64,000 nucleotides of DNA, taken from the IMG/VR virus record IMGVR_UViG_3300046058_000006, one strand, 5' to 3'. This stretch comes from an uncultured virus (IMG/VR IMGVR_UViG_3300046058_000006). Its lineage: Duplodnaviria > Heunggongvirae > Uroviricota > Caudoviricetes. The notes below the pieces were generated by a model, which was not told the origin of the DNA, searched no databases, and was given only the letters and a program-made list of their open reading frames with translations. Both the position numbers and the translations under genes were made by a program. Positions 1 through 64,000 of this stretch are shown piece by piece; within the stretch, counting starts at the first letter, position 1, and every line of letters starts with the position of its first letter.

Positions 1-621
1 GCTTTGGACGTAAACGCGCGCCGCTTCAGCGCCCGCTGAAAGGTCGCCAGTGTCGCGGTCGTCGTTGAAGCTAACGTCGTCGTCGTCGCTGGCCAGCGTC
101 GAAAGGTCCTGTTTTTCGTCGTCCGACCCGGTTTCAATCGGGCGGTCGTCGTTCTGCTGGCCATTGTACTGTTCGCGTGCCTGCCGGAAGGCGTCAGCGT
201 GTTCGTAGCCGTCGTTATCCCACGTTTCTTCAGGCATTACACGCGATTCGAAGATGTACGCCGTCGAAGGTGCCCATTCGACTTCTTGGCTACCTTCACA
301 GCGGATAATCACGGCTTCGCCGACTTCAGCATGATTGACGTAGCCCAAGCCGCCGTGATCCGACATTTCCAAGGCGTCGCCGACTTCAAGATCGACAAAG
401 CCGGCGTTATCCGGTGCATCCGGGTCGTAGACCCTGATACCTTCGACGGGTTCGGCCAGCGCGATAATCGCGTGTGGCTGTTCGCTATCGTAAGGCGGGG
501 TCGTTCCCGCCATGACCACGCCCGAAACCGTCTGTGGTTCGTTCGGGTCGGGCTTCCAGTTCTTAGCGTATTCTACCTGTTCGCCTTTCGCGCCGCTTGC
601 CGCGTCGTCTATTCCGATCAT
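1..621 (-). CDS. Acidic hypothetical protein, 3'-truncated by window edge (possible ssDNA-binding/replication protein)
   Basis: Manually translated open frame from ATG at 621 (MIGIDDAASGAKGEQVEYAKNWKPD...) with no stop to position 1; D/E-rich like the genuine genes; TATA-like element upstream. Not in the ORF track. Confidence 0.75.
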   Translation of the reverse strand, partial: MIGIDDAASGAKGEQVEYAKNWKPDPNEPQTVSGVVMAGTTPPYDSEQPHAIIALAEPVEGIRVYDPDAPDNAGFVDLEVGDALEMSDHGGLGYVNHAEVGEAVIIRCEGSQEVEWAPSTAYIFESRVMPEETWDNDGYEHADAFRQAREQYNGQQNDDRPIETGSDDEKQDLSTLASDDDDVSFNDDRDTGDLSAGAEAARVYVQS

Positions 622-703
622 ATTTTGTACGCGGGTCCGGGGTTTCTTTTGCCCCGCTTTGACCCATTTAGACACATAGACGGCAGGCGTAAAAACCTGG
701 CGT

Positions 704-1561
704 TTAGTTGCTTTCAGTAGGGTTTTCGCCGATAATATCACACATTTCAGCCATGCGGTTTCGCACTGTCACCGTCGAAACGTCGCCGATTTCCCCCGCT
801 TCAGTTTGCGTTACAGGTTCGTCCGCGAACTGTGCGGCTAAATAAACAGCGCCGGCCGCAACGCCGCTTGGATTTTTGCCGTTGTCGTATTCAGACCCCC
901 GCCAAGCGTCGATTAGTTCCCGCGCGTGCGCGTCGTCTACACCCGCGCGCTGTGCATAGCGGCCTACGTATTCTTCCGGGTCCATAATCGGTGTTACCAA
1001 GTCATAGCGCCGCCGAAAGTTGCGGTACGCTACGTCCGCGTCCGCCTTGTCCGGCAGGTATTCTTCGATTTCATGCAGTGACCTGGTAGCCCCGTTCTGC
1101 CGGCAGATTATATAGAAGCACGCGCCGCATACGCCTTCAAGCGTCAGCGCTATCAGGCCGTCCGAATGAACCTGTTTGAACAGGTACGCGGCCTGTTCGA
1201 TATAGCTTTCAGGCAGGTCTAAGGCCGCGCCCAAACGGTTTATCTCCGATAAACCGGCTTCCCTTGTGTGGCTGTTTTCCGTCCGCGCGCGGTATTCTTG
1301 GTGCCGCATACGCGACCGTTTCAGCGGGTCGCTTGTGTCGTTCGTCGCGGTCATTCGCGTGCGCAAACCGTTATCCGGCAGGCGGTTCGTGCGTTGCGCG
1401 CCAGTGCGCCGGCGTTCTTCGATTTCTTCGCTGTTGAACGCGCGCCATTCAGCGCCCCGGTCTATCGGTTCGTCGTCGTAGACAAGCCCGCAGGATTCAC
1501 AAAACGTTTCCTTGTCGGTTGTAGAAACCCGTCCGTTACATTCTTCGCAGGCAAAAGCCAT
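704..1561 (-). CDS. tfb: Virus-encoded transcription initiation factor IIB (TFB)
   Basis: N-terminal Zn ribbon CEEC..CESCG, IDRGAEWRAF B-reader, two cyclin repeats, GKNPSGVAAGAVY, C-terminal HTH TQTEAGEIGDVSTVTVRNR. Confidence 0.95.
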   Translation of the reverse strand: MAFACEECNGRVSTTDKETFCESCGLVYDDEPIDRGAEWRAFNSEEIEERRRTGAQRTNRLPDNGLRTRMTATNDTSDPLKRSRMRHQEYRARTENSHTREAGLSEINRLGAALDLPESYIEQAAYLFKQVHSDGLIALTLEGVCGACFYIICRQNGATRSLHEIEEYLPDKADADVAYRNFRRRYDLVTPIMDPEEYVGRYAQRAGVDDAHARELIDAWRGSEYDNGKNPSGVAAGAVYLAAQFADEPVTQTEAGEIGDVSTVTVRNRMAEMCDIIGENPTESN

Positions 1562-1596
1562 TAATAAAAGTTATCCCGGCGCTACTAGTTAAACCG

Positions 1597-1719
1597 TTAC
1601 ACATATTCCGGCGCTGTCTTGCAATGCACACATTCTTTCAGCACGCCGTCTATAGAAAACGCGCGCCAGTACGACGGTGATACGCTTCGCCCACAGTTAG
1701 AACAGATACGATCGGCCAT
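1597..1719 (-). CDS. Small CxxC zinc-finger microprotein (40 aa)
   Basis: MADRICSNCG...CVHC; own TATA (TTTAAA) about 30 nt upstream of ATG 1719; typical haloarchaeal CPxCG-like microprotein. Confidence 0.75.
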   Translation of the reverse strand: MADRICSNCGRSVSPSYWRAFSIDGVLKECVHCKTAPEYV

Positions 1720-1744
1720 ACGGCCTGTAAAAGCGCGGCGGCTT

Positions 1745-2050
1745 TTAAACTTGGACTTCAGAAAAGCCGGCAAACTGAAGCTTGATAGACCCGTTCGGTT
1801 CATCGTCGTAAGTCGGTGTGGCCTGACAATCGTCGCCATAGATCGTAAAGACGAAGAAATCGCCGCCGCTGTACTTTACGTCTACGTCCTTGTGGGTTAG
1901 TTGTGTACGAACGCCGTTAACGTACCACGTCCCATAGACGGTTTCTTTTTCCAAGGACAGCTTCAGCCCGCTTTCGGCTACCAAGTCTATCGCCCGGATG
2001 TATTCAGCCGGGTCGGTCACACCGATTTCAAGCCTGCCGTCTACCTTCAT
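1745..2050 (-). CDS. Hypothetical protein, paralog family B
   Basis: Shares Y..A......GL....E.V.G.W...C....G.I.L.F pattern with 2047-2325, 31014-31307 and the C-half of 30440-30946. Confidence 0.75.
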   Translation of the reverse strand: MKVDGRLEIGVTDPAEYIRAIDLVAESGLKLSLEKETVYGTWYVNGVRTQLTHKDVDVKYSGGDFFVFTIYGDDCQATPTYDDEPNGSIKLQFAGFSEVQV

Positions 2051-2325
2051 TCGTCTGTAAAGGTCACAACGATCTTTCCGCGCGACCCTGCTACTGGTTT
2101 CGGCTTACACTTTTTAAGGCCATGGTTCGTATCGACAAACACCCATTCTTGGCCGATCCAGTGCAAATCTTGATCAGCGTATTCGGTTTCATACGTTGCC
2201 CCGTTCTTGTCCTTCCACTTTCCGATTATTGCTACGTCTACGACCTTCAGGCCTAACCCGGTTGCTAATTCAAGCGATTCGTTGTACTTGTCGATCGACG
2301 GTATGGTTGCTTTTACTTGTCCCAT
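2047..2325 (-). CDS. Hypothetical protein, paralog family B
   Basis: ATGA overlap with the next gene; family B pattern. Confidence 0.75.
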   Translation of the reverse strand: MGQVKATIPSIDKYNESLELATGLGLKVVDVAIIGKWKDKNGATYETEYADQDLHWIGQEWVFVDTNHGLKKCKPKPVAGSRGKIVVTFTDE

Positions 2326-2386
2326 ACGCCTACGAACGCCGCCAGGTACGAAAGGTTAACGGTCGCTTTCGCGCCGCTAAAATCGG

Positions 2387-2421
2387 CCCCTATTGTAGAA
2401 GGGACTGAAATGTTTTTTAGG
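2387..2421 (+). repeat. Dispersed element copy 1, invariant 35-bp core
   Basis: CCCCTATTGTAGAAGGGACTGAAATGTTTTTTAGG, identical in four intergenic loci. Confidence 0.95.
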
Positions 2422-2630
2422 GCTAAGATCGCCTAAGACGGCCGATTAGAAATCGGCGGCTGAAACAGGTTGTTAACCAGGCCGTTGTAACTTCTACAAC
2501 GGTAAGCGGTCTAACAAGTAGCGGTTAGTAGCGGCTTGTCCGCGATAGAATTAATAAAATCGTGCCTATACTAACCGCAATTTGTTAAAATCGGGGGGCG
2601 ATTGCTAAAGATGTATCTACCGACGCGGTT

Positions 2631-5600
2631 TTAGTCGGTCGTCGCTTGCACGCCCAAGCTTCCATCAAGTTCCGGCCTGCCGGTCCGTTCTGGTTCCGGC
2701 TGTGTGTCCGTATCCGGTTCGATCGCTATGTCGGTCGAAACCGAACCGCCGATTTCAGCTTGATCTATGATCGCCTGTAGGGTTTCGGCGGCTTCTTCGA
2801 CGGTTTCGACTTCAATCACGTCCATGTTAAATTCTTCAAACATGGCAAACAGGTTATTAGGAACCTGTTTAGCAGGCATTAGGGTCGCGGTCTGTCCGGT
2901 TCCCTGTGCTTCGGTCGGGTCGTCGTCCGCCGGCACGTCACTGGCGCGAAGCCCTGCGTTCTGGTTCGCGCGCATAAATTCGGCGAATTTCGGCGTCGCG
3001 TTCCCGCTCTTGTCAGCGATATAGCTTTTCCGGGGCGTGCGGAAGCGCCCTGTATGGATCGCGGTATAATCGAACGTTTCCATATCGACGCCTTCCGCGA
3101 AGATACTGTTTTGCGACAGCGCCAGGTTCATGCCGCAACTGGCGCGCTTGCGGATAGCCGACAGATCGCGCACGTTTTCGGCAGGTCTGTACCACAGGCC
3201 GGGAATTTTTTGCTTGGCGCGATCGGCGCGCACTTTCGAACCGCCGAACGCTATGCCAGTGCCGCTATTCAGTTTACCGATCGTTTCGGCTACGTCCGCG
3301 ACCTGTTGGTTCGGGCTTCGGTCCGTTGCTAATTTCACAACGGTTACGCCGCCCATGACAGGCGCAAAGTCATCCATGTACCGCACTGGTTCGGGCGGGT
3401 CGCCGTGTATCTTTTCGTGTACTTCAGTCATTAATGTAATATCATTACCCGCGAACCAGTAGGTAGCATCTTCCGGCAGGTCTTGAAAGACGCGGCCTGT
3501 GTCGCCGACTATATCTATGGATTTTTCGTTGCCGTCAGCGCGCGTTAACACGCCCTGAAGGTCGTCGTCCGGGTCATGGTACAGTATATTTAGCAGTTCG
3601 CGCGCATGACCTGGATAGTTATTCTTCAGCCGCTTTCGCGTTTCGAAGAAGTCGGCTTCGGGCTGTAGTTCGGCCAGGCGCGTGCGAATGTCGGCTACAA
3701 GGTCGTGATATGCGTTATCATTTTCGCCCCATGATTCGACGCCGCTTTCTTTTATTAGCGCCGGCAGTTCTAAGATAAATTCGGCGACGCTTTCTATATC
3801 GTCGTGAATCCGGTCGGTCCGTTCTAAGTCGCCGACCCGTTCGATTATGTGTTCTGCTGTACCTGTTAGCCCATCCAGTGCGCCCATGTTCGTGCCGGTC
3901 TTGTAGCCTGTGCGTTCGCTTTCGAAGATTGTAACGCTTGTACTTATCAGCCGGCTAAGGGATGCTTCTTCGCTGGTAATTATCAGGTCAAAGTCGTTTT
4001 CGGTCGTCCGAACCACGTCTAACTTTTCCGGCACGGTTACGACCACGCGCGATTCTTGCGCGCCTTTTACGATCGCCTGGTACTGATTCTTTTCCGGGTC
4101 TATCTTTTCAAGCGCCGCCCATGGGTCTTTAGCGGTCTGTTCGGGGTATTCGTCGCTACTGTAGTTAAGTGGTGTGTCGTTTTCGCCCCACCCGCTTCGC
4201 GCCCATCGGCGACCGCCAAGGTATGCGGTATCAACCCCCATGTTAACCAGCTTGTCGCGGGTTGCTTGGGCTTCTTGATGGGACGGCGCGATATACACGG
4301 CGCGGTCAAAGTTATCCGCTTTCAGTTCTTTGCGGACGTTTTCGGCGACTTGGAAGCTTTTGCCCTGGCGTGCGATCCCCTGAAGGGACATATGTTCGTC
4401 CGCGCTTCCATCGACTTCTTTCACTGCGTGCTGTGCTATAACATCTTCAGCGGGGCCTTCCGCGCCTTCTACCTTGTCGCGGCCTAACGGGACGTTAGCC
4501 TTGTTACGGAGCCATTCAAGCGCCTGGTTGTATTCGTATTTCGTAAGGTGTTTGCCGTCGGTATCTGTGTCGTATTCGCTTGGCGCAAACATATCGTCCG
4601 CGTTCCGCAGGCCGGCTTCGATCGCCGCCCACATTAGACAGCGGTACGGTACTTTATCCTGCTGTTCGATTTGCTTGGACGCTTTGGCGTATTCCCAACC
4701 CCAAAACGTCGCCTTTGGGTTTCCTTCGACGCCAGCGTTGCCGCCGTTGAAGTCCGCGCCAAGGTATCCACAGTCGGCGTCAGCGTCGTAGCCCCGCGAC
4801 GCCAAGGCACAAAGCGAAAGCGCGTTGTGCGTACAGCTATGGCCTTCGCGGAAGCACCATACGGTTTCGCCGTTATATTCGGCGTTCGTGCCGGTTTCGC
4901 TACCGTGTAATGGGTGTGCGTGCTTGTCGCCGCTAAGATCGCCGCCGATCGCCGAATAGACCTGGCCTGTATCCAGTTCGAAGAACTGGCTACGTTCGCC
5001 GTCTACGCTTTGGCTGAAGTCGGTATCCAGTTCGTCCCACGTCGTGCGGTTCTTTTCGGCGCGCTTTTTGTTGCGGTACTGTTTCCGCGCACGTGCGCGA
5101 AGCCAGGAACGCGGTAGTTCGCGCATACCAAGCGTAGGCAGGGTATCAGGGACGTTTTCGACCGTATAGACCGGCGCTTCGTCGTCCGGCACTTTGTCAG
5201 CCGGGCGGTAGCTACCCGGCGCGTACATAAGCTTCGCTACGTTCGTGTTACGAAAGTCGGCGATAGTGCCGTCGCCGTCCCATTTTTCGGGAATACCGAT
5301 ACTGTCTAAAAGGATTTCATCGTCCGGGTCGTCCGGCTGTGCATAGTACAAGTGCGTACCGCCCGACCGCGACCTGATTCGTAGCGTCGGCTTGAACGAT
5401 TCGCTATGGGACTGCCGGACCTGTTCGTTATCTTCGTCTATCGCGTGAAATCGATCGCCCTGCTGAAAGATAAAGGCGACCGCGTGCGATCCGGGGTCGT
5501 TCTTGTGCTGTTGTAGGTACTTCAGCGCTTCGTGGGCGGTTAGGCGGCTTTCGGGTTCGCTTTGCCACTGTTGATCGAAGAAACCGCCGTCGCCGCTGTT

Positions 5601-5693
5601 CGTCGTATAGCGCTTTTCATCCAGCGCGACGCCGGCCAGCTTGCGCATGGCTTCGGCGAAAGTAGAAAATTCGCGCGGACACGTGCCTTCCAT
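2631..5693 (-). CDS. Primase-polymerase / helicase-like fusion (replication protein)
   Basis: N-terminal prim-pol motifs (AIDED; SRSGGTHLYY; APGS), H/C-rich Zn-like region, C-terminal P-loop GIARQGKS and SF2-like AEGVDM. Confidence 0.75.
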   Translation of the reverse strand: MEGTCPREFSTFAEAMRKLAGVALDEKRYTTNSGDGGFFDQQWQSEPESRLTAHEALKYLQQHKNDPGSHAVAFIFQQGDRFHAIDEDNEQVRQSHSESFKPTLRIRSRSGGTHLYYAQPDDPDDEILLDSIGIPEKWDGDGTIADFRNTNVAKLMYAPGSYRPADKVPDDEAPVYTVENVPDTLPTLGMRELPRSWLRARARKQYRNKKRAEKNRTTWDELDTDFSQSVDGERSQFFELDTGQVYSAIGGDLSGDKHAHPLHGSETGTNAEYNGETVWCFREGHSCTHNALSLCALASRGYDADADCGYLGADFNGGNAGVEGNPKATFWGWEYAKASKQIEQQDKVPYRCLMWAAIEAGLRNADDMFAPSEYDTDTDGKHLTKYEYNQALEWLRNKANVPLGRDKVEGAEGPAEDVIAQHAVKEVDGSADEHMSLQGIARQGKSFQVAENVRKELKADNFDRAVYIAPSHQEAQATRDKLVNMGVDTAYLGGRRWARSGWGENDTPLNYSSDEYPEQTAKDPWAALEKIDPEKNQYQAIVKGAQESRVVVTVPEKLDVVRTTENDFDLIITSEEASLSRLISTSVTIFESERTGYKTGTNMGALDGLTGTAEHIIERVGDLERTDRIHDDIESVAEFILELPALIKESGVESWGENDNAYHDLVADIRTRLAELQPEADFFETRKRLKNNYPGHARELLNILYHDPDDDLQGVLTRADGNEKSIDIVGDTGRVFQDLPEDATYWFAGNDITLMTEVHEKIHGDPPEPVRYMDDFAPVMGGVTVVKLATDRSPNQQVADVAETIGKLNSGTGIAFGGSKVRADRAKQKIPGLWYRPAENVRDLSAIRKRASCGMNLALSQNSIFAEGVDMETFDYTAIHTGRFRTPRKSYIADKSGNATPKFAEFMRANQNAGLRASDVPADDDPTEAQGTGQTATLMPAKQVPNNLFAMFEEFNMDVIEVETVEEAAETLQAIIDQAEIGGSVSTDIAIEPDTDTQPEPERTGRPELDGSLGVQATTD

Positions 5694-5733
5694 AGCAACC
5701 CCTAACAGTTTTTCCGAACTTAAACGTTCTGTT

Positions 5734-6192
5734 CTACTTCAAGCGCTTGCCCCTTGGCGGGATAAGCGCGTCAATGACTTCAGACTGAATCCGGTCGCCG
5801 TAATAGGACGTAATGAATCCTAATACAGTGCTGTAGATCAAAAATACCAGCGCGCCGACAGTGATCATGTAGATGGGTAGGCGTTCACCTGGCACATATT
5901 CAGCGCCGCCTACGAACAGCGTGCCTAAGCCGGTCGCCAGTAGGCCGATAATCGCTAAGAACCGTTCGACTTGTGCATCGGATCGCACTTCAGCGACCCA
6001 AAGGAAATATGCGACCCATGCGAAACAGTTTCCGCCGGTAGCTAAGTAGACTTCAGGGGCGTAGTAGCCGCGATTAACGACCGTGTAGACGGACAGCAGT
6101 ATCAGCCCCAAGCTGGATAGCGCCAAGACGTTTGTAACGCGCTTTCGCTTTTCCGGGTCGTTTTCGTGACTGTACGATATGAGTTTTTCCAT
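5734..6192 (-). CDS. Membrane protein (about 4 TM)
   Basis: Four hydrophobic segments; lies at the end of the tail module. Confidence 0.75.
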   Translation of the reverse strand: MEKLISYSHENDPEKRKRVTNVLALSSLGLILLSVYTVVNRGYYAPEVYLATGGNCFAWVAYFLWVAEVRSDAQVERFLAIIGLLATGLGTLFVGGAEYVPGERLPIYMITVGALVFLIYSTVLGFITSYYGDRIQSEVIDALIPPRGKRLK

Positions 6193-6226
6193 TATCGGCC
6201 TTGTGGTGTGTGATTATCGTACATTT

Positions 6227-6493
6227 TTAACGTTTTGCCTTTTCCTGCTGTCCGTCGTCCTGCTGTCCGCTGTTCCCGCCAGGGAATTGATCGCCGCTTC
6301 GGGTTGACTTCAGCGCCCGGCGCGCGGTTTCGGACGTTAGAAGCGTGCCGGCTAAGATCAAGAAGTCGCGCGCCAAAGATAAAAGCTGTGCGTCGAAGGT
6401 AATGAACCCAAAGAACCCAAGCCCGGCAAAGGCCAGCATAACAGCTATGATAATTTGGCCTATGTCCCTATTCGTTAGATCAAGCCGCGCCAT
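6227..6493 (-). CDS. Small 2-TM holin-like membrane protein
   Basis: Two hydrophobic helices and a charged C-terminal tail; position after tail-fibre genes. Confidence 0.55.
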   Translation of the reverse strand: MARLDLTNRDIGQIIIAVMLAFAGLGFFGFITFDAQLLSLARDFLILAGTLLTSETARRALKSTRSGDQFPGGNSGQQDDGQQEKAKR

Positions 6494-6541
6494 TATGATG
6501 TATGGCTATCGGGGGATTAGTAAAGTTGGCGTCGGCGATCT

Positions 6542-7717
6542 TTAATATAGATTTTCGATGAAATAATCGCCGCCTGAAGGCATCTTAACCTTCAGGTCCG
6601 TGCTTCCGCCGTCTTTATCTTCGATATAGATAGCGGCGCTTTCGCGCGGAATGTTGTAGTTCGACGGATCGCCGCCAAGAATGGGAATTGGTTGCATGGC
6701 GTCGCCGTTCACAAATTTCTTATTCGTCTCATCTATGGTACGGGTATCCCATTCGATCGGTTCGTCTGCGTTGTTATTAGCTGGCGCGACCGCGAAGGTA
6801 ATAGACGGTTGTGGGGCGTCGCCCGCGCCTGGGTAGTTGCTGTTCATGCCGATCAACGCATGGGGTTCGTTGGCAACGATTGACCGCCAAGAAGCATCGG
6901 GGCCGGGGTCGGTCGCGGAAAGCGGGTTGTCGTAGTCCCAATAAGCGTTCCAAGCCCATGCAACCCTGCCGTGTCCGCCTTGATGGGATTGCACAAAATC
7001 AGACGTTCCGGCGGCATACCGGATGTATTCGCCGTCGCTTTCGCCGGGAACGCCGCGCGCATCTTCGCCGCGTTCGAACACGTAAGTTCCCATTAACACG
7101 TCACTTTGATCCGACCGCACGAAATTGCCAGGCTGATAACCCCGGAAGAACTGGCTGTTTTCGGCGCGATCGACCGGGACAGAATTATCGCCTTCGTAGC
7201 GGGCGTTCCGGTAGTTCACACGGGTTGTAAGCGGCCTGCGGTTAGACGTAGCGGTGATACTTGATCCGTCGCTGTTAACGTCCCATATCGCCAAGCGCGG
7301 CGCTTTACGGCCGGACAAGACGATGTTACTTTCTGTGTCTATGATTAGGCGATCCGTGCGCGTGCGGTCAACCGCCAAGTAGATCGTTTCATCGGACGAA
7401 TTAGCCGGAATGTCTACGTCGTGTACGTTTTCGCCGGTTACTTGGTCGGTTTCGGCGCGGTCGTCGCTTGCAAGATAGTGTCCGCCAAAGGCGGCTTCGC
7501 CAGTGTCGATCGTTACTGTCAGCCCGTTCGTTTCGAAGATACCAAAGGCGTTTAGCGGGCCGTCTAAGATTTCATTATCGGCGGTCGCTAACAGGTCCTT
7601 ATCAGTCGGCACGACGTATTCGTCGCCCGACTGTGCGATCGCTTCGGCCAGGCGCATAGAATCGACATTTCTTTGGTCGGTACTATCGCCATGCGTAGGT
7701 TCTGTAACAACAGTCAT
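6542..7717 (-). CDS. Tail fibre / tail tip protein
   Basis: N-terminal GLTVTIDTGEAAFGG fibre-attachment-like segment; position at the end of the tail module. Confidence 0.6.
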   Translation of the reverse strand: MTVVTEPTHGDSTDQRNVDSMRLAEAIAQSGDEYVVPTDKDLLATADNEILDGPLNAFGIFETNGLTVTIDTGEAAFGGHYLASDDRAETDQVTGENVHDVDIPANSSDETIYLAVDRTRTDRLIIDTESNIVLSGRKAPRLAIWDVNSDGSSITATSNRRPLTTRVNYRNARYEGDNSVPVDRAENSQFFRGYQPGNFVRSDQSDVLMGTYVFERGEDARGVPGESDGEYIRYAAGTSDFVQSHQGGHGRVAWAWNAYWDYDNPLSATDPGPDASWRSIVANEPHALIGMNSNYPGAGDAPQPSITFAVAPANNNADEPIEWDTRTIDETNKKFVNGDAMQPIPILGGDPSNYNIPRESAAIYIEDKDGGSTDLKVKMPSGGDYFIENLY

Positions 7718-7753
7718 AACTGATTTAAGTTCCCTTTCGGCTTAAGTTATTTG

Positions 7754-8296
7754 CTATTGCCCGATAGCCATTGACAAGTTAACAATTAGCACATAATCGG
7801 ACGTTTTCTTGATCGAATTGGTAAGTGTGACGTAGTTATATACGTCGCCGTCGTCCGAATATGCGACCATTTCGGACAGTTCCGGCACTGTATTATCTGC
7901 GTTCGGCTTTGGATTCAGTTCGTATTCGTCCGCAAATTCACGCATATAGAAGGTTTCGCCTTCGTTAGACGGGTCGGTGATTTCTATGCGACCGACGGGT
8001 TCCGAACAGCCGGTTTCGTCCGGCGTCGTGCCTGTGCCAAATTCTAATTCGTGATATTCCGGCAGGCCTTCGGTCCGGTTGTTAAAGTTCAACAGCGCGG
8101 CGATAGCTTCATGCAACGCGCTGGCCGTCGTATTGGCTTCGGTCGTCTGTTCTTCGGCCCACAAGCGTTCGTAGTAATCGCGCTGTTCGCTTACGGTTAC
8201 GCCAGGCACGTCCGGGGCGTAATCAGATTTAATTAACCGTATCTGCACGTTTTCGTCTACCGTCAGCTTCGGTTCGCTGGTTTCTATCTTTGCCAT
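7754..8296 (-). CDS. Minor tail/baseplate protein
   Basis: FGTGT...IKKTSDY pattern typical of fibre-collar/baseplate proteins; synteny. Confidence 0.55.
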   Translation of the reverse strand: MAKIETSEPKLTVDENVQIRLIKSDYAPDVPGVTVSEQRDYYERLWAEEQTTEANTTASALHEAIAALLNFNNRTEGLPEYHELEFGTGTTPDETGCSEPVGRIEITDPSNEGETFYMREFADEYELNPKPNADNTVPELSEMVAYSDDGDVYNYVTLTNSIKKTSDYVLIVNLSMAIGQ

Positions 8297-8315
8297 GTTG
8301 GGTTATACGTATTTG

Positions 8316-9107
8316 TTATGCAAAAATCAGTCGGTCGTAGAAGCCGCCGCTTGTGTCTAAGCCCCCGTCGTCCGCGTTCGGCATGGGGTTGTCGTGACTG
8401 CCGGCACAGTAACCGACGTGTTCGACGTTACCAGTGTACGGATAGACCCGCTGAAGCGACGCTTCGGTTCCGCCGATCGCATGGTTGACTACGACCCTGT
8501 GCCAGCCGGTTTTTAACGAAACATCATTATCTATGTCCAAGTCCGTGCGGTTTCCTGTGTCGCGCATGGCCAGTGCTAATCTGTTGTTAATGACTTCCGC
8601 GAAGAACGTGCGGGTCGCTTGGTCGGTGTTAAACAGGAATTTGCGGTTTTCGTTCGCGTCCTGTTTCAAGAAGTACCAGGCGATCTTTGCGCCTTCGCCG
8701 GCTACGTTTTCGCCGTCCGTAATTAGCACGCCGTCGCCTTCTATGCCGTTGCCCCCGTTGAACCCCCCGTTCTGGATCGAATAGCTGTTAGTCGTCGCGC
8801 GATAGCTGATACTGCCCCCGCCAAGCGAACCGCGTTCAAAGTCGTCCGTGCGTTCGGCGACCGTATTATACGAATTGTAGTCATAGCCGGCCTGTGCGCC
8901 GTATTTCGCTTCGCGGTTCGCTGAAGTGTCGCTTGTGGTCGTAGTGCTTTCCCCAAGCGTCAGCGTGTCAAAGTCGATGTTAGGATAGCGTTGACTACTT
9001 TCGACTTCTTTGCGCCCCTGCCGCAGTTCATCTAACTGTCGTTGATGATCACTAAGCGTCCTAAACAGTCGGCGGTAAAACCGGCGCTTTCGTCTATGAT
9101 CTTTCAA
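8316..9107 (-). CDS. Minor tail protein (LamG-like C-terminus)
   Basis: N-terminal coiled segment, beta-rich C-terminus with GWHRVVV; overlaps the hub gene stop. Confidence 0.55.
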   Translation of the reverse strand: MKDHRRKRRFYRRLFRTLSDHQRQLDELRQGRKEVESSQRYPNIDFDTLTLGESTTTTSDTSANREAKYGAQAGYDYNSYNTVAERTDDFERGSLGGGSISYRATTNSYSIQNGGFNGGNGIEGDGVLITDGENVAGEGAKIAWYFLKQDANENRKFLFNTDQATRTFFAEVINNRLALAMRDTGNRTDLDIDNDVSLKTGWHRVVVNHAIGGTEASLQRVYPYTGNVEHVGYCAGSHDNPMPNADDGGLDTSGGFYDRLIFA

Positions 9108-10654
9108 AATTGCACACCTTCGAACCCTAATTCAGTGTAAATCTTGAAGCCGTCGTAGTCGCGCTTCTTTTCGGTTACAACGTAATCGCCGCTTACCATT
9201 ATGTTTTCGTAGCCTTCTATTTTAACCTTGTCGCCTATATCCAGGTTAACGACCCGTTCGCTGTCTAAGTATTCGGGCTGAAACTGGCTTGGCGGGTAGC
9301 CCGATCGGGCCAGCTTCGCGTCGGCAGTATCGCGGACAGCCGCGCCGCTTTCTAAGCCTTCGTTAACGATCCGTCCGTCTACCCGGCGGTACTTGTCGAT
9401 GCTTTCGTTCAACGGCTTTTCTACACCGACGGGCTTCGGAAAGTAAGCAACATATGCCGGGTCTGTGGGGTTTCCGTTCGCGTCGGTTTGCACGCCTATG
9501 TCAAAGGCTGAATCGCCGCTTTCGGTATCTACGATCAACCAGATTTCCCGGTCCGGTATCTTGTGTTCGGCCAGGCGGAACGTGGTAAAGCCGTCGTCGT
9601 CGTAGGCGACTTTTCTTTCGCCGCTTCCGATAATGTCTGAATCTGTGTCGCCGGGTTCGATCGGCCCACTGCCGTCCTGTTTGCCGATCTGGATTCGTGC
9701 GCGCACGCCGTTAGCATCCGGGTCGTCCGCCGGCGGTGAATCGGATCGCTTTTTCGTATAGATTTCAAAGCTTGAAATTTCGCTTTTGCGGGTCGCTATC
9801 GGCGTTGTAAGCCGGTTCGTATCGCTTACGGTTACTGTATCGTCTACAGTCCGCTGTGCGTCTGTTTCATTATTTTCGTCGTCTATACCGCCCACGACGC
9901 GCACGTTGTTAACCAAGCCCCGGTCTGTGGTTTCTTCGACGGCTTCGCCGGCAAAGTCAGCCGGTCCGATGGGTTCTGATAGCCGGTAATCCAGGTCGCG
10001 GATTTGCTTGAAGCGAAGCGACCCGCCTTCGCCATACCAGATAATCGGCCCGTAAAACTGTGCCGCGCGGTCGGCTATTTGGCCGATTACTTTATTCGCT
10101 TGCACGCCTTTTACGAAAAAGTCGATCCGTTCATCCAGCTTCGGTAGTGCCTGCCGGCCGATTTCAGGCGCGTTATCCCGTAAGACCTGGTTAAGAATCG
10201 CGCCGGCGCTTCCGCTTATCGGCCTGTTGGTTTCGGTAAAGTCTACGTCCCGATCCGATAATATGCCGTTAGCAAAGCCGGTAAGACGCAGTTCGACTTC
10301 AGTCGGCCGCGCCTGTTCGCGGTTACGTGTGACGTTTGTTATCATAAACGATGCTTCCTGTTCCCATCCGCTGAATGGGCCAGCGCCGAACGGCCCCGCG
10401 CCAAATTCCGCGCCGGGGTTGTTTTGCACCTGTAAAACCAGCTTGTCTTTCAGGTGTAGCGGCTTGTCGCCGGACGTGTACTTGGCCGAACGGTTGTCTA
10501 CCGTTAGGTTTCCGGTGTTTCGCGGTTCGCCGCTCTTTTCGGTCGTAGACATATCTAAAACGTCGGACGTTTCGATGTAAAAATCAGTAACCGCGTCTGT
10601 CCGCGCTTTAGATACCGCTATCTCAAAGTCGTCCGCGTTAAAAAATTCGACCAT
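9104..10654 (-). CDS. Baseplate hub / tail tip protein
   Basis: Hub-like motifs (LTVDN..KY, LVNNVRVVG, SIDKY, LDIGDKVKI..GDYVVT). Confidence 0.7.
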   Translation of the reverse strand: MVEFFNADDFEIAVSKARTDAVTDFYIETSDVLDMSTTEKSGEPRNTGNLTVDNRSAKYTSGDKPLHLKDKLVLQVQNNPGAEFGAGPFGAGPFSGWEQEASFMITNVTRNREQARPTEVELRLTGFANGILSDRDVDFTETNRPISGSAGAILNQVLRDNAPEIGRQALPKLDERIDFFVKGVQANKVIGQIADRAAQFYGPIIWYGEGGSLRFKQIRDLDYRLSEPIGPADFAGEAVEETTDRGLVNNVRVVGGIDDENNETDAQRTVDDTVTVSDTNRLTTPIATRKSEISSFEIYTKKRSDSPPADDPDANGVRARIQIGKQDGSGPIEPGDTDSDIIGSGERKVAYDDDGFTTFRLAEHKIPDREIWLIVDTESGDSAFDIGVQTDANGNPTDPAYVAYFPKPVGVEKPLNESIDKYRRVDGRIVNEGLESGAAVRDTADAKLARSGYPPSQFQPEYLDSERVVNLDIGDKVKIEGYENIMVSGDYVVTEKKRDYDGFKIYTELGFEGVQF

Positions 10655-10666
10655 ATGACCCTTAGA

Positions 10667-13600
10667 TTATTCCTGGTTGAAATAGTCTAAGGTGTTCAAC
10701 ATGGTCACAAAGCCGGCGACCAATTCGGCGCGCGTTAGTTCGGACGGATCGCCCTGCGGGATTTCATCGGGAACGTCCGGCAGGTCCGGGGCGTCCTTGG
10801 GCGGTTCCGGCACTTCCGGCGATCCGTCGCCGCCTTCGTCGCCTTCGTCCGGGGTTTCGTCCGGCGATTCTTCGGGCGGTTCGGGCTGTTCTGGTTGATC
10901 GCCGCCGTCGCCGCTATCGGGCGCTTCGTCGCCGCCTTCGTCCGGCTGTTCGGGCGGTTCGGGTTCATCGGGCGCTGGCGGTGTAGGCGTTTCGGGAGAT
11001 TCGCCAGGCACGCTAATGCCGTCCGGTCGCCGCAGTTCGCGCGAACCCGTATAGTCGTTCCCGTCGATCCACACGTTGATTTCAGGCGGGGCAATGATGT
11101 TTGTAACCGACCCTTCGATAATGAAGGCGTCGCCGCCATTCAGCGCTAAGACGCCGTGAATCGCCGCCTGGCTGTCGGGATTGATAATTTCGTCGTTATC
11201 GTCCGCTTTTCTATCTTCTTGTGCGGGCGCGTCTGTCTGTACTTTGTACGCTTCCCACCCGGTCGGGTCGCCGCGTTCATCTTCAGGAACCCACTGGTTC
11301 CCGAACAGATAGACCCTGCTGGTTTGGACGTATTCTTCGCCGCCGACTTCAATAGTCAGCGCCGGGTCGCTTTCGATGTTAACGATTTCACCCGTAACGA
11401 AGAAGTCGTCGTCCGAATCGCCGGGAACCTGGCCCTTGATCGTAGCGTTCCCGTCGTTAAAGACGATGTTATCCGAATTGCCCGACAGTCCGCCTAAGCG
11501 GGCGTTACCCGTGACTTCAATGGTGTAAGACAGTTGATCGGTTGTACTGCCGTCGCCTTCGACGTAGATTCGGGTTTCATCTTCCGACGGTCCTTCGGGG
11601 TCGTCCGGCACTTCAGGCGGTTCGACCGGAACAGTCGGGTCGGTTTCGCCGCCTTCGTCCGGCTGTTCTGGTTCGGGCATTTCGGGCGCGTCGTCTACCG
11701 GCGCGTTAACCGGGTCGCGCGGTTCGGTCGAAGGTTCTTCTACCTTGTCCGGGGCGTATTCCACACCGTCTACGTCGTTTTCAAAGTCCGCAACGCAGTC
11801 ACGGATTTCCAAGTCGTCGCGGCCAAGGTCAAAGGCATCGTCGCCGTCTACGTCGCCGCTGAAGTGACAGCCTTCGACAAGAACGCCCACGTCGCCCGAC
11901 ATTCCGCTTTCTTCAACGCGAAGGTGTGGAAGCTGGCCGGCGGTCTTAACCCGGCAGTTGCGCACTGTAGCGCGCCCGGCTTCGTCGTGAATGGCGATCG
12001 CCGCGTTACCTGGCGACCCGCCTTCGCGGTAGGTAACGTCACAATCTTCGACCGTACAGCCGTGCCTGTCGCGCACGCGAATCCCGCGACTGTTTTCGCC
12101 CGACTGATTACCTTCGGACGTTTTCACACGTTCGTCTACAACGATCGTAGCTTCGCGGGCGACCGAATCCGTGCTACCGATCCGAAGGTTCGCTACGTTG
12201 CTGTTGGTAAACTTCCCGCCTTCCACAACGACCTTTCCATCGTTCCCATAGTCGCGGCCTGGATCGGAGCCATAGACTGCGTTATTCGTGAAACGACCCA
12301 TTTCACAGTCACGCAGGAAAACAGTGCCTTCGTGCGACGAACTAACAAGAATCCCGTTCGTGTCCGTTCCATCTTCTTCCGTGCCGCTGATTTTACACTG
12401 TGAAATCAGTCCGGTTTCGCCGCTGTTAACATCGGTCGAAAAGCCCTTGGATTCGGGCGGGTATTTCCCCCGGTTCCTGATATGCGAAACGACGAACGTT
12501 TCGCCTTCGGCTTGCAAGCGTCCGCCGTATCCGTCCTGGTTGAAGTCGAATACGAAATTACTAAACGCCCACGTATCGCCGTTGATAGTGATAAAGTATT
12601 CACCGGCGTCGTCCCGCGAACTGTTGGGTTCAAGAACGACAGTTTCGCCTGGTTCGCCGATAATGGCACAGTCGTTCATTTCAAGGCTAAGGTAGTCGGT
12701 CTGATATTCGCCTGCCGGGACGACTGTCACTGTATCAGTCGCGTTCGATGCTTCTTGTAGCAGGCCGGTAATGTCGTCGCCGTTATCTACGTCTAAGACG
12801 TTCTGGTTCGACAAGTCGGCCAGTGCTTCGTACTGTTCGTTCATAATCGTTAATGGGTTAATTCCTGTGCGTTCTTGGTCGCTACTTTCGTCGTCCGATT
12901 CGTCGTTTTCTACCGGAAGCGCGCCGTCCGTATCCGGTATCAGGTCGCTTGTGTAGCCGTTTTCCATAACGGATACGTCTAACGTATCGTCCGCCGACAT
13001 TTTGAGCTGTCCGCGAATGTAATACGTATCCTGGCCACCTTTGACGTAGCCGGTCGCGGCCTGTTGCATGGCTTTGTCGCCTGTGTTCGCCATAGCGCCG
13101 CGTCTTACGTCGTCCGCTTCGATCCGGTAATGGCCTTCATTATCTTCGCCGCCGATTTTTACCCTGTGCCAAAGCGGTTCGGGCGCACTGTCGCCGCCGC
13201 TTCCCACGTGTGCGCGCCCGCCAGGTCCGAAGGCGTTATCACGGTTGATCCAGTGTACCTTGTCAAAGCCCTTTACGCCGTCCGTATCTTCCGTGCTGTA
13301 CGGTTTGTCCTTGTCTTTATATTCGTCTAATTCCAAGTCGCCGCCGCGATTTTCGGCCCACGTGTACCTATCTTCTAAGCCCTGGTTAGTTTGCATGATC
13401 GCCGAACCGTTCCCGTCGTTCGACGTTTCGGGCGGTTCGGGCGGAACGTCGCCGGTGTAGTCGAAATGAACCGCGTAGACTTCATGGTAGTCGATCGGCG
13501 TTCCCCTGAAGTTAAACACTTCATTGACGCCGCCTTCAGCGTTGTTTTCGTTACCCTGTACGGTAATGTGGTGCCATACGGTTTTCTTCGAACCGGGTCG

Positions 13601-14329
13601 GTGAACGTCCAAGACGTGCGAAAACGGCGCGTTAGGGCCACAGGTATGATACGCGATTTCCGTACAGTTGTCCCGACCGCCGTGTTCGACGTGATGCCGG
13701 CAGTTGTCGGTGTAATTACCTATTACGACAGTCCGATCGGCCCACGAACCGTCGTCTGTCATGCACGCGATACCATACCCTAAATGGTCAAAGGCGGCAT
13801 TATACGACCTGTTATTGATAGCGCGGCATTTCTTGCCGCGAAACATGATGTTACCATATGTAAAGCCGCTTACGTCACATTCGTAGACAGTCGTCCGGGG
13901 GCTTTCGGACATAAGCCCAACTAAGATATGGCGTTCGCGGTAATCGCCGGTTCCGTTCGTATAATCGTCGTCTACGATCGTACCGTCGGCGTGCGGGCCG
14001 CGAAGGTTGATACCGACACAAACCTGGCTGTCGTTGCTGATAAAGTTGATTTGCCAGGTTCCCCACCCCCAAGCGTCTTCAGTGTCTTGTACCAGGGTCG
14101 CGCCGTCTGAAATCAGGTCGCCCCTGATTTGGTATTCACGGTTTTCAAGTTCGATTCGGGCGTTCGGGTCAACGTGGATTTGATCGCCTTCGCTGTGCGC
14201 TTCAACGGCGCTTGCAAATTCGCCTTCGGATCGCACAACGTAGTCCGCTTCGTCGCGGTTGAATCGGGGATTAGGCACTTCCCCCCCAGGAAACAGATAA
14301 GAAATTTCTTCCGGGTTAACTTTCGCCAT
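10667..14329 (-). CDS. 1220-aa multidomain beta-helix (pectin-lyase-like) protein, candidate glycan depolymerase/adhesin
   Basis: Two parallel beta-helix regions (e.g. TVTVVPAGEY...NNAVYGS..GGKFTNSNVANLRIG), three repeated ~75-aa beta modules, Pro/Glu linkers. Confidence 0.7.
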   Translation of the reverse strand: MAKVNPEEISYLFPGGEVPNPRFNRDEADYVVRSEGEFASAVEAHSEGDQIHVDPNARIELENREYQIRGDLISDGATLVQDTEDAWGWGTWQINFISNDSQVCVGINLRGPHADGTIVDDDYTNGTGDYRERHILVGLMSESPRTTVYECDVSGFTYGNIMFRGKKCRAINNRSYNAAFDHLGYGIACMTDDGSWADRTVVIGNYTDNCRHHVEHGGRDNCTEIAYHTCGPNAPFSHVLDVHRPGSKKTVWHHITVQGNENNAEGGVNEVFNFRGTPIDYHEVYAVHFDYTGDVPPEPPETSNDGNGSAIMQTNQGLEDRYTWAENRGGDLELDEYKDKDKPYSTEDTDGVKGFDKVHWINRDNAFGPGGRAHVGSGGDSAPEPLWHRVKIGGEDNEGHYRIEADDVRRGAMANTGDKAMQQAATGYVKGGQDTYYIRGQLKMSADDTLDVSVMENGYTSDLIPDTDGALPVENDESDDESSDQERTGINPLTIMNEQYEALADLSNQNVLDVDNGDDITGLLQEASNATDTVTVVPAGEYQTDYLSLEMNDCAIIGEPGETVVLEPNSSRDDAGEYFITINGDTWAFSNFVFDFNQDGYGGRLQAEGETFVVSHIRNRGKYPPESKGFSTDVNSGETGLISQCKISGTEEDGTDTNGILVSSSHEGTVFLRDCEMGRFTNNAVYGSDPGRDYGNDGKVVVEGGKFTNSNVANLRIGSTDSVAREATIVVDERVKTSEGNQSGENSRGIRVRDRHGCTVEDCDVTYREGGSPGNAAIAIHDEAGRATVRNCRVKTAGQLPHLRVEESGMSGDVGVLVEGCHFSGDVDGDDAFDLGRDDLEIRDCVADFENDVDGVEYAPDKVEEPSTEPRDPVNAPVDDAPEMPEPEQPDEGGETDPTVPVEPPEVPDDPEGPSEDETRIYVEGDGSTTDQLSYTIEVTGNARLGGLSGNSDNIVFNDGNATIKGQVPGDSDDDFFVTGEIVNIESDPALTIEVGGEEYVQTSRVYLFGNQWVPEDERGDPTGWEAYKVQTDAPAQEDRKADDNDEIINPDSQAAIHGVLALNGGDAFIIEGSVTNIIAPPEINVWIDGNDYTGSRELRRPDGISVPGESPETPTPPAPDEPEPPEQPDEGGDEAPDSGDGGDQPEQPEPPEESPDETPDEGDEGGDGSPEVPEPPKDAPDLPDVPDEIPQGDPSELTRAELVAGFVTMLNTLDYFNQE

Positions 14330-14371
14330 TACGGGGTTTAGTTCGTTCCCCGCTGAAAAAGATTCGGCGCG

Positions 14372-16162
14372 TTAACCTTCGCCTTTGTAGAAGTATTCGA
14401 ACTTGGCAAAGTCGTTGTTAGCCCGGATCGCATACCCGTTCCCGTTAGTCGAACTTGGCGGGGTAAACGTTTCGTCCTGAAGGGGATTATCCAGGTCTAA
14501 GCCGTCGCCCATGATAACGCGACATTCGTCTGTCGCCAAATCAGGCGTGCGGTAATAGACCCTTACAGCATATGTTTTCCCGGCAGTGTAGGTCTGTACC
14601 TTTTGCACTTGGATCGTACCGCTTCCGCCGTTATAGTCCCACAAATTCCAATATTCGTTATCAGGTCGCATTTCCAATTCGGCCCAATCAGCGGACGATT
14701 GATCTTCGTAGGCAAACCGGATATTACAGCCCATGTTTAGCGAATCAAGCGTAACATGAAACGTGCCGATTTCTCCTTCCGCTAACAGGCCGGGCGATTC
14801 GCTTGTGTCGGTCTGTACCCATGCTTTCGACGCGGACGTTTGGTTATTCTTTATCGCGCTTGGCGACTGCGAAACATCCGGGTTCGTAATGTCCCACCAG
14901 TCTACGTTATTGAAGTTTACATAGCCCAAGTCGGCGGTACTGTTAACGTCCCAATATTGCACCTGTGTCCGTGTCTTTGGCGTCGCGGTTACGCTTGGTT
15001 CGGGCGCGGTCGCGTCGCTTGTCTCCCTGTCGATATGATAGGTATAATCAGTCCCATCGGATACGTTAGTATCCGTATAACTGGTTTGCGATAGGTCGGT
15101 AATGGTATCATACAGCGACCCGAACGATCCGTCTGTTGACCTGTAAATGTCGTATTCACCGTTTGGGTTGTTATCTCCCTTGTCCCAATACAGGTCTATC
15201 GAATCGTTATTTTCGGTCGCGCCAAGGTTTTCGATCGGGGGAAGGTCGGTTGTGCGGCTTACTTCTTGGGTTAAGCCGTCGTTTCCTTCGCGCCGATTCG
15301 TAACCCGGAAGTAATACGTCCGACCGTTTACCAGGCCGTTAACTGTGTGATCGGGGAAGTCAACGATCGATTTAGCGTCGTAGTCCGCGATTACACTGCC
15401 GGACGTTTCGCTTCGGTAAAGGTCATACGCTATATCTTCGCCGTCCCACGTCAGACTAATGCTGTTCGGGTCGTCCGACGGCGCTTTTAGGTTCGTGGGC
15501 TGTGCTAACGGTTCTGTAGATACGGTAATGTCGTCAAACCAGGTCTGAATGTCAGCGTCGGAACTTAAGTTCCCGTTATTCTGTTCGTAGACTTCCATCG
15601 AAGCTATGTCAACGCCCTGTTTCAGCGGGCGGTCGCGGTACGCCAGGCGCTTCCCCGCTTGTGGATCGTGAAATTCTACGTCTACAGTGCCGTTCGCGCC
15701 GTTATTCCAGTAAAATACTAACTTGGTATATATCCAGTTGTTGTAGGTCGTACCGCCGTCTACGTCGCCGTTCCCGTTCCCGTCGTAGATGCCCCACTGC
15801 GGGTTATTGCTACTGGTAGCAAATTCTAAGTTCCCGTTCGAATTGGTAAACGTAACCGCGTGGCCCGTGCTACTGCTGGTTTCGTTGTACCAGTATTCAG
15901 CCCACGAAATGTTAGGGTCGTTTAGGTTGAAGTTATGCCGGCCCCTAAATTCTGTGCTTGGATCATTCGAATACACCGCCCACGAACCCGAATGTGTGCG
16001 ATCTTGTACGGCAGTAAAAACCGCCTGGCTACTTTCAGACGGTCCGATTTCCCAACTGTCAGCGACCGATCCATCTTCGAACCCTTCGCTAAATTCAGGC
16101 TGTGGGGGTTCACCGACGCGCTTCGATCCGTCCAAAAAGACCGTTTCCCTGTTTGTGTTCAT
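14372..16162 (-). CDS. Fibronectin type III-containing adhesin / tail fibre
   Basis: Two FN3 repeats (ISLTW..YDLYRS..GLVNGRTYYFRV; IDLYW..YDIYRS..GTDYTY) flanked by LamG-like domains; start set at ATG 16162 just after the upstream stop. Confidence 0.8.
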   Translation of the reverse strand: MNTNRETVFLDGSKRVGEPPQPEFSEGFEDGSVADSWEIGPSESSQAVFTAVQDRTHSGSWAVYSNDPSTEFRGRHNFNLNDPNISWAEYWYNETSSSTGHAVTFTNSNGNLEFATSSNNPQWGIYDGNGNGDVDGGTTYNNWIYTKLVFYWNNGANGTVDVEFHDPQAGKRLAYRDRPLKQGVDIASMEVYEQNNGNLSSDADIQTWFDDITVSTEPLAQPTNLKAPSDDPNSISLTWDGEDIAYDLYRSETSGSVIADYDAKSIVDFPDHTVNGLVNGRTYYFRVTNRREGNDGLTQEVSRTTDLPPIENLGATENNDSIDLYWDKGDNNPNGEYDIYRSTDGSFGSLYDTITDLSQTSYTDTNVSDGTDYTYHIDRETSDATAPEPSVTATPKTRTQVQYWDVNSTADLGYVNFNNVDWWDITNPDVSQSPSAIKNNQTSASKAWVQTDTSESPGLLAEGEIGTFHVTLDSLNMGCNIRFAYEDQSSADWAELEMRPDNEYWNLWDYNGGSGTIQVQKVQTYTAGKTYAVRVYYRTPDLATDECRVIMGDGLDLDNPLQDETFTPPSSTNGNGYAIRANNDFAKFEYFYKGEG

Positions 16163-16163
16163 G

Positions 16164-16697
16164 TTAGTAGTTTTCAACCCCGAACACGCTTAATGTGTTC
16201 TTATCTGCGTTAAATGCTATATCTTCCGCTGTCGCTACTGTATCCTTCCACACGTGCGGATTCGCAAAGTACCCGTAAACGTCCGTTGAATCGTTCGTAT
16301 AGAACAGTCTGAAGTATTCGTTGCGGCTGTTTTGCGCGTCCGACTTCAGCACGGCCAGCTTGTAGTTGTTTTCGTCCGCTGTCGGTTTTTGCACCCACGT
16401 ACCGGCGGCACCCCATTCGGGTAGCTTGTTACCACGAAACGCGAAGGCCATAAACAGGAAATTACCCGCGCCTTCGAACGCAGATACGTCGTTCGTAGTG
16501 AACTGGCCAGTGCATACGTCAGCGTAGCTTGTCGTGTTCCGCGCGTCTACTAATCCATTCGCCGCCCATCCGTCTGTTCCGTTTTCTACTGTGGTTTCAG
16601 CGTCGCCAGTGTCGTAGTAACCCACAGAGTCCGAATCGTCGCCGAACAGATTAGCGGCCTTTCGTTCTGTGCCTTTGCCGTCAGCGTAAACAGTCAT
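16164..16697 (-). CDS. Putative tail-associated protein
   Basis: Translationally coupled within the adhesin cassette. Confidence 0.6.
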   Translation of the reverse strand: MTVYADGKGTERKAANLFGDDSDSVGYYDTGDAETTVENGTDGWAANGLVDARNTTSYADVCTGQFTTNDVSAFEGAGNFLFMAFAFRGNKLPEWGAAGTWVQKPTADENNYKLAVLKSDAQNSRNEYFRLFYTNDSTDVYGYFANPHVWKDTVATAEDIAFNADKNTLSVFGVENY

Positions 16698-17812
16698 TGT
16701 ACTAAGACGTTCCCGGTGCTTTCAAACGTCGGTTCGGCGTTATCAGCCGCGCCTGCGTTAAACCGACCGTTATCAACAGCAATGGTATAGGTGGTTTCCG
16801 AACTTGGGGAAATGTCGCCAGGCAGGTTGTCGGTTGGGTTGTGCAACGAACTGCCGTCGCCGGCGGCTAAGGTCGCTTCGACCGTGTAGCCGCTGTTTTG
16901 ATCGCCCGAAACCAGTACCAGGTCTACGCCGCTTGGCATGGCTGTGCGGTCGCCTTTGATCATGGAAGCGCGGCGCAAATCTAAGGTTTCGTTACTTGTT
17001 AACGTGTACGAAACGATTACAGCCGCCTGGCCTTGTACTGCCGTTCCGGTTTCATTCCATGAAGTTAGTCCGTCAATTCGGTTTCCAAATTCGTTTTCAG
17101 TGACCGGATTGTACGACGTGTTCGACAGTGTGACTGTTCCGTTTTTGTCTAACAGCGGCGCGGTTCCTTGAACTTCTAATCCTTGAAGAAAATTAACCGC
17201 TTCTCCTACAGGTGCTTCGGCGAAGGTACTATTATTAACATTATCGATTAAACGCAAAAGCGTATTATCGCTATCGTAATACAACTGTATGTCCTGACTG
17301 CCGCCAAATTTTATATCTTTGTTTTCGCGTATTAGGATGTTTTGCGTGAAATCGACGGCGTTCGCAAAGCTAATTCGTGATCCCCCGAACCCGATAAAGT
17401 GATCATTCCCCCGGATAAAGTTGTCTTTGATAGTTATTCCGCCATTAGCAGAACCGCCTGGCACAGTTTCAAGCGTTCCCACTACGTCGGTCATAAACCG
17501 CGAAACCCACGAATCAGTAGATTCGTCGTTGAACCACAGCGACGGGCTGTTTGTACTGGTATCTACTGTGATCCGGGGGTAATCAGCGCCGGCCTGGTTC
17601 GGCTTTCCGTCGGTTACGTAGACTGAATTATCGTCTGTCCATTGCCAAAGGGTCTGTAGCGCGTCAGCGTAATTCAGGTCGTCTAAGTTGACCGAACCGC
17701 CGTCTACGTCGTTGTAGTTTTCAAGCGGGCCGTCCCTGCCGTCCGGCTGTGCTTCTTGGCCGTCAGCGGCGACCGGCAGGCCAGTTCGCTGTAGTCTGTA
17801 GCCTTTAGGCAT
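16694..17812 (-). CDS. Tail fibre-like protein
   Basis: Beta-rich, Asn/Gly/Thr-rich; first gene of the adhesin cassette. Confidence 0.6.
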   Translation of the reverse strand: MPKGYRLQRTGLPVAADGQEAQPDGRDGPLENYNDVDGGSVNLDDLNYADALQTLWQWTDDNSVYVTDGKPNQAGADYPRITVDTSTNSPSLWFNDESTDSWVSRFMTDVVGTLETVPGGSANGGITIKDNFIRGNDHFIGFGGSRISFANAVDFTQNILIRENKDIKFGGSQDIQLYYDSDNTLLRLIDNVNNSTFAEAPVGEAVNFLQGLEVQGTAPLLDKNGTVTLSNTSYNPVTENEFGNRIDGLTSWNETGTAVQGQAAVIVSYTLTSNETLDLRRASMIKGDRTAMPSGVDLVLVSGDQNSGYTVEATLAAGDGSSLHNPTDNLPGDISPSSETTYTIAVDNGRFNAGAADNAEPTFESTGNVLVQ

Positions 17813-17894
17813 GAGATAGTCTTATATGAACTGGTTTAGCGTCCGGTTTTAATGCTTGGCGCTTCTTTCAGTGCTTTGACTGTGTATCGACGGG

Positions 17895-17930
17895 TTTATA
17901 CGTATGCCGCTGTTGTAGCTAAATGCAATG
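17895..17930 (+). promoter_or_regulatory. Type member of conserved promoter class (TATA + GCTGTT + TAAATGCA-ATG)
   Basis: TTTATACGTATGCCGCTGTTGTAGCTAAATGCAATG; TATA-to-ATG distance 33 nt, conserved at several loci. Confidence 0.8.
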
Positions 17931-18521
17931 GCCGAATTTCACGACGCGAACGAAGGCGACCGAATCACCGTCGAATATGAATCGCCGGAACACGCCGATC
18001 GGCAAACTGTTGAAGGGGAAGTCGTCTACGTTGACGTTAACGCGAACGACCTGGTTATGCACACCTGGTTCGTAGACGACGATGGATACCTGTACCGCGT
18101 CGGCAAAAACCGAATCAGCCGCGCGCATGACCAATACGCCGTCCAAGAAGCCGCGCAAAAGCTGGCCGACTTTGACAAGGCGGACATTCCCGACACGCTA
18201 ATGCGCCTGGATGGGTTGACCGAAGCCGGCCAAAAAACCAGTGCGGTAGAAGTCCTTTCGATCGCTAACGGTCCGGTGTACGAATCGGACGACTACGACG
18301 GCATGAACGACTACGAACTACAAGCCGCCGCGCTACAAGAAGCCCGCGACGGCGTGCTTTCCGATGCCTTCAACGCGCTGTTAGAAAGACAAGAACAGGT
18401 CCATTCGAACTTTATTCGCGCACAGGCATACGGGAACAGCGAACAGAAAAAAGACGAACTGCGTATCAGGTCCGACCGGCTTCGCACGGGGCTGAAACAC
18501 GCCATGGATAAGGCCGACTAA
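17928..18521 (+). CDS. Hypothetical protein (N-terminal family D domain plus C-terminal domain shared with 18550-18834)
   Basis: EGDRITVEYES..VEGEVV N-terminus; C-terminal AAALQEARDG..DAF matches the neighbour. Confidence 0.85.
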   Translation: MAEFHDANEGDRITVEYESPEHADRQTVEGEVVYVDVNANDLVMHTWFVDDDGYLYRVGKNRISRAHDQYAVQEAAQKLADFDKADIPDTLMRLDGLTEAGQKTSAVEVLSIANGPVYESDDYDGMNDYELQAAALQEARDGVLSDAFNALLERQEQVHSNFIRAQAYGNSEQKKDELRIRSDRLRTGLKHAMDKAD

Positions 18522-18549
18522 CGACAGCTTTTTATTCGCGGTCGCCGTC

Positions 18550-18834
18550 GTGGAAAGTGTGATCTACGACCGCGACGAACTGAAAGAATTGGACGACCCG
18601 AAATTAGCCGCCGCCGCGTACCAAGAAGCGCGCGAAGGCCAGCAGGGGGAAGCGTTCGACGTAATGGTAAAGCGCCAAAAGTCCCTGCATGACCGGCTGT
18701 TTCGCATGAAGCGCGACGACTACAGCCAGTTTTCACGCGACGCACTACGAACGCGCGCCGTTTTGCTGTTGCATACAACGACCATGGCGATAGAAATGGC
18801 GGACGAACACGCTGAAGAAAACAACGATGAATAA
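18550..18834 (+). CDS. Hypothetical protein, paralog of C-terminus of 17928-18521
   Basis: AAAAYQEAREG..EAF. Confidence 0.8.
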   Translation: MESVIYDRDELKELDDPKLAAAAYQEAREGQQGEAFDVMVKRQKSLHDRLFRMKRDDYSQFSRDALRTRAVLLLHTTTMAIEMADEHAEENNDE

Positions 18835-19045
18835 CAAGTCGAACCCCATGATAGCGCTACAGAACGATCCGGCGATCAAAGCGGTCGCGGCTACGAACGC
18901 CGGTGAAATCGTAGCGACGCTTTCGGTCGAAACCGTTGACTACGAACAGGCAGGTGCTAAGATCGCCGAACGGGTAAGCGTAGACCTGGTTTTTGGCGGG
19001 GCGACCGAACGCGGCCAGCTTTACTTTCGACCGCGTTCATGGTAA
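18827..19045 (+). CDS. Small protein, paralog family A
   Basis: GEI.A...GQLYF signature. Confidence 0.8.
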   Translation: MNNKSNPMIALQNDPAIKAVAATNAGEIVATLSVETVDYEQAGAKIAERVSVDLVFGGATERGQLYFRPRSW

Positions 19046-19112
19046 TACGACAAGTTTATACGTATGCCGCTATTCTGGTTAATCGTAGCGGGCGAAGCCC
19101 GCTACACAAACC

Positions 19113-19328
19113 ATGAACGCAACGCAAACCGCCGTCGAAGAATTGGAAGCCGATCACAACGTGACTAACGTGTTCGTTACCCCTGCCGGTGAAATCAGGG
19201 TTGAAACGAACGTTACGACCGCCGAACCCGAAACCGTCGGCGAATCCTTGGCCCGCTGGATCGACGCGGACGTTAGCTTTTCCCGCGCGTCGGCTTCGGG
19301 GCGACTGTACTTCAGGGTCAACGCATGA
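19113..19328 (+). CDS. Small protein, paralog family A
   Basis: GEI...GRLYF; class promoter and leader hairpin upstream. Confidence 0.8.
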   Translation: MNATQTAVEELEADHNVTNVFVTPAGEIRVETNVTTAEPETVGESLARWIDADVSFSRASASGRLYFRVNA

Positions 19329-19543
19329 ACGACGAACTAACGCGCGCCGCTGAAGCCGTCGAAGCTGTCCGAAACGACCCGGACGTTTACACTGCCTACG
19401 TTATGCCTGGCGGTGAAATAGAAGCTGTAGTCAAAGCGTCAACTGGTACGTACCGCGAAAAAGGCGAAACGATCGCCGCGCGCCTTGATCCGGTTGACTT
19501 TTCGCGTGTGAACCGGCACGGACGACTGTACTTTACCGTCTAA
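19325..19543 (+). CDS. Small protein, paralog family A
   Basis: GEI.A...GRLYF; ATGA overlap. Confidence 0.8.
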   Translation: MNDELTRAAEAVEAVRNDPDVYTAYVMPGGEIEAVVKASTGTYREKGETIAARLDPVDFSRVNRHGRLYFTV

Positions 19544-19554
19544 GCGCCGCGCGC

Positions 19555-22500
19555 TTAGTAATTATCCATATAGCTATCAAATTCATCGGCGAAGCCTTTA
19601 GCGGCTTCCCGGCCGGCTTCCCTGCTGTCAGCGTTGATAGTGGGGTTCATGTTATATTCTACCACGTTGACTGTGCCGCCGCCAGCGGCCGCTGAAGCCG
19701 CCGCGCCAGGTGCTTTGTCAGCCATGCGCGCCAGCTTATCCATTTCGTTCGCGGTCGTTTTCTTCGCGTCGCGCATGGTCTTTTCGATCGGGCTTTCCAT
19801 ATCCCACTTGGCCAAGTAGTCGTTAACTTCCGTTATGGTATCAGGAATGATCGAATTGCCGACTACCGTATCTTGGAAGCTTTCGAAGGGCTTTTTCGCC
19901 GCGTCAACCGCTCCCTGTACCTTGGACTTCAAATCTTCTTTCAGGCCATTCAGCGCGTTCACCGCTTTCTTTTTCAGCTTTTTCATCTGTTCCTTGGCCT
20001 GTTTTTTGAGCTTCTTGAACTTACGAACAACCAAGTTACGGGTTTCATCGGCAATTTTCTTCAGCCGCCGCTTGATCGAATCGTATATCTTGATTAGCCG
20101 CTCTTTCATGGTTTTCATGGCCTTAGCAACCAGTTCCCGCAGTTTGCTAAACGCCTGGCTAACCCTATCTTTTGCCGCTTGCGCCGCCGTAATTATCTGT
20201 TCCTTAGCGGTCTGAATCGCCGTGACAGCTTTTTCTTTCGCCGTCTGTGCGGCTGTAACGACGTTATCCTTCAGCGTTTGGAAGGCCGTGCTTACTTTGT
20301 CCTTGGCGTTTTGTGCCGCCGTCAGCACTTTGTCTTTTGCCGTCTGATAGGCTGTAATAGCCTTGTCCTTGGCGGTTTGTGCCGCAGTAGTTACCAGGTC
20401 CTTCAGCTCTTGGAAGCGGCTTGAAACTTGGTCTTTGATCGTTTGTGCCGCGTTCTGTAGCTTCGACCGGATGTTTTCGAACGCGGTAATTGCCTTTTGC
20501 TTCAGCGTATCGAACGCGGTAAGTACCAGTTCCTTCGTCCGCGTAGCCGCGTCGGACACGCGCTGTTTAAGCGTGTTAAATGCGGACACGGCGCGCTGTC
20601 GGGCGTTATCAATCGCCGTGCGAATCAGCGACTTCAACTGCTGAAACGCCTGGCTAACGCGCGCTTTAATCCGCGTCGCCGCGTTCGTAAGTTTCTGTTT
20701 TATGCTGTTGAACGTCGTAATTAGACGCCCCTTCAGCCGATCGAACGCTTTTTGCACAAGCGCCTTCGTGCGCGTCGCCGCGTTAGACACTTTTTGCTTC
20801 AGCGCGTTAAACGCCGTAACAGCCCGCGACCGCGCGTTATCAATCGCGGTCTGAATCAGCGATTTCAGCTTTTGGAAGGCCTGGCTAACGCGGGCCTTGA
20901 TTCGGGTCGCCGCGTTCTGTAATTTTTGCTTGATCGCGTTGAACGCTGTGATAACGCGACCCTTCAGCGTATTGAACGCCTTGATAACGCGGGCCTTCAG
21001 CCGCGTCGCCGCGTTTGACACCTTTTGTTTAATGATGTTAAAGGCCCTAATAGCGGCGCGTTTTGCCTTATCTATCGCGCCCTTAATTGCCGAAACCAGC
21101 TTTCCACCCCACTTCTTTATGAATTGGACGATAGCGTTGAATATATCCTTAACTATCGAACCAAAGATTAGTTCTTTGCCCCACTGGATGAACTTTTTGA
21201 CCGCTTTCGAAAGCGCGTCAGCGATAAAGCGAACTAACTTTCCGCCCCACTTAGACACGAAACTAACTATGCCGTTAAGAATCCGCTTCCCAAGATCGAT
21301 CATGCGGTTTAGGCCGCGTTCCCAATTTCCGTTCATAAGATCGATCGCGGTCTTAACAATCGTCGCCAGCGTGTCAAACGCCGCGCCAAGAACGGACAGC
21401 AGGGTATCAGACACGAACGCCGAAACCGCACGGACCTTATCTTGATGCCGCTGTAAGAACTTGGCGATCTCATTGACCACTGTTAGCACGACATTCGCCA
21501 GCGTGCGGAACGACGCACTAACCGCCGTGACAAGCGCCGCGACTACGATCACTATATCCTTCTTGTTATTTTCCCAAAACGTAGACAGCCGGGACAAGAA
21601 GGGCTGAATCACGGCTATAACCGTACTTTTCAGCGCCTTAAACGTGTTAACTATCGTCGTCTTAGCCAGTTCGATCGTAGACGCCCACTTTTTGCCTTCA
21701 GTTTGCCAGGCCAAATTAACCGCTTGGCCGATAGCATTTACCGCCTGTTTGAAACTTTGCTTGGCGCTTTCGAAAGTCTGTTTTATTCCGTCGATTATCT
21801 GCTGTGTGGTCGGAACCAGGGGCTTTAGCTTGTTATTCCAAAACTGGTTTATCCCGTTTAGGGTCTGTCGGACGACGTTTTTAATTTCGCCCATATCGCC
21901 GTTGAACAGCGACTTTATAGCCGACAGAACGGTTTGCGTTTTGCCCTGGATGTTACCCAAGTTCTTTTGCCAAGCGATCCACAGGCCAGCGATCGCCGCG
22001 ACTGCTAACCCGATCGGGTTAGTTAACAGGCCGATCGCCGAACCAAGCGACCCGAACCGCGTGATTAGCGGGCCGATTCGTGCAAGAAGCGACCCGATAG
22101 ACCCGGTTAGGCGCTTTCCGATGAACGTCGCCAGGCGTTGCATCGGCCCGATTATCCGCGACGCGGCCGAACGCACGCGCGTCAATTGGGGAACGAACGC
22201 CGCCGCCATGTTCTTAGCCGTCCGCAAGCCGACTAACAGGACGTTCTTGAACACACCGCCTGCTGTACGGGCCTTCCCGACAAGTCCGCCCACGAAGCCA
22301 GTGACCCGGCTTACAACGCTACCAAGCTTGGACGACGCGGACTGTGCCGCTTTCGTTTTCCCGGCCCACGAACCCAAGCTTTTCGTGCCGGACTTCAGCG
22401 ACCCGACAAACCGACCGCCGAACACGGGAACCAGGGTCGAAGCGACGAACGACCCGATGCTTTTCGCGGCCGGCAGTGCGCCGCCAGTAATGCCGGTCGC

Positions 22501-24618
22501 CAGGCTACTAAGCGCGCCGGTCACTGTTCCGGTTTTCACCGCCCACGTCGCCAGGACAGCGCCAAGCGCGCCGACTGCGGCCTTGTACGGTGTGATCGAC
22601 GTGCTAACTTGGTCGATCGCCGCGCTTACGTCGGTGCCATGTGTGCGCCAAAGCTGTGTCGCGCTTTGTAAGATGTTTGTGACTGTCGTTAAAACAGTCG
22701 AAACCGCGTTACGAATCGTAGATACGACCGTCTGATAGGGCTGTTTTACGGCCTGTTTCGTATCGACGCCGTGTTTATTCCACGCGCTTGTCAGCGCGTT
22801 CAAGGCGTTCGTAACCGGCGGTCGGATCGCCTGGATAGTGCTAAGAACAGTCGCTTTTACGCTGTTGTACGCGCCGCGCGCGCTTCCGATCAACGCTTGG
22901 CCGTGTGCGTCCCAAGCCTGCGTGATACCTGTTAACGCGGCCGAAACGATAGCGCCAAGTCCGCCGACTACCGTTTTGATTATCTTCGTAACGGTCGAAA
23001 ACGTGTTACGAACGGTTTGAATTATTTGATCGCCATTCGCACGCCAGTAGTCAGCGAACGCAGTCAAATACTGGCGCGCCGTCTGAAACGCCCCTTTTAT
23101 CCGCGACCCGATAGCGGTCTGTAGCGTCTGTACCAAGCTGGCCGTCCGCTGTTCGACGCCGGACGACATACCGCCAAAGGCAGAACGGAAGTCAGACAGT
23201 ACCATAGACGCGACTGAAAACGCCTGTTGCATGGTCGCGGTGAACTGGCTTTCTATGATGCTAACAAGCCCCATGGTCGCCGTGCGTATGCCGGCGAAAT
23301 TGCTATTCCACGCCGCGCCAAGGCCAGCGACCGCCGCCGCGACAGCCGTTACAGGCGCGGCCAGTGCCGCGACAGCGCTACCGAAGGCAACGACGCCCGT
23401 CGCTACCATCGTACCCGAAAGCGCTGTTACAGCCGCCGTCAGCCCGGCTATCGCGCCGGTCACAAGTATCACCGCGCCCGGCACGCCATTCATGGCCGAA
23501 TTGAAATTGGCGAAGGCGTCAATGCCGGCCTTAACCGCGCCAAGCACGCCTTTGACCGCCGGCAGAAAGACCGACCCGGTTTGCTGTCCGACCGTTGTGA
23601 TCGTATTCTTCAATAGCTGAAGCTGTGCTTTCGCCGTGTCAGCCTGGATCGCAAATTCCCGCTGTAGGCTTGTGCCTTCTTCGAACGACGAATTTGCGGT
23701 TTTCATGGCGCTGTTTACGCCGTCTAAGTTTTGGCCAAGTTTCGATAAGGTCTGTCGGCTGTAGGTAGAAAACACCTTCCGCAGATTGTTACCCTTTTCA
23801 GTATTGTTAGCCATTTCCTTGGCCATTAATTTGAACAGCCCGGTCGGGTCGTTCTTCCGCATACTTTTAAATTCGCTAACGTTCATGCCAAGCGCGTTAG
23901 CAAATTTTTCGACCTTCTTGGGGTTCTGAAGTTCTTGGGACACGCGCCGCAGGCCACTACCCGCGCGCCGCGCTGAATTAGACACTTCATTCATAGCGCC
24001 GGACAGTCCGACAATTTCCGTTGTAGAAAGCCCAAGCTGTGTTAACGAACTGCTGGCCTTTAGCATCGTCTGTGTGATTTCAGACGACGAAGCGGCGGCA
24101 TTGTTAGAAAGTTCGTTGATAGACGACCCAAGGTTTTCCATCTTGGGGATAGGCGTTTCTGTAAGTGTGGCCAGTTTTGCGAATGATTTTCCAGCTTTTT
24201 GTGCAGAAAGATCGGTAGCAGTGGCCATTTTTCCAACTACACGGGTAAAGTTTTCGATATTGTCCGCGCCTTCTATTCCGAAACGCCCTGCCTGTTCTGT
24301 CAAACTGGCCAATTCAGCAGTAGTAAGCGGAATTTCTTGTGCCATTTGCTGAATTTGGCCAGTAAGTTTAGAAGCGGTCGCTTCTGAAGTTACTTTTTGG
24401 ACTTCCGCCATTTTTGCTTCGAAATCTGCGGCCGCCTGTGTCGCCTTGGCTATACCGCCGGCAGAAACAGCCGCCATAGCGCCGCCTAAACCGACTGTAG
24501 CGGCCTTAAAACTTTTCGAAGCGCTGGCCGCTTGTGCAAATTCCGAAGCCACAGCTTCGCCGCCGGACGCTGTAAGGCGCGTTTCTATGGTATTTGCACC
24601 GCCGGAACCGCCGAACAT
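19555..24618 (-). CDS. Tail tape measure protein
   Basis: 1687 aa; TP901-type core (AADFEAKMAEVQKV..), hydrophobic segments, 11-residue helical repeats; follows the chaperones. Confidence 0.95.
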   Translation of the reverse strand: MFGGSGGANTIETRLTASGGEAVASEFAQAASASKSFKAATVGLGGAMAAVSAGGIAKATQAAADFEAKMAEVQKVTSEATASKLTGQIQQMAQEIPLTTAELASLTEQAGRFGIEGADNIENFTRVVGKMATATDLSAQKAGKSFAKLATLTETPIPKMENLGSSINELSNNAAASSSEITQTMLKASSSLTQLGLSTTEIVGLSGAMNEVSNSARRAGSGLRRVSQELQNPKKVEKFANALGMNVSEFKSMRKNDPTGLFKLMAKEMANNTEKGNNLRKVFSTYSRQTLSKLGQNLDGVNSAMKTANSSFEEGTSLQREFAIQADTAKAQLQLLKNTITTVGQQTGSVFLPAVKGVLGAVKAGIDAFANFNSAMNGVPGAVILVTGAIAGLTAAVTALSGTMVATGVVAFGSAVAALAAPVTAVAAAVAGLGAAWNSNFAGIRTATMGLVSIIESQFTATMQQAFSVASMVLSDFRSAFGGMSSGVEQRTASLVQTLQTAIGSRIKGAFQTARQYLTAFADYWRANGDQIIQTVRNTFSTVTKIIKTVVGGLGAIVSAALTGITQAWDAHGQALIGSARGAYNSVKATVLSTIQAIRPPVTNALNALTSAWNKHGVDTKQAVKQPYQTVVSTIRNAVSTVLTTVTNILQSATQLWRTHGTDVSAAIDQVSTSITPYKAAVGALGAVLATWAVKTGTVTGALSSLATGITGGALPAAKSIGSFVASTLVPVFGGRFVGSLKSGTKSLGSWAGKTKAAQSASSKLGSVVSRVTGFVGGLVGKARTAGGVFKNVLLVGLRTAKNMAAAFVPQLTRVRSAASRIIGPMQRLATFIGKRLTGSIGSLLARIGPLITRFGSLGSAIGLLTNPIGLAVAAIAGLWIAWQKNLGNIQGKTQTVLSAIKSLFNGDMGEIKNVVRQTLNGINQFWNNKLKPLVPTTQQIIDGIKQTFESAKQSFKQAVNAIGQAVNLAWQTEGKKWASTIELAKTTIVNTFKALKSTVIAVIQPFLSRLSTFWENNKKDIVIVVAALVTAVSASFRTLANVVLTVVNEIAKFLQRHQDKVRAVSAFVSDTLLSVLGAAFDTLATIVKTAIDLMNGNWERGLNRMIDLGKRILNGIVSFVSKWGGKLVRFIADALSKAVKKFIQWGKELIFGSIVKDIFNAIVQFIKKWGGKLVSAIKGAIDKAKRAAIRAFNIIKQKVSNAATRLKARVIKAFNTLKGRVITAFNAIKQKLQNAATRIKARVSQAFQKLKSLIQTAIDNARSRAVTAFNALKQKVSNAATRTKALVQKAFDRLKGRLITTFNSIKQKLTNAATRIKARVSQAFQQLKSLIRTAIDNARQRAVSAFNTLKQRVSDAATRTKELVLTAFDTLKQKAITAFENIRSKLQNAAQTIKDQVSSRFQELKDLVTTAAQTAKDKAITAYQTAKDKVLTAAQNAKDKVSTAFQTLKDNVVTAAQTAKEKAVTAIQTAKEQIITAAQAAKDRVSQAFSKLRELVAKAMKTMKERLIKIYDSIKRRLKKIADETRNLVVRKFKKLKKQAKEQMKKLKKKAVNALNGLKEDLKSKVQGAVDAAKKPFESFQDTVVGNSIIPDTITEVNDYLAKWDMESPIEKTMRDAKKTTANEMDKLARMADKAPGAAASAAAGGGTVNVVEYNMNPTINADSREAGREAAKGFADEFDSYMDNY

Positions 24619-24848
24619 AAGAAGCTATGACTAACTGGCTATCCGGCGCAAATAAAAAGTCGGACAAGCGCGCGGCGCTGTAGACAGTTACGCAAACTGA
24701 TAAGCGCGACAAGCGCGCGTCTTTCAGGCCGGCCAAGGCAGTGTCGGAAAAGTGATATAGGGTTTCGAAGCGGCCCCGAATTGACCGCGAAAACTGGCGG
24801 TCGCTACAACCCCCCGGTTTGAAATCGGCCGGTAGAAGCGATTTCTGT

Positions 24849-24883
24849 CCTAAAAAACATTTCAGTCCCTTCTACAATAGGGG
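24849..24883 (-). repeat. Dispersed element copy 2 (inverted), invariant 35-bp core
   Basis: Exact reverse complement of the core; flanking similarity extends about 24660-24900. Confidence 0.95.
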
Positions 24884-25016
24884 AAGGTTTCAGCCGCCGC
24901 TGTCAGCGGGACTTGTAACAGTCACACTGGCGATAACAATTTCCGCGCTAATTTTAATAGTGCGTATCAGTATTCAAACACGCCAGGTTTATACAAGCGC
25001 CGCGCTATGCTAACGC

Positions 25017-25337
25017 ATGGCCGAAGCCGAAGGCAACTTACGACCGACGCCGAATGGCACGCACGAAGAAGCGCCGTCAGACCTTCCGCCGCTAATGTGG
25101 GATATGTATTATGGCCCCGGAAGTCAGCCTGATAACCCGCACTTGTATAGCGATTACGAACGGGCCGAACGGGGCGTTTACGTTTTCCGGCTGTACGAAT
25201 ACGAACAGAAACGGCCTGCGTTCCGGCTTGAAATCCTACATAGCGGGGAACAGGTCTTACAGGAAAAATACAACGACATAGACGCCGCAAAAGACCGCGC
25301 CGAAAAATTCGTCGCTGATAACTGCGTGTGGCTATGA
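25017..25337 (+). CDS. Hypothetical protein, paralog family C
   Basis: GTHEEAP...PLMW...YE.A...AKDRAEKFVA matches 25864-26163. Confidence 0.8.
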   Translation: MAEAEGNLRPTPNGTHEEAPSDLPPLMWDMYYGPGSQPDNPHLYSDYERAERGVYVFRLYEYEQKRPAFRLEILHSGEQVLQEKYNDIDAAKDRAEKFVADNCVWL

Positions 25338-25564
25338 CTGATTTTAATTGGGAAGCATACGAAGCCTACAGTGCCGCCGGTCGGTTCTTCCCCGAACGCT
25401 GGCGATCGCATACTGGCGGATGGATATTCAAGATCAAAAAGCGCCGCCGCGATTCTAAGTTTCAGCTAATGGTTCGCAAACAGGGACACACCTACTTTGT
25501 GCATCGTTCGTCGTGGAATGACCTGGATACCGCGAAAGACAAGGCGCGCGCCTTAATTGTATAG
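25334..25564 (+). CDS. Hypothetical protein, paralog family C
   Basis: WIFKIKKRRRDS..L.VR..AKDKA; ATGA overlap. Confidence 0.75.
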   Translation: MTDFNWEAYEAYSAAGRFFPERWRSHTGGWIFKIKKRRRDSKFQLMVRKQGHTYFVHRSSWNDLDTAKDKARALIV

Positions 25565-25618
25565 CTGTCGGCTTGAAACAACGGGTTTATACGTGTGCGG
25601 CTGTTCTGCCTAATTGCA

Positions 25619-25864
25619 ATGGTCGAAAAAACCGCGCCGGTGATCGCACAGGCATACGCCGAACACATTTCGGGCAATGGCGTCAGAGCCAAGACGTTCC
25701 CGAACGGAACGATAGAAGTTCAATTCGACAACCTTAGCACGAATGAAATCGAATTTGGTAGCGTGAACGACAAAGGCTGGCACGCTACCGCTGTCAATTT
25801 CGAAGAAAACTACGTCGTGCTAAAGTGCTACAACCGTCGGCCCTACATGGAAGGCGAATACTAA
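25619..25864 (+). CDS. Hypothetical protein
   Basis: Class promoter 33 nt upstream of ATG 25619. Confidence 0.75.
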   Translation: MVEKTAPVIAQAYAEHISGNGVRAKTFPNGTIEVQFDNLSTNEIEFGSVNDKGWHATAVNFEENYVVLKCYNRRPYMEGEY

Positions 25865-26163
25865 TGCACGAAAACCCGCGCCCTTCCATGGACGGAACGC
25901 ACGAAGATACGCCGGCAGGTGTAAAGCCGCTTACCTGGCGGTCGCGCGAAGCTTGGGACGGGGGAGCTTTTTACCCGCGATACGAAGCCGCCGACCGCGA
26001 ATGGGCGGTCTTTACGATCAAAGAACGGAAGAAAGATAGCCAGGTCGTCTTAGCCGTGCGCGAAAACGGCTTTCGCCTGGTTCACAAGTCGGTACATGAA
26101 GGCGCGCGCTACGCACAGCAACGCGCTGAAAGGTTCGTTGCCGAAAACGAACTGTTCGGTTAG
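25864..26163 (+). CDS. Hypothetical protein, paralog family C
   Basis: TAATG overlap; family C motifs. Confidence 0.8.
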   Translation: MHENPRPSMDGTHEDTPAGVKPLTWRSREAWDGGAFYPRYEAADREWAVFTIKERKKDSQVVLAVRENGFRLVHKSVHEGARYAQQRAERFVAENELFG

Positions 26164-26780
26164 TGACCGTCCGGCAGGTTCCGCGCGCCGCTTATTTTGT
26201 CGCTGAAGCGTCCGTCCGAACTATTGCCGCCGCTTTCCCTGCGTTCTTCGGCCTGTTCATGCCCCTGGTAGATCGCCTGGATTTCGCCCATGGTTAGGCT
26301 GTATACATCGGTCGGGTTCGTGTGGTATTCGCCGACATACTGAAACAAGAAGTCGGCCAAATCTTCGTCTACGTCTTTGCGCCTACCGCCGTCGTTGTGC
26401 TGTGCAAACATCGAATCGTCGCGCACTACGTCGCTGTAGTCGTCGTCTGATTTATCAAGCCGGTTGCTTTCTTGATCCGACCGCTGTAGCAGGTCGCTTG
26501 CGAGCAAAATACCGTATTCAAGCGCGGGCGGAACGGATGGGTGCATACCGGCGACCTGGCCGGGCGTACACGGCGCTATACAGGCCGAAAACAAGTCGGC
26601 AAACATCCCGATCGTTCTTGGCCTGTTTTCGTAGAATTGGACGATATTGCCGTATTCAAGCGGGGCCATGGCTACGCAGTAACCGCTTGGGTATTCTACT
26701 GGCCGTTTGATCACTTTCCCGTTCGGCGCGTGCGCGGCCTGGCCGTGTACTTCTATCTGCCGGTAATCGACGCCTTTCAG
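26160..26780 (-). CDS. Tail assembly chaperone, -1 frameshifted extension (lambda gpGT-like)
   Basis: Frame is open from the slippery site (LKGVDYRQIE...) through the 26160-26714 ORF; PTDVYSLTMGE motif typical of GT C-termini. Confidence 0.8.
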   Translation of the reverse strand: MKGVDYRQIEVHGQAAHAPNGKVIKRPVEYPSGYCVAMAPLEYGNIVQFYENRPRTIGMFADLFSACIAPCTPGQVAGMHPSVPPALEYGILLASDLLQRSDQESNRLDKSDDDYSDVVRDDSMFAQHNDGGRRKDVDEDLADFLFQYVGEYHTNPTDVYSLTMGEIQAIYQGHEQAEERRESGGNSSDGRFSDKISGARNLPDGH

Positions 26781-27190
26781 TTTCCCCCCGCGTCGTCCGC
26801 TTCCGCGACCGAAACCGATCCGTCAGCGTTCGACGTAACATCGACGCCTTCGCCCATTAGACTTTCAAGCAACCGCGCGGGCAACAGCGGTTGCATCGAT
26901 CTAACACCGTCGCCGTCCAAGCCCGAAAAGTCGGGCGAAATGAAGCGGTCGCGGAAAATTTCAGCCATTTGGTCGGGCGTAATTTCCGCTTCGCCGTCGT
27001 CCGCGTTTCGCTGTCGCGCCGCGTTTTTCTTGCGGTAGTGATCGATGTACCCAAAGTCGATTAGTTCCGCGACGGCCTTACCCATGCCTTCAACCGCGAC
27101 TTCTTGCGGCCCCTGTTCCTGTTGGGTATCTTCGAACGAAAAATCAGCTTCCAAGTTGTCTACTTCAGCCGGAACGTCAGAATCAGGCAT
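26777..27190 (-). CDS. Tail assembly chaperone (lambda gpG-like)
   Basis: Lies between tail tube and tape measure; ends GGN-stop over a slippery site. Confidence 0.85.
   Translation of the reverse strand: MPDSDVPAEVDNLEADFSFEDTQQEQGPQEVAVEGMGKAVAELIDFGYIDHYRKKNAARQRNADDGEAEITPDQMAEIFRDRFISPDFSGLDGDGVRSMQPLLPARLLESLMGEGVDVTSNADGSVSVAEADDAGGN
26780..26786 (-). other. Programmed -1 ribosomal frameshift heptamer GGGAAAC
   Basis: GCG GGG GGA AAC TGA; the -1 frame joins the downstream ORF. Confidence 0.85.
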
Positions 27191-27287
27191 ACGCTATCAA
27201 AAAGCCGGGCGCATTTAAACGTTAGATCGGCGCGTCAGACTACAAAGCGCCAGGTTTATACAGCCGCCGCTGTTCGGGGTAATTGCA

Positions 27288-27422
27288 ATGCGAAAACTTT
27301 GCAAAAGGCCGTTTTGCCCGAACCAGAACCGCGCGAACAGACACGGGGTTTCGCCCATGCGCGCTCCGTTCTGTTCGGAAAACTGTTTTCAGATTTGGCG
27401 CGAAGAAAACTTAGAAGATTAG
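27288..27422 (+). CDS. 44-aa Cys-rich microprotein (C-x4-C...FCSxxC)
   Basis: MRKLCKRPFCPNQNRANRHGVSPMRAPFCSENCFQIWREENLED; class promoter exactly 33 nt upstream; below the ORF-track cutoff. Confidence 0.7.
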   Translation: MRKLCKRPFCPNQNRANRHGVSPMRAPFCSENCFQIWREENLED

Positions 27423-28828
27423 GGGCTTGGAAGCGTCGCGTCTAAGCCGGCTTCGCCGGACATAACGACGTATTCCATATCAAGCGCGTTTTCGCCGCCG
27501 GACCGCGACCGCGTGCTTTCTGACATAGGCGCTTCAGGCGCTTCAAGGCGAAGGCTACCTTCGCGGTCGAATAGAACCGCCGTATCGATGTTTTCCTGTG
27601 CGGCGGTCTGTTTCATGCCCCTGTGGGACAGCGTTTCGCCGTCGGCTTCCATGGTAATTTCCCCTGCCCGCATACCAGGAATGGCGCGCTGTTCCCGGCT
27701 TTGGTTAGTCGGCTGTTGCTCCGAATCGTTTTCGATCGAAACTTCTATGTTGGTAACAGCGCCAGCGGCTTCGAACGCCCTGCCGTAAGGTCGTTCGACC
27801 AAGGCGTTCCCGACCGCAAAGTAGTCCGTGCCGGTGATCGTACCGCCGATTTCCGTGCCGTGACTACCGGACTGGCCAAGCGCGGGAACGCCATAGTCGC
27901 CGTGTGTGTTGTTATAGAAGCTGTATCCGTACAGAACCGCAAGAAGCTGGCCTTCGCTGTACGTGTCTACATTTCCGTCGCCGTCCGTATCTTCAGCAGT
28001 TGCTTCGTAGACAAGAATATCGCCCATGTGATCGGCGACTTCATCGTTGCTGTTGACGCGGACTTCAACCGATTCGATGCTTTCGAATTGGGACGTAGTA
28101 CCTACGATCGCACTGGCGTCGTCCGCGTCCAAAGTGACCGTTTCGGTAGTATTCGCGTCGTTCGATTCGATTTCCACACGCAGTTCGGTATCTGCGTTAT
28201 TCGACGCGGCCATATCGCCGTGTTCGACCGCTTGGACCGCCAGGTACGTGTTCGAATCCGGCTGATCGATCTGGTAGGGCCGGCCCGTCTGACACATTAG
28301 CGTACTTTCGCATGACCAATAGACTTCTTCCGGGTCGCCGGTAAGGGTCGCTTCGTCTACAGTCGCGCCGCGTGCGACCGTATACAAGTGCGTGTGTCGC
28401 GGCTGTGCGTTTCCGTCGTTAAGGTAATCAAAGTGAACGGTACTTTCCGCTTTGTTAGGGAACCCGTCGCCGTCCTTGTAGGTCTTGGCGGTTTCGACCA
28501 AGGTCACACTGCCTGGCTGATGCCCGACTGCCGATCGGAATAGGCCATACGCGGACAGGTCGCTAAGTGTGCCGTCAGCGTTGTAGAACCAGCGCTGAAG
28601 GTCATACGTCAGCGTCAGCTCGTTTTCTTCCAAGCCGGCGGCATACGCATGATCGTGCTGGCCAAGGCCGTCCTTTTCGACCGAATCCGGCCCAAATTCG
28701 GGTTCAAATTCGGTGATCCGGTCCGAAACAAGCTGAAAGTCGGGGTTCGTGGGCGTAACGCCTTCCGTATCTTCTTCGACAAATTCGATACGCGAAGGTC
28801 GTAGGCCCCCTTCGATGTTAGCTGGCAT
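27419..28828 (-). CDS. Major tail tube protein
   Basis: EEDTEGVTP..P N-terminal tube motif; between terminator and chaperones; SD AAGGAG upstream. Confidence 0.8.
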   Translation of the reverse strand: MPANIEGGLRPSRIEFVEEDTEGVTPTNPDFQLVSDRITEFEPEFGPDSVEKDGLGQHDHAYAAGLEENELTLTYDLQRWFYNADGTLSDLSAYGLFRSAVGHQPGSVTLVETAKTYKDGDGFPNKAESTVHFDYLNDGNAQPRHTHLYTVARGATVDEATLTGDPEEVYWSCESTLMCQTGRPYQIDQPDSNTYLAVQAVEHGDMAASNNADTELRVEIESNDANTTETVTLDADDASAIVGTTSQFESIESVEVRVNSNDEVADHMGDILVYEATAEDTDGDGNVDTYSEGQLLAVLYGYSFYNNTHGDYGVPALGQSGSHGTEIGGTITGTDYFAVGNALVERPYGRAFEAAGAVTNIEVSIENDSEQQPTNQSREQRAIPGMRAGEITMEADGETLSHRGMKQTAAQENIDTAVLFDREGSLRLEAPEAPMSESTRSRSGGENALDMEYVVMSGEAGLDATLPSP

Positions 28829-28897
28829 TGATATGTTTGCTCCTTATCGAAGATAGATTAATCGCCGCGTTTAAACGCTGGCCTTCGTTCTAACCAG

Positions 28898-29565
28898 CTA
28901 ATTCTGCCGGCGAATCCCGTACCCAAGTTCGACAACCGCAAAGTAGTGCTGTGGGTCGGTAAGGTCCGGGTCGCGCTGTACGAACGGGAACGTCAGCGGT
29001 TCAAAGTCCATAGTCAGCGCTTCGTCCGGGTTATCCGGGTCGGGAACGCCGATCGAATTATCATGGGCGATTTCCCGAATGTGGGTTGCTATGGCTGAAG
29101 AAACCCTGCCGGCGTCGTAGTAGTCGCGTTCGGGCGTTCGGTCGCGCGTCGTATGCGCGCCGCCAAAGACCTGTGCATCCAGGCGATTCGTATAGTCGTA
29201 GACCAAGCCTTCAGGTCCAAGCCCGGAAGCGCCGCCGGCGCTTGAAGCGCCTGTAAGCGTGACAGTCGGGTAGTCACCGCCTTCTTCGCGCCCAAGGGTA
29301 ATCGATACGTCCGCTTGATCGCCCGCTTCTAAGCCTTCTACAGCGGCCGAATCCCACGAATTAATCAACAGCCGCCGNNNNNNNNNNNNNNNNNNNNNNN
29401 NNNNNNNNNNNNNNNNNNNNNNNNNNNNNNNNNNNNNNNNNNNNNNNNNNNNNNNNNNNNNNNNNNNNNNNNNNNNNCCGCTTCTAAGCCTTCTACAGCG
29501 GCCGAATCCCACGAATTAATCAACAGCCGCCGAATCGCCGATCTAATTTCGTAGTTCGTAGTCAT
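28898..29565 (-). CDS. Tail completion/terminator protein (split by assembly gap; about 170 aa)
   Basis: Removing the 100 N and one copy of a 55-bp duplication restores a 513-nt frame; synteny. Confidence 0.7.
29378..29477. other. Scaffold gap (100 N) with duplicated flanks
   Basis: 29323-29377 is identical to 29478-29532. Confidence 0.95.
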
Positions 29566-29568
29566 GGT

Positions 29569-29952
29569 TTAGCTTTCGTCCGTGTACCGCACGCAGTCAC
29601 ATTCAAGAATCCCGCTTTGCCGGTCAACGACCCGCAAAATTTCATAGCGATCGCCGCCTACTGGTTCGGGTCGGTCGTCTTGAATCACGTCGTCCGGCGC
29701 TGGATACACGTCAGCCGCGTTTAGTTCCGCGACACTTAGCCGGATCGTAAGGTCGCTTTCTACTGTATCGCCGTCCGGGTTAACGACCTGGCTTGGCTGA
29801 TTCGTGACTTCCACCCGCATACTAACCGCTGTTTTCGTCGTATCGTACTGCGGTCGCCCGCTTTCGGGGTGTGTGCCGGTCTGTTCTTTTCGAATCAGCA
29901 TACCAGGAAAGGCAAATTCGTCGTGGACTTCTTGAACCGCGTCAGTATCCAT
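29569..29952 (-). CDS. Head closure / head-tail joining protein
   Basis: Size, synteny, RYEILRV C-terminal motif. Confidence 0.65.
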   Translation of the reverse strand: MDTDAVQEVHDEFAFPGMLIRKEQTGTHPESGRPQYDTTKTAVSMRVEVTNQPSQVVNPDGDTVESDLTIRLSVAELNAADVYPAPDDVIQDDRPEPVGGDRYEILRVVDRQSGILECDCVRYTDES

Positions 29953-29994
29953 ACGTATCTTTCATGCGCGCGTCGCCCTAAAGCTTTTCCGACG

Positions 29995-30336
29995 CTACTT
30001 TTTCACTGGCGGGCTGTAGCTGGCCCGCAGTTTCCCGGTATCCACTGGCGACCTGGCCTGTACGCGCGACGCCAAATCAGCCGCCGCCGATTTCAGCGCG
30101 CCGTCCAAGGTCGCGGCTGTCCTGAAGTATTTGTCAATGTCGCCGCGAAGCGCGTCGGTCGCTGGCCGTAAGTGCGGCTGTTTCGGCATTTTATAGGTGC
30201 CGTATTCTACATGGATCGCATAGTAAACCGGCGATCCGACTATATACGTCGGTTCATCCATCGACTGAAAGGTTTGCTGGTAGTCGCGGAAGTCAGACAG
30301 CCAGGCGCTATAGCCTATAAGGTCAACGAACCCCAT
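29995..30336 (-). CDS. HK97 gp10-like neck protein
   Basis: YAIHVEYGT.KM..QPHLRPA and PVDTGKLRAS motifs. Confidence 0.85.
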   Translation of the reverse strand: MGFVDLIGYSAWLSDFRDYQQTFQSMDEPTYIVGSPVYYAIHVEYGTYKMPKQPHLRPATDALRGDIDKYFRTAATLDGALKSAAADLASRVQARSPVDTGKLRASYSPPVKK

Positions 30337-30439
30337 GCGGTCTATGGTTGACCTGGCCGCAAAAAGACGCTATCGACGGGTTTATATTTGTCCGGCTGTT
30401 CTACCTAACTGTCGCGGACGAAACGCCGCGACGCAAACC

Positions 30440-30946
30440 ATGCAAACAGCATACGATTCGGCAGTTCGATCGATCAAGAATCACCCGGATATAGACCGCG
30501 AATCCGTAACGCCATACGGCAGGTTCGACGGGGAAATCGCCGCGACGCTTGGAAACGTCCAAGACTACGAAACCGCCGCGCGCATGGTAGCGACCCATGC
30601 CGGCGTCAGCGTTGCCCGCGTAACCCCGGAAGGCCGTGTTCACTTTAACGCCGCTGTGATCAAAAAATCCAGCGGGAAGGTAGAAATAGAAGTTATGACA
30701 CCACAACAGTACCGCGACGCGAAATACCATGCCGCGAACCTTGGCCTTCAGGTCGAAGATACGGAAGTCCTTGGCGAATGGGAACACGTTACCGACGGCA
30801 TGGTTCATGCTGTCACGCACGACGACCGTGCTGAAGTCGTGGAAGTCGGCAAAGAAAACTTCTACATAGAAGTCGATAGCGTAATGAAGTGCGAATCCGT
30901 CGGTAGGGGCCGACGCGCTGGCCGTGTGGAAGTCACTTTTGCGTAG
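30440..30946 (+). CDS. Fusion of paralog family A (N-half) and family B (C-half)
   Basis: GEIAA..GRVHF followed by YRDA..GLQVED.EVLGEW; class promoter and leader hairpin. Confidence 0.8.
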   Translation: MQTAYDSAVRSIKNHPDIDRESVTPYGRFDGEIAATLGNVQDYETAARMVATHAGVSVARVTPEGRVHFNAAVIKKSSGKVEIEVMTPQQYRDAKYHAANLGLQVEDTEVLGEWEHVTDGMVHAVTHDDRAEVVEVGKENFYIEVDSVMKCESVGRGRRAGRVEVTFA

Positions 30947-31013
30947 GTTCTTTTCGCGCCGCCCGTTCTAATACGACAAGTTTATACGTATGCCGCTGTT
31001 CTACCTAATCGTA

Positions 31014-31307
31014 ATGGTCGAAAAGACTGCGGGCGAAATTACGATCCGCGTGAACAGCCCCGAAGATTACCGCGACGCTATCCGCGACGCCGATTCCTTC
31101 GGCATGGAATTAGAAGATTCGGAAGTGCGCGGGCGCTGGCGTCGCATTACCGACAGCACGGAACACAACATTACGAACAGGCTTGTCAGCCTGGATCATG
31201 TTGCGGGCGGGTACTTTTACATCAACGCGGGCGAAATATTCCCGTGTGAACCCATCGGCCAGGTCGGGGAAGGCGGATACGGCTACGTCAAACTAACGTT
31301 TAGATAA
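31014..31307 (+). CDS. Hypothetical protein, paralog family B
   Basis: Class promoter 33 nt upstream; family B pattern. Confidence 0.8.
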   Translation: MVEKTAGEITIRVNSPEDYRDAIRDADSFGMELEDSEVRGRWRRITDSTEHNITNRLVSLDHVAGGYFYINAGEIFPCEPIGQVGEGGYGYVKLTFR

Positions 31308-31686
31308 CGAAGCCGCCGACGGTTTTCTGAAACAGCCGGTTCGACGTGTCCCACCTGGCGGCTAATTCCGCGAACTTTCCTGTATCGTCGCCTTCGAAAT
31401 AGGTGATCGCTTCCGGGCCGGTTTTTACTTTCTTTTTCCGTCCGCCGCCGGTATCAGCATAAAGGTAGTCAGCGGCCAGGAACGCGACGGCAGTATCAAA
31501 GGTATAGGACGTTACCCGGTCGTAGATTCGCGGGCCGGCGAAATTGACTGCGGCTTCAATCGCGTCTGAAATCTTCGAATCGCCGTCAGCCGTATCTTCG
31601 GGCGGCTGTTCGCCTTCGGCGCGAAACACGTCGCGCACGTCGCCGACGGTTACGTTGTGGTCATACGATCCAGGTGCAACGGACAT
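31300..31686 (-). CDS. Head-tail adaptor (gp6/SPP1 gp15-like)
   Basis: VTVGDVR..ISDAIEAA..AVAFLAA..K.G..ITY; first minus-strand gene after MCP. Confidence 0.7.
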   Translation of the reverse strand: MSVAPGSYDHNVTVGDVRDVFRAEGEQPPEDTADGDSKISDAIEAAVNFAGPRIYDRVTSYTFDTAVAFLAADYLYADTGGGRKKKVKTGPEAITYFEGDDTGKFAELAARWDTSNRLFQKTVGGFVI

Positions 31687-31745
31687 ACGTAACTGGTATA
31701 GCCTGCGTAAATAAACTTATATGCGTCCGGTGTGTGCGTTGTACT

Positions 31746-32078
31746 ATGGGCCTACAAGAACCCCATAGTTCGCGGGAAGTCGCGGAAGCAACAGACCGTG
31801 TGTTAGATAACGAAGAAGCGAACGAACAGGCGTCGATCGGCCAAGAAGCGGTCGCGGACGAACCGGACGAAACCGGCGGCTTCGGCGCGCGCTTTCCGAA
31901 GCTGAAGGCAGTCGGCCGCGTGCTGTTGGCCTGGATCACCGGATCGGTCTTGGTCGCGCTTGTGGTCTACTTGGCCGGCTTGTCCCTGGCCGCGTTCACA
32001 CCGCCGGCGCAAATTACCATGGTTATCATTAGCACGGTAATCATGTACTACGTCTTTCGGAACCGCACGCGCTTCTAA
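31746..32078 (+). CDS. Membrane protein (2 TM)
   Basis: Acidic N-terminus, two hydrophobic helices; TATA upstream of ATG 31746. Confidence 0.7.
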   Translation: MGLQEPHSSREVAEATDRVLDNEEANEQASIGQEAVADEPDETGGFGARFPKLKAVGRVLLAWITGSVLVALVVYLAGLSLAAFTPPAQITMVIISTVIMYYVFRNRTRF

Positions 32079-32083
32079 GGCCA

Positions 32084-32272
32084 GTGCAAAGACAGCATTT
32101 TTTCGACGTAATGTGGGTGATCGTAACCCTGAATATGGGGATTTTTGTAGTCGTGCCGGCGCTGATTCTAACCCCCATGCCCCTTACCCATCCGACGGTC
32201 ATGCTTCAGACGGGCTTGGTTTTAGCGACGGCTGTGTTCGTCGCGTTCGCGCTGAAAAGAAATGTGGTCTAA
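32084..32272 (+). CDS. Small membrane protein
   Basis: Two hydrophobic helices. Confidence 0.6.
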   Translation: MQRQHFFDVMWVIVTLNMGIFVVVPALILTPMPLTHPTVMLQTGLVLATAVFVAFALKRNVV

Positions 32273-32306
32273 GCTACTGTTCCGTCGTTAAAGCGGCGAA
32301 GCCGCT

Positions 32307-33170
32307 TTAATTTCCGATCCGAATACCGGCGTTCGGGAACGTGTCGGTAAACCCGACAAGCCCGTACATCTGGATTCCGACCCTAACCTGTCGCTTCGGG
32401 TCGTCGTAGTCGTCTACAGTCGGGGCGACCCATTCGGCTTCGCGGCCGAAATACTGCGGGTCGATCAAGTAGGCGTCGCCCGAACCCATGTTGATCATGG
32501 GTGAACTGGACGTATACACGTTCGCCAGGCCAGCGATCGAACCGACGCGACCGTTTCGGATCACGTCGTCGCCGGTATCAGTCGCGTGCGTAAATTCATC
32601 CAGTTTGCGGATGCTTGCAAGCCCCTGATTTCCGACGTAGATTTGCGTCGGTGCAAATTCGCCGTCGTCCGAATCGCGCACGCGCGCGTCAGCGTCTACC
32701 ACATCTTCGTAGGTAATGCCGCCATTCGCGCCGCTTGGGGCGATCGCCGCATGATCGTTGCCCGCAAGACCTGCCTGGAGCGCGTCGAACGCGACCCGAT
32801 CCATGGTAAGACCGACGCGGTTTAGCTTCCGGTTCGCTTCGATAAGGGTTTCCCCTGCGGCATCATCAAGTTCGGCTTCCATCGTAATTTCATACGATTC
32901 GCCGTACTTGTGCCGGGTAACACGGACCTTACGCCGCTCGCCGTCGCGCGAAGGAAATTCCGCGCCTTCTTGGACGATTTCGATTTCTTTTTCGTCGTAG
33001 GCCCCATCTTCGACGTAGAACGAAAATTCATCGTCGTTGACGCCCGAAACGTCCTGTTCCTGAAAGGCGTTACGGAACACGGAATTATGATCAACGCTTT
33101 CCAACAGCACAGCGTTGACCATATCCGGGTCCGTAAGAATATCCGTTGTAAGCTCTGGTTGATCTGCCAT
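32307..33170 (-). CDS. Major capsid protein (HK97 fold)
   Basis: VQEGAEFP...KYGESYEITME, GRVGSIAG; follows scaffold and decoration genes. Confidence 0.9.
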   Translation of the reverse strand: MADQPELTTDILTDPDMVNAVLLESVDHNSVFRNAFQEQDVSGVNDDEFSFYVEDGAYDEKEIEIVQEGAEFPSRDGERRKVRVTRHKYGESYEITMEAELDDAAGETLIEANRKLNRVGLTMDRVAFDALQAGLAGNDHAAIAPSGANGGITYEDVVDADARVRDSDDGEFAPTQIYVGNQGLASIRKLDEFTHATDTGDDVIRNGRVGSIAGLANVYTSSSPMINMGSGDAYLIDPQYFGREAEWVAPTVDDYDDPKRQVRVGIQMYGLVGFTDTFPNAGIRIGN

Positions 33171-33214
33171 TATAGTAAGTCTTTTTTGGTTGCTTTTAAA
33201 TTATTAGTGTGACT

Positions 33215-33634
33215 TTACCGGATTAGAACCAGGCCATGCCCGTCAGCGCCAGGCGCGGCCATAAGAAGCCCATCAAGCCCGGAAGCGCCGCTTTCGCCGT
33301 CGCGGGTCGGTCGTAGTTCGCCGCCGTTTCCGTTCGGCACAAGCGTCGCGGGCGCTTCGGTAGCGGTTCCCGCGTTCCCGTCGCCGCTGGCGTCGTAGTC
33401 CGAAGCGACGCGGGCGTTGCGCGCGCCCTTCATTTCGACAGCAACGTATTCGCCGCCGCCCGGCTTCGACTTGGGCGGTCCCTGTGCAAGACCGTGCCAG
33501 TCTTCGCCGTCCTGGTCAGCGACGCGAACCGTGCGGTCGCCGACAAGAACCAGCGCGTCGTTTTCGTTCACTTCAGCCGATCCGTCAGCCACATCACAGG
33601 TAACGACCTGTGCTTCGGAAAATTCACCGTGCAT
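33215..33634 (-). CDS. Capsid decoration/cement protein
   Basis: Small Gly-rich beta protein between scaffold and MCP. Confidence 0.65.
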   Translation of the reverse strand: MHGEFSEAQVVTCDVADGSAEVNENDALVLVGDRTVRVADQDGEDWHGLAQGPPKSKPGGGEYVAVEMKGARNARVASDYDASGDGNAGTATEAPATLVPNGNGGELRPTRDGESGASGLDGLLMAAPGADGHGLVLIR

Positions 33635-34195
33635 TTAGTTATCCCCCTTGATAGCGTCGATCTTGTCACGCGCGACTTCAGCCGCCGCGTCCCAATGGTC
33701 GCCGTCCATGTTTTCTGCGTGTTCCGCGCGGGCTTCAAGCGCCGCGACCTGTTCCTGTTCGTCGTCCGTAAGCGTCGAACCGCCGCCGGTCGCGCCGGTC
33801 TGTGAAACGCCGCCGCCGGACGACCCAACTGCGTCCGAACCGCCGCCCATGCCGTCGTCCGACGTTTCGCCGTCGCCTGCCGAATCGTCCAAAAGATCGC
33901 TAAGGTCGCCGGCGTAAGCGTCCTGAATCTCAGCAGGCGACATATCGCCCACAAAGTCGTCCGAAAGCCCCGTCTGTTCGGACAGCGCCGCCTGAAGCGT
34001 ATCGACAAGCGGATTCATGGCGTCAACCTGGCTTCGAAGGTCGTCGCGTTCATCTTCCGCTTCCGAAAGCGACGCCTTCAGGTCGTCTACCTTGTCCGCC
34101 TTGTCCTGTGCGTCCGAAAGCGACGCTTTCAGCGCGTCGTACTTATCTTCGGGGATTTCAACCGTACCGTTATCCCGCGTAACTGTATCAGACAT
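33635..34195 (-). CDS. Capsid scaffolding protein
   Basis: Coiled coil plus acidic/Gly linker; SD AAGGAG upstream; synteny. Confidence 0.7.
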   Translation of the reverse strand: MSDTVTRDNGTVEIPEDKYDALKASLSDAQDKADKVDDLKASLSEAEDERDDLRSQVDAMNPLVDTLQAALSEQTGLSDDFVGDMSPAEIQDAYAGDLSDLLDDSAGDGETSDDGMGGGSDAVGSSGGGVSQTGATGGGSTLTDDEQEQVAALEARAEHAENMDGDHWDAAAEVARDKIDAIKGDN

Positions 34196-34311
34196 TACTA
34201 TCTCCTTACGGTTCCCGGTTATTCGGCTGTTTTAAAGCTTTCTTTAGCGGGCGCGCTTGCGCCGGCTGTTTGAAAGTAAATACTTATACGAACGCGCCAG
34301 GAAAACGCCGT

Positions 34312-34821
34312 ATGGCGTCAGCGTCGAACCTTAGCGGCGAAGGCAAATCTTATGATACACAGTCTGAAGAAGCGCGCGCCTTTAAATTTCTTAGCCGCCA
34401 TATGCAGTTAGGACACGTCGAACCATACGGTACGGTCGTTCATCCAGACGGCGCGTACTACCGCAACGACGAAAAAGAACACGCCGGTTACGTAGAAGTC
34501 GCCCGCGCCCTGAATAACAGTCCGTACAGTTGGATCGACGGCGCTTTACCGCGTGACAAGTGGTACTTTATCAGCATACCGGCAAAGCGAATCAATGGCA
34601 AACCGACCGAAAAAAGCGTATTCGTTAAGTTCAACCATAGCATGAATAACTGTTTTGCGATCCACCTGGATAAAGTACCAAGGAAACTTACGCCCCGATC
34701 CAAAGACGCGAATGGCGACGCAGATAGAAATTTCTACACAGTCGAATTTGAAAACAACAGCTACGTTACGGGGATTAAAAACGCCGCGCGCCTGATAGAA
34801 GCGTCGTTCTTCGACGGCTAA
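34312..34821 (+). CDS. Putative PD-(D/E)xK-like nuclease inserted in the head module
   Basis: Non-acidic and AT-richer; D..YVEV..W..IP.K..F.KFN pattern; own TATA. Confidence 0.45.
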   Translation: MASASNLSGEGKSYDTQSEEARAFKFLSRHMQLGHVEPYGTVVHPDGAYYRNDEKEHAGYVEVARALNNSPYSWIDGALPRDKWYFISIPAKRINGKPTEKSVFVKFNHSMNNCFAIHLDKVPRKLTPRSKDANGDADRNFYTVEFENNSYVTGIKNAARLIEASFFDG

Positions 34822-34827
34822 TTAGAT

Positions 34828-35541
34828 TTAATTAACGACGATTCGGTTCGGGTCGGGCTGTTCTTCCAAGACGACGTTAATATCGCGGCCCATTTCATCG
34901 AACAGCGCGCCGGCCGCTTCCGCGAACGCTTCCGGGTCTATTTCGTATTCTTGACCAAGCGAAACCAGGGTTTCCCGGTCTATCGGCATTTCCCCGACTT
35001 CCAAGCTGATTTCCGCGTTCGCTTCGGCCAGCGCCGCCGAAAGCGCGGGGTTGTTTTCGACGCCGCCCGGCGCTGTATAATTCGCGTCGGAAGCGCCCGA
35101 AGCGTCGCCAGGTAGCGCGGAAATCCTGTCGTAGACGTAATCAGTCATAAACGGAACGCCGGTTTCCGTGTGTTCGATATGGTTTTCATCGGGAACAGAC
35201 GCTTCTAAGGACGTGTCTACGCCGCCGGTAGACAGCGCGGCGGCAATGGGTTTGCTTTCGACTTCAGCCGAATAGAACGTGCCTAAGCCGTCCTTGTAGC
35301 CGGCTTCGGTCACTTCCCCCACGTCGATTGCCTGGCCTTCGTGCATGACCGCAAAAGGTTTGCCGACAAGCGTATCTGCGGCCTTTTCCTGTTCTTCAGC
35401 CGGCCAGTGTTTCTTTCCGTGCTTCCCGGTCGTCGTTTCATCTTCCCCAAGGATAACCCCATGCACTTCATGGGGTTCGTCGTCGCCTTCGGCCAAGGTA
35501 GCGCGAAGGTCGTCCGTGACAAATTCGAAAGTTTCGGTCAT
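34828..35541 (-). CDS. Prohead maturation protease
   Basis: LVGKPFAVMH..VGEV..S motif; upstream of scaffold. Confidence 0.75.
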   Translation of the reverse strand: MTETFEFVTDDLRATLAEGDDEPHEVHGVILGEDETTTGKHGKKHWPAEEQEKAADTLVGKPFAVMHEGQAIDVGEVTEAGYKDGLGTFYSAEVESKPIAAALSTGGVDTSLEASVPDENHIEHTETGVPFMTDYVYDRISALPGDASGASDANYTAPGGVENNPALSAALAEANAEISLEVGEMPIDRETLVSLGQEYEIDPEAFAEAAGALFDEMGRDINVVLEEQPDPNRIVVN

Positions 35542-35571
35542 ACTTACGACATAGCTTTCAGCGCATAAAAA

Positions 35572-35886
35572 TCAGGCGGCTTCGAAAAGAATGTTCGACG
35601 CACGCTGTGCGCGCCGTTTCTTTGCGTCTTTGGCGTCGCTGAAAAGGATTTCAAAGATCGCCGACCATATCAGGCGCGCTTCTTGGCGCGACAGTTCGAC
35701 CTGCTGTTCTTCAGGCTTCCATACGCTTGTTTCGCGGTTCAATCGCCGCCGAAGCCGGGCAACGCGAATCCGGGTCACTGCCGGATCGCCTAAGCGGTCA
35801 TACGAAACCGGCAGTTGATCAAGCACGTCGCGGAAATACCAGAACACGCGGCCAGGCGCGTTTACCGTTAACGTCTGTTCGACCAT
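35572..35886 (-). CDS. Hypothetical protein, paralog of 35928-36263
   Basis: AP..VF...RD.L..DP...LR..L...VEL..E..L.WS.I..I.F..RA.RA. Confidence 0.8.
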   Translation of the reverse strand: MVEQTLTVNAPGRVFWYFRDVLDQLPVSYDRLGDPAVTRIRVARLRRRLNRETSVWKPEEQQVELSRQEARLIWSAIFEILFSDAKDAKKRRAQRASNILFEAA

Positions 35887-35927
35887 GTTTTAGCTAACGC
35901 GCCCAAGCGAAAATAAGTAACGGCGTT

Positions 35928-36263
35928 TTACTGTGCTTCAGCCGGCGCGTCAGCTTCGGAAAAGACCAAGTGATCGGCCGCACGGTGTGCGCGCTTCCGG
36001 GCGCGCCGCGAATCGTTATCAAAGATAATGTCGGAAATCCCCGACCATAGTAGATCGATTTCCCGGTCGGTTAGTTCGACGCTGTGCAAGCCGTCAGCCC
36101 ATCCGTTCGTTGTGTTCGAAAGCTTGTGTCGTAGTTCGGTCGCCGCTTTGCGGCTAATTTGGGGGTCGTTGTATTCGCGGTACGTGCGTCGTAGCACGCC
36201 CAAGGCGTCGCGGTACGTTCGGAACACGGACGCAGGCGCTTCGATTTCAGTAGTTTCGACCAT
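35928..36263 (-). CDS. Hypothetical protein, paralog of 35572-35886
   Basis: Class promoter and leader hairpin before ATG 36263. Confidence 0.8.
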   Translation of the reverse strand: MVETTEIEAPASVFRTYRDALGVLRRTYREYNDPQISRKAATELRHKLSNTTNGWADGLHSVELTDREIDLLWSGISDIIFDNDSRRARKRAHRAADHLVFSEADAPAEAQ

Positions 36264-36334
36264 GGTTTGTGTCGCGCGCTTCTTTGCCCGCGACAATTAA
36301 CCAGAACGCCCGGAAGAATATAAACTTGTCGTAT

Positions 36335-36811
36335 TCAGTTTTCCTTTTCTTCGTTCATGCCAGGCCACCCGTCAGCCTGGCGCTTCAGTTGACCTAAGTC
36401 GCGTTGCATATCGTCAGCTTCGTAGCCCGTCGCGGTGTTTTCAGGCGTTCCGTCGCCGTCTACGTCGATCGACATATGCTTGAAGCCGTTATACAGCGCG
36501 TCGTATTTGCCACCCTTGTATTTGCGAAGCGCGTTCGATACGATGTTATCCAGCAGGCCTACGATGGGTGTGTAGGCCGCTATCTGTGCGCCGTAACTGG
36601 CTTGTGACAGCGGTTCGCCGGCCAGCGCGTTCCCCAAGCCGATCACAACAGAAACGGCCAACAGCGACGCAAAACGCGGCACGTCGAACGGTTCGCCGGT
36701 TTGCCAGTAGTTGTTTGCGAAGCGCCAGGTTCCCCAAAACACAGCCGCCGCGATCGTTGTAAGAAAGGCATCCAGGCCAGTACCGTGTAGGCCCGACAAC
36801 AGTTCGTGCAT
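36335..36811 (-). CDS. Holin-like membrane protein
   Basis: Three hydrophobic/amphipathic helices around GEPFD..RF; charged C-terminus. Confidence 0.5.
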   Translation of the reverse strand: MHELLSGLHGTGLDAFLTTIAAAVFWGTWRFANNYWQTGEPFDVPRFASLLAVSVVIGLGNALAGEPLSQASYGAQIAAYTPIVGLLDNIVSNALRKYKGGKYDALYNGFKHMSIDVDGDGTPENTATGYEADDMQRDLGQLKRQADGWPGMNEEKEN

Positions 36812-36836
36812 AGGTTACTTGGGTCTACACAAGCGT

Positions 36837-37052
36837 TTAAACTTGTGCGTCCAAGTAGTCGAAAAGAAGCCAGGCGGTTGTCAGCGTTATGCCGATTGAC
36901 AGCGTAAACGCGACATTCTTTGACATACCGACGCCCATGATAGCGTTACCAAGCACGACGCCAAGCGCGCCAAATACGAACATAATAACGGCTACCAGGC
37001 CGCCGCCGATTACGTCTAAAATCCACGTATCGATCTTGTTTGGGTCTTGCAC
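36837..37052 (-). CDS. Small 2-TM membrane protein
   Basis: Hydrophobicity. Confidence 0.65.
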   Translation of the reverse strand: MQDPNKIDTWILDVIGGGLVAVIMFVFGALGVVLGNAIMGVGMSKNVAFTLSIGITLTTAWLLFDYLDAQV

Positions 37053-37091
37053 ATTTAGCGCGACGGCCAGGACAGTAAAAACACTTACGAA

Positions 37092-37307
37092 CTACAGCCG
37101 TGCGACGAACCGATGTATTTCTACCGCGAACCCTGTCAACGCCATTGCCGCAACGATCATTAACATTAGCGCGACAAGCGAAAAGCTGGTAAGAACCATG
37201 TAAACGCCGAACACAAACGCGCTTACCAGTGCGGCGGCTAACGACAGCAGAAACGCGAAAAAGAACAGTTGTTTGATCGTTCCCCAAACCGTGACTACCT
37301 GAAGCAT
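37092..37307 (-). CDS. Small 2-TM membrane protein
   Basis: Hydrophobicity. Confidence 0.65.
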   Translation of the reverse strand: MLQVVTVWGTIKQLFFFAFLLSLAAALVSAFVFGVYMVLTSFSLVALMLMIVAAMALTGFAVEIHRFVARL

Positions 37308-37347
37308 ACCTTTTCTTCAGGCGGGTAACGACAAAAGCTTTGCGCCG

Positions 37348-38223
37348 CTATCGATCGACTTCAAAGAAGCCGCCGCAGTCACACCATGCGATTTCAGTAT
37401 CGTCGTATTCACGCACGTCGTTAACGTCCGAACCGCAGTCGTCGCACATTAGGTTTTCAGCCGATCCAGTTGCGACGCTTGGGTTCGCTTCAAACATCGG
37501 GTCGTCCGCTATCTTGTCGCGGCTAACGATGCCAGGCGCGCCGCCTTTATCCGGCCCGTAACGGTATTCCGCGTCGCTGTTTGCATCCAGTTCCCTAACG
37601 AACAGGCGACCCGACCCGCAGGTATCACACGTCAGCTTGTCAGCGTTCGTTTGTAGAAACCGGATCGTTTTCGTCCGGTTCTTTTGCCAAGACCGACCGC
37701 CGCACGCATGACAGCCATACACAAACCGGAAGTCCCGGCCAGTATTGTACTTATCCAGGTTCGTGCAACCGTGTGCTTTGCCAAGCCACACGAAACGCGC
37801 CGTGTGACCCGCGATATGCCCGTGTAGGTACAGGTGTGCATGGATTAGCTCATGGCGCACGGTTTGGCAAACATCTTCCCACGTCTGTTGATAGTTCACA
37901 AGCTTCTTGCGAAGCAACCTGTGTTCCGTGATACCGACGCGGGCGACCCGGCGACCGTTTTCGATCTTGTACTTACAGACGCCCGCGCGTTTCGACGCGC
38001 GACTGTCCGAATAGAACCGAACGTCAGACCAAGGAACATCTAACAGTTCGGTTTCGGAAAGGAACCACTTGGCATAGCGTTCCGCCGCTTTCCGGGCGCG
38101 TTTCGCGTCAGCGTCAGCGGGCGGGCGCGTCGCGTCAACATGGGCTTCTTCCCAATTCTTCGCGTCAGCGTATTCTTCGGGGCGCGTTTCGCCTTCGGAC
38201 ACGGCCAGCACGGTTTCGGCCAT
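37348..38223 (-). CDS. SprT-like zinc metalloprotease with Zn ribbons
   Basis: RAGVC..TVRHELIH..GH..F followed by CxxC pairs; class promoter. Confidence 0.9.
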   Translation of the reverse strand: MAETVLAVSEGETRPEEYADAKNWEEAHVDATRPPADADAKRARKAAERYAKWFLSETELLDVPWSDVRFYSDSRASKRAGVCKYKIENGRRVARVGITEHRLLRKKLVNYQQTWEDVCQTVRHELIHAHLYLHGHIAGHTARFVWLGKAHGCTNLDKYNTGRDFRFVYGCHACGGRSWQKNRTKTIRFLQTNADKLTCDTCGSGRLFVRELDANSDAEYRYGPDKGGAPGIVSRDKIADDPMFEANPSVATGSAENLMCDDCGSDVNDVREYDDTEIAWCDCGGFFEVDR

Positions 38224-38270
38224 TACAATTACCCCGAATAGCCGGATACGTAAAAGGGCTACGATCGACG

Positions 38271-38630
38271 TTAGTCGTAGACTTCAGCCAGGTCGTCGTG
38301 TATGTCCGTTTCGAAGCTAATGCTAACGTCGCCGTCGTTAAGCTGTGTTTGGCGCATATCGCCAAGCGTTTGACCGGGGTGTTCCCCGACTAACTGGCCT
38401 TTTGCAAGCGCCGCCGCCATAGCTTCGCCCATCGTATCAGACGTTTGGCGGACTTCAGATTCTATATCCGACCCGTGCAAGACGATTACGACCTTTTGCT
38501 TACTTTCGCGGTACAGCCAGGTCTTTGTTTTGTCTTTCCTTGGGTGTTCGAACCAGTTTAGCACGGGGCCGCTGATTTCCTGCGGCACTGGCGACCTGGC
38601 GCTTTCGTATTCGACTGTCGCGGTTCGCAT
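38271..38630 (-). CDS. Hypothetical protein, paralog family D
   Basis: TVEYES..ISGPV; start set at ATG 38630. Confidence 0.7.
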   Translation of the reverse strand: MRTATVEYESARSPVPQEISGPVLNWFEHPRKDKTKTWLYRESKQKVVIVLHGSDIESEVRQTSDTMGEAMAAALAKGQLVGEHPGQTLGDMRQTQLNDGDVSISFETDIHDDLAEVYD

Positions 38631-38674
38631 AGCGTTTAGCGGTAATAACGGGAACCTTAAAAGCGCGTCGGTTG

Positions 38675-39085
38675 CTAATGAACGTATGTCGTCCGGTCGC
38701 CGCGTGATATAGCGTCCGCGTAGATCATAGTCGGGCCGTCGCCTGATACCTTTTTGACCGTGACATTCGCCCCGGTCGGGTCTGAAACCCGGTCTGTAAC
38801 GCGCTTTCGCGTAAAGCCTTCGCAAGCGTCGCAAAAGTGGCCCTTGTCAAACAGTATAGCCTGTTCTTTGCGGCGCGCGCGTTTGACGTGCGAAGGGTAT
38901 TCCGAGCCAAAGATCACTTCTATAACCGCCGCCGGCGCGCCTTCAAGCTCACCTGGATGCAACCACAGTTCGCTTCTATCGGCATGAAGCTGTTGGGCGT
39001 TGACCACTACACCCGCTTCCGAATCCCGCCTTCCGTTCGCATGGTCGTAGTGAACCGTTACCAGGTCGCCGTTGTTTACTTTCAT
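38675..39085 (-). CDS. Hypothetical protein, paralog family D
   Basis: GDLVTVHY..GVVV; CxxC. Confidence 0.7.
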   Translation of the reverse strand: MKVNNGDLVTVHYDHANGRRDSEAGVVVNAQQLHADRSELWLHPGELEGAPAAVIEVIFGSEYPSHVKRARRKEQAILFDKGHFCDACEGFTRKRVTDRVSDPTGANVTVKKVSGDGPTMIYADAISRGDRTTYVH

Positions 39086-39492
39086 GGATCGCTGTAGACG
39101 CGGTTTCGCCAACAGGGAAACACCGAAACCGTAAGGCCGGGGTTTTCAGGGCTACTAACAGCCGCCCAGTGCAACAGCGGTTCGTCTACACTGTCGCCTT
39201 CAAACCACCCGGCCGCGTCGCCTGGATACAGGCGCTTTTCTGACTTTTCCACAAGGGACGTAAAGTTGTCACCGAAATGCGCCTGATAGATCGGCGCTTT
39301 CAGGGTCGGGTTGTGCATCGGATGAAAGATCACCGAACTGGCGCTTCCATCTTCGCCGTCCGACAGACGCGGCGGATTTCCGTGTTCGACGCCAAGCACG
39401 ACGCCGGTTAGCTGTTCGCGCGCGCCGCTAATCGCGCTGTTGTACTTGATGCTTACCAGGTCTCCCCATTCACAGGTTTCTATCGCGGTCAT
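39082..39492 (-). CDS. Hypothetical protein, paralog family D
   Basis: GDLVSIKYNS..LTGVV. Confidence 0.7.
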   Translation of the reverse strand: MTAIETCEWGDLVSIKYNSAISGAREQLTGVVLGVEHGNPPRLSDGEDGSASSVIFHPMHNPTLKAPIYQAHFGDNFTSLVEKSEKRLYPGDAAGWFEGDSVDEPLLHWAAVSSPENPGLTVSVFPCWRNRVYSDP

Positions 39493-39989
39493 TTTTGCCC
39501 CATGAACACGTACAGCGTCGGCGGATCAAGGTACTGGATTTCAGCGCCCGCGTCGCGTAGCGCGTTGTTAAATTCCGTGCGGTCGCCGGTCGTAGGCATG
39601 GGACTAAATTCGACCGCGATTCGTTCGCGGTCGTCTACGTTCCGCACGTCGTTGACGCGGATGTTATCAACCATACCAATACCGAACACGTCAGCCGCAA
39701 CGTATTCGACAAGCGCTTGGGGCGCGTCCAAGCCCGGCGGTTCATCGTCGCGGCGATCGACTTTCAGGCTTTCGAACGTGCCGGTCGGACCGCTAAGTGT
39801 GCCGTCCTGTTGCTGTTTAACGTAGACTTCCCCGCCGCGCGGCCCTTCAAGCCGTGCGTAAGGCAAAGCGTCGTCCGTATCCAGGTTGTTTAGCTCTTGA
39901 ACAGTCAGCGGTTCCTTTCGTTCCGCGAACAGCACTTGGTCGCCCGATTCCAATTCGGCTACGTCCGCCGTTTCCATGGTTTGACCCAT
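39489..39989 (-). CDS. Hypothetical protein
   Basis: Acidic; GDQVLF.ERKEPLTV..GPRGG. Confidence 0.75.
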   Translation of the reverse strand: MGQTMETADVAELESGDQVLFAERKEPLTVQELNNLDTDDALPYARLEGPRGGEVYVKQQQDGTLSGPTGTFESLKVDRRDDEPPGLDAPQALVEYVAADVFGIGMVDNIRVNDVRNVDDRERIAVEFSPMPTTGDRTEFNNALRDAGAEIQYLDPPTLYVFMGQK

Positions 39990-40021
39990 GTTTACCCGGA
40001 TGCACGGCGCGCTAAAAAGTG

Positions 40022-40567
40022 TTACGGGTCGGGCTTGTCCGGCGCTTCAATCCGTTCGACTTCTACGCCGGAACAGCCGCGTTCTAAGCGAACCTGAAGC
40101 GTCGCCGGCAGGTAACACGGCGCGACGCACAGCACGCCGTTGTAGCCGCGCACACAGACAGGCGAAACGCCGTTGAACTGTGCCGTGTCAGCGCTGATAA
40201 AGACCCGTTCTGCGGCTACCAGGCCGGCCAGCGGGCGATCTAACACGTAAGCCGCCGTCGATATGTTTTCACGGATCAAGAACGTCGGCAGGGGCGCATG
40301 GTCGTCCGGTAGATCGCTTTCGACCGCGACGCAGGTAAAGCCTATGTCGGCTTCTTCCGCCGTTACGTATGCTGTATACATATCCATTACCTGCGTTTCG
40401 TATGTGCTAACGTTTGGCACGCCCTGAAGATTGTCGAAGGCTACCGCCGTCGGCGCAAGCGCGAACTGGTTACTGTCGTCCGTTACGACGCCGTGCGTGC
40501 TTTCCGTAACCGTGACTGATTTTTCATCCAGGCGTCGAACCATGGCGTCGAAGCTGTTGGGGTTCAT
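40022..40567 (-). CDS. Hypothetical protein, paralog of 42506-43015
   Basis: Shared Y.TQV..PTF..F.S...AQ..G.SPV..VAP. Confidence 0.75.
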   Translation of the reverse strand: MNPNSFDAMVRRLDEKSVTVTESTHGVVTDDSNQFALAPTAVAFDNLQGVPNVSTYETQVMDMYTAYVTAEEADIGFTCVAVESDLPDDHAPLPTFLIRENISTAAYVLDRPLAGLVAAERVFISADTAQFNGVSPVCVRGYNGVLCVAPCYLPATLQVRLERGCSGVEVERIEAPDKPDP

Positions 40568-41229
40568 AGTAGATCACCTGGCTGTAAGTCGGCCTGCGGT
40601 AGCCTTTCCATACACACGCGCATGGTTTGGTCGTAATACCCCTTCTTTCGACTATACCGTTCCCCGTCCGGCGTAATTGTAATATACCGATCGCTGTAGT
40701 CGTAGCGGTCGGATTTTACGAACCATTCAGGGTCTTCAAAAATCTCTTTGACGCGCGCCGGATCGATCCAGTACCTATCCGCTGTTTCGGCGATCGACAG
40801 CTTACAAATATCGTACACGCGCCAAATCATGCCGGCGTAGTACGGATATTTGCGCGGGGCATACACGTCGATTGAACGCGACGCGACGCCTACTTTTTCA
40901 GTTACGTCGTGGTCGTCTGTGTGTCGCATTTCCCCGCGCGCTTCTATCTGCCGGCGCGCTTCTTCGCCGTTGATTTCTTCGCCATGCCAGTAGTACCATT
41001 CCTGTAGATCGGGGACCGTTACCGTACCCCACGGCGCTTCAAGGTTCGGCCCCAATTTGGTACAGAACATACAGCGCGCGATTTCTATTTCGCGCGCCAG
41101 TTCTTCGCCTTTCGTATTGTACGCAGTGTCGCGGTCGTTTACGGCTTCGCACTGCATTAGCAGTTCGGCGTTTCTATACGGATCGGACACAGGCGCGCTT
41201 TCATGGCCTGGATACTTTTCAAACGGCAT
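40564..41229 (-). CDS. Hypothetical protein (possible HTH)
   Basis: Acidic ORF; SIAETADRYWIDPARVKEI is HTH-like. Confidence 0.7.
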   Translation of the reverse strand: MPFEKYPGHESAPVSDPYRNAELLMQCEAVNDRDTAYNTKGEELAREIEIARCMFCTKLGPNLEAPWGTVTVPDLQEWYYWHGEEINGEEARRQIEARGEMRHTDDHDVTEKVGVASRSIDVYAPRKYPYYAGMIWRVYDICKLSIAETADRYWIDPARVKEIFEDPEWFVKSDRYDYSDRYITITPDGERYSRKKGYYDQTMRVCMERLPQADLQPGDLL

Positions 41230-41381
41230 GAACGACAAGACTGCCGGCGCGAAAATAAGACTTACGGAAGCGCGTTTGTAGGCCGTATCACTTTCCCGAC
41301 AAGCGCAAAGGCTACAATCAGGCCGCGCTTGTCTAACAGTTGAAAGAAAAACCCGGCGCTGAAACAGCCCGCTGAAATCGT

Positions 41382-41416
41382 CCCCTATTGTAGAAGGGAC
41401 TGAAATGTTTTTTAGG
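41382..41416 (+). repeat. Dispersed element copy 3, invariant 35-bp core
   Basis: Exact core; element spans about 41285-41556. Confidence 0.95.
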
Positions 41417-41607
41417 ACAGAGATCGACTAAGACGGCCGATTAGAAATCGGGGGGTCACAACTGGCCGCGATTTTTCGCGCTGATTTGCGGCCGCTACGA
41501 AACCCTGTCTAATTTTTCTGACACGGCCCAAAGCGGTACAACCGTCACGCTTGTCTGATTGCTGATAATGCCGGAACCTTTTTGCACTGGCCGCGCCTGT
41601 GTATAGT

Positions 41608-42177
41608 ATGAACAGGCGCGAACTACTGAAGCCCGACAAGAACGAACCCCGCGAACCGTCTACGACCAAGCCGGTCCACGACGGCGCACGCTATGCTGAA
41701 GAACTGCGGTATGAAACCGACGGCGTAGACCTGATTCGCGTTATCCAGGTCTTGCAAGAAGGGCTTTCGCCCGAAACGTGGTCTTGGGAACCAGAACACA
41801 TAGCCGCCGCGTCGGATACAATCAGCGTCAGCACGGCCAACAGATTTTCGAACCGCCTGGCCGCGAATGGCATGGTCAATATCATGCCTGGCGACGGCCT
41901 GCCGTCGTCCTGGCGCGCCGAACACACCTACGCGCTAACGGACGAAGGCCGCGACTTTGCCTGCTGTACGATGTACCGATACTACAAAACGATGAAAACC
42001 GACGTAACCGCTTACGGATGCCCGGATCGGGAAGTCCTGATTCGCGCCTTCAACGAACACCTTGGCATGAACATCCAGCACGTTATGCGCCGGGTAACGC
42101 AAGAACAGTTCAAGAAGCACTGCCGGCTAACCCGCTTCGATATTCCGTCGCACATTTACGACGCTTACGGAATTTAG
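41608..42177 (+). CDS. Winged-helix DNA-binding protein
   Basis: SVSTANRFSNRLAANGMV...YALTDEG. Confidence 0.65.
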   Translation: MNRRELLKPDKNEPREPSTTKPVHDGARYAEELRYETDGVDLIRVIQVLQEGLSPETWSWEPEHIAAASDTISVSTANRFSNRLAANGMVNIMPGDGLPSSWRAEHTYALTDEGRDFACCTMYRYYKTMKTDVTAYGCPDREVLIRAFNEHLGMNIQHVMRRVTQEQFKKHCRLTRFDIPSHIYDAYGI

Positions 42178-42202
42178 GCGCGCGTTACGCGCGCCTGGTA
42201 AG

Positions 42203-42487
42203 TTAGTAAAAGTCGCGCCGGCTGAAAACTATCGGATCGTACCCGACCCACATACCTGCCGGACAGTGCTTTTCGACAAGCTTTACCATGGCGTCGTACA
42301 GGTCCGACCGCCTGATTTCAAGAATCCGCGCCCATTCAGTCAGCGCGTAGTCGTTTTGCGCCCGAAAGATCACTACGTCCTGGTTCTTGAACACAGGCGT
42401 ACCGTACCGTTCGCGCACGCTTCGGGGCGTTGCGTCTACGTGGTCGCTTCGAATCCCCTTCGGCGTTAGTTCGTCGTTTTCGATCAT
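42203..42487 (-). CDS. Hypothetical protein
   Basis: ACAAACC-ATG start context; plausible ORF. Confidence 0.7.
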   Translation of the reverse strand: MIENDELTPKGIRSDHVDATPRSVRERYGTPVFKNQDVVIFRAQNDYALTEWARILEIRRSDLYDAMVKLVEKHCPAGMWVGYDPIVFSRRDFY

Positions 42488-42505
42488 GGTTTGTGTTAAT
42501 TTGGA

Positions 42506-43015
42506 TTAACGTACCCGATCAACTTCAATGCCGTCGGCAGGCGGGGAAGTCGTCTGTACGCCGGCCGGGATAATAGGCGCGACGAACATAGCCGCGTTCG
42601 GGTATTTGATAGCGACCGGCGAAGCGCCGTCAACCTGTGCGTATTCCTGGCTAACGAACATATGGCCGCGCCGCGCTAATTCGGCAAATTCGACGCCGAT
42701 AATCGCGGCAATTTTAAAGCCAAAGTCCGTTTGAACGAAGGTCGGAACGCCGTTTTCGATGGGCGTTCGAAGCGCGAAAAGGTAGTGTTCGCTGTCCTTG
42801 TCGATGTTTTTAACGAAGGCTTCGCGCGCTTCATGCACCTGCGTCTGATATTGCATCGGGTCGCTGTCTATATCTTCGTGCGATCGTAGCGCTGTCATGC
42901 TTTCGGCCAGCGCGACGCAGTTGTTTTCGGCGACGACTATGTTCGAACTTTCGCCTTGTCTACCGAACAGTTCTACGAACCGCATGGCCGCGCCCGCGAA
43001 TGTCGTTCGGGACAT
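42506..43015 (-). CDS. Hypothetical protein, paralog of 40022-40567
   Basis: Pairwise motif similarity. Confidence 0.75.
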   Translation of the reverse strand: MSRTTFAGAAMRFVELFGRQGESSNIVVAENNCVALAESMTALRSHEDIDSDPMQYQTQVHEAREAFVKNIDKDSEHYLFALRTPIENGVPTFVQTDFGFKIAAIIGVEFAELARRGHMFVSQEYAQVDGASPVAIKYPNAAMFVAPIIPAGVQTTSPPADGIEVDRVR

Positions 43016-43060
43016 TACGATTGACCGGAACAGCGGGCGGGATAAAAATGCGTCGTTTTT

Positions 43061-43537
43061 CTACGAATACGTAGCGCCAGCGTCGCGGCGTTCAATCCCC
43101 GCGCGTTCTAAGGCGTTATAAACGGTCGAAGCCGCGACGCCTAACTGTCGCGCGATTTCTATGCCGGACTGCTGTGGTTCTTCGACGTATTGGGCGCGCA
43201 AGAAATCAGCGTCCGCCAGCTTTTCGCCGGCTTCAATCCCACAGACCCTATGGCCTTTGACGCCTATGCCGTGTTCATCCAGCTTCTTTTCGACAAGGGT
43301 ATGACTAACGTCTAACATTTCGCCGATTTCCCGGTTCGTGTACCGTTCTGCCTTTTCGCGTAGCCATTCAGGGTCGTTCAACGCTGTTTCTTCGGCGTGT
43401 TCCCTGGTAATGTGCCGGTTGATCCGGCTAACGTGCGCCGGGCCTTCGCCGCAGTGCGGACACACTTTCAGCGACGGCGGTAGGTCGTTGCTGTTGTAGC
43501 TGTCCCACGAATCCGGCACGTCGTTCGGGTCAATCAT
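43061..43537 (-). CDS. C2H2 zinc finger plus tandem HTH DNA-binding protein
   Basis: CPHCG..HITREH; two L.D..L..Y..EI...LGV..T....L...GI repeats. Confidence 0.8.
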   Translation of the reverse strand: MIDPNDVPDSWDSYNSNDLPPSLKVCPHCGEGPAHVSRINRHITREHAEETALNDPEWLREKAERYTNREIGEMLDVSHTLVEKKLDEHGIGVKGHRVCGIEAGEKLADADFLRAQYVEEPQQSGIEIARQLGVAASTVYNALERAGIERRDAGATYS

Positions 43538-43811
43538 GGCTGTAAACCAACAGCAGGTTATCATGGGCGTGCGCCTTCAGTCCGCCGCGCGCGGCTAAGA
43601 CGCCTTTGCGGAAGGTAACGCGCGCGACGCCGTTGATTTCTACGTGCTGGATACCGTTGAACGTCTTACTGAAACCCTTGTTTTCAGCGATAATCCGCGC
43701 GGTACTGCCTTGGTGCTTCAGCGCCGTAATAAAGTGGGTTTGGTCGCGGGTTTTTGCTTCCCACTGTGCTTCAGTTTCGACGCCTGCCGTTACTGCGGGC
43801 ATTTCCGACAT
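43530..43811 (-). CDS. Hypothetical protein
   Basis: Own promoter-like upstream; overlaps the next start. Confidence 0.55.
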   Translation of the reverse strand: MSEMPAVTAGVETEAQWEAKTRDQTHFITALKHQGSTARIIAENKGFSKTFNGIQHVEINGVARVTFRKGVLAARGGLKAHAHDNLLLVYSHD

Positions 43812-43850
43812 ACCTGTTGCGAACAGCGCGCCGCTAAAAAGTGTTTTGCC

Positions 43851-44483
43851 TTATTCGCTGTCCGCCGGATGCAACCCAAGGCCCTTCGCCGCATGGTTTT
43901 CCCATTCAGGTGTGAACCAAAGGCTTGCACCGTATGGGCCTTTTTTGCTTTCGATAGCGACGCCGTATTTCTTAAGGATATTCAGCGCGCGGTTTACGTC
44001 GCCGTTATTGATGCCTGTCGCGCTTGTGATCGCCGCCGCAGTGCTTGGCCCCTTTTCCAAGAAATCGCGCACAGCGTCTATGCTTTCGTCTGATATGCGG
44101 TAATGCGCCGCAAACAGATCGGCGACTTCCCCGCGCGGCCCTTTGATGAACTGGTTTAGTTCTTCGATACAGTCCCAACTTTCCTGTACGTAGTAGGCCA
44201 TGCGTCCCCCGTCCGGGTAGATGCTTGTCCGTTCTACGTACCCGCAGTAATGCAGGATGTTTAGCACGCGCCTGGCGTCGCCTTCGGACACGCTACAGTA
44301 CGGATCACAGGAAACGCGGTGTGGATCGGTGTACTTACGGTCGCTGTTATCCGGGTCGTAGGGTTCGGCGGCTAAACTTCCCAGGACTTCCCGCCCGATT
44401 CGTTCAAGCCGCGTTTCGTCCGGCGCGGGGTCTACGTCTGTTTCGTGCGTTCGGTGCCGCGTGCTTTGCATGGCTGTTGCCAT
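43851..44483 (-). CDS. Double winged-helix DNA-binding protein
   Basis: DARRVLNILHYCGYVE and STAAAITSATGINNGDVNRALNILKKYGV. Confidence 0.7.
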   Translation of the reverse strand: MATAMQSTRHRTHETDVDPAPDETRLERIGREVLGSLAAEPYDPDNSDRKYTDPHRVSCDPYCSVSEGDARRVLNILHYCGYVERTSIYPDGGRMAYYVQESWDCIEELNQFIKGPRGEVADLFAAHYRISDESIDAVRDFLEKGPSTAAAITSATGINNGDVNRALNILKKYGVAIESKKGPYGASLWFTPEWENHAAKGLGLHPADSE

Positions 44484-44564
44484 GTTTAGCGCGCCGTTCG
44501 GCGCGGTAATAAGACCTGCGTATTGCTAAGACTTATTGTTGTCCGGCTGTTCCGGCTAAATGCA

Positions 44565-44816
44565 ATGGCACTACAAGCCTTGGAATGGACAGACGACACA
44601 CTGGCGGACTTACCGCCGGTAGACGAACACGCCGATCAATACGCCGAATACGAAAGCGCCGAAGCCGACGGCTACCTGTTCACTGCGTGCCGGCGACAAG
44701 GCGACAACTACGTTAAACTGCGGATTGTCACCGATCAAAAAGAAGTGTACGGTTCGGCCTGCGTCAACATGACACAGGCAAAAGGCCGCGCGGTTTGGTT
44801 CCTACACCGACACTAA
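44565..44816 (+). CDS. Hypothetical protein, paralog family C
   Basis: Class promoter 33 nt upstream; YE.A..YLF..AKGRA..F. Confidence 0.75.
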   Translation: MALQALEWTDDTLADLPPVDEHADQYAEYESAEADGYLFTACRRQGDNYVKLRIVTDQKEVYGSACVNMTQAKGRAVWFLHRH

Positions 44817-45142
44817 CCGCCGAAAGCGTCGCCGGTTCGTTTCTTTGCCGGGCGGTCGGGGAAGTCGTCTACAAAGGCTTCGTATAAGCCGGCGTCGTCC
44901 GCGCGGCCAAGAATATCATTTAGGTGCATAGCGGCCTTCAACCCATACCGCATATCCCTGTAGTCCGCCAGGTCGCTAAAGTTTAGTTCGACGTATTCGC
45001 CGGCGTCGTCTGACACCTGGCCGCTTGAAAAGGAAACCCCCCACTGTCGTAGCTGTTCTTCGGCGTCGTCCCACTGCTGATAGCGGTCGCTTGTCGGATA
45101 CAGACGCGAAATAACGCGGCCTTCTACTGTACGCTTGGTCAT
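44813..45142 (-). CDS. Hypothetical protein
   Basis: Acidic ORF. Confidence 0.65.
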   Translation of the reverse strand: MTKRTVEGRVISRLYPTSDRYQQWDDAEEQLRQWGVSFSSGQVSDDAGEYVELNFSDLADYRDMRYGLKAAMHLNDILGRADDAGLYEAFVDDFPDRPAKKRTGDAFGG

Positions 45143-45170
45143 AGTCAGCAACATATGACCAATTGGGTCC

Positions 45171-45416
45171 TTAACTGTTAAAAATATCCATGTGAACGAT
45201 CTTACTACGCGCCCGCTCTAATTCAAACGCGCGTTCGTAAAGATCGTTTTCCGCAAATTCAGCCGCCAGGTGTTCTAAGATCACACCGAAGGACATTTCC
45301 AAGTCCTGCTGATTCAGCGCGTCGCCTTCGGTCATTAGGTATTCGTTTTCGTCGCTGTACTTATACGCGGGAAACGTCGGATCGGGAAGGTCCGATCGTT
45401 CCGCGTTCGTTGCCAT
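45171..45416 (-). CDS. Hypothetical protein (start uncertain)
   Basis: Acidic C-terminal part of the 45171-45539 frame. Confidence 0.6.
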   Translation of the reverse strand: MATNAERSDLPDPTFPAYKYSDENEYLMTEGDALNQQDLEMSFGVILEHLAAEFAENDLYERAFELERARSKIVHMDIFNS

Positions 45417-45585
45417 AAGATACCAGATTTCCGGGTCAACCTGGCATCCGGCGTAGCGTTGTGCGCGTTCCGTGTATGCGTATTCGTTTCGTAGCACACC
45501 CGTACAAAAGATAGCCGGGGTAAAAAGCGTTTTTTCCAACTACTTACACCGTAACACTTTATTATATCGCGGCGCAAGCCGCAGT

Positions 45586-45876
45586 ATGGCGCGACAGTAT
45601 TACACACGCGGCTTAGAACACACCGACTATTTGGACGACGCCGGCGACGCCCGCACTGGCGACTACCTGGTTTTCGATCCGGTATCCGGGCCGGTCGAAA
45701 GCGCGGAAATCATGGATGTTATGATCCATACGGAAGATGAACTAAACCAAACTGAAGTCGAACGCTTCGGCAATATCAAAGCGCTTGGTTTTCAGTCGCC
45801 GTTTACAGGTGTGCCGTCGGTTTGCTTGCACCCGGATGTAAACGTTAATCAGCGCGTAGTCGCCGTTAGAAACTAA
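45586..45876 (+). CDS. Hypothetical protein
   Basis: TATA upstream of ATG 45586; acidic. Confidence 0.7.
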   Translation: MARQYYTRGLEHTDYLDDAGDARTGDYLVFDPVSGPVESAEIMDVMIHTEDELNQTEVERFGNIKALGFQSPFTGVPSVCLHPDVNVNQRVVAVRN

Positions 45877-46574
45877 TGTCCGAACGCGGAAAGCGACCGA
45901 TCGAACTGCCGGGCGACCCGCCTGAAGCCATACGGGGCGCTATTCCCAAGCTTCGCGCCGCATATGGCTTGGACGCAGAACTTGCCGGCGACGGCCTGGT
46001 AACGACGAACGACCGCCGGCTAACAGCAGGCACGCGCCAGGGGTTCGCACAAGCGCGTGGCGTAAAAATAGGCCAGTTCGATACGCCGGCGACAGTAGCG
46101 GCGCTTCAGTCGCCGAACGTGTACGAATTTAGTCCGGCGGACAGCGAAGCCGCCGATGAAACCGAAACCGTTTACGTCGCGCTTTCGGTCGCCGATCGCT
46201 TGGAAACGGTGATCGAAAACAGCATAGACGCGCTGAATGAAGGGTCGTTCTTTTGGATGAACACGGATATGGTCGAAGCCGATCGGGGCTATCCGGTCGC
46301 CGTGTCCCTGGCCGAAAACGATCCGACTATCAGGGAAGATGTACGGGAAGTCGGGCTAACTGAAAGTCACCTAAACGAACCTTGGGCGCTTTTGCCGGCG
46401 CTTTCGGATACCGACCGGCTACCGGACGACCCGGAACGCGAACCAGGTCGCGCGGATACGTACACGCGCCAGGGGCTTTTGACCGAAACGAACTGGCGCG
46501 AAAAGTACCAGGACGCTATACCGGACGACGCGCCTGTTCCGTCCGACGCGCCGGCTAATTTTGGGGAACAGTAA
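45876..46574 (+). CDS. Hypothetical protein
   Basis: TAATG coupling; acidic. Confidence 0.75.
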   Translation: MSERGKRPIELPGDPPEAIRGAIPKLRAAYGLDAELAGDGLVTTNDRRLTAGTRQGFAQARGVKIGQFDTPATVAALQSPNVYEFSPADSEAADETETVYVALSVADRLETVIENSIDALNEGSFFWMNTDMVEADRGYPVAVSLAENDPTIREDVREVGLTESHLNEPWALLPALSDTDRLPDDPEREPGRADTYTRQGLLTETNWREKYQDAIPDDAPVPSDAPANFGEQ

Positions 46575-46616
46575 ACCGTGTCGTTTATATGTATGGGGGT
46601 ATTCTACCTAAATGCA

Positions 46617-46799
46617 ATGGTCGAACACACCGAAGGCAGGAAAGACGAAAAGCCCCCATGGATCGACGGCAGTCGCGTCGTCTGTCCCAACTGTGGAAGC
46701 GACGGCTACGCGGTTGACTGCTATGGCGGTAGCTACCGCATGGGCTACGAACAGCGGACGTGTCTAACCTGTTCGGAAGAATACCGCGTTAAGGCCTGA
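46617..46799 (+). CDS. CPxCG zinc-finger microprotein
   Basis: CPNCG..CLTC; class promoter 33 nt upstream. Confidence 0.8.
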   Translation: MVEHTEGRKDEKPPWIDGSRVVCPNCGSDGYAVDCYGGSYRMGYEQRTCLTCSEEYRVKA

Positions 46800-46952
46800 A
46801 TGTCGGCCTGGCGCTATAAACTGCCGTGCGGCCACCACTGTTTTCTTTTCACGAAAACAGGCTATTGGTGTGAACTGTGCGGCGATAAATTCGATCACCT
46901 GATAGACAAGAAAACGAACACGCGGGTAAGCGGCATCAACGACGCGCGCTAA
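46800..46952 (+). CDS. 50-aa zinc-finger microprotein
   Basis: MSAWRYKLPCGHHCFLFTKTGYWCELCG...; starts immediately after the previous stop; not in the ORF track. Confidence 0.65.
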   Translation: MSAWRYKLPCGHHCFLFTKTGYWCELCGDKFDHLIDKKTNTRVSGINDAR

Positions 46953-47851
46953 GTGTTAATCAGGATTAACACGCAACGACACTGCGGATGGGTCGCCTGC
47001 GGGGGTAGCAGGTCCGAACGGTTGTTTCTGACTTCTTGGATCGTATACTGTTTTCCTTCAAGCGCCTGGCACTGTGCGCACACGCGGTTATCCCCTGCCG
47101 TCGTATGCTCCATTTTCTTCCCCGGCGTCGAACTGGCCCCTTCTATTCCGTATCCTACAGCGCGGTCGTCGTTGAACCAGTGATCATAAACATCCAGCGC
47201 GGTTTCGTTGTGCGCGCGTAACGTTTCGGTCCGGGCGATCATTTCGGCGCGGTGTACGCCAACTTTCCGCACGCGCTTACTAATCTGCCGGCCTACGTCG
47301 CGGGGGTTTTCCCCGCGAAGCATACCGAACGTAAGCGTGTCCCGCACGTCGTCTGTAATGTCACCCGTCAGCGTTTCTAATTCGTTATAGTTGCGCGAAA
47401 ACAAGCGCGAAAGCAACTGTGATCTTTGCGCGCGGGGCAAAACATCTTCGCCGGCGTCGATCGCTATGCCAGCGCCTTCAAGCTGTGCGGTCGCAAAGGC
47501 TTCGCCTTTGGTTTCGGCGCTTCTAACGTATTTCGCCGTGTAGTGCCGGCCTGCCGTTACTTCAGCGCGGCCCATCTTGTCTAAAACGCCCTGTTCGGCC
47601 TGTTCTTGTAACCAGCGGTTGAACGCGGCGCGCGTCGCGGCCAGCGATCCGTCGTCTAAAGTTTCGGGTATACGATAATCTTCAAGCGCCGCGTCGGTCG
47701 TTCGGCGTTCGCTAATGGCCAGCGCGTCGTTTTCGCCGATTGTCTTATTGACAGCCGCCGCCAAGCGCCGAACCCTGCCGGTTAGTTCCGGTCGGTACTG
47801 GCGTTCGCGTAGGTTGACCGTGTGGCTTGGGTCGGCACTGTTCGATAGCAC
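46949..47851 (-). CDS. Phage head morphogenesis protein (Mu gpF / SPP1 gp7 family)
   Basis: RAEMIARTET..AHN, DNRVC..C..LEG, HPQCRC. Confidence 0.92.
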   Translation of the reverse strand: MLSNSADPSHTVNLRERQYRPELTGRVRRLAAAVNKTIGENDALAISERRTTDAALEDYRIPETLDDGSLAATRAAFNRWLQEQAEQGVLDKMGRAEVTAGRHYTAKYVRSAETKGEAFATAQLEGAGIAIDAGEDVLPRAQRSQLLSRLFSRNYNELETLTGDITDDVRDTLTFGMLRGENPRDVGRQISKRVRKVGVHRAEMIARTETLRAHNETALDVYDHWFNDDRAVGYGIEGASSTPGKKMEHTTAGDNRVCAQCQALEGKQYTIQEVRNNRSDLLPPQATHPQCRCVLILINT

Positions 47852-47882
47852 ACGGCCTTTGATTCGCCGGCCCTAATAGTCC

Positions 47883-48329
47883 TTAGTGGTCGTTAGACAG
47901 CATTTCGGCCAAGCGGCGCGCTTCTTCTTTCTGTTCGGGGTGTAGGTCCGGGTTATCAGCCCATCGTTCTAAGACGCGCACAGCCGCGTCAATCGTTCCC
48001 TGGTTGTAGGGGTATTCCTGTTCCCAAACTTCCCCGAACTGCACACACAAGACTAACAGCGGCGTCAGATCGACGGACGCACTGAAGCGGTCGCCGATCA
48101 CAGGCAGGCGCGAAAGAACCGGGGCGCTTACCATTATTTCGACGGGTTCGCCTTCGTTAGCAATGTCAAAGTCGCCCGCTTCGATTTCTTCAGTGTGATC
48201 GTAGGCGTATTCACAAAACGCGCGGGCGATCGTAGCTTGATCGTCTACGTTCGGGTCGTTTTCGATTTCTTTCAGCCATTCGATGTACGCCTTCGCCGGT
48301 TTGTCCGCGTCGCGGTAGGTTTCGGTCAT
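47883..48329 (-). CDS. Hypothetical protein
   Basis: Acidic ORF. Confidence 0.7.
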   Translation of the reverse strand: MTETYRDADKPAKAYIEWLKEIENDPNVDDQATIARAFCEYAYDHTEEIEAGDFDIANEGEPVEIMVSAPVLSRLPVIGDRFSASVDLTPLLVLCVQFGEVWEQEYPYNQGTIDAAVRVLERWADNPDLHPEQKEEARRLAEMLSNDH

Positions 48330-48487
48330 ATGTAACCGCTTAGGGCTATGCTACCGAACAGGATAAAGATACCGACTATAAAGCGCCAGGGACAGCGCCG
48401 CAACAGACCTTCGGTGATCAACCACCCGCACAGGTAGCCGCCGACTATCGGAATAGCGAACGCCAGGGCCGTTTTGCCGGCTAACAT
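48326..48487 (-). CDS. 53-aa 2-TM membrane microprotein
   Basis: MLAGKTALAFAIPIVGGYLCGWLITEGLLRRCPWRFIVGIFILFGSIALSGYI; overlaps both neighbours; not in the ORF track. Confidence 0.6.
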   Translation of the reverse strand: MLAGKTALAFAIPIVGGYLCGWLITEGLLRRCPWRFIVGIFILFGSIALSGYI

Positions 48488-48771
48488 TGCCCCGCGCCCA
48501 TGCCCGGCAGTTGGGTTACGTCTTTGACCCGAACGTACCGATCACATTCGGGACATTCGCCTTCGCAACCCTTGAAAACAAAGCTATTCGGGTCGCGGTC
48601 CATGCTTGGCATATAGGTACAGTCAAAGTCGTATGCTTGTAGGGTTGATACGCTTTGGCAAAACGGACAGCGCGCCAGCGTGCCGCGCGCATTATCAGCA
48701 ATGCCAGTTGTATACGACGCGCCCATCGGATCGGTTTTAGTCAGCGGGGGTTCGTAATTAGGCCCGGCCAT
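48481..48771 (-). CDS. Zinc-ribbon protein
   Basis: CPFC...CPEC; 12-bp inverted repeat over the start. Confidence 0.7.
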   Translation of the reverse strand: MAGPNYEPPLTKTDPMGASYTTGIADNARGTLARCPFCQSVSTLQAYDFDCTYMPSMDRDPNSFVFKGCEGECPECDRYVRVKDVTQLPGMGAGQC

Positions 48772-48841
48772 GGCTGTAACCAGCAGGTTACAGCCATAAA
48801 AAAGTTGTATAAAAGTCACACAAAGTCGCACCAAGCGCGAC

Positions 48842-49108
48842 TTAGACCCGTTCGTTGCAACCTACGATAAGGTTTCCACAGTCCGCACAGGTGATTCTAC
48901 AGCCGTCCTTTGTCGGCGCGCCGCCGTCGGCACAGTGATAACAGTCTACCATCGGGATGCTTGGGTAATTCGCGGTCATACTAAAATCTGTTCGTCGCGG
49001 CACAGGCACGTTAGTTTTATACGATCCAGGCGTGTACGAATAGCTGGCGCGATAGTAAAGCGCCTTGGGACCTAACGGCGTGGCATATCCGTTCGGTGTC
49101 TGATTCAT
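48842..49108 (-). CDS. Small zinc-finger protein (true start may be 48979)
   Basis: CYHC..C..TCADCG..C. Confidence 0.6.
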   Translation of the reverse strand: MNQTPNGYATPLGPKALYYRASYSYTPGSYKTNVPVPRRTDFSMTANYPSIPMVDCYHCADGGAPTKDGCRITCADCGNLIVGCNERV

Positions 49109-49187
49109 GCGCTGTCAAAAGCGGGCTTTCGTCCGCTTTCGTACAACGACGTAGGATTTATATACGACCCGCGCATTAGAACGAAAT

Positions 49188-49318
49188 GCGCGTGGAAATC
49201 CCGCGCGCGGACACGTCAAACATGGTTTGTCAGCAACCCCACAGGGTTGCTTCGGTGTCAATGCCGCTTATCTGTTACCAAAAGCACCGGAAAGGGCCGG
49301 CCTTTTGCCGCCCTTTGT
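49188..49318 (+). ncRNA. Candidate structured ncRNA 1
   Basis: TATA at 49157; hairpins GCGCG/CGCGC, CAAAC/GTTTG, AGCAACCC/GGGTTGCT, closing GACAC/GTGTC, terminal AAAGGGC..GCCCTTT; no credible ORF. Confidence 0.55.
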
Positions 49319-49366
49319 TACGGTGTTTGGAAAAGTTTAAGTTACAAACAGCCGTTAGTAGGAAAT

Positions 49367-49428
49367 GCGCCGAAGCACACGGCGTAGCACTACAGTAAAC
49401 AGCGGGTACTTTCCTTCCACGCTGTTTT
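49367..49428 (+). ncRNA. Candidate small ncRNA 2
   Basis: TATA at 49336; hairpins GCGCCG/CGGCGT and AAACAGCG/CGCTGTTT followed by a T-run. Confidence 0.5.
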
Positions 49429-49464
49429 CGAAACGTTTAAATTACAACAAGCCATTAGTGTAAA

Positions 49465-49640
49465 TTGCCCCGTAAGGGCAACGCGGCTGTCGGTGTCAGC
49501 CGGGCCTGGATCACCCGGCGCAAGCGGGACACGCTTGCAATCCGATCATATGCGACCGGCGAATCCGTGCGGCACGACGCACGTCCGCGCCTGTAGCGCG
49601 GAAGTTATATTCGGTTCGCCGGTTAACACCTCCTTACAAT
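49465..49640 (+). ncRNA. Candidate structured ncRNA 3
   Basis: TATA at 49436; at least six stems (TTGCCC/GGGCAA, GGCTG/CAGCC, CCGGG/CCCGG, GCAAGCG/CGCTTGC, ACCGGCGAA/TTCGCCGGT, TCCGCGC/GCGCGGA); no ATG after the promoter. Confidence 0.6.
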
Positions 49641-49642
49641 CG

Positions 49643-51310
49643 TTAAGCGTCAGCTTCAGCGCCGCCGCCGTTTTCACCTTCCCCGCCTTCACCGCCCGCT
49701 TGCGCGCCTGCGATTTCCGCCAAGGTTTCGCCGTCCGCCGCTTCGATTTCCTGAAGCGCGTTTTCAAGTTCGGCGTAGTCCATGTTCAAATCCTGTTCTA
49801 CGACCTGTTCAAGCGGTAGGTAAGCGTCTACACCGCTCTGGATATAGAGCTTCCAACCCTGCATATACTTATACCAGGCTTCAGCGTCAAAGTCTTCGTC
49901 CTTCAGCGGGCTTTTCGATTGATCGGATTCGATCGCAAATTCTACACTGTCTATAAGATCTTCGCGGTCGCTGTCCGCGACGCTAACAATCCCCCGATCG
50001 ATCAAGAAGCGCGCCTTCTTCCGAAAGATACCAGTGTAGCCGTCGGAAATCCGCCGGCGAATCCGGTTAACGTCCCGGTCGAACTGTTCTACACGCGGTT
50101 CCGTAACGTCGCGGTTGATACTGTCGCCAAAGCCGACATACGCCTTCGGAACGTTAAGCCCGCCATAGATCGTATCGATGCTCATACGGATCGACGGTTC
50201 TATGTCCGGCAGTTCCGGCGTGTGCCATTCGGTTTCGACGCCGGGCGGCACGCCGAAGATACCACCTGGCGAATTATGCGCGCCGCCGCCCGATCCATCC
50301 AGGTCCGAATAGTCGGTTTCGTCGCCGCTTCGCCGCCGGTTTTCCTTCCACCCGCGCGACCCTGAAGCGCCCGACCCGCGCCCGCGCAAAGCGTTAATGA
50401 ACTGTTGCATCTGTTGGGTCGTCCATTCGATTATATCCCCGGAAGGCAGTTCGACCTGGTTGAAGCTAACGTTCGCACGCGGATGGGCGATATTTTTCAG
50501 CGCCGCGTTGTAGTCGTCGCGCCTGTTCTGTACCGCTATCGCTTCTTCCGCAACGGGTTCAACGATCGACATACCGCGAACTTGGCCGGCCTTTCCTGTA
50601 CTGCCGGCGCTGTGGTTCGGCGTGTCCGGCATGGGGTTCCGAACGATCTTGGTAACGTCGCGCTGTGAAAGCGGCACTACGTCGGCTTCAGCCTTGGACG
50701 AAGCGCGCCCCATGTTCTGAATGTAACAAGCCCATTCGCCGCGCGCATTCTGCGGCGTGCCTTCAGGCACGTTCGCCGCGTCGTCGTCCGGTCGAATCAG
50801 CCGATCGCTTTCGGGATAACAAAGAATGTCAACAGATAACGGATCGATCGACTGAAAGCCGGAAAAGTGGCTTGGATCGGTCGGGTCGTCGTACATATGT
50901 TCAAGCAATACGGTTCCGTCCAAGTCATGCGCACGCGCGTCGTACCACAACTGCGGGCCTAACGGCTTGTCGTATTCGCCGCCGTAAATAACGCATTGAT
51001 CGGCCCACTTTCGTAGCAGGTCGGTTAGGTCGTCGTCATCCGACCGAACAGTAAAGCCAGGCCGGGCGACTTCCCCGCAACGCAAATCCAGGCCGGGGTT
51101 GATGTACGGGTTTTCCCGGTACAGCCGCCGGTATAGCTGTATCTGGTTACGATCGGGGGAACTGCGTTCGTAGCCGCCGGCGCTGAAGCCGCCGAACCCT
51201 GAAGTCGTAGTTTGTGGGTCGGGAATGTCGCCCAAGAAATCCGGGCGGTCGCCGTCGCTTAGTGCAAGCGCGGCTTTTGTAATGTCGCGCGCGTCGCTAT
51301 ATAAGCTCAT
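49643..51310 (-). CDS. Portal protein
   Basis: YRRLYRENPY, DGTVLLE, RGMSIVE, GLNVP..G; between TerL and gpF-like genes. Confidence 0.9.
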   Translation of the reverse strand: MSLYSDARDITKAALALSDGDRPDFLGDIPDPQTTTSGFGGFSAGGYERSSPDRNQIQLYRRLYRENPYINPGLDLRCGEVARPGFTVRSDDDDLTDLLRKWADQCVIYGGEYDKPLGPQLWYDARAHDLDGTVLLEHMYDDPTDPSHFSGFQSIDPLSVDILCYPESDRLIRPDDDAANVPEGTPQNARGEWACYIQNMGRASSKAEADVVPLSQRDVTKIVRNPMPDTPNHSAGSTGKAGQVRGMSIVEPVAEEAIAVQNRRDDYNAALKNIAHPRANVSFNQVELPSGDIIEWTTQQMQQFINALRGRGSGASGSRGWKENRRRSGDETDYSDLDGSGGGAHNSPGGIFGVPPGVETEWHTPELPDIEPSIRMSIDTIYGGLNVPKAYVGFGDSINRDVTEPRVEQFDRDVNRIRRRISDGYTGIFRKKARFLIDRGIVSVADSDREDLIDSVEFAIESDQSKSPLKDEDFDAEAWYKYMQGWKLYIQSGVDAYLPLEQVVEQDLNMDYAELENALQEIEAADGETLAEIAGAQAGGEGGEGENGGGAEADA

Positions 51311-51472
51311 ATGGTTATATTCTTTTTTATTACGTCGCGGTGTAAAAACATGAGCACGCGGGCCTACAAGCGCGTATCACTTTTCCGACAAGCGCTAACT
51401 GAAGCGGCGGCTTCAGTTTGTATCAGAACCGCGACGGTTATAGCCCCTGGATTCAGCGCCGGCTGAAAGTCG

Positions 51473-51507
51473 CCCCTATTGTAGAAGGGACTGAAATGTT
51501 TTTTAGG
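51473..51507 (+). repeat. Dispersed element copy 4, invariant 35-bp core
   Basis: Exact core; element spans about 51374-51660. Confidence 0.95.
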
Positions 51508-51665
51508 ACAGAAATCGCTTCTACCGCCCGATTAGAAATCGGGGGTCTGAAGCCGCCCGCAAATCAGCGCTGATTGTACGAACCGTACAACCCCTGTGTC
51601 TAAGTTTTCTGACACCGAAAACAGCCGCAAAAATCGGTTCCCAAGCCGGGCGCTTGTCGCCCGGC

Positions 51666-52094
51666 TTACATTAGTCGTTTCGCCGATCGGAACCACTTAC
51701 GGAACGCGCGGCTTTCGTTTTCGTAGTGTTTACGCCCGCTACACAACCGGGAAATCACGGCCAGCGAAACGCCGCCGCGCGGTCCTAAGATCAAGTGGGC
51801 GCTGTCAGACCCTAATTCGCCTTCATTATGCCATTTCGTTTCGGATCGCACGAACAGGCTAAGGCGGTCGCCGTTACGCCCGTCTAAGGGGTCTAAGTCG
51901 ATTTCAAACTGTAGCCGGGTCGGTTTTTCGGGCGTGTTCCGGCGATCTTCAGCGCGCCGAACAGCGGCGACGGCAGAACGAACGCGCCGGCGCTGTGTAG
52001 GCGTCGCGTCAGCGGCTTCTAACGCGCCGCGAATGTGGTCGGGTAGCTGTTCTTCGCGCATTTCTTCGGCCAGGGGCGCGCTTCGTTGTGCCAT
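51666..52094 (-). CDS. Hypothetical protein
   Basis: Class promoter 33 nt upstream of ATG 52094; GPRGG motif. Confidence 0.75.
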   Translation of the reverse strand: MAQRSAPLAEEMREEQLPDHIRGALEAADATPTQRRRVRSAVAAVRRAEDRRNTPEKPTRLQFEIDLDPLDGRNGDRLSLFVRSETKWHNEGELGSDSAHLILGPRGGVSLAVISRLCSGRKHYENESRAFRKWFRSAKRLM

Positions 52095-52189
52095 TGCATT
52101 TAGCACGAACAGCGGTATACACATAAGTCTTTCACATTAGGCCATACACTTACGCAAAGGGTTATGAAGCGGGCAGTGCTACGCCAGGT

Positions 52190-52846
52190 ATGGGACAGCT
52201 AACTGATAGCGCCCCTGAAGAACAGGCAAAGGTGTTCCTGTCCGCATGGCTACAGCGCGAAGGCGCGGCTGTGTTTTGGGAAGAAAACACCGAATGGCCG
52301 TTCCCGACCTTCAGCGTGTCCGGTACAGGCGGACGAAAACCCGACTTGGTTGCTTCGACGCAGGCCGGAAAAACAATCGCGTTAGAAGTGAAAAGCGGCT
52401 ACAATACAAGCGGGCCGATTACCGGGTTGATCCAGGCGTTCGGCTACTGGCGCGACTATTCGACCCGGAAAGCGAACTACAACCTGCCGAACCGCATGGG
52501 CGATAATCACAAGATCGACGTGTTCGCGGTAGCGACGCAGTACGCGAAACAAGGCGCGGCCTTTTGCCCGGATGGGAACCGCGATTCTATCCGCGACGAT
52601 TATGCGTCAGACGAAAGAACTTGGCGAAACACGCCGGATCAAGAGCACAACTGTAGCCTTGTGCTTCGCATGACAGCCGCGCGGCTTATCCGCGACCTAT
52701 ACGGCTACGAAAACCTGCCGGACGGCGCGCCAGGCTTCGGCCTGTTGCTGTCTGACGCCTTGGACGACCGAAGCGGCGATACAGTGCGCCCATGGGTATG
52801 CTACTACGACGAAAGCTTTGACAATTGGGAACCTGTGGTAGAATGA
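52190..52846 (+). CDS. PD-(D/E)xK restriction-endonuclease-like nuclease
   Basis: E....KPDLV..IALEVK...QAFGY. Confidence 0.75.
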   Translation: MGQLTDSAPEEQAKVFLSAWLQREGAAVFWEENTEWPFPTFSVSGTGGRKPDLVASTQAGKTIALEVKSGYNTSGPITGLIQAFGYWRDYSTRKANYNLPNRMGDNHKIDVFAVATQYAKQGAAFCPDGNRDSIRDDYASDERTWRNTPDQEHNCSLVLRMTAARLIRDLYGYENLPDGAPGFGLLLSDALDDRSGDTVRPWVCYYDESFDNWEPVVE

Positions 52847-53100
52847 ACCGCAAGAAAGTGCCGGATCGCCTGGTAAGCGACGACTTCCGTTTTGACGGAC
52901 AAACAATCAGCGAAATGGGGTATAACATCTACCAGTTCGGCGATTATGTGCGAATCGTACCGAACGATTCAAACAGCAATTGGGACAGCCGAAACGAAAT
53001 GGGAACTGTGTGCCGGATCATGGCACAGTTTGACTATATAATGGTACACGCTAACAGCAATCGTATGGTCTTTTCGCCCGAAACTGTTGCGCTGTTCTAA
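52843..53100 (+). CDS. Hypothetical protein
   Basis: Overlap-coupled with the nuclease gene. Confidence 0.6.
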   Translation: MNRKKVPDRLVSDDFRFDGQTISEMGYNIYQFGDYVRIVPNDSNSNWDSRNEMGTVCRIMAQFDYIMVHANSNRMVFSPETVALF

Positions 53101-54584
53101 CCGACTACTGGCGCGACGCTATCCGGCCTGTGCGGCCGGGAAGTCGGCGCGTTGCCCCCGGCCGCATAGCACGCGATTGCAAGCGCGTCCGGTATATCGT
53201 CGCCGCGCTTTTCGTCCCTGTGGTCTACTTTGACGTAGCCGCTTGGCGTGTGACTAAATTCCAAGTCCGTTAGCTGTTCGATTAGCTTCGTGTGATCCGG
53301 TAGGGTTAGACTGCCTTCGTCAATCCGGCGCTTCAGCAGGTTGTAGTATTCGCTTTTCGTTTTCAGGGTTGACTTTATTTCGCCAATGTTTGTCACGCCA
53401 TAATCAGCGGCAAAGTCAACAGCGCCGCCGCCGATTACGTTGCTTTCGATATAGATTTCTTCGGGGCCAAAGTCGCGGTTCATAGCGTTCGCCATGCCGA
53501 CTATTTCTTTCGTATCGTTTTCAGGCATGACCTGGTAGACGTTTACCGTACCCTTTTCGTCTACAAGCACGCCTGCGGTTTCGTCTTTGCCGCCGCGTGC
53601 TGGATCAATGCCGCCGAAGCACGCTATGCCTTCGGGCGCGAACTGCGGTAGGTCGTCGCGGACACATTCTTTTGCGTCGCGGTGTTTAATGAATACGTCG
53701 CCTTCGTCCGTAAAGATCGCCAGGTATTCCTTTTCGAAGGAAAGCGTATCCAAGCTTTCGCGCTTGTCTTGGACGAACGAATCCGCGACCATAGGGTTGA
53801 TCGTAGTCGGCCAGTGAAACCGAAACCAGTCACTATCATCTTCGCGTGCGTCGTTACATTTCCTGTAGAAATAGCCGCTCTTACCGTTCGTAGTCGAATA
53901 CAAATAAAATTCAGTCGTGTCCGGCCTATCTTCAAAGCCGTCAATGTGGGAAACGTCGCCGGTAAATTCCCCAAACATCGGTTCTATGACTTCCGTAAGG
54001 ATGGATTCTTTTTTATTGAACGCGGCTTCGTCGAAAATTATGATTTGCGGCCCTAAGCCCCGTATCTGACTGCCGTCGTCGCCGGTCGTCTGACTGATAA
54101 TCCGCGCGCCGCTGTCAAATTCGTACATCGTTTTATTGTCCGTTTCGATGCCGAAAAATTCCTTTACGGACATACCGAACCGATCCGGCCAGGGGCTTTC
54201 GTAGTACCAGGCCGTCGCCGCTTGCATCATTTCGTCCGCCGTTGACTGATACGGCGCGGTGATCAACGTATCTTCGCCGTGTGCGGGCTTCAGCGGCGCG
54301 TCAGCCGCGATTAGCGACCCGCAAAACGTTTTACCGCCGCGCCTGCCGATCGGCGACGCGCTTTTCGTGTGTTTATTCCATGCGTTAACGTCTAACATTT
54401 TACGCTGGTAGTCGAACAGCGTCGGACCGAACAGCATTTCTACGCGCTTCGAACGCGGTAGTTTGCTAACGTTCTTCAGGAAATCAGCCGGCGACTGTTC
54501 TGCCGGTTCAAGCTGAATATCTTTAACTTTCGTTACGTAGTCTAACAGCTCATCCGAATCCGGCAGGTCGTCTTTAGTAGGCAT
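53097..54584 (-). CDS. terL: Terminase large subunit
   Basis: LFDYQ, GRRGGKT Walker A, IIFDEAA Walker B, STTNG, GIDPARGGKD RNase H-like nuclease, DDIPDALA. Confidence 0.97.
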   Translation of the reverse strand: MPTKDDLPDSDELLDYVTKVKDIQLEPAEQSPADFLKNVSKLPRSKRVEMLFGPTLFDYQRKMLDVNAWNKHTKSASPIGRRGGKTFCGSLIAADAPLKPAHGEDTLITAPYQSTADEMMQAATAWYYESPWPDRFGMSVKEFFGIETDNKTMYEFDSGARIISQTTGDDGSQIRGLGPQIIIFDEAAFNKKESILTEVIEPMFGEFTGDVSHIDGFEDRPDTTEFYLYSTTNGKSGYFYRKCNDAREDDSDWFRFHWPTTINPMVADSFVQDKRESLDTLSFEKEYLAIFTDEGDVFIKHRDAKECVRDDLPQFAPEGIACFGGIDPARGGKDETAGVLVDEKGTVNVYQVMPENDTKEIVGMANAMNRDFGPEEIYIESNVIGGGAVDFAADYGVTNIGEIKSTLKTKSEYYNLLKRRIDEGSLTLPDHTKLIEQLTDLEFSHTPSGYVKVDHRDEKRGDDIPDALAIACYAAGGNAPTSRPHRPDSVAPVVG

Positions 54585-54651
54585 ATGTAAGCTTAGTCAA
54601 AAAGATCGCAAAAACCTTTACTAAGACCGCCCGAAGGCGCGCTAACTAAAC

Positions 54652-55188
54652 CTACAGTTCCGAAAAGTCCGCGTCTATTACATCGTCGTCCGCGTCCCAA
54701 GTGTCGCTAACGCTTTGTCCCTGAAGCGCGTTCGCGGTCTTGGTTTGCGGGTCGTTCAACAGACCAAGCTTTTTCATGCGATTTATCACGCTTTCGTTTT
54801 GCGCGCGGACGGTTTCAAGAAGCACGTTCGGGATTTCTTCAATAAATAGTTCCCCTTCTTGTAGGTTTTCGCGTTCCTGCGTTATTCCTTCGCGCTTGAT
54901 GTACCGATAGGCGTTCGGGATTTGCTCTAAATCAATGGCGATAGCCCGCAAGACCTGTTTTGCGAACATATCCGGGTCGCGGCCATTGATCCGACGGTAG
55001 CGATCGGCCAGGTCCTTTTCCATCCGGTCGATAAAGTCCGTATCCGTCTTGGGAAAGTTGTGGTAGTAGTTTTCCCTGTCAGCGTATAGCCCGTGCTTGG
55101 TCGCGTTCTGGTTTCCGACCGGCGCGCCGCGTTTTTCGGCTTCAGCGCGGTCGCTGTTCGCTTCGTCTTTCGTTCGATCGTTTCCCAT
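54652..55188 (-). CDS. terS: Terminase small subunit
   Basis: GAPVGNQNATKHGLY motif; directly upstream of TerL. Confidence 0.85.
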   Translation of the reverse strand: MGNDRTKDEANSDRAEAEKRGAPVGNQNATKHGLYADRENYYHNFPKTDTDFIDRMEKDLADRYRRINGRDPDMFAKQVLRAIAIDLEQIPNAYRYIKREGITQERENLQEGELFIEEIPNVLLETVRAQNESVINRMKKLGLLNDPQTKTANALQGQSVSDTWDADDDVIDADFSEL

Positions 55189-55211
55189 ACGCCTTTTAGT
55201 ACCTTCGCCGG

Positions 55212-56597
55212 CTAAAAGGCCGGGAAGTCACCGGGGAACGCGCGGAACGGAACCTGGCTTTGGGCGCGCAAGAATCCAAGTTCCGGCTGTGGTACATCCA
55301 GGCCTTCAGGGTAGACGACCATGCCGATAGCGTCTTGGGAATGACCCGCGTACAGCAGGGCTTGGCTAACGCTTTCGCGCAAGACGCTTTCGGCGTCGTC
55401 TTCAGCTTCGATCATTAACACGCCCAAGTTAGTGTCAACCACTACGTCCGGTTCGCGGCCGCTTTTCAACCGCGGTTCGATTAGCACCTTATCAGACCCG
55501 TACCGTTCTTCGAACGCGCGCGCGACCTGGTTAATCAGCGCGCGGTCGCTTGGCGGTCGCATATCGCCGGGGGCATCGTCGTCGCCTTCGCCGCCGTCGT
55601 CCGGTTCGTCGCCTTCAGGCGAATCGTCCGGCGATTCGCCAGGGTCGCCGGGTTCGTTTGGCATATCGCCGCGTTCGGGCGCGGCCAGCGCGGTCACACC
55701 TAACTGTTCTTCGATGTTTCCAAGCTTGTCAGCGATCGAAACGCGCTGTGAACCGCTGAAAACGTGTCCGATCAAACTTGGCCGGCCGCTGTCCGGGTTC
55801 GTAAGCAACGGCGCGCCACTATCGCCGCCTTTGCTTTGTGCGGTCGTTACAAGCACGTCACGGCGTCGGACGTTTTCGTGGGCGTCGCCATAGCTAACGT
55901 CAACAGTCGCGTTTGTCGCGGTCACACGCCCGTCTGTTAGGCCTGTAGTCCGTCCGGTCTTTTGCACGCTGTCGCCGCGCATGACCGACCCGCCAGCTTG
56001 CATCGGACCGACGCCGTGCGGCAGGTACGCCCTTTGGCTTCGGCGTTCGCTTTCGCTTACAGACCGTGCGGCCGCGTCAGCCGGCGATCCATCTTCCAAC
56101 AGCGAACCGCCCACGTATTCCCCCACAGTGCCGTCTGAATCACCGTCGATAGGCGACGGCTGTACGATCGGTTCGCCGACTTCAGCGTTTTCAGATCGCC
56201 CATAGACGTGCTGGTTAGACACACGTACCACCTGGCCGGCGTCAGCGTTCAAGCCGATTTCAGCGGCACTTGGGTCGGTTACACGCGCCATGAAGCCGGC
56301 AGTCGCCGCGCCGCCGCTGGCGTTCATTTCCGAAACGCCAGGTCGAACGGGCCGGTAGCGCCGTCGCGGGCTTTCAAGCCGGGCGCGCACGTCGTTGCCA
56401 AGCGCGCTAACGTCGTTGACTTCAACCACGTCGGTATCAGCGTCGATACGTTCGCGCGCCAGTTTGCCCGACTTGATTTCATCTTCAGGTAGCTTTTCTT
56501 CGACCAAGACCACTACCTGTTCATCTTCGGCGCTTACGCCGCGCACACCGTCGTCCGAAAGGATAAATTCGTAATTCCGCGTGCTTCCACAGGACAT
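55212..56597 (-). CDS. Nal1-like trypsin-fold serine protease fused to a restriction-endonuclease-like domain
   Basis: Triad SNQHV / ADAA / GGDSGA, KTGRTTGLT; Pro/Asp linker; C-terminal EP..SGREPDVV..IEAE..QALLY. Confidence 0.8.
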   Translation of the reverse strand: MSCGSTRNYEFILSDDGVRGVSAEDEQVVVLVEEKLPEDEIKSGKLARERIDADTDVVEVNDVSALGNDVRARLESPRRRYRPVRPGVSEMNASGGAATAGFMARVTDPSAAEIGLNADAGQVVRVSNQHVYGRSENAEVGEPIVQPSPIDGDSDGTVGEYVGGSLLEDGSPADAAARSVSESERRSQRAYLPHGVGPMQAGGSVMRGDSVQKTGRTTGLTDGRVTATNATVDVSYGDAHENVRRRDVLVTTAQSKGGDSGAPLLTNPDSGRPSLIGHVFSGSQRVSIADKLGNIEEQLGVTALAAPERGDMPNEPGDPGESPDDSPEGDEPDDGGEGDDDAPGDMRPPSDRALINQVARAFEERYGSDKVLIEPRLKSGREPDVVVDTNLGVLMIEAEDDAESVLRESVSQALLYAGHSQDAIGMVVYPEGLDVPQPELGFLRAQSQVPFRAFPGDFPAF

Positions 56598-56619
56598 ATA
56601 GTATATACGACGCCCGCTT

Positions 56620-57901
56620 CTATAAATTTAGGGCCAAAATCACTGTTGTAGAAATGAACAGCAGTAACAGGCCGCTGAAAAAGCCGGCCTTGAACCATTC
56701 GCGGCGATCCAGCGCGGTTAGTATCCATCGAACCAGTGTCGCGCTGTGAACCAGGATAACGACCATAAGAATGTATGCGGCGATTCGTATTCCCAAGTCG
56801 GTCATATCAGCCCTTCCGTCCGAAGCACTACCAGGATAACTTTACCGGATACATACGAAATTACAAGCGTAGCGCCGATAATCCCGATCCAGGTTTGCTG
56901 TTCGGGCGTCGTTCGTTTGATAGCTTCGGCTATGGCAACGACTAACAAAACTGTTCCTACCAGGAACGTAAAGCCGATCGCCAAAGCAACCAGTTCTGAA
57001 ATCATATGTTTACCCCACTGTCGCGTAGCAGGTGTAGCGTCGCTTTACCCATTACGAACACGAACAGGGTAGCTATGAAACCCGCCCATATACGCCAGGC
57101 TTGATCATGCGTCAGACTGTTTTCTAAGATTGTCGCTAACTGAATCAGCGGCACAAAAGACACAAAGAATAGCTGTAGCACGAACACGCCCATTAGAAGC
57201 GCGGCCAGTAGTTCGTTCATGTTGCACCTGCCGCTTGTAGTATCGTCGCGCCGGTCATGTAACAGATAACCAGCGCCAGGGTAAGGACAGTTCCCCAAAA
57301 CGCCTGTCTATCCGACGCCTTATCATTCAGGTAGCCAACTAACTTCATAAACCCGAAGCCAGCTACAATCAGCCCGAACCATACGACGAAACCAGCGCCT
57401 ATAGCCGCCGCGCCGAAGGCAAAGGCGTTCATGCGTTTTCAGTCACCCATGCGATAGCGTCAGCGCCTATCGACTGTGCCGACCACAGCAGTACCACGAA
57501 TACGATCAACCAAAAGAAATCTTCGCGGTGATCCGAAAACGTCTGACTGTGTTCATCCAGCAGGTCTACCAGTTCCGCTAACAGTAGCCCGCCCGCACAC
57601 ACTGCGGCCAGCACGCCGATGCCAGCGGCCAGGTTCAACAGGGTCGTTACCACGTCGATCATGGCAAAGCCCCCGAAGCGACCGCGTTAGCCAGTTCAAG
57701 CGTTAGCTGTCCCATGAACCAGGCACAAATCAGCCCGAACACAAGCACGCCGAACAGGACGGGATAATCCAGCAGGGTTCTGTATTTCATCGGAACGCGG
57801 CTTTCAGCCATGATCAACAGTTCGCCGCTAATCACACCCAAAGCGACGATTATACCTATGACCAAGACGCCCAAGACGACTGTTAGAAGCGCCTGGATCA
57901 T
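56620..57901 (-). CDS. Array of six small 2-TM membrane protein genes (57659-57901, 57429-57662, 57217-57432, 57002-57220, 56802-57005, 56620-56805)
   Basis: Each 61-80 aa with two hydrophobic helices; all chained by ATGA overlaps. Confidence 0.8.
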
Positions 57902-58272
57902 GCTAACACGTCTCCGGGCATCACCGGGTCGCTTTCATCGACTGTGCGGCCCTGTTCGGCGTCAAACATTACGTCGCCGTCTACAATCGCGCCGGGGCAA
58001 CGCACTGCGTCGAACGGGCCGGCGTTCGCGTATTCTTGAATCGCCGAATGAAGCGCGGTACAGGTGATATACACCCGCGCGCCCTTTTGTGTGACCGCCC
58101 TGGTATCGTCGGTCTGTTCGTCCGTCGGCGACAGGCAGAAAAACCCGGTCTGTGGGTCTTTCAGCAACAGTACGCGGTCGGGGAACGGAAAGGGCATTTC
58201 GTGCCAAGCGCGCACAACTGCCGGCGAAAGCGATACACTGCCTTTCGTATTTGTAGCCGTAACGTATGCCAT
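57898..58272 (-). CDS. Hypothetical protein
   Basis: Heads the membrane-gene operon; ATGA overlap. Confidence 0.7.
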   Translation of the reverse strand: MAYVTATNTKGSVSLSPAVVRAWHEMPFPFPDRVLLLKDPQTGFFCLSPTDEQTDDTRAVTQKGARVYITCTALHSAIQEYANAGPFDAVRCPGAIVDGDVMFDAEQGRTVDESDPVMPGDVLA

Positions 58273-58314
58273 ATTTACTATCTGCGTCGAACGGTAATAA
58301 CTGTTTTGTCTGTG

Positions 58315-60168
58315 CTATTCGCTATCCAGTTCGTCCGCCAGCAGGCCGGCCGCGTCGCGTTCGTCGTCCGCCAGCGGTTTGCCTTCGGCGGCTTTGCGTA
58401 GCAGGTTCGCCGCGAAGCCCTTTGCATCTTCGTCGCTAACGAAATGGTGTAGAGCTTTTTCAGCGCGTCCTTCGTCGCCGTCAGCCGATTCTTCGCCGCC
58501 GTCAGCGGCCAGGTTGTCTATTTCTGCGTCGCCGTCCGGCCCGAAGCCGCCGTAATAGTCGTTCATAACGGCGCGTCGTTCGGTGTAGGCGTCGCCAAAG
58601 GACATTCCTTCGTCGCGCACGTCAACGATTAGCGCGTCGTCGCCGTTCGTGGGACGAAGCGCACGCCCGATAGTCTGGATCACTTCAACCGCCGACTTTC
58701 CGCCGTGTGCCAGGATAATCGCGTTAACATCGGGAATGTCAACGCCTTCTTTCAGCAACGTGGAAACCACTACGTCGATTTCACCGTCAGCGAACGCGGC
58801 CAGCTTTTCGTCGCGGTCAACCGTATCGGACGTAACGACTTCAGCCGTAACGTCGCTGTCGCGCCCGGCGATCTTTTCAACTATGAAGTGTGCTTGATCG
58901 ATCCGGTTGACGTTAACGATCGTTCGGCGACCGACCTGGCTAAGACCGACTGCCTTTTTCGCTATAGCGTCGTTGCGCGCGTCGCTGTGTTCGATACACC
59001 GCTTGTAAGCGTCGTGATATTCTTCCGCGCGACCGTTGCGGGTCGGGCCGTCGTGTTCGATCGTTTCGAAGCGCGGACGGGCCAGGTAGCCCTGCCGGAT
59101 CATGTATTCCGCGCCACGCGAATAGATCACAGGGCCGATCGCCCCGTTGATCCAGATTTCTTCAGGTTCGTTGCGCCGCCAGGGGGTTGCTGAAAGACCC
59201 AAGCGGAACGCGGACGGGAACAGTTGACCGACGCGGTGCATCGTATCGGCGACTGAAGTGCGGTGTGCTTCGTCGTAGATCGCCATGCCGTATTCGGCAG
59301 GCGATAGCGGCGCGTCGCCGTCAGCGCCGGACGTGCCTTTGCTAACAAGCGACTGCATGATAGCGACCGTAACTTGGTCGCCTTCGCGCCATTCGCCGTC
59401 GCCGATAATGCCGGGTTCGACGCCTAACAGGTCGCGGATTTCATCGGCCCACTGGTACAAAAGTTCGCGCGTATGCACGAACACCATGGTCTTGCGCCCG
59501 ACCTGCCGAATCGCGTGTAGCGCCGTGACAGTTTTGCCCGTGCCGGTAGGCAGTTCGATCACACCCGTCTGTTCTTCGGCGATCTTGTGGGCGGCTTCGT
59601 TCTGGTAGTCACGTAGTTCTTCTTCAAAGTGCCAGGACACGTCTATCGCGTCGCCTTTAAGACCGGATTCGGGGCCGGCCAGCGTAACGTCGAAACCTTC
59701 CGCTTCAAGAATCGCGGCCGCGCGGTCAACCAGGCCAAGGGGCGCGGTTCCCTGCCGGCGGTCTACGACGTGTTCGACTTCAGGGATTGACGGGTCAAAT
59801 TCAGCGTCGGGGTTTTCATACGCAAAGAAGTTATCCAGCACACCGATCGCCCGACCGCCGTCAATGTGAAACACGTTTTCGGCAGGGTCGCGCCGAAGCG
59901 TGACTTCAGGGCCGCTATCGTCGCCGGCGTTGATATAAAATTCGTCCTGTTGACTGCCGGTAGCGCGCCGAACCTGTTTCAGCGATTCTTCGCTGATTTC
60001 AACGGCCCATGCGAATTGATCGTCGTCTAATTGATCGTATTCGCGGGGGTAGCAGGGTTCGTAATGAACGACGCCCCATTCGGTGCTTTTTATGTCGCCT
60101 TTGTCCGCGCCGATAATCGCCAGCTTTTCGCCGTATTCCGTGTCAACGGTCGTCGTTTCGTAGCTCAT
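58315..60168 (-). CDS. SF2 DEAH helicase (XPB/Rad25-like)
   Basis: LRDYQ, LPTGTGKT, DEAH, LSATP, EGVDIP, QTIGRALR; start set at ATG 60168 after class promoter and hairpin. Confidence 0.93.
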   Translation of the reverse strand: MSYETTTVDTEYGEKLAIIGADKGDIKSTEWGVVHYEPCYPREYDQLDDDQFAWAVEISEESLKQVRRATGSQQDEFYINAGDDSGPEVTLRRDPAENVFHIDGGRAIGVLDNFFAYENPDAEFDPSIPEVEHVVDRRQGTAPLGLVDRAAAILEAEGFDVTLAGPESGLKGDAIDVSWHFEEELRDYQNEAAHKIAEEQTGVIELPTGTGKTVTALHAIRQVGRKTMVFVHTRELLYQWADEIRDLLGVEPGIIGDGEWREGDQVTVAIMQSLVSKGTSGADGDAPLSPAEYGMAIYDEAHRTSVADTMHRVGQLFPSAFRLGLSATPWRRNEPEEIWINGAIGPVIYSRGAEYMIRQGYLARPRFETIEHDGPTRNGRAEEYHDAYKRCIEHSDARNDAIAKKAVGLSQVGRRTIVNVNRIDQAHFIVEKIAGRDSDVTAEVVTSDTVDRDEKLAAFADGEIDVVVSTLLKEGVDIPDVNAIILAHGGKSAVEVIQTIGRALRPTNGDDALIVDVRDEGMSFGDAYTERRAVMNDYYGGFGPDGDAEIDNLAADGGEESADGDEGRAEKALHHFVSDEDAKGFAANLLRKAAEGKPLADDERDAAGLLADELDSE

Positions 60169-60242
60169 GGTTTGTCCGGGGTTCGTCGCCCCGTGATTAA
60201 CACGAATACCCGGACACGTATAAACCCATCGTCTTAGGGTAG

Positions 60243-60485
60243 TCAACCCCAATTCGATTCATTCAGCAAAAACACGAAATAGAAGAACTTACCGACCACA
60301 TACGGCAGGACGGCTATAACGATGGTAAGCGCCGCGCCAGCATGAATCGATACGTGAAACACGTTAGAAATTACCATGGATACGATACCGAAACAGGCCA
60401 ACAGGATAGCGCCGATAAACCAGCACACTACGCCGTCAACCTGTACGCTGTCATCATTCCAAATAAATTCATCTTCTTCGGTCAT
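60243..60485 (-). CDS. Small membrane protein
   Basis: Two hydrophobic helices; ATGA overlap. Confidence 0.65.
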   Translation of the reverse strand: MTEEDEFIWNDDSVQVDGVVCWFIGAILLACFGIVSMVISNVFHVSIHAGAALTIVIAVLPYVVGKFFYFVFLLNESNWG

Positions 60486-61126
60486 GCTGTCACCGCGTCA
60501 GCGATCCGGCGCGCTTTCTTTTGACCTATGCCATTAACGTTCGTTAGCTTTTCCGGTTCGGCGTGTGCAACGCGGAACACGCCGCCGGCGCTAACGAAAT
60601 GATCCAGCAGGCGCGACGCCAGTTCCGGGCCGACTGCCGGCAGGCCTTCGACAAGGTAACGCGGGCGCTTTTCAGGCGGCACGTCCGGCGCGTCGCGGAT
60701 ACTGGCCGGCGAAGCTTTGTCGTTGCGAAATTCGTTCGCGCGCTTGTCAACGACGTAGGCGGTCATTTCCTTATCGAACGTCGGCAGGACTTCTATACCC
60801 ATGCGCGGGACGGCTTCAATCGCGCCGATCACCGCTTTGTCGCTTATGTTGCGCATTGCCATGGTTTCTTTCCACCCGCCTTCAAGAATCAGCACGGGCT
60901 TCAGGTCGTTTTCTTCGCACGCGCTATACAGCGCGCCAAGTTGTGACCATATGCTGTTTTCGTTCTGCGTCAGCCGATCCACAAAGTCCGGGTAGCGCTT
61001 CCGTTCTATCAGGTATTCGCCAGCCAGGAAATCACCCGCGCCAAGCTTGTCCTTTTCGTAGTCGTCGCCGCTTTCAGCGAACGCGGCCGCGTGCATTTCC
61101 GGCGGTTCGCGCGTATCAATGATCAT
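60482..61126 (-). CDS. ERCC4/XPF-family structure-specific nuclease with HhH
   Basis: IIDTRE, GDF..IERK..D, LILEG, GLPAVG and GIGQKKA HhH motifs. Confidence 0.93.
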   Translation of the reverse strand: MIIDTREPPEMHAAAFAESGDDYEKDKLGAGDFLAGEYLIERKRYPDFVDRLTQNENSIWSQLGALYSACEENDLKPVLILEGGWKETMAMRNISDKAVIGAIEAVPRMGIEVLPTFDKEMTAYVVDKRANEFRNDKASPASIRDAPDVPPEKRPRYLVEGLPAVGPELASRLLDHFVSAGGVFRVAHAEPEKLTNVNGIGQKKARRIADAVTA

Positions 61127-61249
61127 AGTGAACCCCCGGCGGCTGTGTGATTATTTCGCCTTCGTTGTAGACGTGCGGTAGCAGGCCGGCGATCACCGGC
61201 GTCGGTTTGTCACCCATACCGAACGCGACGACCGGGAAGAATAAAAGCG

Positions 61250-63892
61250 TTACGCGAACGCCAGCAGTTCGGCCTGATTCGTCGCGTTCGGATTTAGATT
61301 AACCTGTTCGATCGCCTTCGTAAAGTAGTTTTGCCATATGTATGACCGGCTTTCCGGGGTAAAAGAAAAGGTGTCAACGCCCGCGCCAGGCACTTCTTGC
61401 GCCGCGCCATAGTCGGTATCTATTTCACCGTCCTTGTAGGCGCGCCAGGGTAGGGGTTCGTCCCGGTAGACCGGATGGATCACGCTTTCGCGCCCTGTAT
61501 CGAACTTGATATAAGGCACTTTGTCACCGCGTCCAAGCTTCGCGCCGTCGATGTACCCGGCTTCGACCGCCGCGTTATACATCTTCGCGGCCCTGGCGTG
61601 CGCCGTATGGTTCGAATACGTATCACAGTTACATTCGTCGCGGTCACACACGCATGACAGCCGTTTTCGAAGCGACGCACGCTTTACCAGGTCGCCGTCG
61701 CGGTCGCCGTCTAACACGGCGTCGCGTTCGTCTAAGATAATCGGCGCGGTCGGTTCATCTTCTAACAGCGCTTCGACCAAGCGCGCTTGTAGGTTTGACG
61801 CGCCCTTCAGCGTGTCCGACTTTTTGCACTTCAAGCCTACGACCTTGTGTTCGTCCGTCGCCTTTCCATCTTCCCAAACTTTCTTTACTGCATACGACTT
61901 TTTCTTGTCGGTCTGAATGAACCGCGACGCGACATAATCCACGTCCAATTCTATGAACGATTCATCGCCGTTCATTTTAAACCCGACAAGGTGTTTGATG
62001 TGTCGATTCAGGCTGTCTACAACAGCTTCCGCCGCGTCAGCCGCAACCTTGGCGCTGTCGTAGTCGTCCTTCAGGCTGATAAAGACGCTATCAGTGTCGC
62101 CGCCGATCACTTGGTCTACAGCGTCTATTTCGTTTTCTACGAACCGCCGGCTTTCGCGGATTAGGTACTGGCCGGTTTCGGTAATGTGTTCGGACATACC
62201 AGGGACGTAATAGCGGTGCAATGGCGACGCGACCACGCCGAACGACGAATTATACAGGGACTTAATACCCATATACATAGCCGCCGCGACTTTCTTTTCA
62301 GGCGTGCCGTTTTCCGCCGCGTTCCGGCGATCTTTAAATTCTTGCGCCAAATCTTCCAAGTCCGACGTAGCATCGGCCAGGATGCCCCGCTCGTAATCTG
62401 GATGCAAGAATCCGCCGCGCGCGTCGCCGTCCTTTTCAGGGTCGAAGCGGCTGTTAACACCTTCGATAAACGGCTGTTCCGTGTTCGCCCAATAGTCGCC
62501 AGGTCCGTCAGCCGTCTTGTTAACGTCTAACAGCTTCGGTTTCGTTATGATTTCCCGGTCGTCCAAGTAGTCGCCGACTTCTTTTTTCAGACCTTCGTAG
62601 CCGTCCGTATCAACCCAAGTGTTTTCGCCCATGTTTAGCGCCTGAATGATGCTTGGATACATCGAACTGAAGTCAGCGACGAATACCCATTCGTGCGTTC
62701 CCGGCGTCGTTTCGAACACGTAGCCGCCCGGAAATTCGCCAGTGTCCCGGTAGCGCCCGCGATCGGGGAACACGTAGCCCTGTTCGTTCGCGCGCCGTAA
62801 GATCACACCGTCAACGGCCTTTCCGACCGCGACGCGCGGGTAGCCGTTGCTGTCGTAGGTGATCGTAGACATTCGCGTATGCCCCTGTTTGCACACACGC
62901 GCGGTCGTTTCGACAAGTAGGTACTGTTCCGAAATGCGGCGCGTTAAATCCGCGTCCTGTAGGTTGTAGGACTTCAGGCGTTCCGGGTCGTTATTCCACC
63001 ATTCGCGTAGTTGCTTGTACGATTCGCTTTCGTCCATATCCTTCGAATCGCCTAATTCGTGTTCGGCGACCGAATCCAGGCCATAGCTGTCTAATTGGTC
63101 GCGCTTGAACGACCGGAACAGGCCCATGGCGTCGAAATGGATCAAGCCAAATTCCGGCCAGGTAAAGCCCGAAACGCGGTCACTTTCTTCAAGCCGGTTT
63201 TTCAGGTACGGCAGATCGAACGATTCGCTATTCCACCCGACAAGCACAAAGTAGTTTTCCAACAGACCGCCGTCGGAACGATCGGCCGGGTTCCCTATCA
63301 GTTCGGTGTAGATTTCCTGTTCCGTGCCAGTGATGAAAAATTCGTTGCCTTCGCCGTCAACCGCCGCGAAGGAAAGGATTTGCGCGTCCGCGTCGTCCGG
63401 TTCGGGGAACCCATCGGCCGGGTCTACTTCTATGTCAAAGTATAGCACGTCGCCCGGATCGGGCGTATCCAGTTCAAGCAGGTCCGGGCGATCGATTAAG
63501 ACGCGCCTGGCATAAGGCACGTCAGCCTGGTAGGTTTCCGGCACTATGTCAGCGTCGCTTTGCGGCATATCGGCCAGGTCGTCCCGAAGGTCGTCCAATT
63601 CGTTGCGAAAGCTACCGATCGTTCCGGGCGCTTCGGCTTCTACTTTCACGAAACCGTCCGGCGCATTATCGTAGTCCGGGTTCGTCCAAGCTTCCCACAG
63701 TTCGGTCTTAGACGTATCCAGTTCGCCCCATGGAATGTTATCAAAGTCGCCGACTTCCATGTAGAAGTACGGGTTGAACGGGGCTTTGAACTGTTTTCGG
63801 ACTTTTTCGCCGTTTTCTTTCATTAACAGCTCAACGTACAACGGATCGTCCGTATTGTCGAACCCATATTGCAGGTCGTACACGCGGGACAT
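61250..63892 (-). CDS. polB: Family B DNA polymerase
   Basis: Exonuclease FDIE, WNSESFD, YNLQD; polymerase DFSSMYPS, KSLYNSSFG, GDTDS, KKSY; C-terminal PIP-like QAELLAF. Confidence 0.97.
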   Translation of the reverse strand: MSRVYDLQYGFDNTDDPLYVELLMKENGEKVRKQFKAPFNPYFYMEVGDFDNIPWGELDTSKTELWEAWTNPDYDNAPDGFVKVEAEAPGTIGSFRNELDDLRDDLADMPQSDADIVPETYQADVPYARRVLIDRPDLLELDTPDPGDVLYFDIEVDPADGFPEPDDADAQILSFAAVDGEGNEFFITGTEQEIYTELIGNPADRSDGGLLENYFVLVGWNSESFDLPYLKNRLEESDRVSGFTWPEFGLIHFDAMGLFRSFKRDQLDSYGLDSVAEHELGDSKDMDESESYKQLREWWNNDPERLKSYNLQDADLTRRISEQYLLVETTARVCKQGHTRMSTITYDSNGYPRVAVGKAVDGVILRRANEQGYVFPDRGRYRDTGEFPGGYVFETTPGTHEWVFVADFSSMYPSIIQALNMGENTWVDTDGYEGLKKEVGDYLDDREIITKPKLLDVNKTADGPGDYWANTEQPFIEGVNSRFDPEKDGDARGGFLHPDYERGILADATSDLEDLAQEFKDRRNAAENGTPEKKVAAAMYMGIKSLYNSSFGVVASPLHRYYVPGMSEHITETGQYLIRESRRFVENEIDAVDQVIGGDTDSVFISLKDDYDSAKVAADAAEAVVDSLNRHIKHLVGFKMNGDESFIELDVDYVASRFIQTDKKKSYAVKKVWEDGKATDEHKVVGLKCKKSDTLKGASNLQARLVEALLEDEPTAPIILDERDAVLDGDRDGDLVKRASLRKRLSCVCDRDECNCDTYSNHTAHARAAKMYNAAVEAGYIDGAKLGRGDKVPYIKFDTGRESVIHPVYRDEPLPWRAYKDGEIDTDYGAAQEVPGAGVDTFSFTPESRSYIWQNYFTKAIEQVNLNPNATNQAELLAFA

Positions 63893-63949
63893 TACAGCCC
63901 GGCGCTTTGCCCCCCAAAGACTAAAGCGTTGCGTACCGCATTAGTAGAC

Positions 63950-64000
63950 GTGACTAACGAAACAGCGATCTTGGACGAAGCAAAGCAAATCGTTAACGAA
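63950..64000 (+). CDS. 5' fragment of a divergent gene (ILDEAKQIVN start resembles DUF6378-type proteins)
   Basis: GTG start, 17 codons open to the window edge. Confidence 0.35.
   Translation, partial: MTNETAILDEAKQIVNE

What the first reader, a model, noticed from the sequence alone, without database searches (positions are those of the whole stretch)
1..64000. Trinucleotide GAG/CTC almost erased on both strands: possible self/non-self DNA discrimination system
Seen: reading bases 1-3000 by eye I found one CTC (~1244) and no GAG, where base composition predicts on the order of 100. The depletion holds across the window, in all frames and in intergenic DNA. Glu is written almost exclusively as GAA. 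Survivors include SD-type motifs (AAGGAG near 28842 and 34203; 49630) and cluster in the AT-richer adhesin cassette. Established: GAG (Glu) and CTC (Leu) are among the most used haloarchaeal codons, so this opposes host codon bias, and classical RM avoidance concerns 4-8-mers rather than a 3-mer. Inference: either a host defence reads a GAG/CTC core, or the virus encodes a GAG/CTC-specific nuclease/nickase that shreds the GAG-rich host genome while sparing its own unmodified DNA (chlorovirus short-site nickases are a precedent). Candidate enzymes are 52190-52846, 34312-34821 and the C-domain of 55212-56597.
Basis: partly seen in the sequence, partly recalled or inferred. Interest (0 to 1): 0.9.

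Follow-up and report, generated by a model that had tools for sequence, protein, structure and literature searches.

The report
Halovirus genome purged of GAG/CTC
A salt-rock archaeal virus has removed almost every copy of the three-letter DNA word GAG/CTC (and dozens of longer words) from its genome, which points to an undescribed nuclease system that reads a site only three bases long.

Summary
GAG+CTC occur 57 times in 64 kb against about 1500 expected (O/E 0.04). The loss is even along the window, on both strands, in all three frames and in intergenic DNA, and in all 16 NGAGN contexts. So it is a true 3-mer effect at DNA level.

The window is a near-complete genome of an uncultured haloarchaeal tailed virus with no recognisable methyltransferase.
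- 57 further words are also erased, including CTAG, GCWGC and 21 six-base palindromes.
- A strain about 90% identical keeps the purge. Its 639 substitutions made 1-2 new sites against 67 expected.
- Sister viruses erase other short words: CAG/CTG (0 in 9.4 kb) and GNGAG (1 against about 596).

Best reading (about 0.5): a methylase-free virus escapes sequence-reading host nucleases by word avoidance, and one reader recognises GAG.

Rival (about 0.2): a virus-encoded nuclease shreds GAG-rich host DNA. Candidate 52190-52846 has a PD-(D/E)XK nuclease fold but is missing from the purged sister strain. The C-domain of 55212-56597 also has a nuclease fold.

No prior report was found.

The parts
1..64000 (.). 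Genome-wide purge of GAG/CTC (57 copies, 0-3 per kb) in a near-complete haloarchaeal tailed-virus genome. A further 57 words are erased: CTAG, GCWGC, CCCAG, 21 six-base palindromes and many asymmetric 6-mers.
28840..28843 (-). Surviving GGAG, Shine-Dalgarno-like, 11 nt upstream of the start of ORF 27419-28828.
34202..34205 (-). Surviving GGAG, Shine-Dalgarno-like, 6 nt upstream of the start of ORF 33635-34195.
49630..49634 (-). Surviving GGAGG just after the portal gene's stop. It is conserved in L047. No ORF of 30 aa or more starts behind it.
52190..52846 (+). P0017, 218 aa: a PD-(D/E)XK nuclease (D52, E66, K68) of unknown specificity. It is a strain-variable insert between the terminase and portal genes, and is itself purged (1 GAG).
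55212..56597 (-). 461-aa fusion protein. The N-terminal part is a serine-protease-like domain (PHROG 20754 'protease', GDSG motif). It is followed by an acidic linker and a C-terminal nuclease-fold domain.
55215..55565 (-). C-terminal 117-aa PD-(D/E)XK-fold domain of the fusion. Its invariant motif is D384...E397-x-E399, with Glu in place of the usual Lys.
60482..61126 (-). Hef/XPF-type ERCC4 nuclease with an HhH2 domain. It is structure-specific and conserved in G001 and G002.
43061..43564 (-). 167-aa protein matching PHROG 'HNH endonuclease' families and HTH families. It has no homologue in G001 or G002.
53097..54584 (-). Terminase large subunit, used to find the relatives.
54652..55188 (-). 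Terminase small subunit.
49643..51310 (-). Portal protein.
32307..33170 (-). Major capsid protein (HK97-type).
19555..24618 (-). Tail tape-measure protein.
61250..63892 (-). Family B DNA polymerase, about 25% identical to those of cultured Halorubrum and Haloarcula tailed viruses.
58315..60252 (-). SF2 (ResIII/DEAD) helicase.
704..1561 (-). Virus-encoded TFIIB/TFB transcription factor, an archaeal hallmark.
29378..29477 (.). Run of 100 N (scaffold gap).

Best explanation
The window is a near-complete genome of about 64-67 kb. It belongs to an uncultured haloarchaeal tailed virus whose DNA turns up in halite and rock metagenomes. The virus has no recognisable DNA methyltransferase. It protects its DNA from sequence-reading nucleases by not containing their words. 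GAG/CTC is the shortest of at least 58 erased words.

Shown:
- The constraint acts on the DNA word itself, on both strands and in all frames.
- It is currently maintained by purifying selection.

Inferred:
- It works best on GAGK and CGAG, and worst on GAGC and GAGA.
- It probably tolerates sparse isolated sites, like a nickase or a density-dependent cutter, because 57 conserved sites persist.
- Each site lost multiplies the chance that the incoming genome survives, so even about 1500-2100 sites can be purged through synonymous changes.
- Sister viruses face related short-site readers (GNGAG, CWG) in other host lineages.
For: DNA-level constraint on the 3-mer:
- It is equal in all frames, both strands and intergenic DNA.
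- It holds in all 16 NGAGN contexts.

Ongoing selection:
- The window and L047 differ by 639 substitutions in 6630 aligned columns.
- These created 1-2 new GAG/CTC. Simulation gives 66.8 +/- 7.8, with a minimum of 45 in 2000 runs.
- Control trinucleotides gained 48-58 and lost 44-58 sites.
- 0 of the 40 population variants listed by the tool create a site; 2264 more were not shown.

The same genome uses avoidance wholesale:
- 58 erased words, against 1 in each of three Markov-2 simulations.
- 28 of 64 six-base palindromes are absent, 18 of them with a single-strand expectation of 8.6 or more. Others are at expectation: GCGCGC 130/130, GCCGGC 100/98.
- CTAG is at 1 against 142. CTAG is under-represented in all haloarchaeal genomes (PMC6471742, abstract and passages).

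No methyltransferase:
- None in the 84 window ORFs scanned of the 91 called, by Pfam or PHROGs.
- None in 64 of the 125 ORFs of G001 and G002.

Relatives differ in the erased word, as host-specific pressures would predict:
- L015: CAG/CTG 0 against 158.
- G001: GNGAG 1 against about 596.
- G002: GATC 2 against 231.

Accessory DNA:
- All strain-variable cassettes are purged too, 0-5 sites each.

Evolutionary route (inference):
- A host specificity change lets the virus adapt site by site.
- A change in a viral self-cutter would be suicidal.
Against: - No prokaryotic restriction-modification system with a 3-bp site is known to me (recalled), and the literature searches found none.
- A host would have to protect 44-57 GAG/CTC sites per kb of its own DNA, the density measured in three haloarchaeal chromosomal loci. 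That is costly and carries a risk of self-damage.
- GAG/CTC and CAG/CTG are very common words in haloarchaeal DNA. That suits a host-shredding viral enzyme better than a host enzyme.
- 57 sites survive. An orthodox double-strand cutter would not tolerate them, so an extra assumption is needed (nicking, or dependence on context).
- No host was identified. In 401 sampled Halobacteria genomes, 20 kb of the window gave no spacer-like match.
- About 2.9 kb of the source contig lies outside the window and was not seen. This rests on a protein identical to ORF 55212-56597 sitting on a 66,920-bp contig.
Confidence: 0.5

Rival explanations
1. A virus-encoded frequent-cutting nuclease or nickase reads GAG. 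Candidates are the protease-nuclease fusion 55212-56597 and P0017. It shreds the GAG-rich host chromosome, or co-infecting relatives. The virus is immune because it lacks the word, not because it is modified.
For: - The window encodes two PD-(D/E)XK-fold proteins of unknown specificity.
- The nuclease C-domain of the fusion is present in the three viruses with short GAG- or CAG-centred purges: the window, G001 and L015. G002's homologue lacks it: 379-aa ORF, 69% coverage.
- Haloarchaeal chromosomal loci carry 44-57 GAG/CTC per kb against 0.9 in the virus, a 50- to 64-fold difference.
- The purge is strict and constant, as expected if every infection exposes the genome.
- There is no viral methyltransferase, so absence would be the only self-protection.
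- Chloroviruses encode frequent nickases of 2-3 bp: Nt.CviPII at ^CCD and Nt.CviQII at R^AG (PMC3017599, passages).
Against: - P0017 is missing from L047, which keeps the purge, and from one X3 contig. It has no homologue in G001, G002 or L015.
- The fusion's nuclease domain is only about 117 aa, with no evident DNA-recognition module. It sits next to the terminase genes, where packaging helpers often lie.
- The co-occurrence rests on 4 genomes.
- This model does not explain the other 57 erased words, so host readers are needed anyway.
- Switching a self-cutter's specificity (GAG, GNGAG, CWG) would kill the virus unless its genome were purged first.
Confidence: 0.2
2. GAG is the shared 3-bp half-site of many diversified bipartite (Type I-like) restriction systems in the host population. 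Erasing the common half-site defeats them all.
For: - Type I half-sites are 3-4 bp.
- Specificities predicted by homology for Halobacteria Type I genes include GAGNNNNNNVTGAC, GAGNNNNRTAA and GAGNNNNNTAC (PMC6471742, table text).
- RM genes are patchy and often transferred in Halobacteria (same paper, abstract).
Against: - A given GAG matters only with a matching second half-site. Selection per site would be weak. It is unlikely to give 97% erasure and 1-2 new sites against 67 expected.
- The strong bias on the base just 3' of GAG (GAGK nearly zero) and G001's GNGAG do not look like Type I half-sites.
- Type I sites are not commonly avoided by viruses (PMC6286503, passage).
Confidence: 0.07
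3. GAG/CTC is the 3-nt PAM of the host's type I CRISPR-Cas system. The virus has removed PAMs to prevent spacer uptake and interference.
For: - Type I PAMs are 2-3 nt, act on double-stranded DNA in either orientation, and differ between hosts (recalled).
- The depletion is strand-symmetric.
Against: - Removing one PAM of about 2000 gives almost no benefit. Complete erasure, and the strong selection against single new sites, are therefore hard to obtain.
- G001's GNGAG is not a type I PAM shape.
- No spacer-like match was found in 401 sampled Halobacteria genomes for 20 kb of the window. Only a third of the window and a sample of genomes were searched.
Confidence: 0.05
4. The loss comes from a context-specific mutational or editing process (a deaminase, or biased repair), or from a sequencing artefact, rather than from selection.
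For: The neighbouring words GAA/TTC, AAG/CTT and CAG/CTG are enriched.
Against: - The depletion is equally deep in all three frames. Each frame needs a different base change to stay synonymous. One mutational channel would alter proteins in two frames.
- Protein sequences remain 55-97% identical to those of relatives that use GAG freely.
- Independent assemblies and four runs from three studies give the same DNA.
Confidence: 0.03

Closest known systems
Restriction-site avoidance in phage and archaeal-virus genomes (Rusinov et al. 2018, PMC6286503; abstract and passages read)
   Same: - Recognition words are eliminated from the viral genome as an anti-restriction strategy.
- Here this is plainly at work for CTAG, GCWGC and 21 six-base palindromes.
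   Different: - Documented avoidance concerns sites of 4-8 bp. Here the word has 3 bp, which means about 1500-2100 sites removed.
- Sister viruses erase other 3- and 4-specified-base words.
- No cognate system is known.
Chlorovirus frequent nicking endonucleases with cognate methyltransferases: Nt.CviPII (^CCD) and Nt.CviQII (R^AG) (PMC3017599, passages read)
   Same: - Natural enzymes that read only 2-3 bases.
- R^AG even includes GAG.
- They are encoded by a virus.
   Different: - Those enzymes come with cognate methyltransferases (M.CviQII is named in the reference list of PMC3017599). That chloroviruses protect their own DNA by methylation is recalled.
- This virus has no methyltransferase and lacks the word instead.
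- No sequence similarity to those enzymes was sought or seen.
- The host is an archaeon.
CTAG and GATC under-representation in Halobacteria and their viruses (Fullmer et al. 2019, PMC6471742; abstract and passages read)
   Same: - CTAG is erased in the window (1 against 142) and in nearly all relatives.
- GATC is erased in G002.
   Different: These are 4-bp palindromes linked to conserved orphan methylases. They do not explain the 3-mer purge.
SspABCD-SspE phosphorothioate defence keyed to the 3-nt motif CCA (PMC9646914, abstract in a search listing only), and the haloarchaeal DndCDEA-PbeABCD system at GATC (PMC6459918, passages read)
   Same: - Host defences that mark self DNA at very short motifs.
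- They occur in haloarchaea.
   Different: - Only about 1.4-2.6% of GATC sites are modified in the haloarchaeal system.
- No case of a virus escaping by motif erasure is described there.
- The motifs differ from GAG, GNGAG and CWG.

Membership tests
Restriction-site avoidance (anti-restriction by loss of recognition words) | The word is far rarer than composition or Markov models predict. | tested here: met
   57 against 1506 (O/E 0.038). Markov-2 simulations reproduce no other erased word.
Restriction-site avoidance (anti-restriction by loss of recognition words) | The effect lies in the DNA: both strands, independent of reading frame, and also in non-coding DNA. | tested here: met
Restriction-site avoidance (anti-restriction by loss of recognition words) | A cognate host system with that specificity exists. 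| not testable with these tools
   The host is unknown. No whole genome is held. There was no spacer-like match in 401 sampled genomes.
Restriction-site avoidance (anti-restriction by loss of recognition words) | The site length is that of known RM systems (4-8 bp). | tested here: not met
   All 16 NGAGN contexts are at or below 0.10, so the word is 3 bp.
Virus-encoded frequent nickase plus methyltransferase (chlorovirus CviPII/CviQII type) | A virus-encoded site-specific nuclease that reads 2-3 bp. | tested here: inconclusive
   Two PD-(D/E)XK-fold proteins are present. Their specificity is untested.
Virus-encoded frequent nickase plus methyltransferase (chlorovirus CviPII/CviQII type) | A cognate viral methyltransferase protects the viral DNA. 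| tested here: not met
   No methyltransferase family in the 84 ORFs scanned of the 91 called, by Pfam or PHROGs. About 2.9 kb of the source contig was not seen.
PD-(D/E)XK nuclease superfamily (P0017, 52190-52846) | Catalytic motif: PD ... (D/E)xK. | tested here: met
   D52 is invariant. P51, E66 and K68 are conserved in at least 90% of the 48 family members.
PD-(D/E)XK nuclease superfamily (P0017, 52190-52846) | The alpha-beta-beta-beta-alpha-beta core fold. | tested here: met
   - Model pLDDT is 90.6.
- The top VIA matches are nucleases of this fold: XisH Z 7.8, AF1548 7.6, VRR_NUC 7.5, PaqCI 7.2, N.BspD6I 6.5.
- All are under Z 8, the range the tool warns may reflect only a common arrangement.
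- Foldseek's best match has E 0.017.
PD-(D/E)XK nuclease superfamily (C-domain of 55212-56597) | Fold and acidic catalytic residues. | tested here: met
   - pLDDT is 89.0 in two of the five models and 56-70 in the other three, from 9 sequences.
- Foldseek matches: NucS 3.8e-4, Can2 4.3e-4, R2 endonuclease domain 6.4e-4.
- D...ExE is invariant.
- The usual Lys is replaced by Glu, as in BamHI (recalled), so activity is uncertain.
CRISPR PAM avoidance | Spacers against the virus exist whose protospacers are flanked by the depleted word. | tested here: inconclusive
   Only window 40001-60000 was searched, against 401 sampled Halobacteria genomes. The only hits were weak gene-level similarities.
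Haloarchaeal tailed virus (Caudoviricetes) | HK97-type capsid, portal, terminase and tape measure, plus archaeal hallmarks. | tested here: met
   - Structural and replication families.
- TFIIB and Hef.
- PolB is closest to Halorubrum and Haloarcula viruses at about 25% identity.
- The genome is collinear with G001, a complete 63.9-kb genome with direct terminal repeats.

The most novel reading that the evidence does not exclude
A family of very-short-site DNA nucleases operates in halite haloarchaeal virus-host conflicts. Its specificities are GAG, GNGAG and CWG, and they shift between lineages. In the boldest version the virus itself carries the enzyme. The conserved protease-nuclease fusion beside the terminase genes is the best candidate. 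The virus would use it to shred host DNA, which carries the word every ~20 bp, or the DNA of rival viruses. It would protect itself only by having erased that word from its own genome: self/non-self discrimination by absence of a word, not by modification.
Probability: 0.2. Interest if true: 0.92.

Novelty: new variant of a known kind. Interest (0 to 1): 0.8.

Why it matters
Word avoidance is a known anti-restriction strategy, but near-total erasure of a trinucleotide has not been described as far as my searches reach. About 1500-2100 sites were removed with no change to the proteins. Sister viruses erase CWG and GNGAG instead.

It implies that something in hypersaline archaea, or in their viruses, reads DNA words of only three bases and does so with lethal effect. 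That would be a new class of frequent-cutting immunity or counter-immunity, and a source of very-short-site nucleases or nickases.

It also gives directly testable predictions:
- methylation or nicking at GAG/CTC, GNGAG and CWG in halite haloarchaea;
- restriction of GAG-bearing DNA in the host.

The genome is also a natural example of how far a 64-kb genome can be recoded under dozens of simultaneous word bans.

Tried and rejected
- Longer sites as the cause: rejected. All NGAG/GAGN and all 16 NGAGN contexts are depleted.
- Codon bias or tRNA avoidance: rejected. The depletion is equal out of frame, on the antisense strand and between genes.
- An RNA-level reader such as a MazF-type RNase: rejected. 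Nearly all genes lie on one strand, yet both GAG and CTC are lost on that strand.
- Mosaic origin or recent import: rejected. Density is 0-3 per kb everywhere, and the accessory cassettes are purged too.
- Type III-like orientation bias: rejected. Both orientations survive (18 and 39).
- Spacing of survivors on opposite strands: uninformative. The nearest pairs are 11, 44 and 46 bp apart, close to chance.
- One common context ranking of GAG sites across the window, G001 and G002: none. Spearman 0.06 and -0.38.
- Terminase peptide scan of viral contigs with the single protein: nothing found. The alignment worked.
- blastn of 8 kb against the phage collection: no match.
- Scan of genome contigs with the terminase alignment: one distant provirus in a Halostagnicola contig, not informative on the host.
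- Search of 401 sampled Halobacteria genomes with window 40001-60000: no spacer-like hit. The other 44 kb were not searched.
- P0017 in IMG/VR: no close relative. Alignment-based scans were impossible because no conserved stretch exists.
- Names of P0017's homologues could not be looked up because the database is switched off.
- No RNA holder was listed among the sequencing runs.
- Notes from earlier stages of this scan: nothing on this genome or phenomenon.
- The full contigs of the 89%, 78% and 68% relatives (64,987, 65,434 and 69,206 bp) could not be fetched.

Full report
WHAT THE WINDOW IS

The 64,000 bases have 55% G+C and one run of 100 N at 29378-29477. They encode an HK97-type capsid protein, portal, large and small terminase subunits, a Mu-F-like head protein and a 1687-aa tape measure. 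They also encode a family B DNA polymerase, an SF2 helicase, a Hef/XPF nuclease and a TFIIB homologue. Nearly all genes lie on the minus strand.

The polymerase is only about 25% identical to those of cultured Halorubrum and Haloarcula tailed viruses. An 8-kb blastn against 50,697 phage records found nothing.

The gene order is collinear with G001. G001 is a 63,920-bp IMG/VR genome with direct terminal repeats, rated 100% complete. So the window is close to a whole viral genome. A protein identical to ORF 55212-56597 sits on a 66,920-bp contig. About 2.9 kb may therefore lie outside the window.

Near-identical DNA occurs in runs labelled halite or rock metagenome, from several studies.

- GAG occurs 18 times and CTC 39 times on the + strand. 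Composition predicts 912 and 1278.
- Pooled over both strands this is 57 against 1506 by a first-order Markov model: O/E 0.038, z -37. The next lowest trinucleotide is at 0.72.
- Density is 0-3 per kb in every kilobase.
- On the coding strand of ORFs of at least 100 aa, GAG is 21/7/7 in frames 1/2/3 against 638/273/223 expected. CTC is 7/2/2 against 309/156/226. Intergenic DNA has 8 against 134. Glu is GAA 1274 to GAG 21.
- All eight flanked 4-mers and all 16 NGAGN 5-mers are depleted at least ten-fold. No handful of longer sites explains it.
- Survivors are biased: GAGC 38, GAGA 16, GAGT 2, GAGG 1, and only 5 follow a C.
- Two of the three AAGGAG survivors sit 6 and 11 nt before start codons.

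IT IS NOT AN ARTEFACT, AND IT IS MAINTAINED NOW

L047 is an independently assembled 7-kb IMG/VR contig, about 90% identical to window 45835-53158. It has 8 GAG/CTC against 161 expected.

The two sequences differ at 639 of 6630 aligned columns. Re-placing those substitutions at random creates 66.8 +/- 7.8 new GAG/CTC, with a minimum of 45 in 2000 trials. The real ones created 1-2. All 7 window survivors in that stretch are conserved. Control trinucleotides gained 48-58 and lost 44-58 sites.

Logan contigs from four runs of three studies cover window 40001-60000 at 85-99% identity. None of the 40 variants listed creates a site; 2264 more were not shown.

1. The genome bans many other words.
   - The screen kept words with a maximal-order Markov expectation of at least 12 and an observed count of at most 12% of it. 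Words containing an already flagged word were excluded.
   - The window has 58 erased words. Each of three Markov-2 simulations gives 1.
   - Among them are CTAG (2/285), GCWGC (0/90), CCCAG (4/96) and 21 six-base palindromes. Examples are GGCGCC 0/103, TCGCGA 0/76, ACGCGT 0/70 and GACGTC 0/60.
   - There are also many asymmetric 6-mers.
   - Other palindromes sit at expectation: GCGCGC 130/130, GCCGGC 100/98.

2. No DNA methyltransferase family appears.
   - None in the 84 window ORFs scanned of the 91 called.
   - None in 64 of the 125 ORFs of G001 and G002.

3. The relatives erase different short words.
   - L015 has a terminase 68% identical. It has no CAG or CTG at all in 9.4 kb (158 expected), and GAG is enriched at 464/293.
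   - In three orthologous genes, Glu is GAA 97/GAG 2 in the window and 26/93 in L015. Gln CAG is 37 against 0. Leu CTC is 1 against 48, and CTG 25 against 0.
   - G001 has a terminase 55% identical. Its GAG is at O/E 0.5 because GNGAG is erased: 1 against about 596. Only 1 of 890 GAG sites has G at position -2.
   - G002 erases GATC (2/231) and has GAG at about 0.7.
Some of those loci overlap one another.

MECHANISM

A mutational or editing bias is unlikely. Removing GAG synonymously needs a different base change in each frame, yet all frames are equally purged. An RNA-level reader is excluded by the strand symmetry. What remains is selection against the double-stranded DNA word.

Each site removed from a genome exposed to a site-reading nuclease multiplies its survival. 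That can drive complete erasure even of a very frequent word. Removing one PAM out of thousands gives almost nothing, so CRISPR PAM avoidance is a poor fit.

The genome visibly relies on word avoidance for dozens of ordinary restriction-type sites and has no methylase. The most economical reading is therefore that GAG is one more host specificity, only much shorter, and that sister viruses face GNGAG and CWG readers in other hosts.

The 57 conserved survivors imply one of two things.

The weaknesses of this reading:
- No such 3-bp prokaryotic system is known to me or was found in print.
- A host would have to protect 44-57 sites per kb of its own DNA.
- No host was identified.

THE VIRAL-NUCLEASE ALTERNATIVE

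ORF 52190-52846 (P0017):
- It belongs to a family of 91 representatives with conserved D52, E66 and K68.
- Its model is confident, at pLDDT 90.6.
- The nearest solved folds are PD-(D/E)XK nucleases: XisH, AF1548, VRR_NUC, PaqCI and N.BspD6I. All are below Z 8.
- But it is a strain-variable insert. It is absent from purged L047 and from one X3 contig. It has no homologue in G001, G002 or L015. It is therefore not required for the purge.

ORF 55212-56597:
- It is a serine-protease-like protein (PHROG 20754, GDSG motif).
- It is fused through an acidic linker to a 117-aa domain. The model (pLDDT 89 in two of five models, 9 sequences) matches NucS, Can2 and the R2 endonuclease domain at Foldseek E of 4e-4 to 8e-4.
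- The domain's invariant motif is D...ExE.
- The domain is present in the window, G001 and L015, and is missing from G002's homologue. The pattern is suggestive, but it rests on four genomes.
- The domain is small and lies beside the terminase genes.

A virus-encoded GAG cutter would see a 50- to 64-fold difference in site density between host and virus. Chlorovirus nickases of 2-3 bp are a precedent (PMC3017599). But this model still needs host readers for the other 57 words. A change of specificity would also be suicidal for the virus.

COMPARISON WITH THE LITERATURE

- Site avoidance is widespread in prokaryotic viruses, mainly for orthodox Type II sites (PMC6286503, abstract and passages).
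- CTAG is under-represented in all Halobacteria, and RM genes there are patchy and mobile (PMC6471742, abstract and passages).
- Haloarchaeal phosphorothioation marks GATC at about 1.4-2.6% of sites (PMC6459918, passages).
- I found no report of trinucleotide erasure in haloviruses. A halite-community preprint does not mention restriction at all (term counts and passages).
- Supplementary files were not consulted.

VERDICT

Its extension to sister lineages with other short words is new.

Noticed in passing
window 1-64000: Besides GAG/CTC, 57 words of 4-6 bases are erased. They include 21 six-base palindromes, CTAG, GCWGC and CCCAG. Several asymmetric words equal known Type IIS sites by recall: GAATGC, GCGATG, CAACAC. 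28 of 64 hexamer palindromes have zero copies, while others are at expectation.
   Followed up: partly
window, all CTG/CAG sites: CAG/CTG is the most enriched trinucleotide (O/E 1.6). Yet 24 of the 64 CTGNNN hexamers are at or below 0.09 of expectation, for example CTGAAC, CTGCGC, CTGGGN, CTGACC and CTGGTC. Many of the banned longer words therefore share a CTG core.
   Followed up: partly
L015:1-9397: This relative (terminase 68% identical) has no CAG or CTG in 9.4 kb and uses GAG and CTC heavily. It is the mirror image of the window.
   Followed up: partly
G001 (L054-L057), whole 63,920 bp: This complete relative has erased GNGAG/CTCNC (1 against about 596) and depleted TNGAG (57 against about 490). 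A further 42 words are erased.
   Followed up: partly
window 55212-56597: An unusual fusion of a trypsin-like serine protease (GDSG motif) with a small PD-(D/E)XK-fold domain carrying D...ExE. It lies directly upstream of the terminase small subunit. G002's homologue lacks the nuclease domain and sits elsewhere in its genome.
   Followed up: partly
window 52126-52848: Presence/absence polymorphism of the P0017 nuclease gene in the natural population. It is absent in L047 and in one contig of run X3, and present in contigs of X2, X3 and X4.
   Followed up: yes
window 46958-46965: Contigs of runs X4 and X5 carry 555 extra letters here, at the start of the Mu-F-like head gene. The content was not seen.
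   Followed up: no
L054:7810-8301, L055:10247-10942, L055:17823-18566, L060:1385-1927, L060:4308-5219: The relatives G001 and G002 carry HNH endonucleases next to the small terminase subunit, plus HNH_3 and LAGLIDADG homing-type endonucleases. The window has none of these at the same places.
   Followed up: no
window 704-1561: A virus-encoded TFIIB/TFB homologue. In G001 and G002 the homologue sits at a different position relative to the polymerase gene.
   Followed up: no
window 29378-29477: A 100-N scaffold gap inside the tail/neck gene block. It truncates ORF 28898-29512.
   Followed up: no

What the first reader, a model, noticed from the sequence alone, without database searches (positions are those of the whole stretch)
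49150..49642. Three tandem structured ncRNA candidates with identically spaced promoters beside the portal gene
Seen: three promoter-like units share exact geometry, TTTA-N15-TTAG-N4-AA(A/T)TGC, at 49157, 49336 and 49436 (the last two exactly 100 nt apart). Each is followed at once by a 5' hairpin and densely base-paired sequence with no credible acidic ORF. RNA3 has a possible loop-loop contact (GTGTC with GACAC), and RNA1 uses the same GACAC/GTGTC helix. None folds as a tRNA. Inference: an undescribed viral small-RNA cassette, possibly decoys, ribozyme-like RNAs or a packaging-associated RNA given the portal adjacency.
Basis: partly seen in the sequence, partly recalled or inferred. Interest (0 to 1): 0.8.

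Follow-up and report, generated by a model that had tools for sequence, protein, structure and literature searches.

The report
Halovirus small-RNA cassette beside portal
A gene-free gap of about 650 bases next to the portal gene of an uncultured virus of salt-loving archaea carries three or four of the virus's own promoters, each followed by a folded RNA rather than a protein gene, so the virus probably makes small non-coding RNAs whose job is still unknown.

Summary
The motif TTTA-N15-TTAG-N4-AAWTGC occurs three times, only at 49157, 49336 and 49436 (+); none of 100 shuffles had a match. The window is a tailed halovirus with its own TFB. Its real genes use promoters with the same TATA-to-AAWTGC geometry, so the three sites are credible archaeal promoters, pointing against the late operon. 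Each is followed by a 5' hairpin and stable structure; the RNA3 window ranks 3rd of 2555 genome windows.

No ORF is conserved. The 70-aa ORF stops at 31 aa and the 43-aa ORF at 5 codons in a 97%-portal relative. tblastx against a 70% relative finds only the neighbouring Zn-ribbon gene. Hairpins keep pairing through about six two-sided changes.

Not supported: the GACAC/GTGTC contacts (lost in L001) and any tRNA, Rfam, ribozyme or pRNA match. No expression data could be had, only two relatives exist, and the strand rests on the promoters alone. RNA1 shares a leader layout with real mRNAs and may be a decayed gene.

Verdict: probable new virus-encoded small RNAs, function open, moderate interest.

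The parts
49157..49189 (+). Promoter P1 (TATA TTTATA, -10 TTAG, initiator AAATGC)
   Evidence: Pattern match. 32 of 33 bases are identical in L001. The upstream ACGAC..AGGA resembles the repeated gene-promoter family. L002 has the same layout with one mismatch.
49188..49334 (+). RNA1 candidate (~145 nt): 5' hairpin 49188-49208, local hairpins, hairpin 49232-49251, 3' stem 49279-49329. Ends are inferred.
   Evidence: MFE -62.9 kcal/mol, z -4.0 on +, against -59.0, z -2.8 on -. The consensus fold with L001 has 44 pairs and 0 broken; 2 pairs changed on both sides and 3 on one side. The ORF is cut to 31 aa in L001. The hairpin-ACAC..AAAC-ATGG layout is like the mRNA leaders at 19055 and 36324.
49336..49368 (+). 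Promoter P2 (GGAAAAG + TTTAAG)
   Evidence: 29 of 33 bases are identical in L001.
49367..49430 (+). RNA2 candidate (~62 nt): 5' hairpin, 13-nt linker, hairpin 49397-49427 ending in a T4 run (49425-49428)
   Evidence: Fold z -2.3 on +, -1.0 on -. 65 of 67 bases (49369-49435) are identical in L001, against 88% identity at portal third codon positions. Absent from L002 and from one X8 contig, which replaces 49360-49532.
49436..49468 (+). Promoter P3 (BRE CGAAA, TATA TTTAAA, initiator AATTGC)
   Evidence: Consensus from PMC4983044.
49467..49642 (+). RNA3 candidate (at least 175 nt; 3' end unknown; first T4 run on + is at 49671-49674, inside the portal ORF). It has a 5' hairpin, a variable region, and a conserved 3' module.
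   Evidence: MFE -83.7 kcal/mol, z -3.6. Rank 3 of 2555. Hairpins are kept in L001 with compensatory changes. The 3' module is shared with L002.
49499..49519 (+). RNA3 hairpin with invariant 9-nt loop CCUGGAUCA
   Evidence: Window stem GCCGGG/CCCGGC, L001 stem GUGGG/CCCAC. Two adjacent pairs changed on both sides and still pair.
49537..49550 (+). Invariant 14-nt motif GCAAUCCGAUCAUA, predicted single-stranded
   Evidence: Identical in window, L001 (which also has a second 10-of-14 copy) and L002. Unpaired in the MFE.
49557..49624 (+). RNA3 Y-shaped 3' domain (long stem enclosing two hairpins)
   Evidence: Pair 49568/49581 changes U-A to C-G in L001 and in contigs of runs X2 and X8. Pair 49584/49602 changes U-A to C-G in L001.
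49625..49636 (+). AACACCUCCUUA: anti-Shine-Dalgarno-like tail (the minus strand reads GGAGGUG)
   Evidence: AACACCTCCT is invariant in 3 of 3 genomes. It is the only GGAGGTG in the 64 kb on either strand. 10 of 10 bases match the last 10 nt of E. coli 16S rRNA.
49093..49100 (+). TCGGTGTC motif, copy 1 (copies 2 and 3 at 49252-49259 and 49490-49497)
   Evidence: 4 matches in 64 kb, 3 of them in this 405-nt stretch, all on +. Also present in L001 and L002.
49016..49145 (+). Possible fourth unit (P0 TTTATAC plus hairpins plus terminator-like hairpin 49117-49142); weak in the window
   Evidence: 29 pairs, none broken, no two-sided changes. L001 and an X8 contig carry a better BRE (GGAAAG) that the window lacks. 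It overlaps the non-conserved N-terminal half of the 88-aa ORF.
48842..48951 (-). Flanking small Zn-ribbon gene. Only the last ~36-48 codons of the 88-aa ORF 48842-49108 are conserved.
   Evidence: tblastx window vs L002, E 1e-19. In L001 the upstream frame is closed: only a 65-aa ORF remains.
49643..51310 (-). Portal gene, convergent with the cassette
   Evidence: phrog_9232 portal, E 2e-40.

Best explanation
The 534-nt gap between the portal gene and a small Zn-ribbon gene (about 650 nt if the over-called 88-aa ORF is trimmed) holds three, possibly four, independent transcription units on the + strand.

Each unit is a virus-type archaeal promoter (BRE/TATA, -10 TTAG, initiator AAWTGC). Transcription would start at about the G of TGC, so the RNA begins with a hairpin. 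Each then continues as a structured, non-coding RNA: RNA1 ~145 nt, RNA2 ~62 nt with a hairpin plus U4 end, and RNA3 at least 175 nt. They are read by the host RNA polymerase, against the direction of the late structural operon.

RNA3 is modular. It has a 5' hairpin, a fast-changing middle, and a conserved 3' module: a single-stranded 14-nt motif, a Y-shaped stem, and an anti-SD-like tail. This 3' module is the only part shared with the 70% relative.

Most likely mode of action (inferred, not shown): stable regulatory RNAs that act by base pairing. Because they are convergent with the portal operon, they are perfect antisense to any read-through between the portal and the downstream head genes, as with the phiH1 Tant precedent described in PMC8707807. 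The conserved single-stranded motif of RNA3 suggests an additional target in trans.

Shown: the motifs, their spacing, their likeness to the promoters of real genes, the absence of conserved ORFs, and the conservation of hairpins. Inferred: transcription, RNA ends, strand and function.
For: Promoters:
- 3 of 3 motif sites lie on one strand, against 0 matches in 100 shuffles.
- Eight repeated promoters elsewhere in the window have the same TTTA-to-AAWTGC-type spacing: 17895, 19055, 25586, 27255, 30981 and 46584 on +, 38254 and 36324 on -. I picked these by eye from the 25 rows. Each sits just upstream of an ORF of 44-291 aa.
- P3 carries the exact haloarchaeal BRE CGAAA (PMC4983044).
- The virus encodes a TFB.
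- The layout is kept in L001 (3 sites) and L002 (1 site with one mismatch, plus a second TATA followed by a hairpin).

Non-coding:
- tblastx between the window and L002 finds only the Zn-ribbon gene.
- The ORFs stop at 31 aa and at 5 codons in L001.
- The 32-aa ORF has 6 of its last 12 residues changed.
- On the minus strand, an indel follows the GTG directly, and the 14-nt motif sits in different frames in the window and L002 (read).

Structure:
- z-scores are -4.0, -2.3 and -3.6.
- Genome rank is 3rd and 15th-53rd of 2555.
- All six hairpins compared fold in L001 as well, with about six two-sided pair changes: 49236/49247, 49500/49518, 49501/49517, 49521/49537, 49568/49581 and 49584/49602.
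- The 49568/49581 change also appears in contigs of two other runs.

Constraint: 49109-49189 is 80 of 81 identical and RNA2 65 of 67 identical to L001, where portal third positions are 88% identical.
Against: - No expression evidence of any kind.
- Only two relatives exist, both from one metagenome, so covariation is thin.
- On the raw MAFFT alignment of RNA3, 9 of the 14 pairs that changed were broken, 3 were kept with two-sided changes and 2 with one-sided changes. Shifted-partner controls gave 9-14 broken and 0-2 two-sided. The case therefore rests on hairpin-by-hairpin refolding.
- Folding does not tell the strand. Summed MFE over 8 units is -471 on + and -475 on -, and the second unit of L002 folds far better on the minus strand (-61.4 vs -41.4).
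- RNA3 is only 63.5% identical to L001, with 50 gap columns, so much of it is under little constraint.
- RNA1 has the same hairpin-ACAC..AAAC-ATGG layout as two real mRNA leaders, and CATGGTT is kept in all three genomes. It could be a decayed or tiny gene.
- U-runs after RNA1 and RNA3 are short. The terminator scan found 3 sites against 1.8 expected.
- No convincing target was found inside the virus; the best complementary matches have E 0.1-2.
Confidence: 0.5

Rival explanations
1. The promoters launch long counter-transcripts into the portal and terminase genes, as seen in halovirus HF2. The structured stretches are only stabilising 5' leaders, and the function is antisense control of late genes, not discrete small RNAs.
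For: - RNA3 has no T-run before it enters the portal ORF; the first T4 is at 49671-49674.
- The orientation is convergent with the portal gene.
- HF2 makes long antisense transcripts from repeat-borne promoters, and phiH1 uses an antisense RNA (PMC8707807: abstract, sections 3.1 and 4 read).
Against: - RNA2 ends in a hairpin plus U4 directly before P3.
- Three promoters within 280 nt would be redundant for one long transcript.
- The conserved single-stranded motif and the compensatory changes in RNA3 hairpins point to a function of the RNA itself.
Confidence: 0.17
2. The units are decayed or very small protein genes ('moron' remnants). The promoters and an mRNA leader survive while the ORFs have rotted, or only tiny peptides are made.
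For: - RNA1 shares the hairpin-ACAC..AAAC-ATGG layout with the leaders of real genes at 19055 and 36324.
- CATGGTT is kept in the window, L001 and L002.
- The virus does encode tiny Cys-rich proteins, such as the 44-aa ORF after the 27255 promoter.
- RNA3 diverges faster than synonymous sites.
Against: - ORF lengths after the shared ATG are 59, 19 and 35 aa, and only about 2-6 N-terminal residues are alike (L002 read).
- No peptide is conserved in any frame.
- Hairpins inside the 'ORF' change in a compensatory way.
- Invariant motifs of 14 and 10 nt persist at 70% portal identity in otherwise unalignable sequence.
Confidence: 0.15
3. The functional molecule is the minus-strand late mRNA (a structured inter-cistronic region or long 3' UTR of the portal message with a Shine-Dalgarno-like site), or the DNA itself (protein-binding repeats, origin or packaging signals). 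The + strand 'promoters' would be incidental.
For: - Minus-strand folding is as stable as plus-strand folding for RNA3 and better for the second unit of L002.
- A hairpin plus T4 on the minus strand lies at about 49117-49142.
- GGAGGTG sits 6 nt after the portal stop codon.
- TCGGTGTC occurs three times like an iteron.
Against: - No start codon follows the SD-like site at a usable distance in the window or L001, and in L002 the site lies about 190 nt from the portal stop.
- Only 4 of 85 crude genes have even a 5-nt SD core, so this virus hardly uses SD sites.
- No GC-skew turn occurs at 49 kb.
- Three BRE/TATA/initiator sets on one strand, conserved in relatives, are hard to call incidental.
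Confidence: 0.1
4. The gap is a remnant of a haloarchaeal non-autonomous mobile element (a PATE of the IS605/TnpB type), like the highly transcribed PATE found in Halorubrum tailed virus DL1.
For: - A tailed halovirus is reported to carry a 489-bp PATE that is its most transcribed region (PMC10544981, passages).
- The middle of the cassette is swapped in one X8 contig, and L001 has a local duplication.
Against: - No second copy occurs in the 64 kb.
- blastn finds no match in plasmid or phage collections at E<=1.
- The hairpins near the two ends are not alike, whereas similar near-terminal palindromes define PATEs (PMC3119063, passages).
- No TnpB-like protein was seen among the 49 ORFs scanned against Pfam.
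Confidence: 0.03

Closest known systems
Intergenic-repeat promoters and counter-transcripts of halovirus HF2 (Russ, Pfeiffer and Dyall-Smith 2021, PMC8707807)
   Same: Repeated AT-rich promoter elements in a tailed halovirus, with TATA and start-site region both important. Some face against neighbouring genes and give antisense transcripts. The window has its own family of 8 repeated gene promoters plus P1-P3.
   Different: The HF2 repeats sit in front of genes or start long transcripts. Here three promoters in 280 nt are each followed by a short structured non-coding stretch. There is no sequence similarity, and the virus is unrelated: the best portal matches in phage records are 20-23% identical.
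phiH1 Tant antisense RNA (as summarised in the discussion of PMC8707807)
   Same: A halovirus-encoded small counter-transcript that pairs with a viral mRNA, so that the duplex is cut by a host RNase.
   Different: Tant targets an early lytic transcript. Here the complementary RNA would be the late portal-to-head read-through. Nothing was tested, and the conserved hairpins and single-stranded motif are not needed for simple cis-antisense action.
PATE-derived non-coding RNA in Halorubrum tailed virus DL1 (PMC10544981)
   Same: A region of about 300-500 nt without a real gene in a tailed halovirus, abundantly transcribed, and suggested to act as ncRNA.
   Different: That element is a mobile repeat shared almost identically with the host genome. 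This cassette has no other copy in any collection searched and lacks matching terminal palindromes.
Promoter-hairpin leaders of this virus's own genes at 19055 (+) and 36324 (-)
   Same: Same initiator, a hairpin from the first bases, then ACAC..AAAC and ATGG. RNA1 has this layout.
   Different: Those leaders run into ORFs of about 70 and 111-122 aa with acidic, plausible products. After RNA1's ATG no ORF is conserved.

Membership tests
Haloarchaeal basal promoter | TATA box (TTWT-type) about 25-30 nt before the start site, with BRE (CGAAA) just upstream | tested here: met
   P3 has CGAAA, 2 nt, then TTTAAA. P2 has GGAAAAG then TTTAAG. P1 has AGGA then TTTATA. Consensus from PMC4983044.
Haloarchaeal basal promoter | WW element near -10 and a start-site motif shared with known promoters of the same genome | tested here: met
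   TTAG lies 8-11 nt before AAWTGC in 3 of 3 sites. The same TAAWTGC-type initiator follows 8 gene promoters of this virus.
Haloarchaeal basal promoter | Measured transcription start or reporter activity | not testable with these tools
   No RNA run is listed for this DNA. A reporter assay like that of PMC8707807 is needed.
tRNA / tmRNA | Cloverleaf recognised by ARAGORN | tested here: not met
   0 genes in the whole window.
Any Rfam 15 family (including self-cleaving ribozymes, phage pRNA, CRISPR direct repeats, C/D sRNAs) | Covariance-model match | tested here: not met
   0 matches at gathering score over 64 kb. 0 matches at E<=10 over 48700-49800.
phi29-type packaging RNA | RNA bound to the portal of proheads and needed for packaging | not testable with these tools
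   Adjacency to the portal is the only link. The virus has a classical large terminase.
PATE (IS605-derived non-autonomous element) | Multiple copies in genomes; similar palindromes near both ends | tested here: not met
   No second copy in the window. No blastn match in plasmids or phages. The hairpins differ in sequence. Host genomes of the sample could not be searched.
Small protein genes (leaderless or leadered) | Reading frame and peptide conserved in relatives | tested here: not met
Structured non-coding RNA (generic) | Base pairs kept through compensatory changes in relatives | tested here: inconclusive
   About six two-sided changes keep pairing. Only 2-3 sequences are available, and the alignment-wide count for RNA3 is no better than shifted controls apart from the two-sided class (3 vs 0-2).
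16S rRNA 3'-tail mimic (anti-SD decoy) | Exposed CACCUCC-type sequence identical to the 16S tail, able to bind SD motifs | tested here: inconclusive
   10 of 10 nt equal the E. coli 16S end, and 9 nt (TGGATCACC) equal the bases just before it. The haloarchaeal full SD GGAGGUGA is given in PMC3986360; the window matches 7 of 8. Exposure and binding were not tested. In the MFE, ACACC is paired with GGUGU.

The most novel reading that the evidence does not exclude
RNA3 may be a virus-made mimic of the 3' tail of 16S rRNA.
- Its conserved 3' end, AACACCUCCUUA, carries the anti-Shine-Dalgarno sequence. This is the only such site in 64 kb, and it is invariant in all three genomes.
- A hairpin with an invariant loop carries the 9 bases that precede that tail in 16S.

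Such an RNA could soak up SD-bearing host mRNAs. Alternatively it could act as a decoy for a host factor or defence nuclease that recognises the 16S tail. The virus itself would be spared, since it hardly uses SD sites (4 of 85 crude genes).
Probability: 0.06. Interest if true: 0.85.

Novelty: new member of a known kind. Interest (0 to 1): 0.5.

Why it matters
Very few non-coding RNAs are known from archaeal viruses, and none is in Rfam for tailed haloviruses. My library searches found only HF2 and phiH1 counter-transcripts and one transposon-derived RNA.

A compact cassette of promoter-driven structured RNAs would be a handle on how haloviruses time late genes or interfere with the host. It sits inside the head-assembly operon and is conserved where the flanking sequence is not.

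The same analysis exposes the virus's own promoter 'grammar': a repeated promoter family plus a virus-encoded TFB. That makes the prediction cheaply testable with existing Haloferax reporter systems. If the anti-SD reading were right, it would be a new way for a virus to touch translation.

Tried and rejected
Searches for relatives
- Portal-based scans of metagenome contigs and genome contigs found none.
- Portal and MuF scans of viral contigs returned only the same two contigs.
- DNA-pattern scans:
  - The 14-nt motif in viral contigs gave 121 stretches; of the 123 loci then held that I filtered, only L001 (also fetched as L016) and L002 were related.
  - The motif pair gave 14 stretches in metagenome contigs and 16 in genome contigs, all chance matches by inspection or organism.
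  - The P2/P3 promoter pattern found only the L001 contig.
- blastn against phages and plasmids found no match.

Expression
- No RNA holder is listed for this DNA.
- The contigs laid cannot show RNA.
- Parts of the stretch lacked cover in some runs, and the table of differences was cut (56 substitutions and 39 indels not shown), so full variant sequences could not be rebuilt.

Ideas tested or considered and dropped
- CRISPR-repeat mimic, suggested by the RNA1 hairpin (a resemblance recalled from memory): no Rfam CRISPR-DR hit and no match to plasmids that carry arrays.
- C/D-box sRNA: the would-be D box is not conserved (read).
- attP or tRNA fragment: ARAGORN found none, and no integrase was seen among the 49 ORFs scanned.
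- Origin of replication: no skew turn.
- Split ribosome-binding site plus micro-ORF on the minus strand: the ORFs are 7-12 codons and not alike (read).
- Targets of the RNAs inside the virus: only chance-level matches.
- GATC as a special site: it is common, 347 in 64 kb.

Other
- The strand test by folding and G-U counts was ambiguous.
- I tried to reach a haloarchaeal 16S through the genome search; no locus was obtained, so the E. coli 16S end was used.
- Earlier notes of this scan: none.
- Supplements of papers were not opened.

Full report
WHAT THE WINDOW IS

The 64 kb are from a tailed virus of haloarchaea.
- Pfam and PHROGs name a portal (49643-51310, -), large terminase, Mu-F-like head protein, tape measure, capsid protein, family B polymerase and helicase.
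- The proteins are acidic.
- A TFIIB/TFB homologue lies at 704-1561.
- CTAG occurs once where about 240 are expected.
- The only portal relatives among phage records are haloviruses, at 20-23% identity.
- DNA runs labelled halite metagenome hold the stretch.
- No whole genome is held for the window.

THE OBSERVATION

None of 100 shuffles had a match. The pattern was fitted after the fact, so this number overstates the surprise.

Independent support comes from the rest of the genome. A looser scan (TTTA, 21-24 nt, A-W-T-S-B) gave 25 sites against a shuffle mean of 12.4 and a maximum of 23. Among them I recognised by eye a family of eight long, nearly identical promoter repeats: 17895, 19055, 25586, 27255, 30981 and 46584 on +, and 38254 and 36324 on -. 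They end in TAAWTGC-type initiators at the same distance from TTTA. Each sits just before an ORF of 44 to 291 aa in the same direction.

P1-P3 share that geometry. P3 has the textbook haloarchaeal BRE CGAAA (PMC4983044, passages). In the gene promoters, the ATG inside AAATGC is present in only two of the eight, so it belongs to the initiator and is not a start codon. The same therefore probably holds for P1 and P2.

NON-CODING NATURE

The gap lies between two minus-strand genes.

The 88-aa ORF on its left is over-called. Only its Zn-ribbon end is conserved in L002 (tblastx E 1e-19), and the upstream frame is closed in L001. The gene-free stretch is therefore about 650 nt rather than 534.

In relative L001 (portal 97% identical):
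- the 70-aa ORF stops after 31 aa;
- the 43-aa ORF stops after 5 codons;
- the 32-aa ORF keeps its length, but 6 of its last 12 residues differ.

Against L002 (portal 70%), no peptide in any frame of the gap is conserved.

STRUCTURE

All three units start with a hairpin and fold well. The z-scores are -4.0, -2.3 and -3.6 on + and -2.8, -1.0 and -3.4 on -. Among 2555 windows of 150 nt, corrected for GC, 49476 ranks 3rd and the RNA1 windows rank 15th-53rd on the + strand. Other places, at 2451-2650 and 6501-6675, score alike.

Comparison with L001:
- RNA1 gives a consensus of 44 pairs with none broken, 2 changed on both sides and 3 on one side.
- For RNA3, the automatic alignment is poor around indels. 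Of the 14 pairs that changed, 9 count as broken, 3 are two-sided and 2 one-sided. Shifted controls are similar except for two-sided changes (0-2).
- Refolding each hairpin separately shows that all six hairpins compared exist in both genomes.
- The hairpin with the invariant loop CCUGGAUCA changes two adjacent pairs on both sides. The next hairpin changes one. The two arms of the 3' Y-domain change one each.
- The 49568/49581 U-A to C-G change is also in contigs of runs X2 and X8.

WHAT IS CONSERVED AND WHAT IS NOT

Against L001:
- 49109-49189 is 80 of 81 identical;
- RNA2 (49369-49435) is 65 of 67 identical;
- RNA1 is 87% identical;
- RNA3 is only 63.5% identical, with 50 gap columns.

Portal third codon positions are 88% identical.

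L001 has a local duplication of the 3' arm of a hairpin plus the 14-nt motif. One X8 contig replaces 49360-49532 with 107 other letters.

L002 has one long unit instead of three. Its 5' part resembles RNA1 (ACGUCA..CAUGGUU). Its 3' part carries the RNA3 module: AAUCGGUGUCA, the invariant 14-mer GCAAUCCGAUCAUA, a hairpin, and AACACCUCCU. This is followed by a second TATA plus hairpin unit.

The cassette is thus modular, and the 3' module of RNA3 is its conserved core.

Two oddities:
- TCGGTGTC occurs 4 times in 64 kb, 3 of them in this gap on the + strand.
- The complement of the RNA3 tail, GGAGGTG, occurs nowhere else in the window. The tail equals the last 10 nt of E. coli 16S rRNA, and the loop hairpin holds the 9 nt before it. 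The haloarchaeal full SD is GGAGGUGA (PMC3986360, passages). Only 4 of 85 crude genes have even a 5-nt SD core upstream.

STRAND

Folding energies and G-U counts do not decide the strand. The + strand call rests on the promoters, on the hairpin plus U4 after RNA2, and on a few changes to G-U that would be A-C mismatches on the other strand. These are matched by about as many of the opposite kind.

WHAT IT IS NOT

- There is no tRNA.
- No Rfam family matches, even at E<=10.
- blastn finds no match in phages or plasmids.
- No second copy occurs in the window.
- No origin-like skew turn is seen.
- A PATE, as found transcribed in HRTV-DL1 (PMC10544981; definition in PMC3119063), is not supported.

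BEST READING AND LIMITS

Three or four promoter-driven, structured small RNAs are made against the late operon. They probably act by base pairing, in cis on portal-to-head read-through and perhaps in trans through the RNA3 motif.

RNA1 may instead be a decayed, leadered gene, because it copies the leader layout of real genes at 19055 and 36324.

No transcription data exist here. The family has three members, two of them from one metagenome. No relatives were found in metagenome or genome contigs.

Library searches for halovirus non-coding RNAs found nothing equivalent. The halite sRNA paper PMC7002113 mentions viruses only in its references. Supplements were not seen.

Noticed in passing
window 704-1561 (-): The virus encodes a TFIIB/TFB homologue (Zn_Ribbon_TF E 8e-9, TFIIB repeat E 6e-20). 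Similar genes occur in three Halorubrum tailed virus records and in Sulfolobales virus YNP1 (27-31% identity). It may serve the virus-specific promoter classes.
   Followed up: partly
window 17895, 19055, 25586, 27255, 30981, 46584 (+); 38254, 36324 (-): A family of eight long, near-identical promoter repeats (TTTATAC ... TAAWTGC), each just before a gene. It is the analogue of the HF2 intergenic repeats, in an unrelated halovirus.
   Followed up: partly
window 19080-19115 (+) and 36263-36300 (-): Two real genes have about 30-nt leaders made of a hairpin followed by ACACAAACC and ATG. This is unusual where most haloarchaeal mRNAs are leaderless, and it may be a regulatory leader family.
   Followed up: no
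whole window: CTAG occurs once where about 240 are expected, while GATC is over-represented (347 vs 240). This fits avoidance of a CTAG-specific host restriction system.
   Followed up: no
window 48770-48797: A perfect 12-bp inverted repeat (ATGGCTGTAACC, 4 nt, GGTTACAGCCAT) lies between the TATA-like TTTTTTAT and the ATG of the 96-aa Zn-ribbon gene (48481-48771, -). It looks like an operator. This stretch is the 2nd most stable minus-strand window of 2555.
   Followed up: no
window 2451-2650 and 6501-6675 (+): Other intergenic stretches fold as stably as the cassette (ranks 1, 2, 4, 6 and 11 of 2555). They may hold further RNAs or terminators.
   Followed up: no
window 27288-27422 (+): A 44-aa Cys-rich ORF (two C-x-x-x-x-C / C-x-x-x-C pairs) directly follows the 27255 promoter repeat. 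It is a probable zinc micro-protein missed by length cut-offs.
   Followed up: no
window 48842-49108 (-): The 88-aa ORF is over-called. Only the last ~36-48 codons (a CxxC...CxxC ribbon) are conserved in L001 and L002. A TTTTAG box lies about 34 nt before the internal ATG at 48951.
   Followed up: partly
L002 5856-5863 and 6036-6043 (locus coordinates, read on the minus strand): In the 70% relative, the second unit contains UGAUCGGA, a perfect 8-nt complement of the core of the invariant 14-nt motif in the first unit. No equivalent was seen in the window.
   Followed up: no
window 60482-61126 (-), 37348-38223 (-): An ERCC4/HhH nuclease (XPF/Hef-like) and a SprT-like protease domain protein are encoded by the virus.
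   Followed up: no

Follow-up and report, generated by a model that had tools for sequence, protein, structure and literature searches.

The DNA analysed here (the window) is a 64,000-nt stretch from an uncultured tailed virus, IMG/VR record IMGVR_UViG_3300046058_000006. The region of interest spans positions 55212 to 58272 and is listed below with its context gene and with two membrane genes encoded after the tail module.

58272 to 57898 (57898..58272), minus strand: soluble 124-aa gene heading an ATGA chain, no family match (Pfam/PHROG search, synteny)
57659..57901, minus strand: two-TM gene 1, 80 aa (hydropathy)
57429..57662, minus strand: two-TM gene 2, 77 aa (hydropathy)
57217..57432, minus strand: two-TM gene 3, 71 aa (hydropathy)
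57002..57220, minus strand: two-TM gene 4, 72 aa; 453 other bases stand here in a contig of run X5 (hydropathy, contig comparison)
56802..57005, minus strand: two-TM gene 5, 67 aa (hydropathy)
56620..56805, minus strand: two-TM gene 6, 61 aa (hydropathy)
56621..56626, minus strand: TATA-like TTTATA, -29 to -24 of the protease start (pattern scan)
55212..56597, minus strand: serine protease of NAL1-like type with a fused PD-(D/E)xK-fold domain (P0001), 461 aa (phrog_20754 protease, E 2.6e-26; structure models)
56403..56597, minus strand: NAL1_N-like N-terminal alpha/beta domain, residues 1-65 (model alignment to NAL1; PF25608 on homologues)
55683..56360, minus strand: chymotrypsin-fold protease domain, residues 80-305, triad H130/D174/S260 (sequence, alignment, model)
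55554..55676, minus strand: acidic, Pro/Gly-rich disordered linker, residues 308-348 (model confidence, composition)
55215..55550, minus strand: PD-(D/E)xK-fold domain, residues 350-461, with D351, D384, E397-x-E399, Q412 and Y416 (models, motif counts)
54652..55188, minus strand: terminase small subunit (TerS), context gene (phrog_9231, E 2e-21)
6227..6493, minus strand: 88-aa membrane protein encoded after the tail module, its C-terminal tail charged (inspection, tblastn, comparison)
5734..6192, minus strand: 152-aa multi-TM protein (tblastn)

A sequence-only reading of this DNA had described six 61-80-aa two-TM genes chained by ATGA overlaps upstream of the protease, and this was borne out: hydropathy gave two hydrophobic segments in each of the six proteins, and all six junctions of the chain are ATGA overlaps. 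Two points were corrected. The right end, 57898-58272, is a soluble gene and not a membrane gene; both related viruses conserve this 124-aa gene, which follows their helicase gene. The protease gene is not part of the chain, being separated from the array by a 22-nt gap without an ATGA link, and TerS follows it 23 nt downstream, next to the protease as that reading had placed it. The TTTATA overlaps the stop of gene 6. Such a TATA-like pattern was found at 3% of background positions and at none of the six array genes, and it is possibly the protease gene's own promoter, judged from the sequence. A sigma-70 promoter scan, whose model is ill suited to archaea, returned nothing above chance.

None of the six array proteins was seen on inspection to carry a charged C-terminal tail, a highly charged hydrophilic tail being named as a holin feature in the part of PMC10791045 consulted. 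Small size with TM segments was found in six of six, and a charged tail or a stable linkage to a lytic enzyme in related viruses was not. Paralogy of the array genes is weakly suggested by their sequences: genes 3 and 5 gave a z of 5.6, and gene 5 gave 4.9 with the post-tail 88-aa protein, which is thought unrelated. A shared aromatic-x-x-G-x-x-x-L motif was chosen after the sequences had been viewed, and no DNA repeats marking the array as a recent duplication were found. The array also varies between strains, with a gene-sized replacement of one member in a sister strain (run X5 contig); array bins without coverage in runs X3 and X4 were left unused because no contig joins across them. In tblastn searches against the two related virus genomes, none of the six proteins had a match; both viruses carry a single two-TM gene at the array's position. 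Compared with superinfection-exclusion membrane proteins (T4 Imm-like), the array proteins gave no Pfam, PHROG or PADLOC match above noise (best Atlas value 0.81). For the array taken by itself, superinfection exclusion remains a reasonable conjecture.

The domain calls of the sequence-only reading for the neighbouring protein stood. H130, D174 and G258-D259-S260-G261 were invariant in all 42 halophile-type homologues, which supports the intact trypsin-fold triad read from the sequence. The AlphaFold model of the 461-aa protein reached a pLDDT of 88, with residues about 314-344 at low confidence. Its best Foldseek match was rice NAL1 (E 5.6e-14 over about 370 columns), followed by Streptomyces and alpha-lytic proteases (SGPB, TM-score (target) 0.83). 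Alignment of the whole-chain model to NAL1 likewise agreed with the Nal1-like N-terminal region that had been proposed. Pfam detected PF25608 on homologues P0012 and P0013, and on P0090 below the cut-off (E 2.4e-4); on P0001 itself the Pfam scores stayed under the cut-off. Three features of a NAL1-type chymotrypsin-fold protease are present: the two-barrel fold, a His-Asp-Ser triad with GDSG in the sequence, and a NAL1_N-like N-terminal domain. A PDB sequence search matched best to the alpha-lytic protease group (E 5e-5 to 2e-3). Proteases of this group are secreted, and some alpha-lytic-type enzymes are bacteriolytic. A trimer prediction for residues 1-308 gave a median of 0.37 against a mark of 0.42 and was counted for neither side. 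No signal peptide was visible by eye on the 461-aa protein, as had been noted before.

The linker, described earlier as rich in Pro, Asp and Glu, contains 17 D/E and 8 P (plus 8 G) within 41 aa. It is the least conserved part of the protein; its length and sequence vary freely and no conserved site was seen. For the C-terminal domain, the 112-aa model (pLDDT 95.6) matched VC1899 (Z 10.7, rmsd 2.4, 107 aligned), XisH-like 2okf (Z 10.3), AF1548 (Z 10.2), NucS 2vld (Z 9.9, rmsd 3.1, 99 aligned) and the Can/Card nucleases (Z 8.7-9.9), and the predicted structure contains the alpha-beta-beta-beta-alpha-beta core of the PD-(D/E)xK superfamily. Structure models with fold comparison, the kind of check that had been suggested for both domains, returned a NAL1-like protease and a restriction-endonuclease fold, so a C-domain lacking that fold is not the case. 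Model matches and motifs also confirmed the remaining details, a fold of ~110 aa with Glu at the Lys position (IEAE) and QALLY.

The superfamily is defined, in the section of PMC3424549 consulted, by an Asp opening strand 2, a Glu on strand 3 and an acid on helix 1. Across 17 fused domains, the helix-1 acid was present in 15, D in 17, E in 17, the second E in 13, K in none, Q in 15 and Y in 14. The canonical Lys two residues past the Glu was found in 0/20 domains, with Glu at that site in 15/20. Active BamHI has E in place of K, according to the part of PMC4081073 seen; as Glu is therefore a known active variant, the absence of Lys means that only the canonical motif fails. Metagenomic homologues of the tail keep E/D-D-ExE-QxxxY. 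Weak A4 matches in Halobacteria belonged mostly to another 385-430-aa family with ExK (four loci read) and were left out of the domain counts. Salt adaptation was considered for the K to E exchange and dropped, because the 52190-52846 protein of the window and ERCC4 retain Lys. The C-domain had no useful match in Pfam, PDB sequences, NCBIfam or PADLOC and no fitting PHROG family, and an incomplete literature search of main texts found no paper on the protease-tail fusion.

Among the best 150 cluster representatives of the protease, the nuclease fold was the tail in 17. Other DNA-directed tails were an HVO_A0114 HTH (P0037, P0042), an SNase (P0052) and an endonuclease G (P0017), giving three nuclease folds in all fused to the NAL1-like family. 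In many homologues the tail is of a surface type (Ig-like or beta-rich, or an amphipathic helix), as labelled by eye with weak Pfam support. At least five tail-label changes were forced when counted on a quick tree of the protease. The nuclease domain also stands alone (117-135 aa) in 3 of 401 Halobacteria genomes, always in virus-like regions and in two of the three upstream of the same portal family as in the window. The window's portal itself reached just 20-23% against ChaoS9 and HGTV-1. Five host-chromosome fusions lack ExE, Q and Y and keep the fold, as would be expected if an active nuclease suits the virus but harms the host; this pattern rests on few placed loci, most P-numbered homologues being unplaced. 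Since these dead copies keep the fold, the tail may serve chiefly to bind rather than to cut.

The protease was found in all three viruses of the lineage, at two different positions. It is a core gene of the lineage and belongs to a wide family with exchangeable tails. At all four other haloarchaeal-type viral loci, and at 8 of the 17 viral loci overall, a terminase, portal or head gene is found no more than 5.5 kb from the protease homologue; in L004 the gene sits between the portal and a head-morphogenesis gene, and in L003 directly after the portal. Homologues in L007 and L010 are among replication genes, and that in L012 adjoins an endolysin. Natronorubrum/Natrarchaeobius carry family members as normal genes of the chromosome, unaccompanied by membrane arrays. 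Among cultured haloviruses of the phage collection, no relatives of the protease, the stand-alone nuclease, P0031 or the 152-aa membrane protein were found, the sole protease match being one uncultured phage record. Pattern scans of viral contigs with P0001, alignment A1 or TerL alone, and of genome contigs with alignment A1, found nothing.

At the loci compared, the array does not accompany the protease. None of the 17 distinct viral loci held two or more (>=2) small two-TM genes within 2 kb on the protease strand; 13 had none nearby and four had one. In L025, one of the two relatives, the protease lacks the nuclease tail and lies 7.4 kb from the two-TM gene. The synteny check thus went against the part of the sequence-only reading in which a holin array works with the protease.

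We tentatively favour, at somewhat less than an even chance, a cytoplasmic protease-nuclease of the late phase that acts when the virus turns from replication to packaging, beside an unlinked, variable membrane cassette. The two are neighbours in the variable region that precedes the terminase genes of this haloarchaeal siphovirus. The protease gene would be late and separately transcribed, encoding a cytoplasmic enzyme with two functions, and may have arisen when a viral protease gene fused with a small stand-alone nuclease gene of the same pre-terminase zone. Its tail would act as a metal-dependent DNase or nickase and at the same time keep the protease bound to DNA. The target of the protease would be a soluble protein of host or virus, probably one associated with DNA. 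As relatives drop or swap the tail, it is taken to be accessory. The array would be a separate, strain-variable accessory cassette and not the protease's lysis partner, probably expanded from the single two-TM gene kept by relatives and its proteins would interact with the host at the membrane, in entry exclusion or counter-defence, rather than act as holins; we hold this jointly with the protease role, at the same strength. Counted for the favoured reading were the core gene at two positions, the head/terminase neighbourhood, the own TATA, the exchangeable DNA-directed tails, the conserved tail site, the stand-alone viral copies, the dead host copies and the chromosomal family without arrays. 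For the cassette, the single copy in relatives, the X5 gene-sized replacement and the missing charged C-tails were counted. Counted against it were the surface-type tails of many homologues, for which a role at the envelope is a better fit than one on DNA, the L012 homologue beside an endolysin, the fold kept by the dead chromosomal copies, the small number of placed loci behind the contrast of viral and host copies, and the weak paralogy of the array.

The surface-type tails and the L012 homologue also support an unlikely alternative, the most probable of those considered, in which the protease is an egress enzyme that exits via the post-tail pair (5734-6493) rather than the array and cuts the S-layer, its tail serving as an anchor or breaking down the DNA that lysis sets free. 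In its favour, the protease is a core gene product without a visible signal peptide whose closest solved sequences are the secreted alpha-lytic-type proteases. The 88-aa and 152-aa genes are paired in all three viruses and, unlike the array proteins, have tblastn matches in both relatives; the 88-aa protein scored z 9.7 and 6.5 against the two relatives. By its sequence, the conserved 88-aa protein, with a charged tail and an architecture like HFTV1 gp33, appears the best holin candidate of the virus. Against this, the protease gene is distant from the pair and beside the terminase, chromosomal homologues exist without signal peptides or holins, cultured haloviruses in the collection lack a homologue, and the pair shows no sequence likeness to gp33/gp34. 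The best structural match, rice NAL1, is moreover an ATP-stabilised hexameric closed cage acting on a soluble substrate, in the part of PMC12012508 seen. How tailed haloviruses pass the protein S-layer is an open question in the consulted portions of PMC10791045 and bioRxiv 10.1101/2022.10.18.512658. The protease may, by itself, have a role at the S-layer. Improbable, in our view, is the wider proposal that the egress protease still missing for archaeal viruses is this NAL1-like family: late, signal-less, released by the post-tail pair, cutting the S-layer and using exchangeable tails (membrane helix, Ig-like domain, or an ExE nuclease clearing lysis-released DNA), with hosts having captured the fusion and disarmed its nuclease.

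A second virion-maturation protease for head or tail processing, whose tail would either be a passenger or tie it to DNA at the portal, would suit the packaging/head neighbourhood at 8/17 loci and the positions in L003 and L004. We give it little credence: a 237-aa gene without a named family match, conserved at 43% identity in both relatives, holds the prohead-protease position (34828-35541), and homologues also occur among replication genes and on host chromosomes.

A protease-activated nuclease is unlikely, and the full scheme, in which a trigger makes the protease cut the linker so that a toxic DNase is released to exclude superinfecting viruses or to shut off host DNA, is very unlikely. 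Protease-activated nucleases exist (bioRxiv 10.1101/2025.07.28.667249, seen in part), the linker is long and disordered, host copies appear catalytically dead by their site residues, and three nuclease folds are fused to this family. However, the systems described so far rely on a distinct gene for an MBL pro-nuclease together with a sensor, and both are absent from the viral locus: the two-TM and 124-aa ORFs upstream of the protease had no MBL match, and PADLOC gave no match in 12 proteins. The nuclease domain occurs alone and therefore needs no protease, the freely varying linker shows no conserved site, and in one relative the protease is tail-less. Least probable of all are six holin-like pores releasing the protease to cut the S-layer: adjacency and co-orientation, near-holin sizes, the one two-TM gene kept by both relatives and haloviral egress enzymes that are unknown in the consulted parts of PMC10791045 and bioRxiv 10.1101/2022.10.18.512658 are outweighed by the absent co-occurrence, the 7.4-kb separation in L025, the unmatched and swapped members, the missing charged tails and the better conserved post-tail pair.

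The lineage-core protease and the conserved membrane pair are now testable egress candidates, with the array dropped as a likely holin. Beyond egress, the analysis outlines relatives of the rice yield protease NAL1 in prokaryotes and viruses as a family whose tails are exchangeable, and also an unnamed, apparently ExE-type PD-(D/E)xK domain that occurs fused, alone and in putatively dead form.

Compared with known systems, the array resembles holin-endolysin cassettes and HFTV1 gp33-gp34 in having small two-TM proteins near a hydrolase, but its members lack charged tails and are not conserved. The architecture of the 88-aa protein is that of HFTV1 gp33, from a proposed lysis transcript, yet none of 17 membrane proteins tested, pair and array included, was similar to gp33/gp34 (best z 2.5). 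The Hachiman/AVAST/Lamassu/canu pairs also link a trypsin-like protease to a nuclease; as far as the part of Tuck et al. (2025) consulted describes them, their MBL pro-nuclease is encoded separately and belongs to host defence loci, whereas here a PD-(D/E)xK fold is fused in a viral late region. With the alpha-lytic group (Streptomyces SFase, SGPA/B; Lysobacter alpha-lytic, L1, L5) the viral protease shares the fold and the best PDB sequence matches, but not a visible signal peptide. Rice NAL1 (NAL1_N PF25608, Nal1_C PF25819; PHROG 20754) shares the N-terminal alpha/beta region and the chymotrypsin fold with its His-Asp-Ser triad, at about 15% identity to a viral protein that additionally carries a nuclease-fold tail. 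That tail resembles NucS/EndoMS, Can2/Card1, XisH and AF1548 in fold over the whole domain (Z 9-10.7) and in the helix-1 acid, PD, Ex(E) and QxxxY; it differs in lacking the Lys (0/20), a CARF domain and the N-terminal NucS domain, and its acidic ExE site is like that of BamHI.

The window reads as most of the genome of a haloarchaeal siphovirus and encodes PolB, an ERCC4 nuclease, a helicase, TerS, TerL, portal, a head-morphogenesis protein, major capsid protein and tape measure protein. No close cultured virus was found, the portal matching those of ChaoS9 and HGTV-1 at only 20–23%. The protease and a membrane-gene array are placed between helicase and TerS, all on the minus strand. The features discussed are:

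55212–56597 (−): P0001, NAL1-like protease of 461 aa with a nuclease-fold tail (residues 350–461)
56620–57901 (−): array of six two-TM genes
57898–58272 (−): gene for a soluble 124-aa protein
5734–6493 (−): post-tail pair, a membrane protein of 88 aa whose tail is charged (6227–6493) and a 152-aa multi-TM protein (5734–6192)
31746–32272 (+): two-TM genes of 110 aa and 53 aa, oppositely oriented, within the head module
36335–37307, 48326–48487, 60243–60485 (−): five more small membrane ORFs
52190–52846 (+): 218-aa ORF in reverse orientation between TerL and portal; carries QAFGY and a PD...ExK motif
704–1561 (−): TFB-like protein (label by eye), zinc ribbon, phrog_20431
29378–29477: 100-base N run breaking an ORF in the neck/tail-completion region
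37348–38223 (−): SprT-like metalloprotease (PF10263, E 2.3e-8), second accessory protease of the genome

From its motif, the 52190–52846 product is predicted to be a second, canonical PD-(D/E)xK-like nuclease; it gave no family match, and the inverted ORF at this place in the related virus L025 is another one, of 303 aa. The TFB-like gene is also near PolB in both related viruses (L001 and L025).

The trypsin-fold triad and Nal1-like N-terminal region proposed from sequence alone were borne out. P0001 matched phrog_20754 'protease' (E 2.6e-26), and Nal1_C and Trypsin_2 below cut-off only. H130, D174 and GDSG (S260) were invariant in 42/42 aligned halophile-type homologues, and the model (pLDDT 88) had rice NAL1 as best structural match, followed by alpha-lytic-type proteases. 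NAL1 is described as a cage protease of hexameric form whose N-domain binds ATP (PMC12012508). The family comprises 2939 cluster representatives (E≤0.001) and occurs in 41 of 401 Halobacteria genomes and at 17 distinct viral loci, L001 and L002 being treated as one virus. Six Natronorubrum/Natrarchaeobius loci lay in ordinary chromosomal context, without membrane arrays. A literature search of main texts, whose supplementary annotation tables could name the protease, found no paper on a protease-nuclease fusion or on viral NAL1 homologues; the cited literature includes 10.1101/2022.10.18.512658 and 10.1101/2025.07.28.667249, and neither 'protease' nor 'holin' occurs in the main text of PMC8651126.

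As a stand-alone model (pLDDT 95.6), the tail matched PD-(D/E)xK folds over the entire domain (VC1899, Z 10.7; XisH-like, Z 10.3; AF1548, Z 10.2; NucS and Can1, Z 9.9), in agreement with the Foldseek lists. Its profile was detected in 17 of the best 150 representatives and, counting near-copies, in 26 of 165 retrieved proteins. Among 17 aligned fused tails, the helix-1 acid was present in 15, and the strand-2 Asp and strand-3 Glu in all; the Lys site was Glu in 13 and Lys in none, upholding the earlier assignment, with Gln in 15 and Tyr in 14. The Gln/Tyr motif goes under the label 'QxxxY, NucS/RecB-like'. Conservation of the tail in close homologues (80–95%) is about that of the protease (90–96%), while the linker drifts (34–94%). 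PMC3424549 describes the canonical site; because BamHI has the same Lys-to-Glu replacement (PMC4081073), the acidic site may be active.

The domain also occurs as its own gene, both as P0166 (130 aa) and in 3 of 401 Halobacteria genomes; Atlas clusters of 119–127-aa proteins (0.90–0.91) are a further lead only. In provirus L102 it precedes TerS, TerL and portal by two genes, that TerS and portal being of the same PHROG families as the window's; in provirus L103 its surroundings are small membrane genes, with an HNH gene and portal downstream; in L104 it comes after a tail-fibre-like gene. By eye, a similar uncharacterised gene (155–169 aa) stands shortly upstream of the nuclease in both proviruses (L102:9183–9692, L103:7853–8320). 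Fused tails with a profile match (E 3e-10 to 8e-4; hhalign 94% for one) were found in 5 of 40 Halobacteria genomes examined for protease regions (G228, G197, G319, G152, G169; G165 left out), and ExE, Gln and Tyr were lost in all five. Where read, neighbours of such dead-tail fusions looked cellular, e.g., glycine-cleavage-like and sulfhydrylase-like genes (named by eye). G281 and G256 look by eye like further decayed copies, without a profile score. L088:8760–10001, L089, L090, L092 and L095 are chromosomal haloarchaeal NAL1-like proteases whose nuclease-fold tails are, by their site residues, catalytically dead. We infer that a working site would be kept by viruses and the fold alone by hosts. 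A widespread haloarchaeal family of 385–395 aa (L062:1360–2547, L064, L066), which combines a GxGQA motif with a PD-ExK domain at the N-terminus, is a distant relative of the tail.

Tails are exchanged among homologues, others carrying an HVO_A0114 HTH, SNase plus nuclease fold, endonuclease G, Ig-like or beta-rich domains or a short amphipathic helix (the last three labelled by eye), or no tail. A quick tree was built from 59 protease domains, leaving out six near-copies and P0042 and passing over P0032, P0050, P0063-range fragments and most of the distant hits; on it the nuclease-tail label needed 7 changes, 5 forced by well-supported branches. Some short helical tails (L055:1471–2703, P0065, P0025), sisters of nuclease-bearing proteases, resemble nuclease-domain helix 1 and may be truncation relics.

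The chain of six two-TM genes stood, with six ATGA overlaps after the 124-aa gene, but the protease lies outside it, behind a 22-nt gap. TTTATA stands at −29..−24 of its start, about the distance expected of a TATA element; the pattern also turns up at 3% of background positions and ahead of 0/6 array genes. Leaderless transcripts are the majority in haloarchaea (PMC4983044). Both related viruses keep the order helicase, 124-aa gene, a single two-TM gene, TerS; the fused protease comes two genes further on in L001, and in L025 7.4 kb on, with a helical tail, between portal and head-morphogenesis gene. By a simple hydropathy rule, small same-strand two-TM genes within 2 kb numbered none at 13 of the 17 viral protease loci, one at four and two at none. 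An aromatic-x-x-G-x-x-x-L motif, chosen after the fact, stands close to the C-terminus in 4/6 array proteins and both single-copy relatives, the match in gene 6 being likely chance; pairwise scores were not decisive. In run X5, from a study other than that of the likely source run, positions 57005 and 57238 are connected in one contig by 453 different bases in place of 232, a gene-sized swap at array gene 4; loose ends at 56639 and 56801 may point to a difference in gene 6 as well. Elsewhere, a homologue of the 110-aa two-TM gene is present in G004 (z 7.3), and L001 may have one too (z 3.8); small TM genes, array included, number ~15 in this genome vs ~9 in G002.

The neighbour scan covered 45 plus one more of 94 ORFs listed around viral protease loci. 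Terminase, portal or head genes lay within 5.5 kb of the protease at 8/17 loci (L001 counted), including all four haloarchaeal-type ones; it stands beside tail-sheath genes in L013 and among replication genes in L007 and L010. In two bacterial-type viruses (L012:7336–9387, L014:6999–8873) it comes after a two-TM phrog_1128 gene; that of L012 also precedes an endolysin (phrog_894).

The best fit, a tentative one, is that P0001 would be a late cytoplasmic protease that, with an accessory nuclease tail (probably active), works on DNA or on proteins bound to it ahead of packaging, beside an array that would be an unrelated, variable membrane cassette. This reading builds on the observed folds, motifs, distribution and unlinkage, and its activity, timing and substrates are predictions. 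A protease role in egress through the post-tail pair is possible, though unlikely; surface-type tails in many homologues and the L012 endolysin neighbour speak for it and against the best fit. Virion maturation by P0001, with its frequent head-gene neighbours, is less probable again, a separate conserved gene occupying the prohead-protease position (assigned by position only). A nuclease gated by the protease is doubtful. Least probable is the sequence-only reading of the array as holins releasing the protease onto the S-layer: despite the adjacency, array and protease do not co-occur in the relatives, and array genes gave 0/6 matches there at E≤0.05 (G004 ~81% complete), unlike the post-tail pair, kept together in all three viruses.

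The post-tail pair are better holin candidates than the array. A charged C-terminal tail is usual in holins (PMC10791045), and the proposed lysis transcript gp33-gp34 of HFTV1 (PMC12542753, citing personal communication) encodes a two-TM protein with such a tail, similar in build to the 88-aa protein but unlike the pair in sequence.
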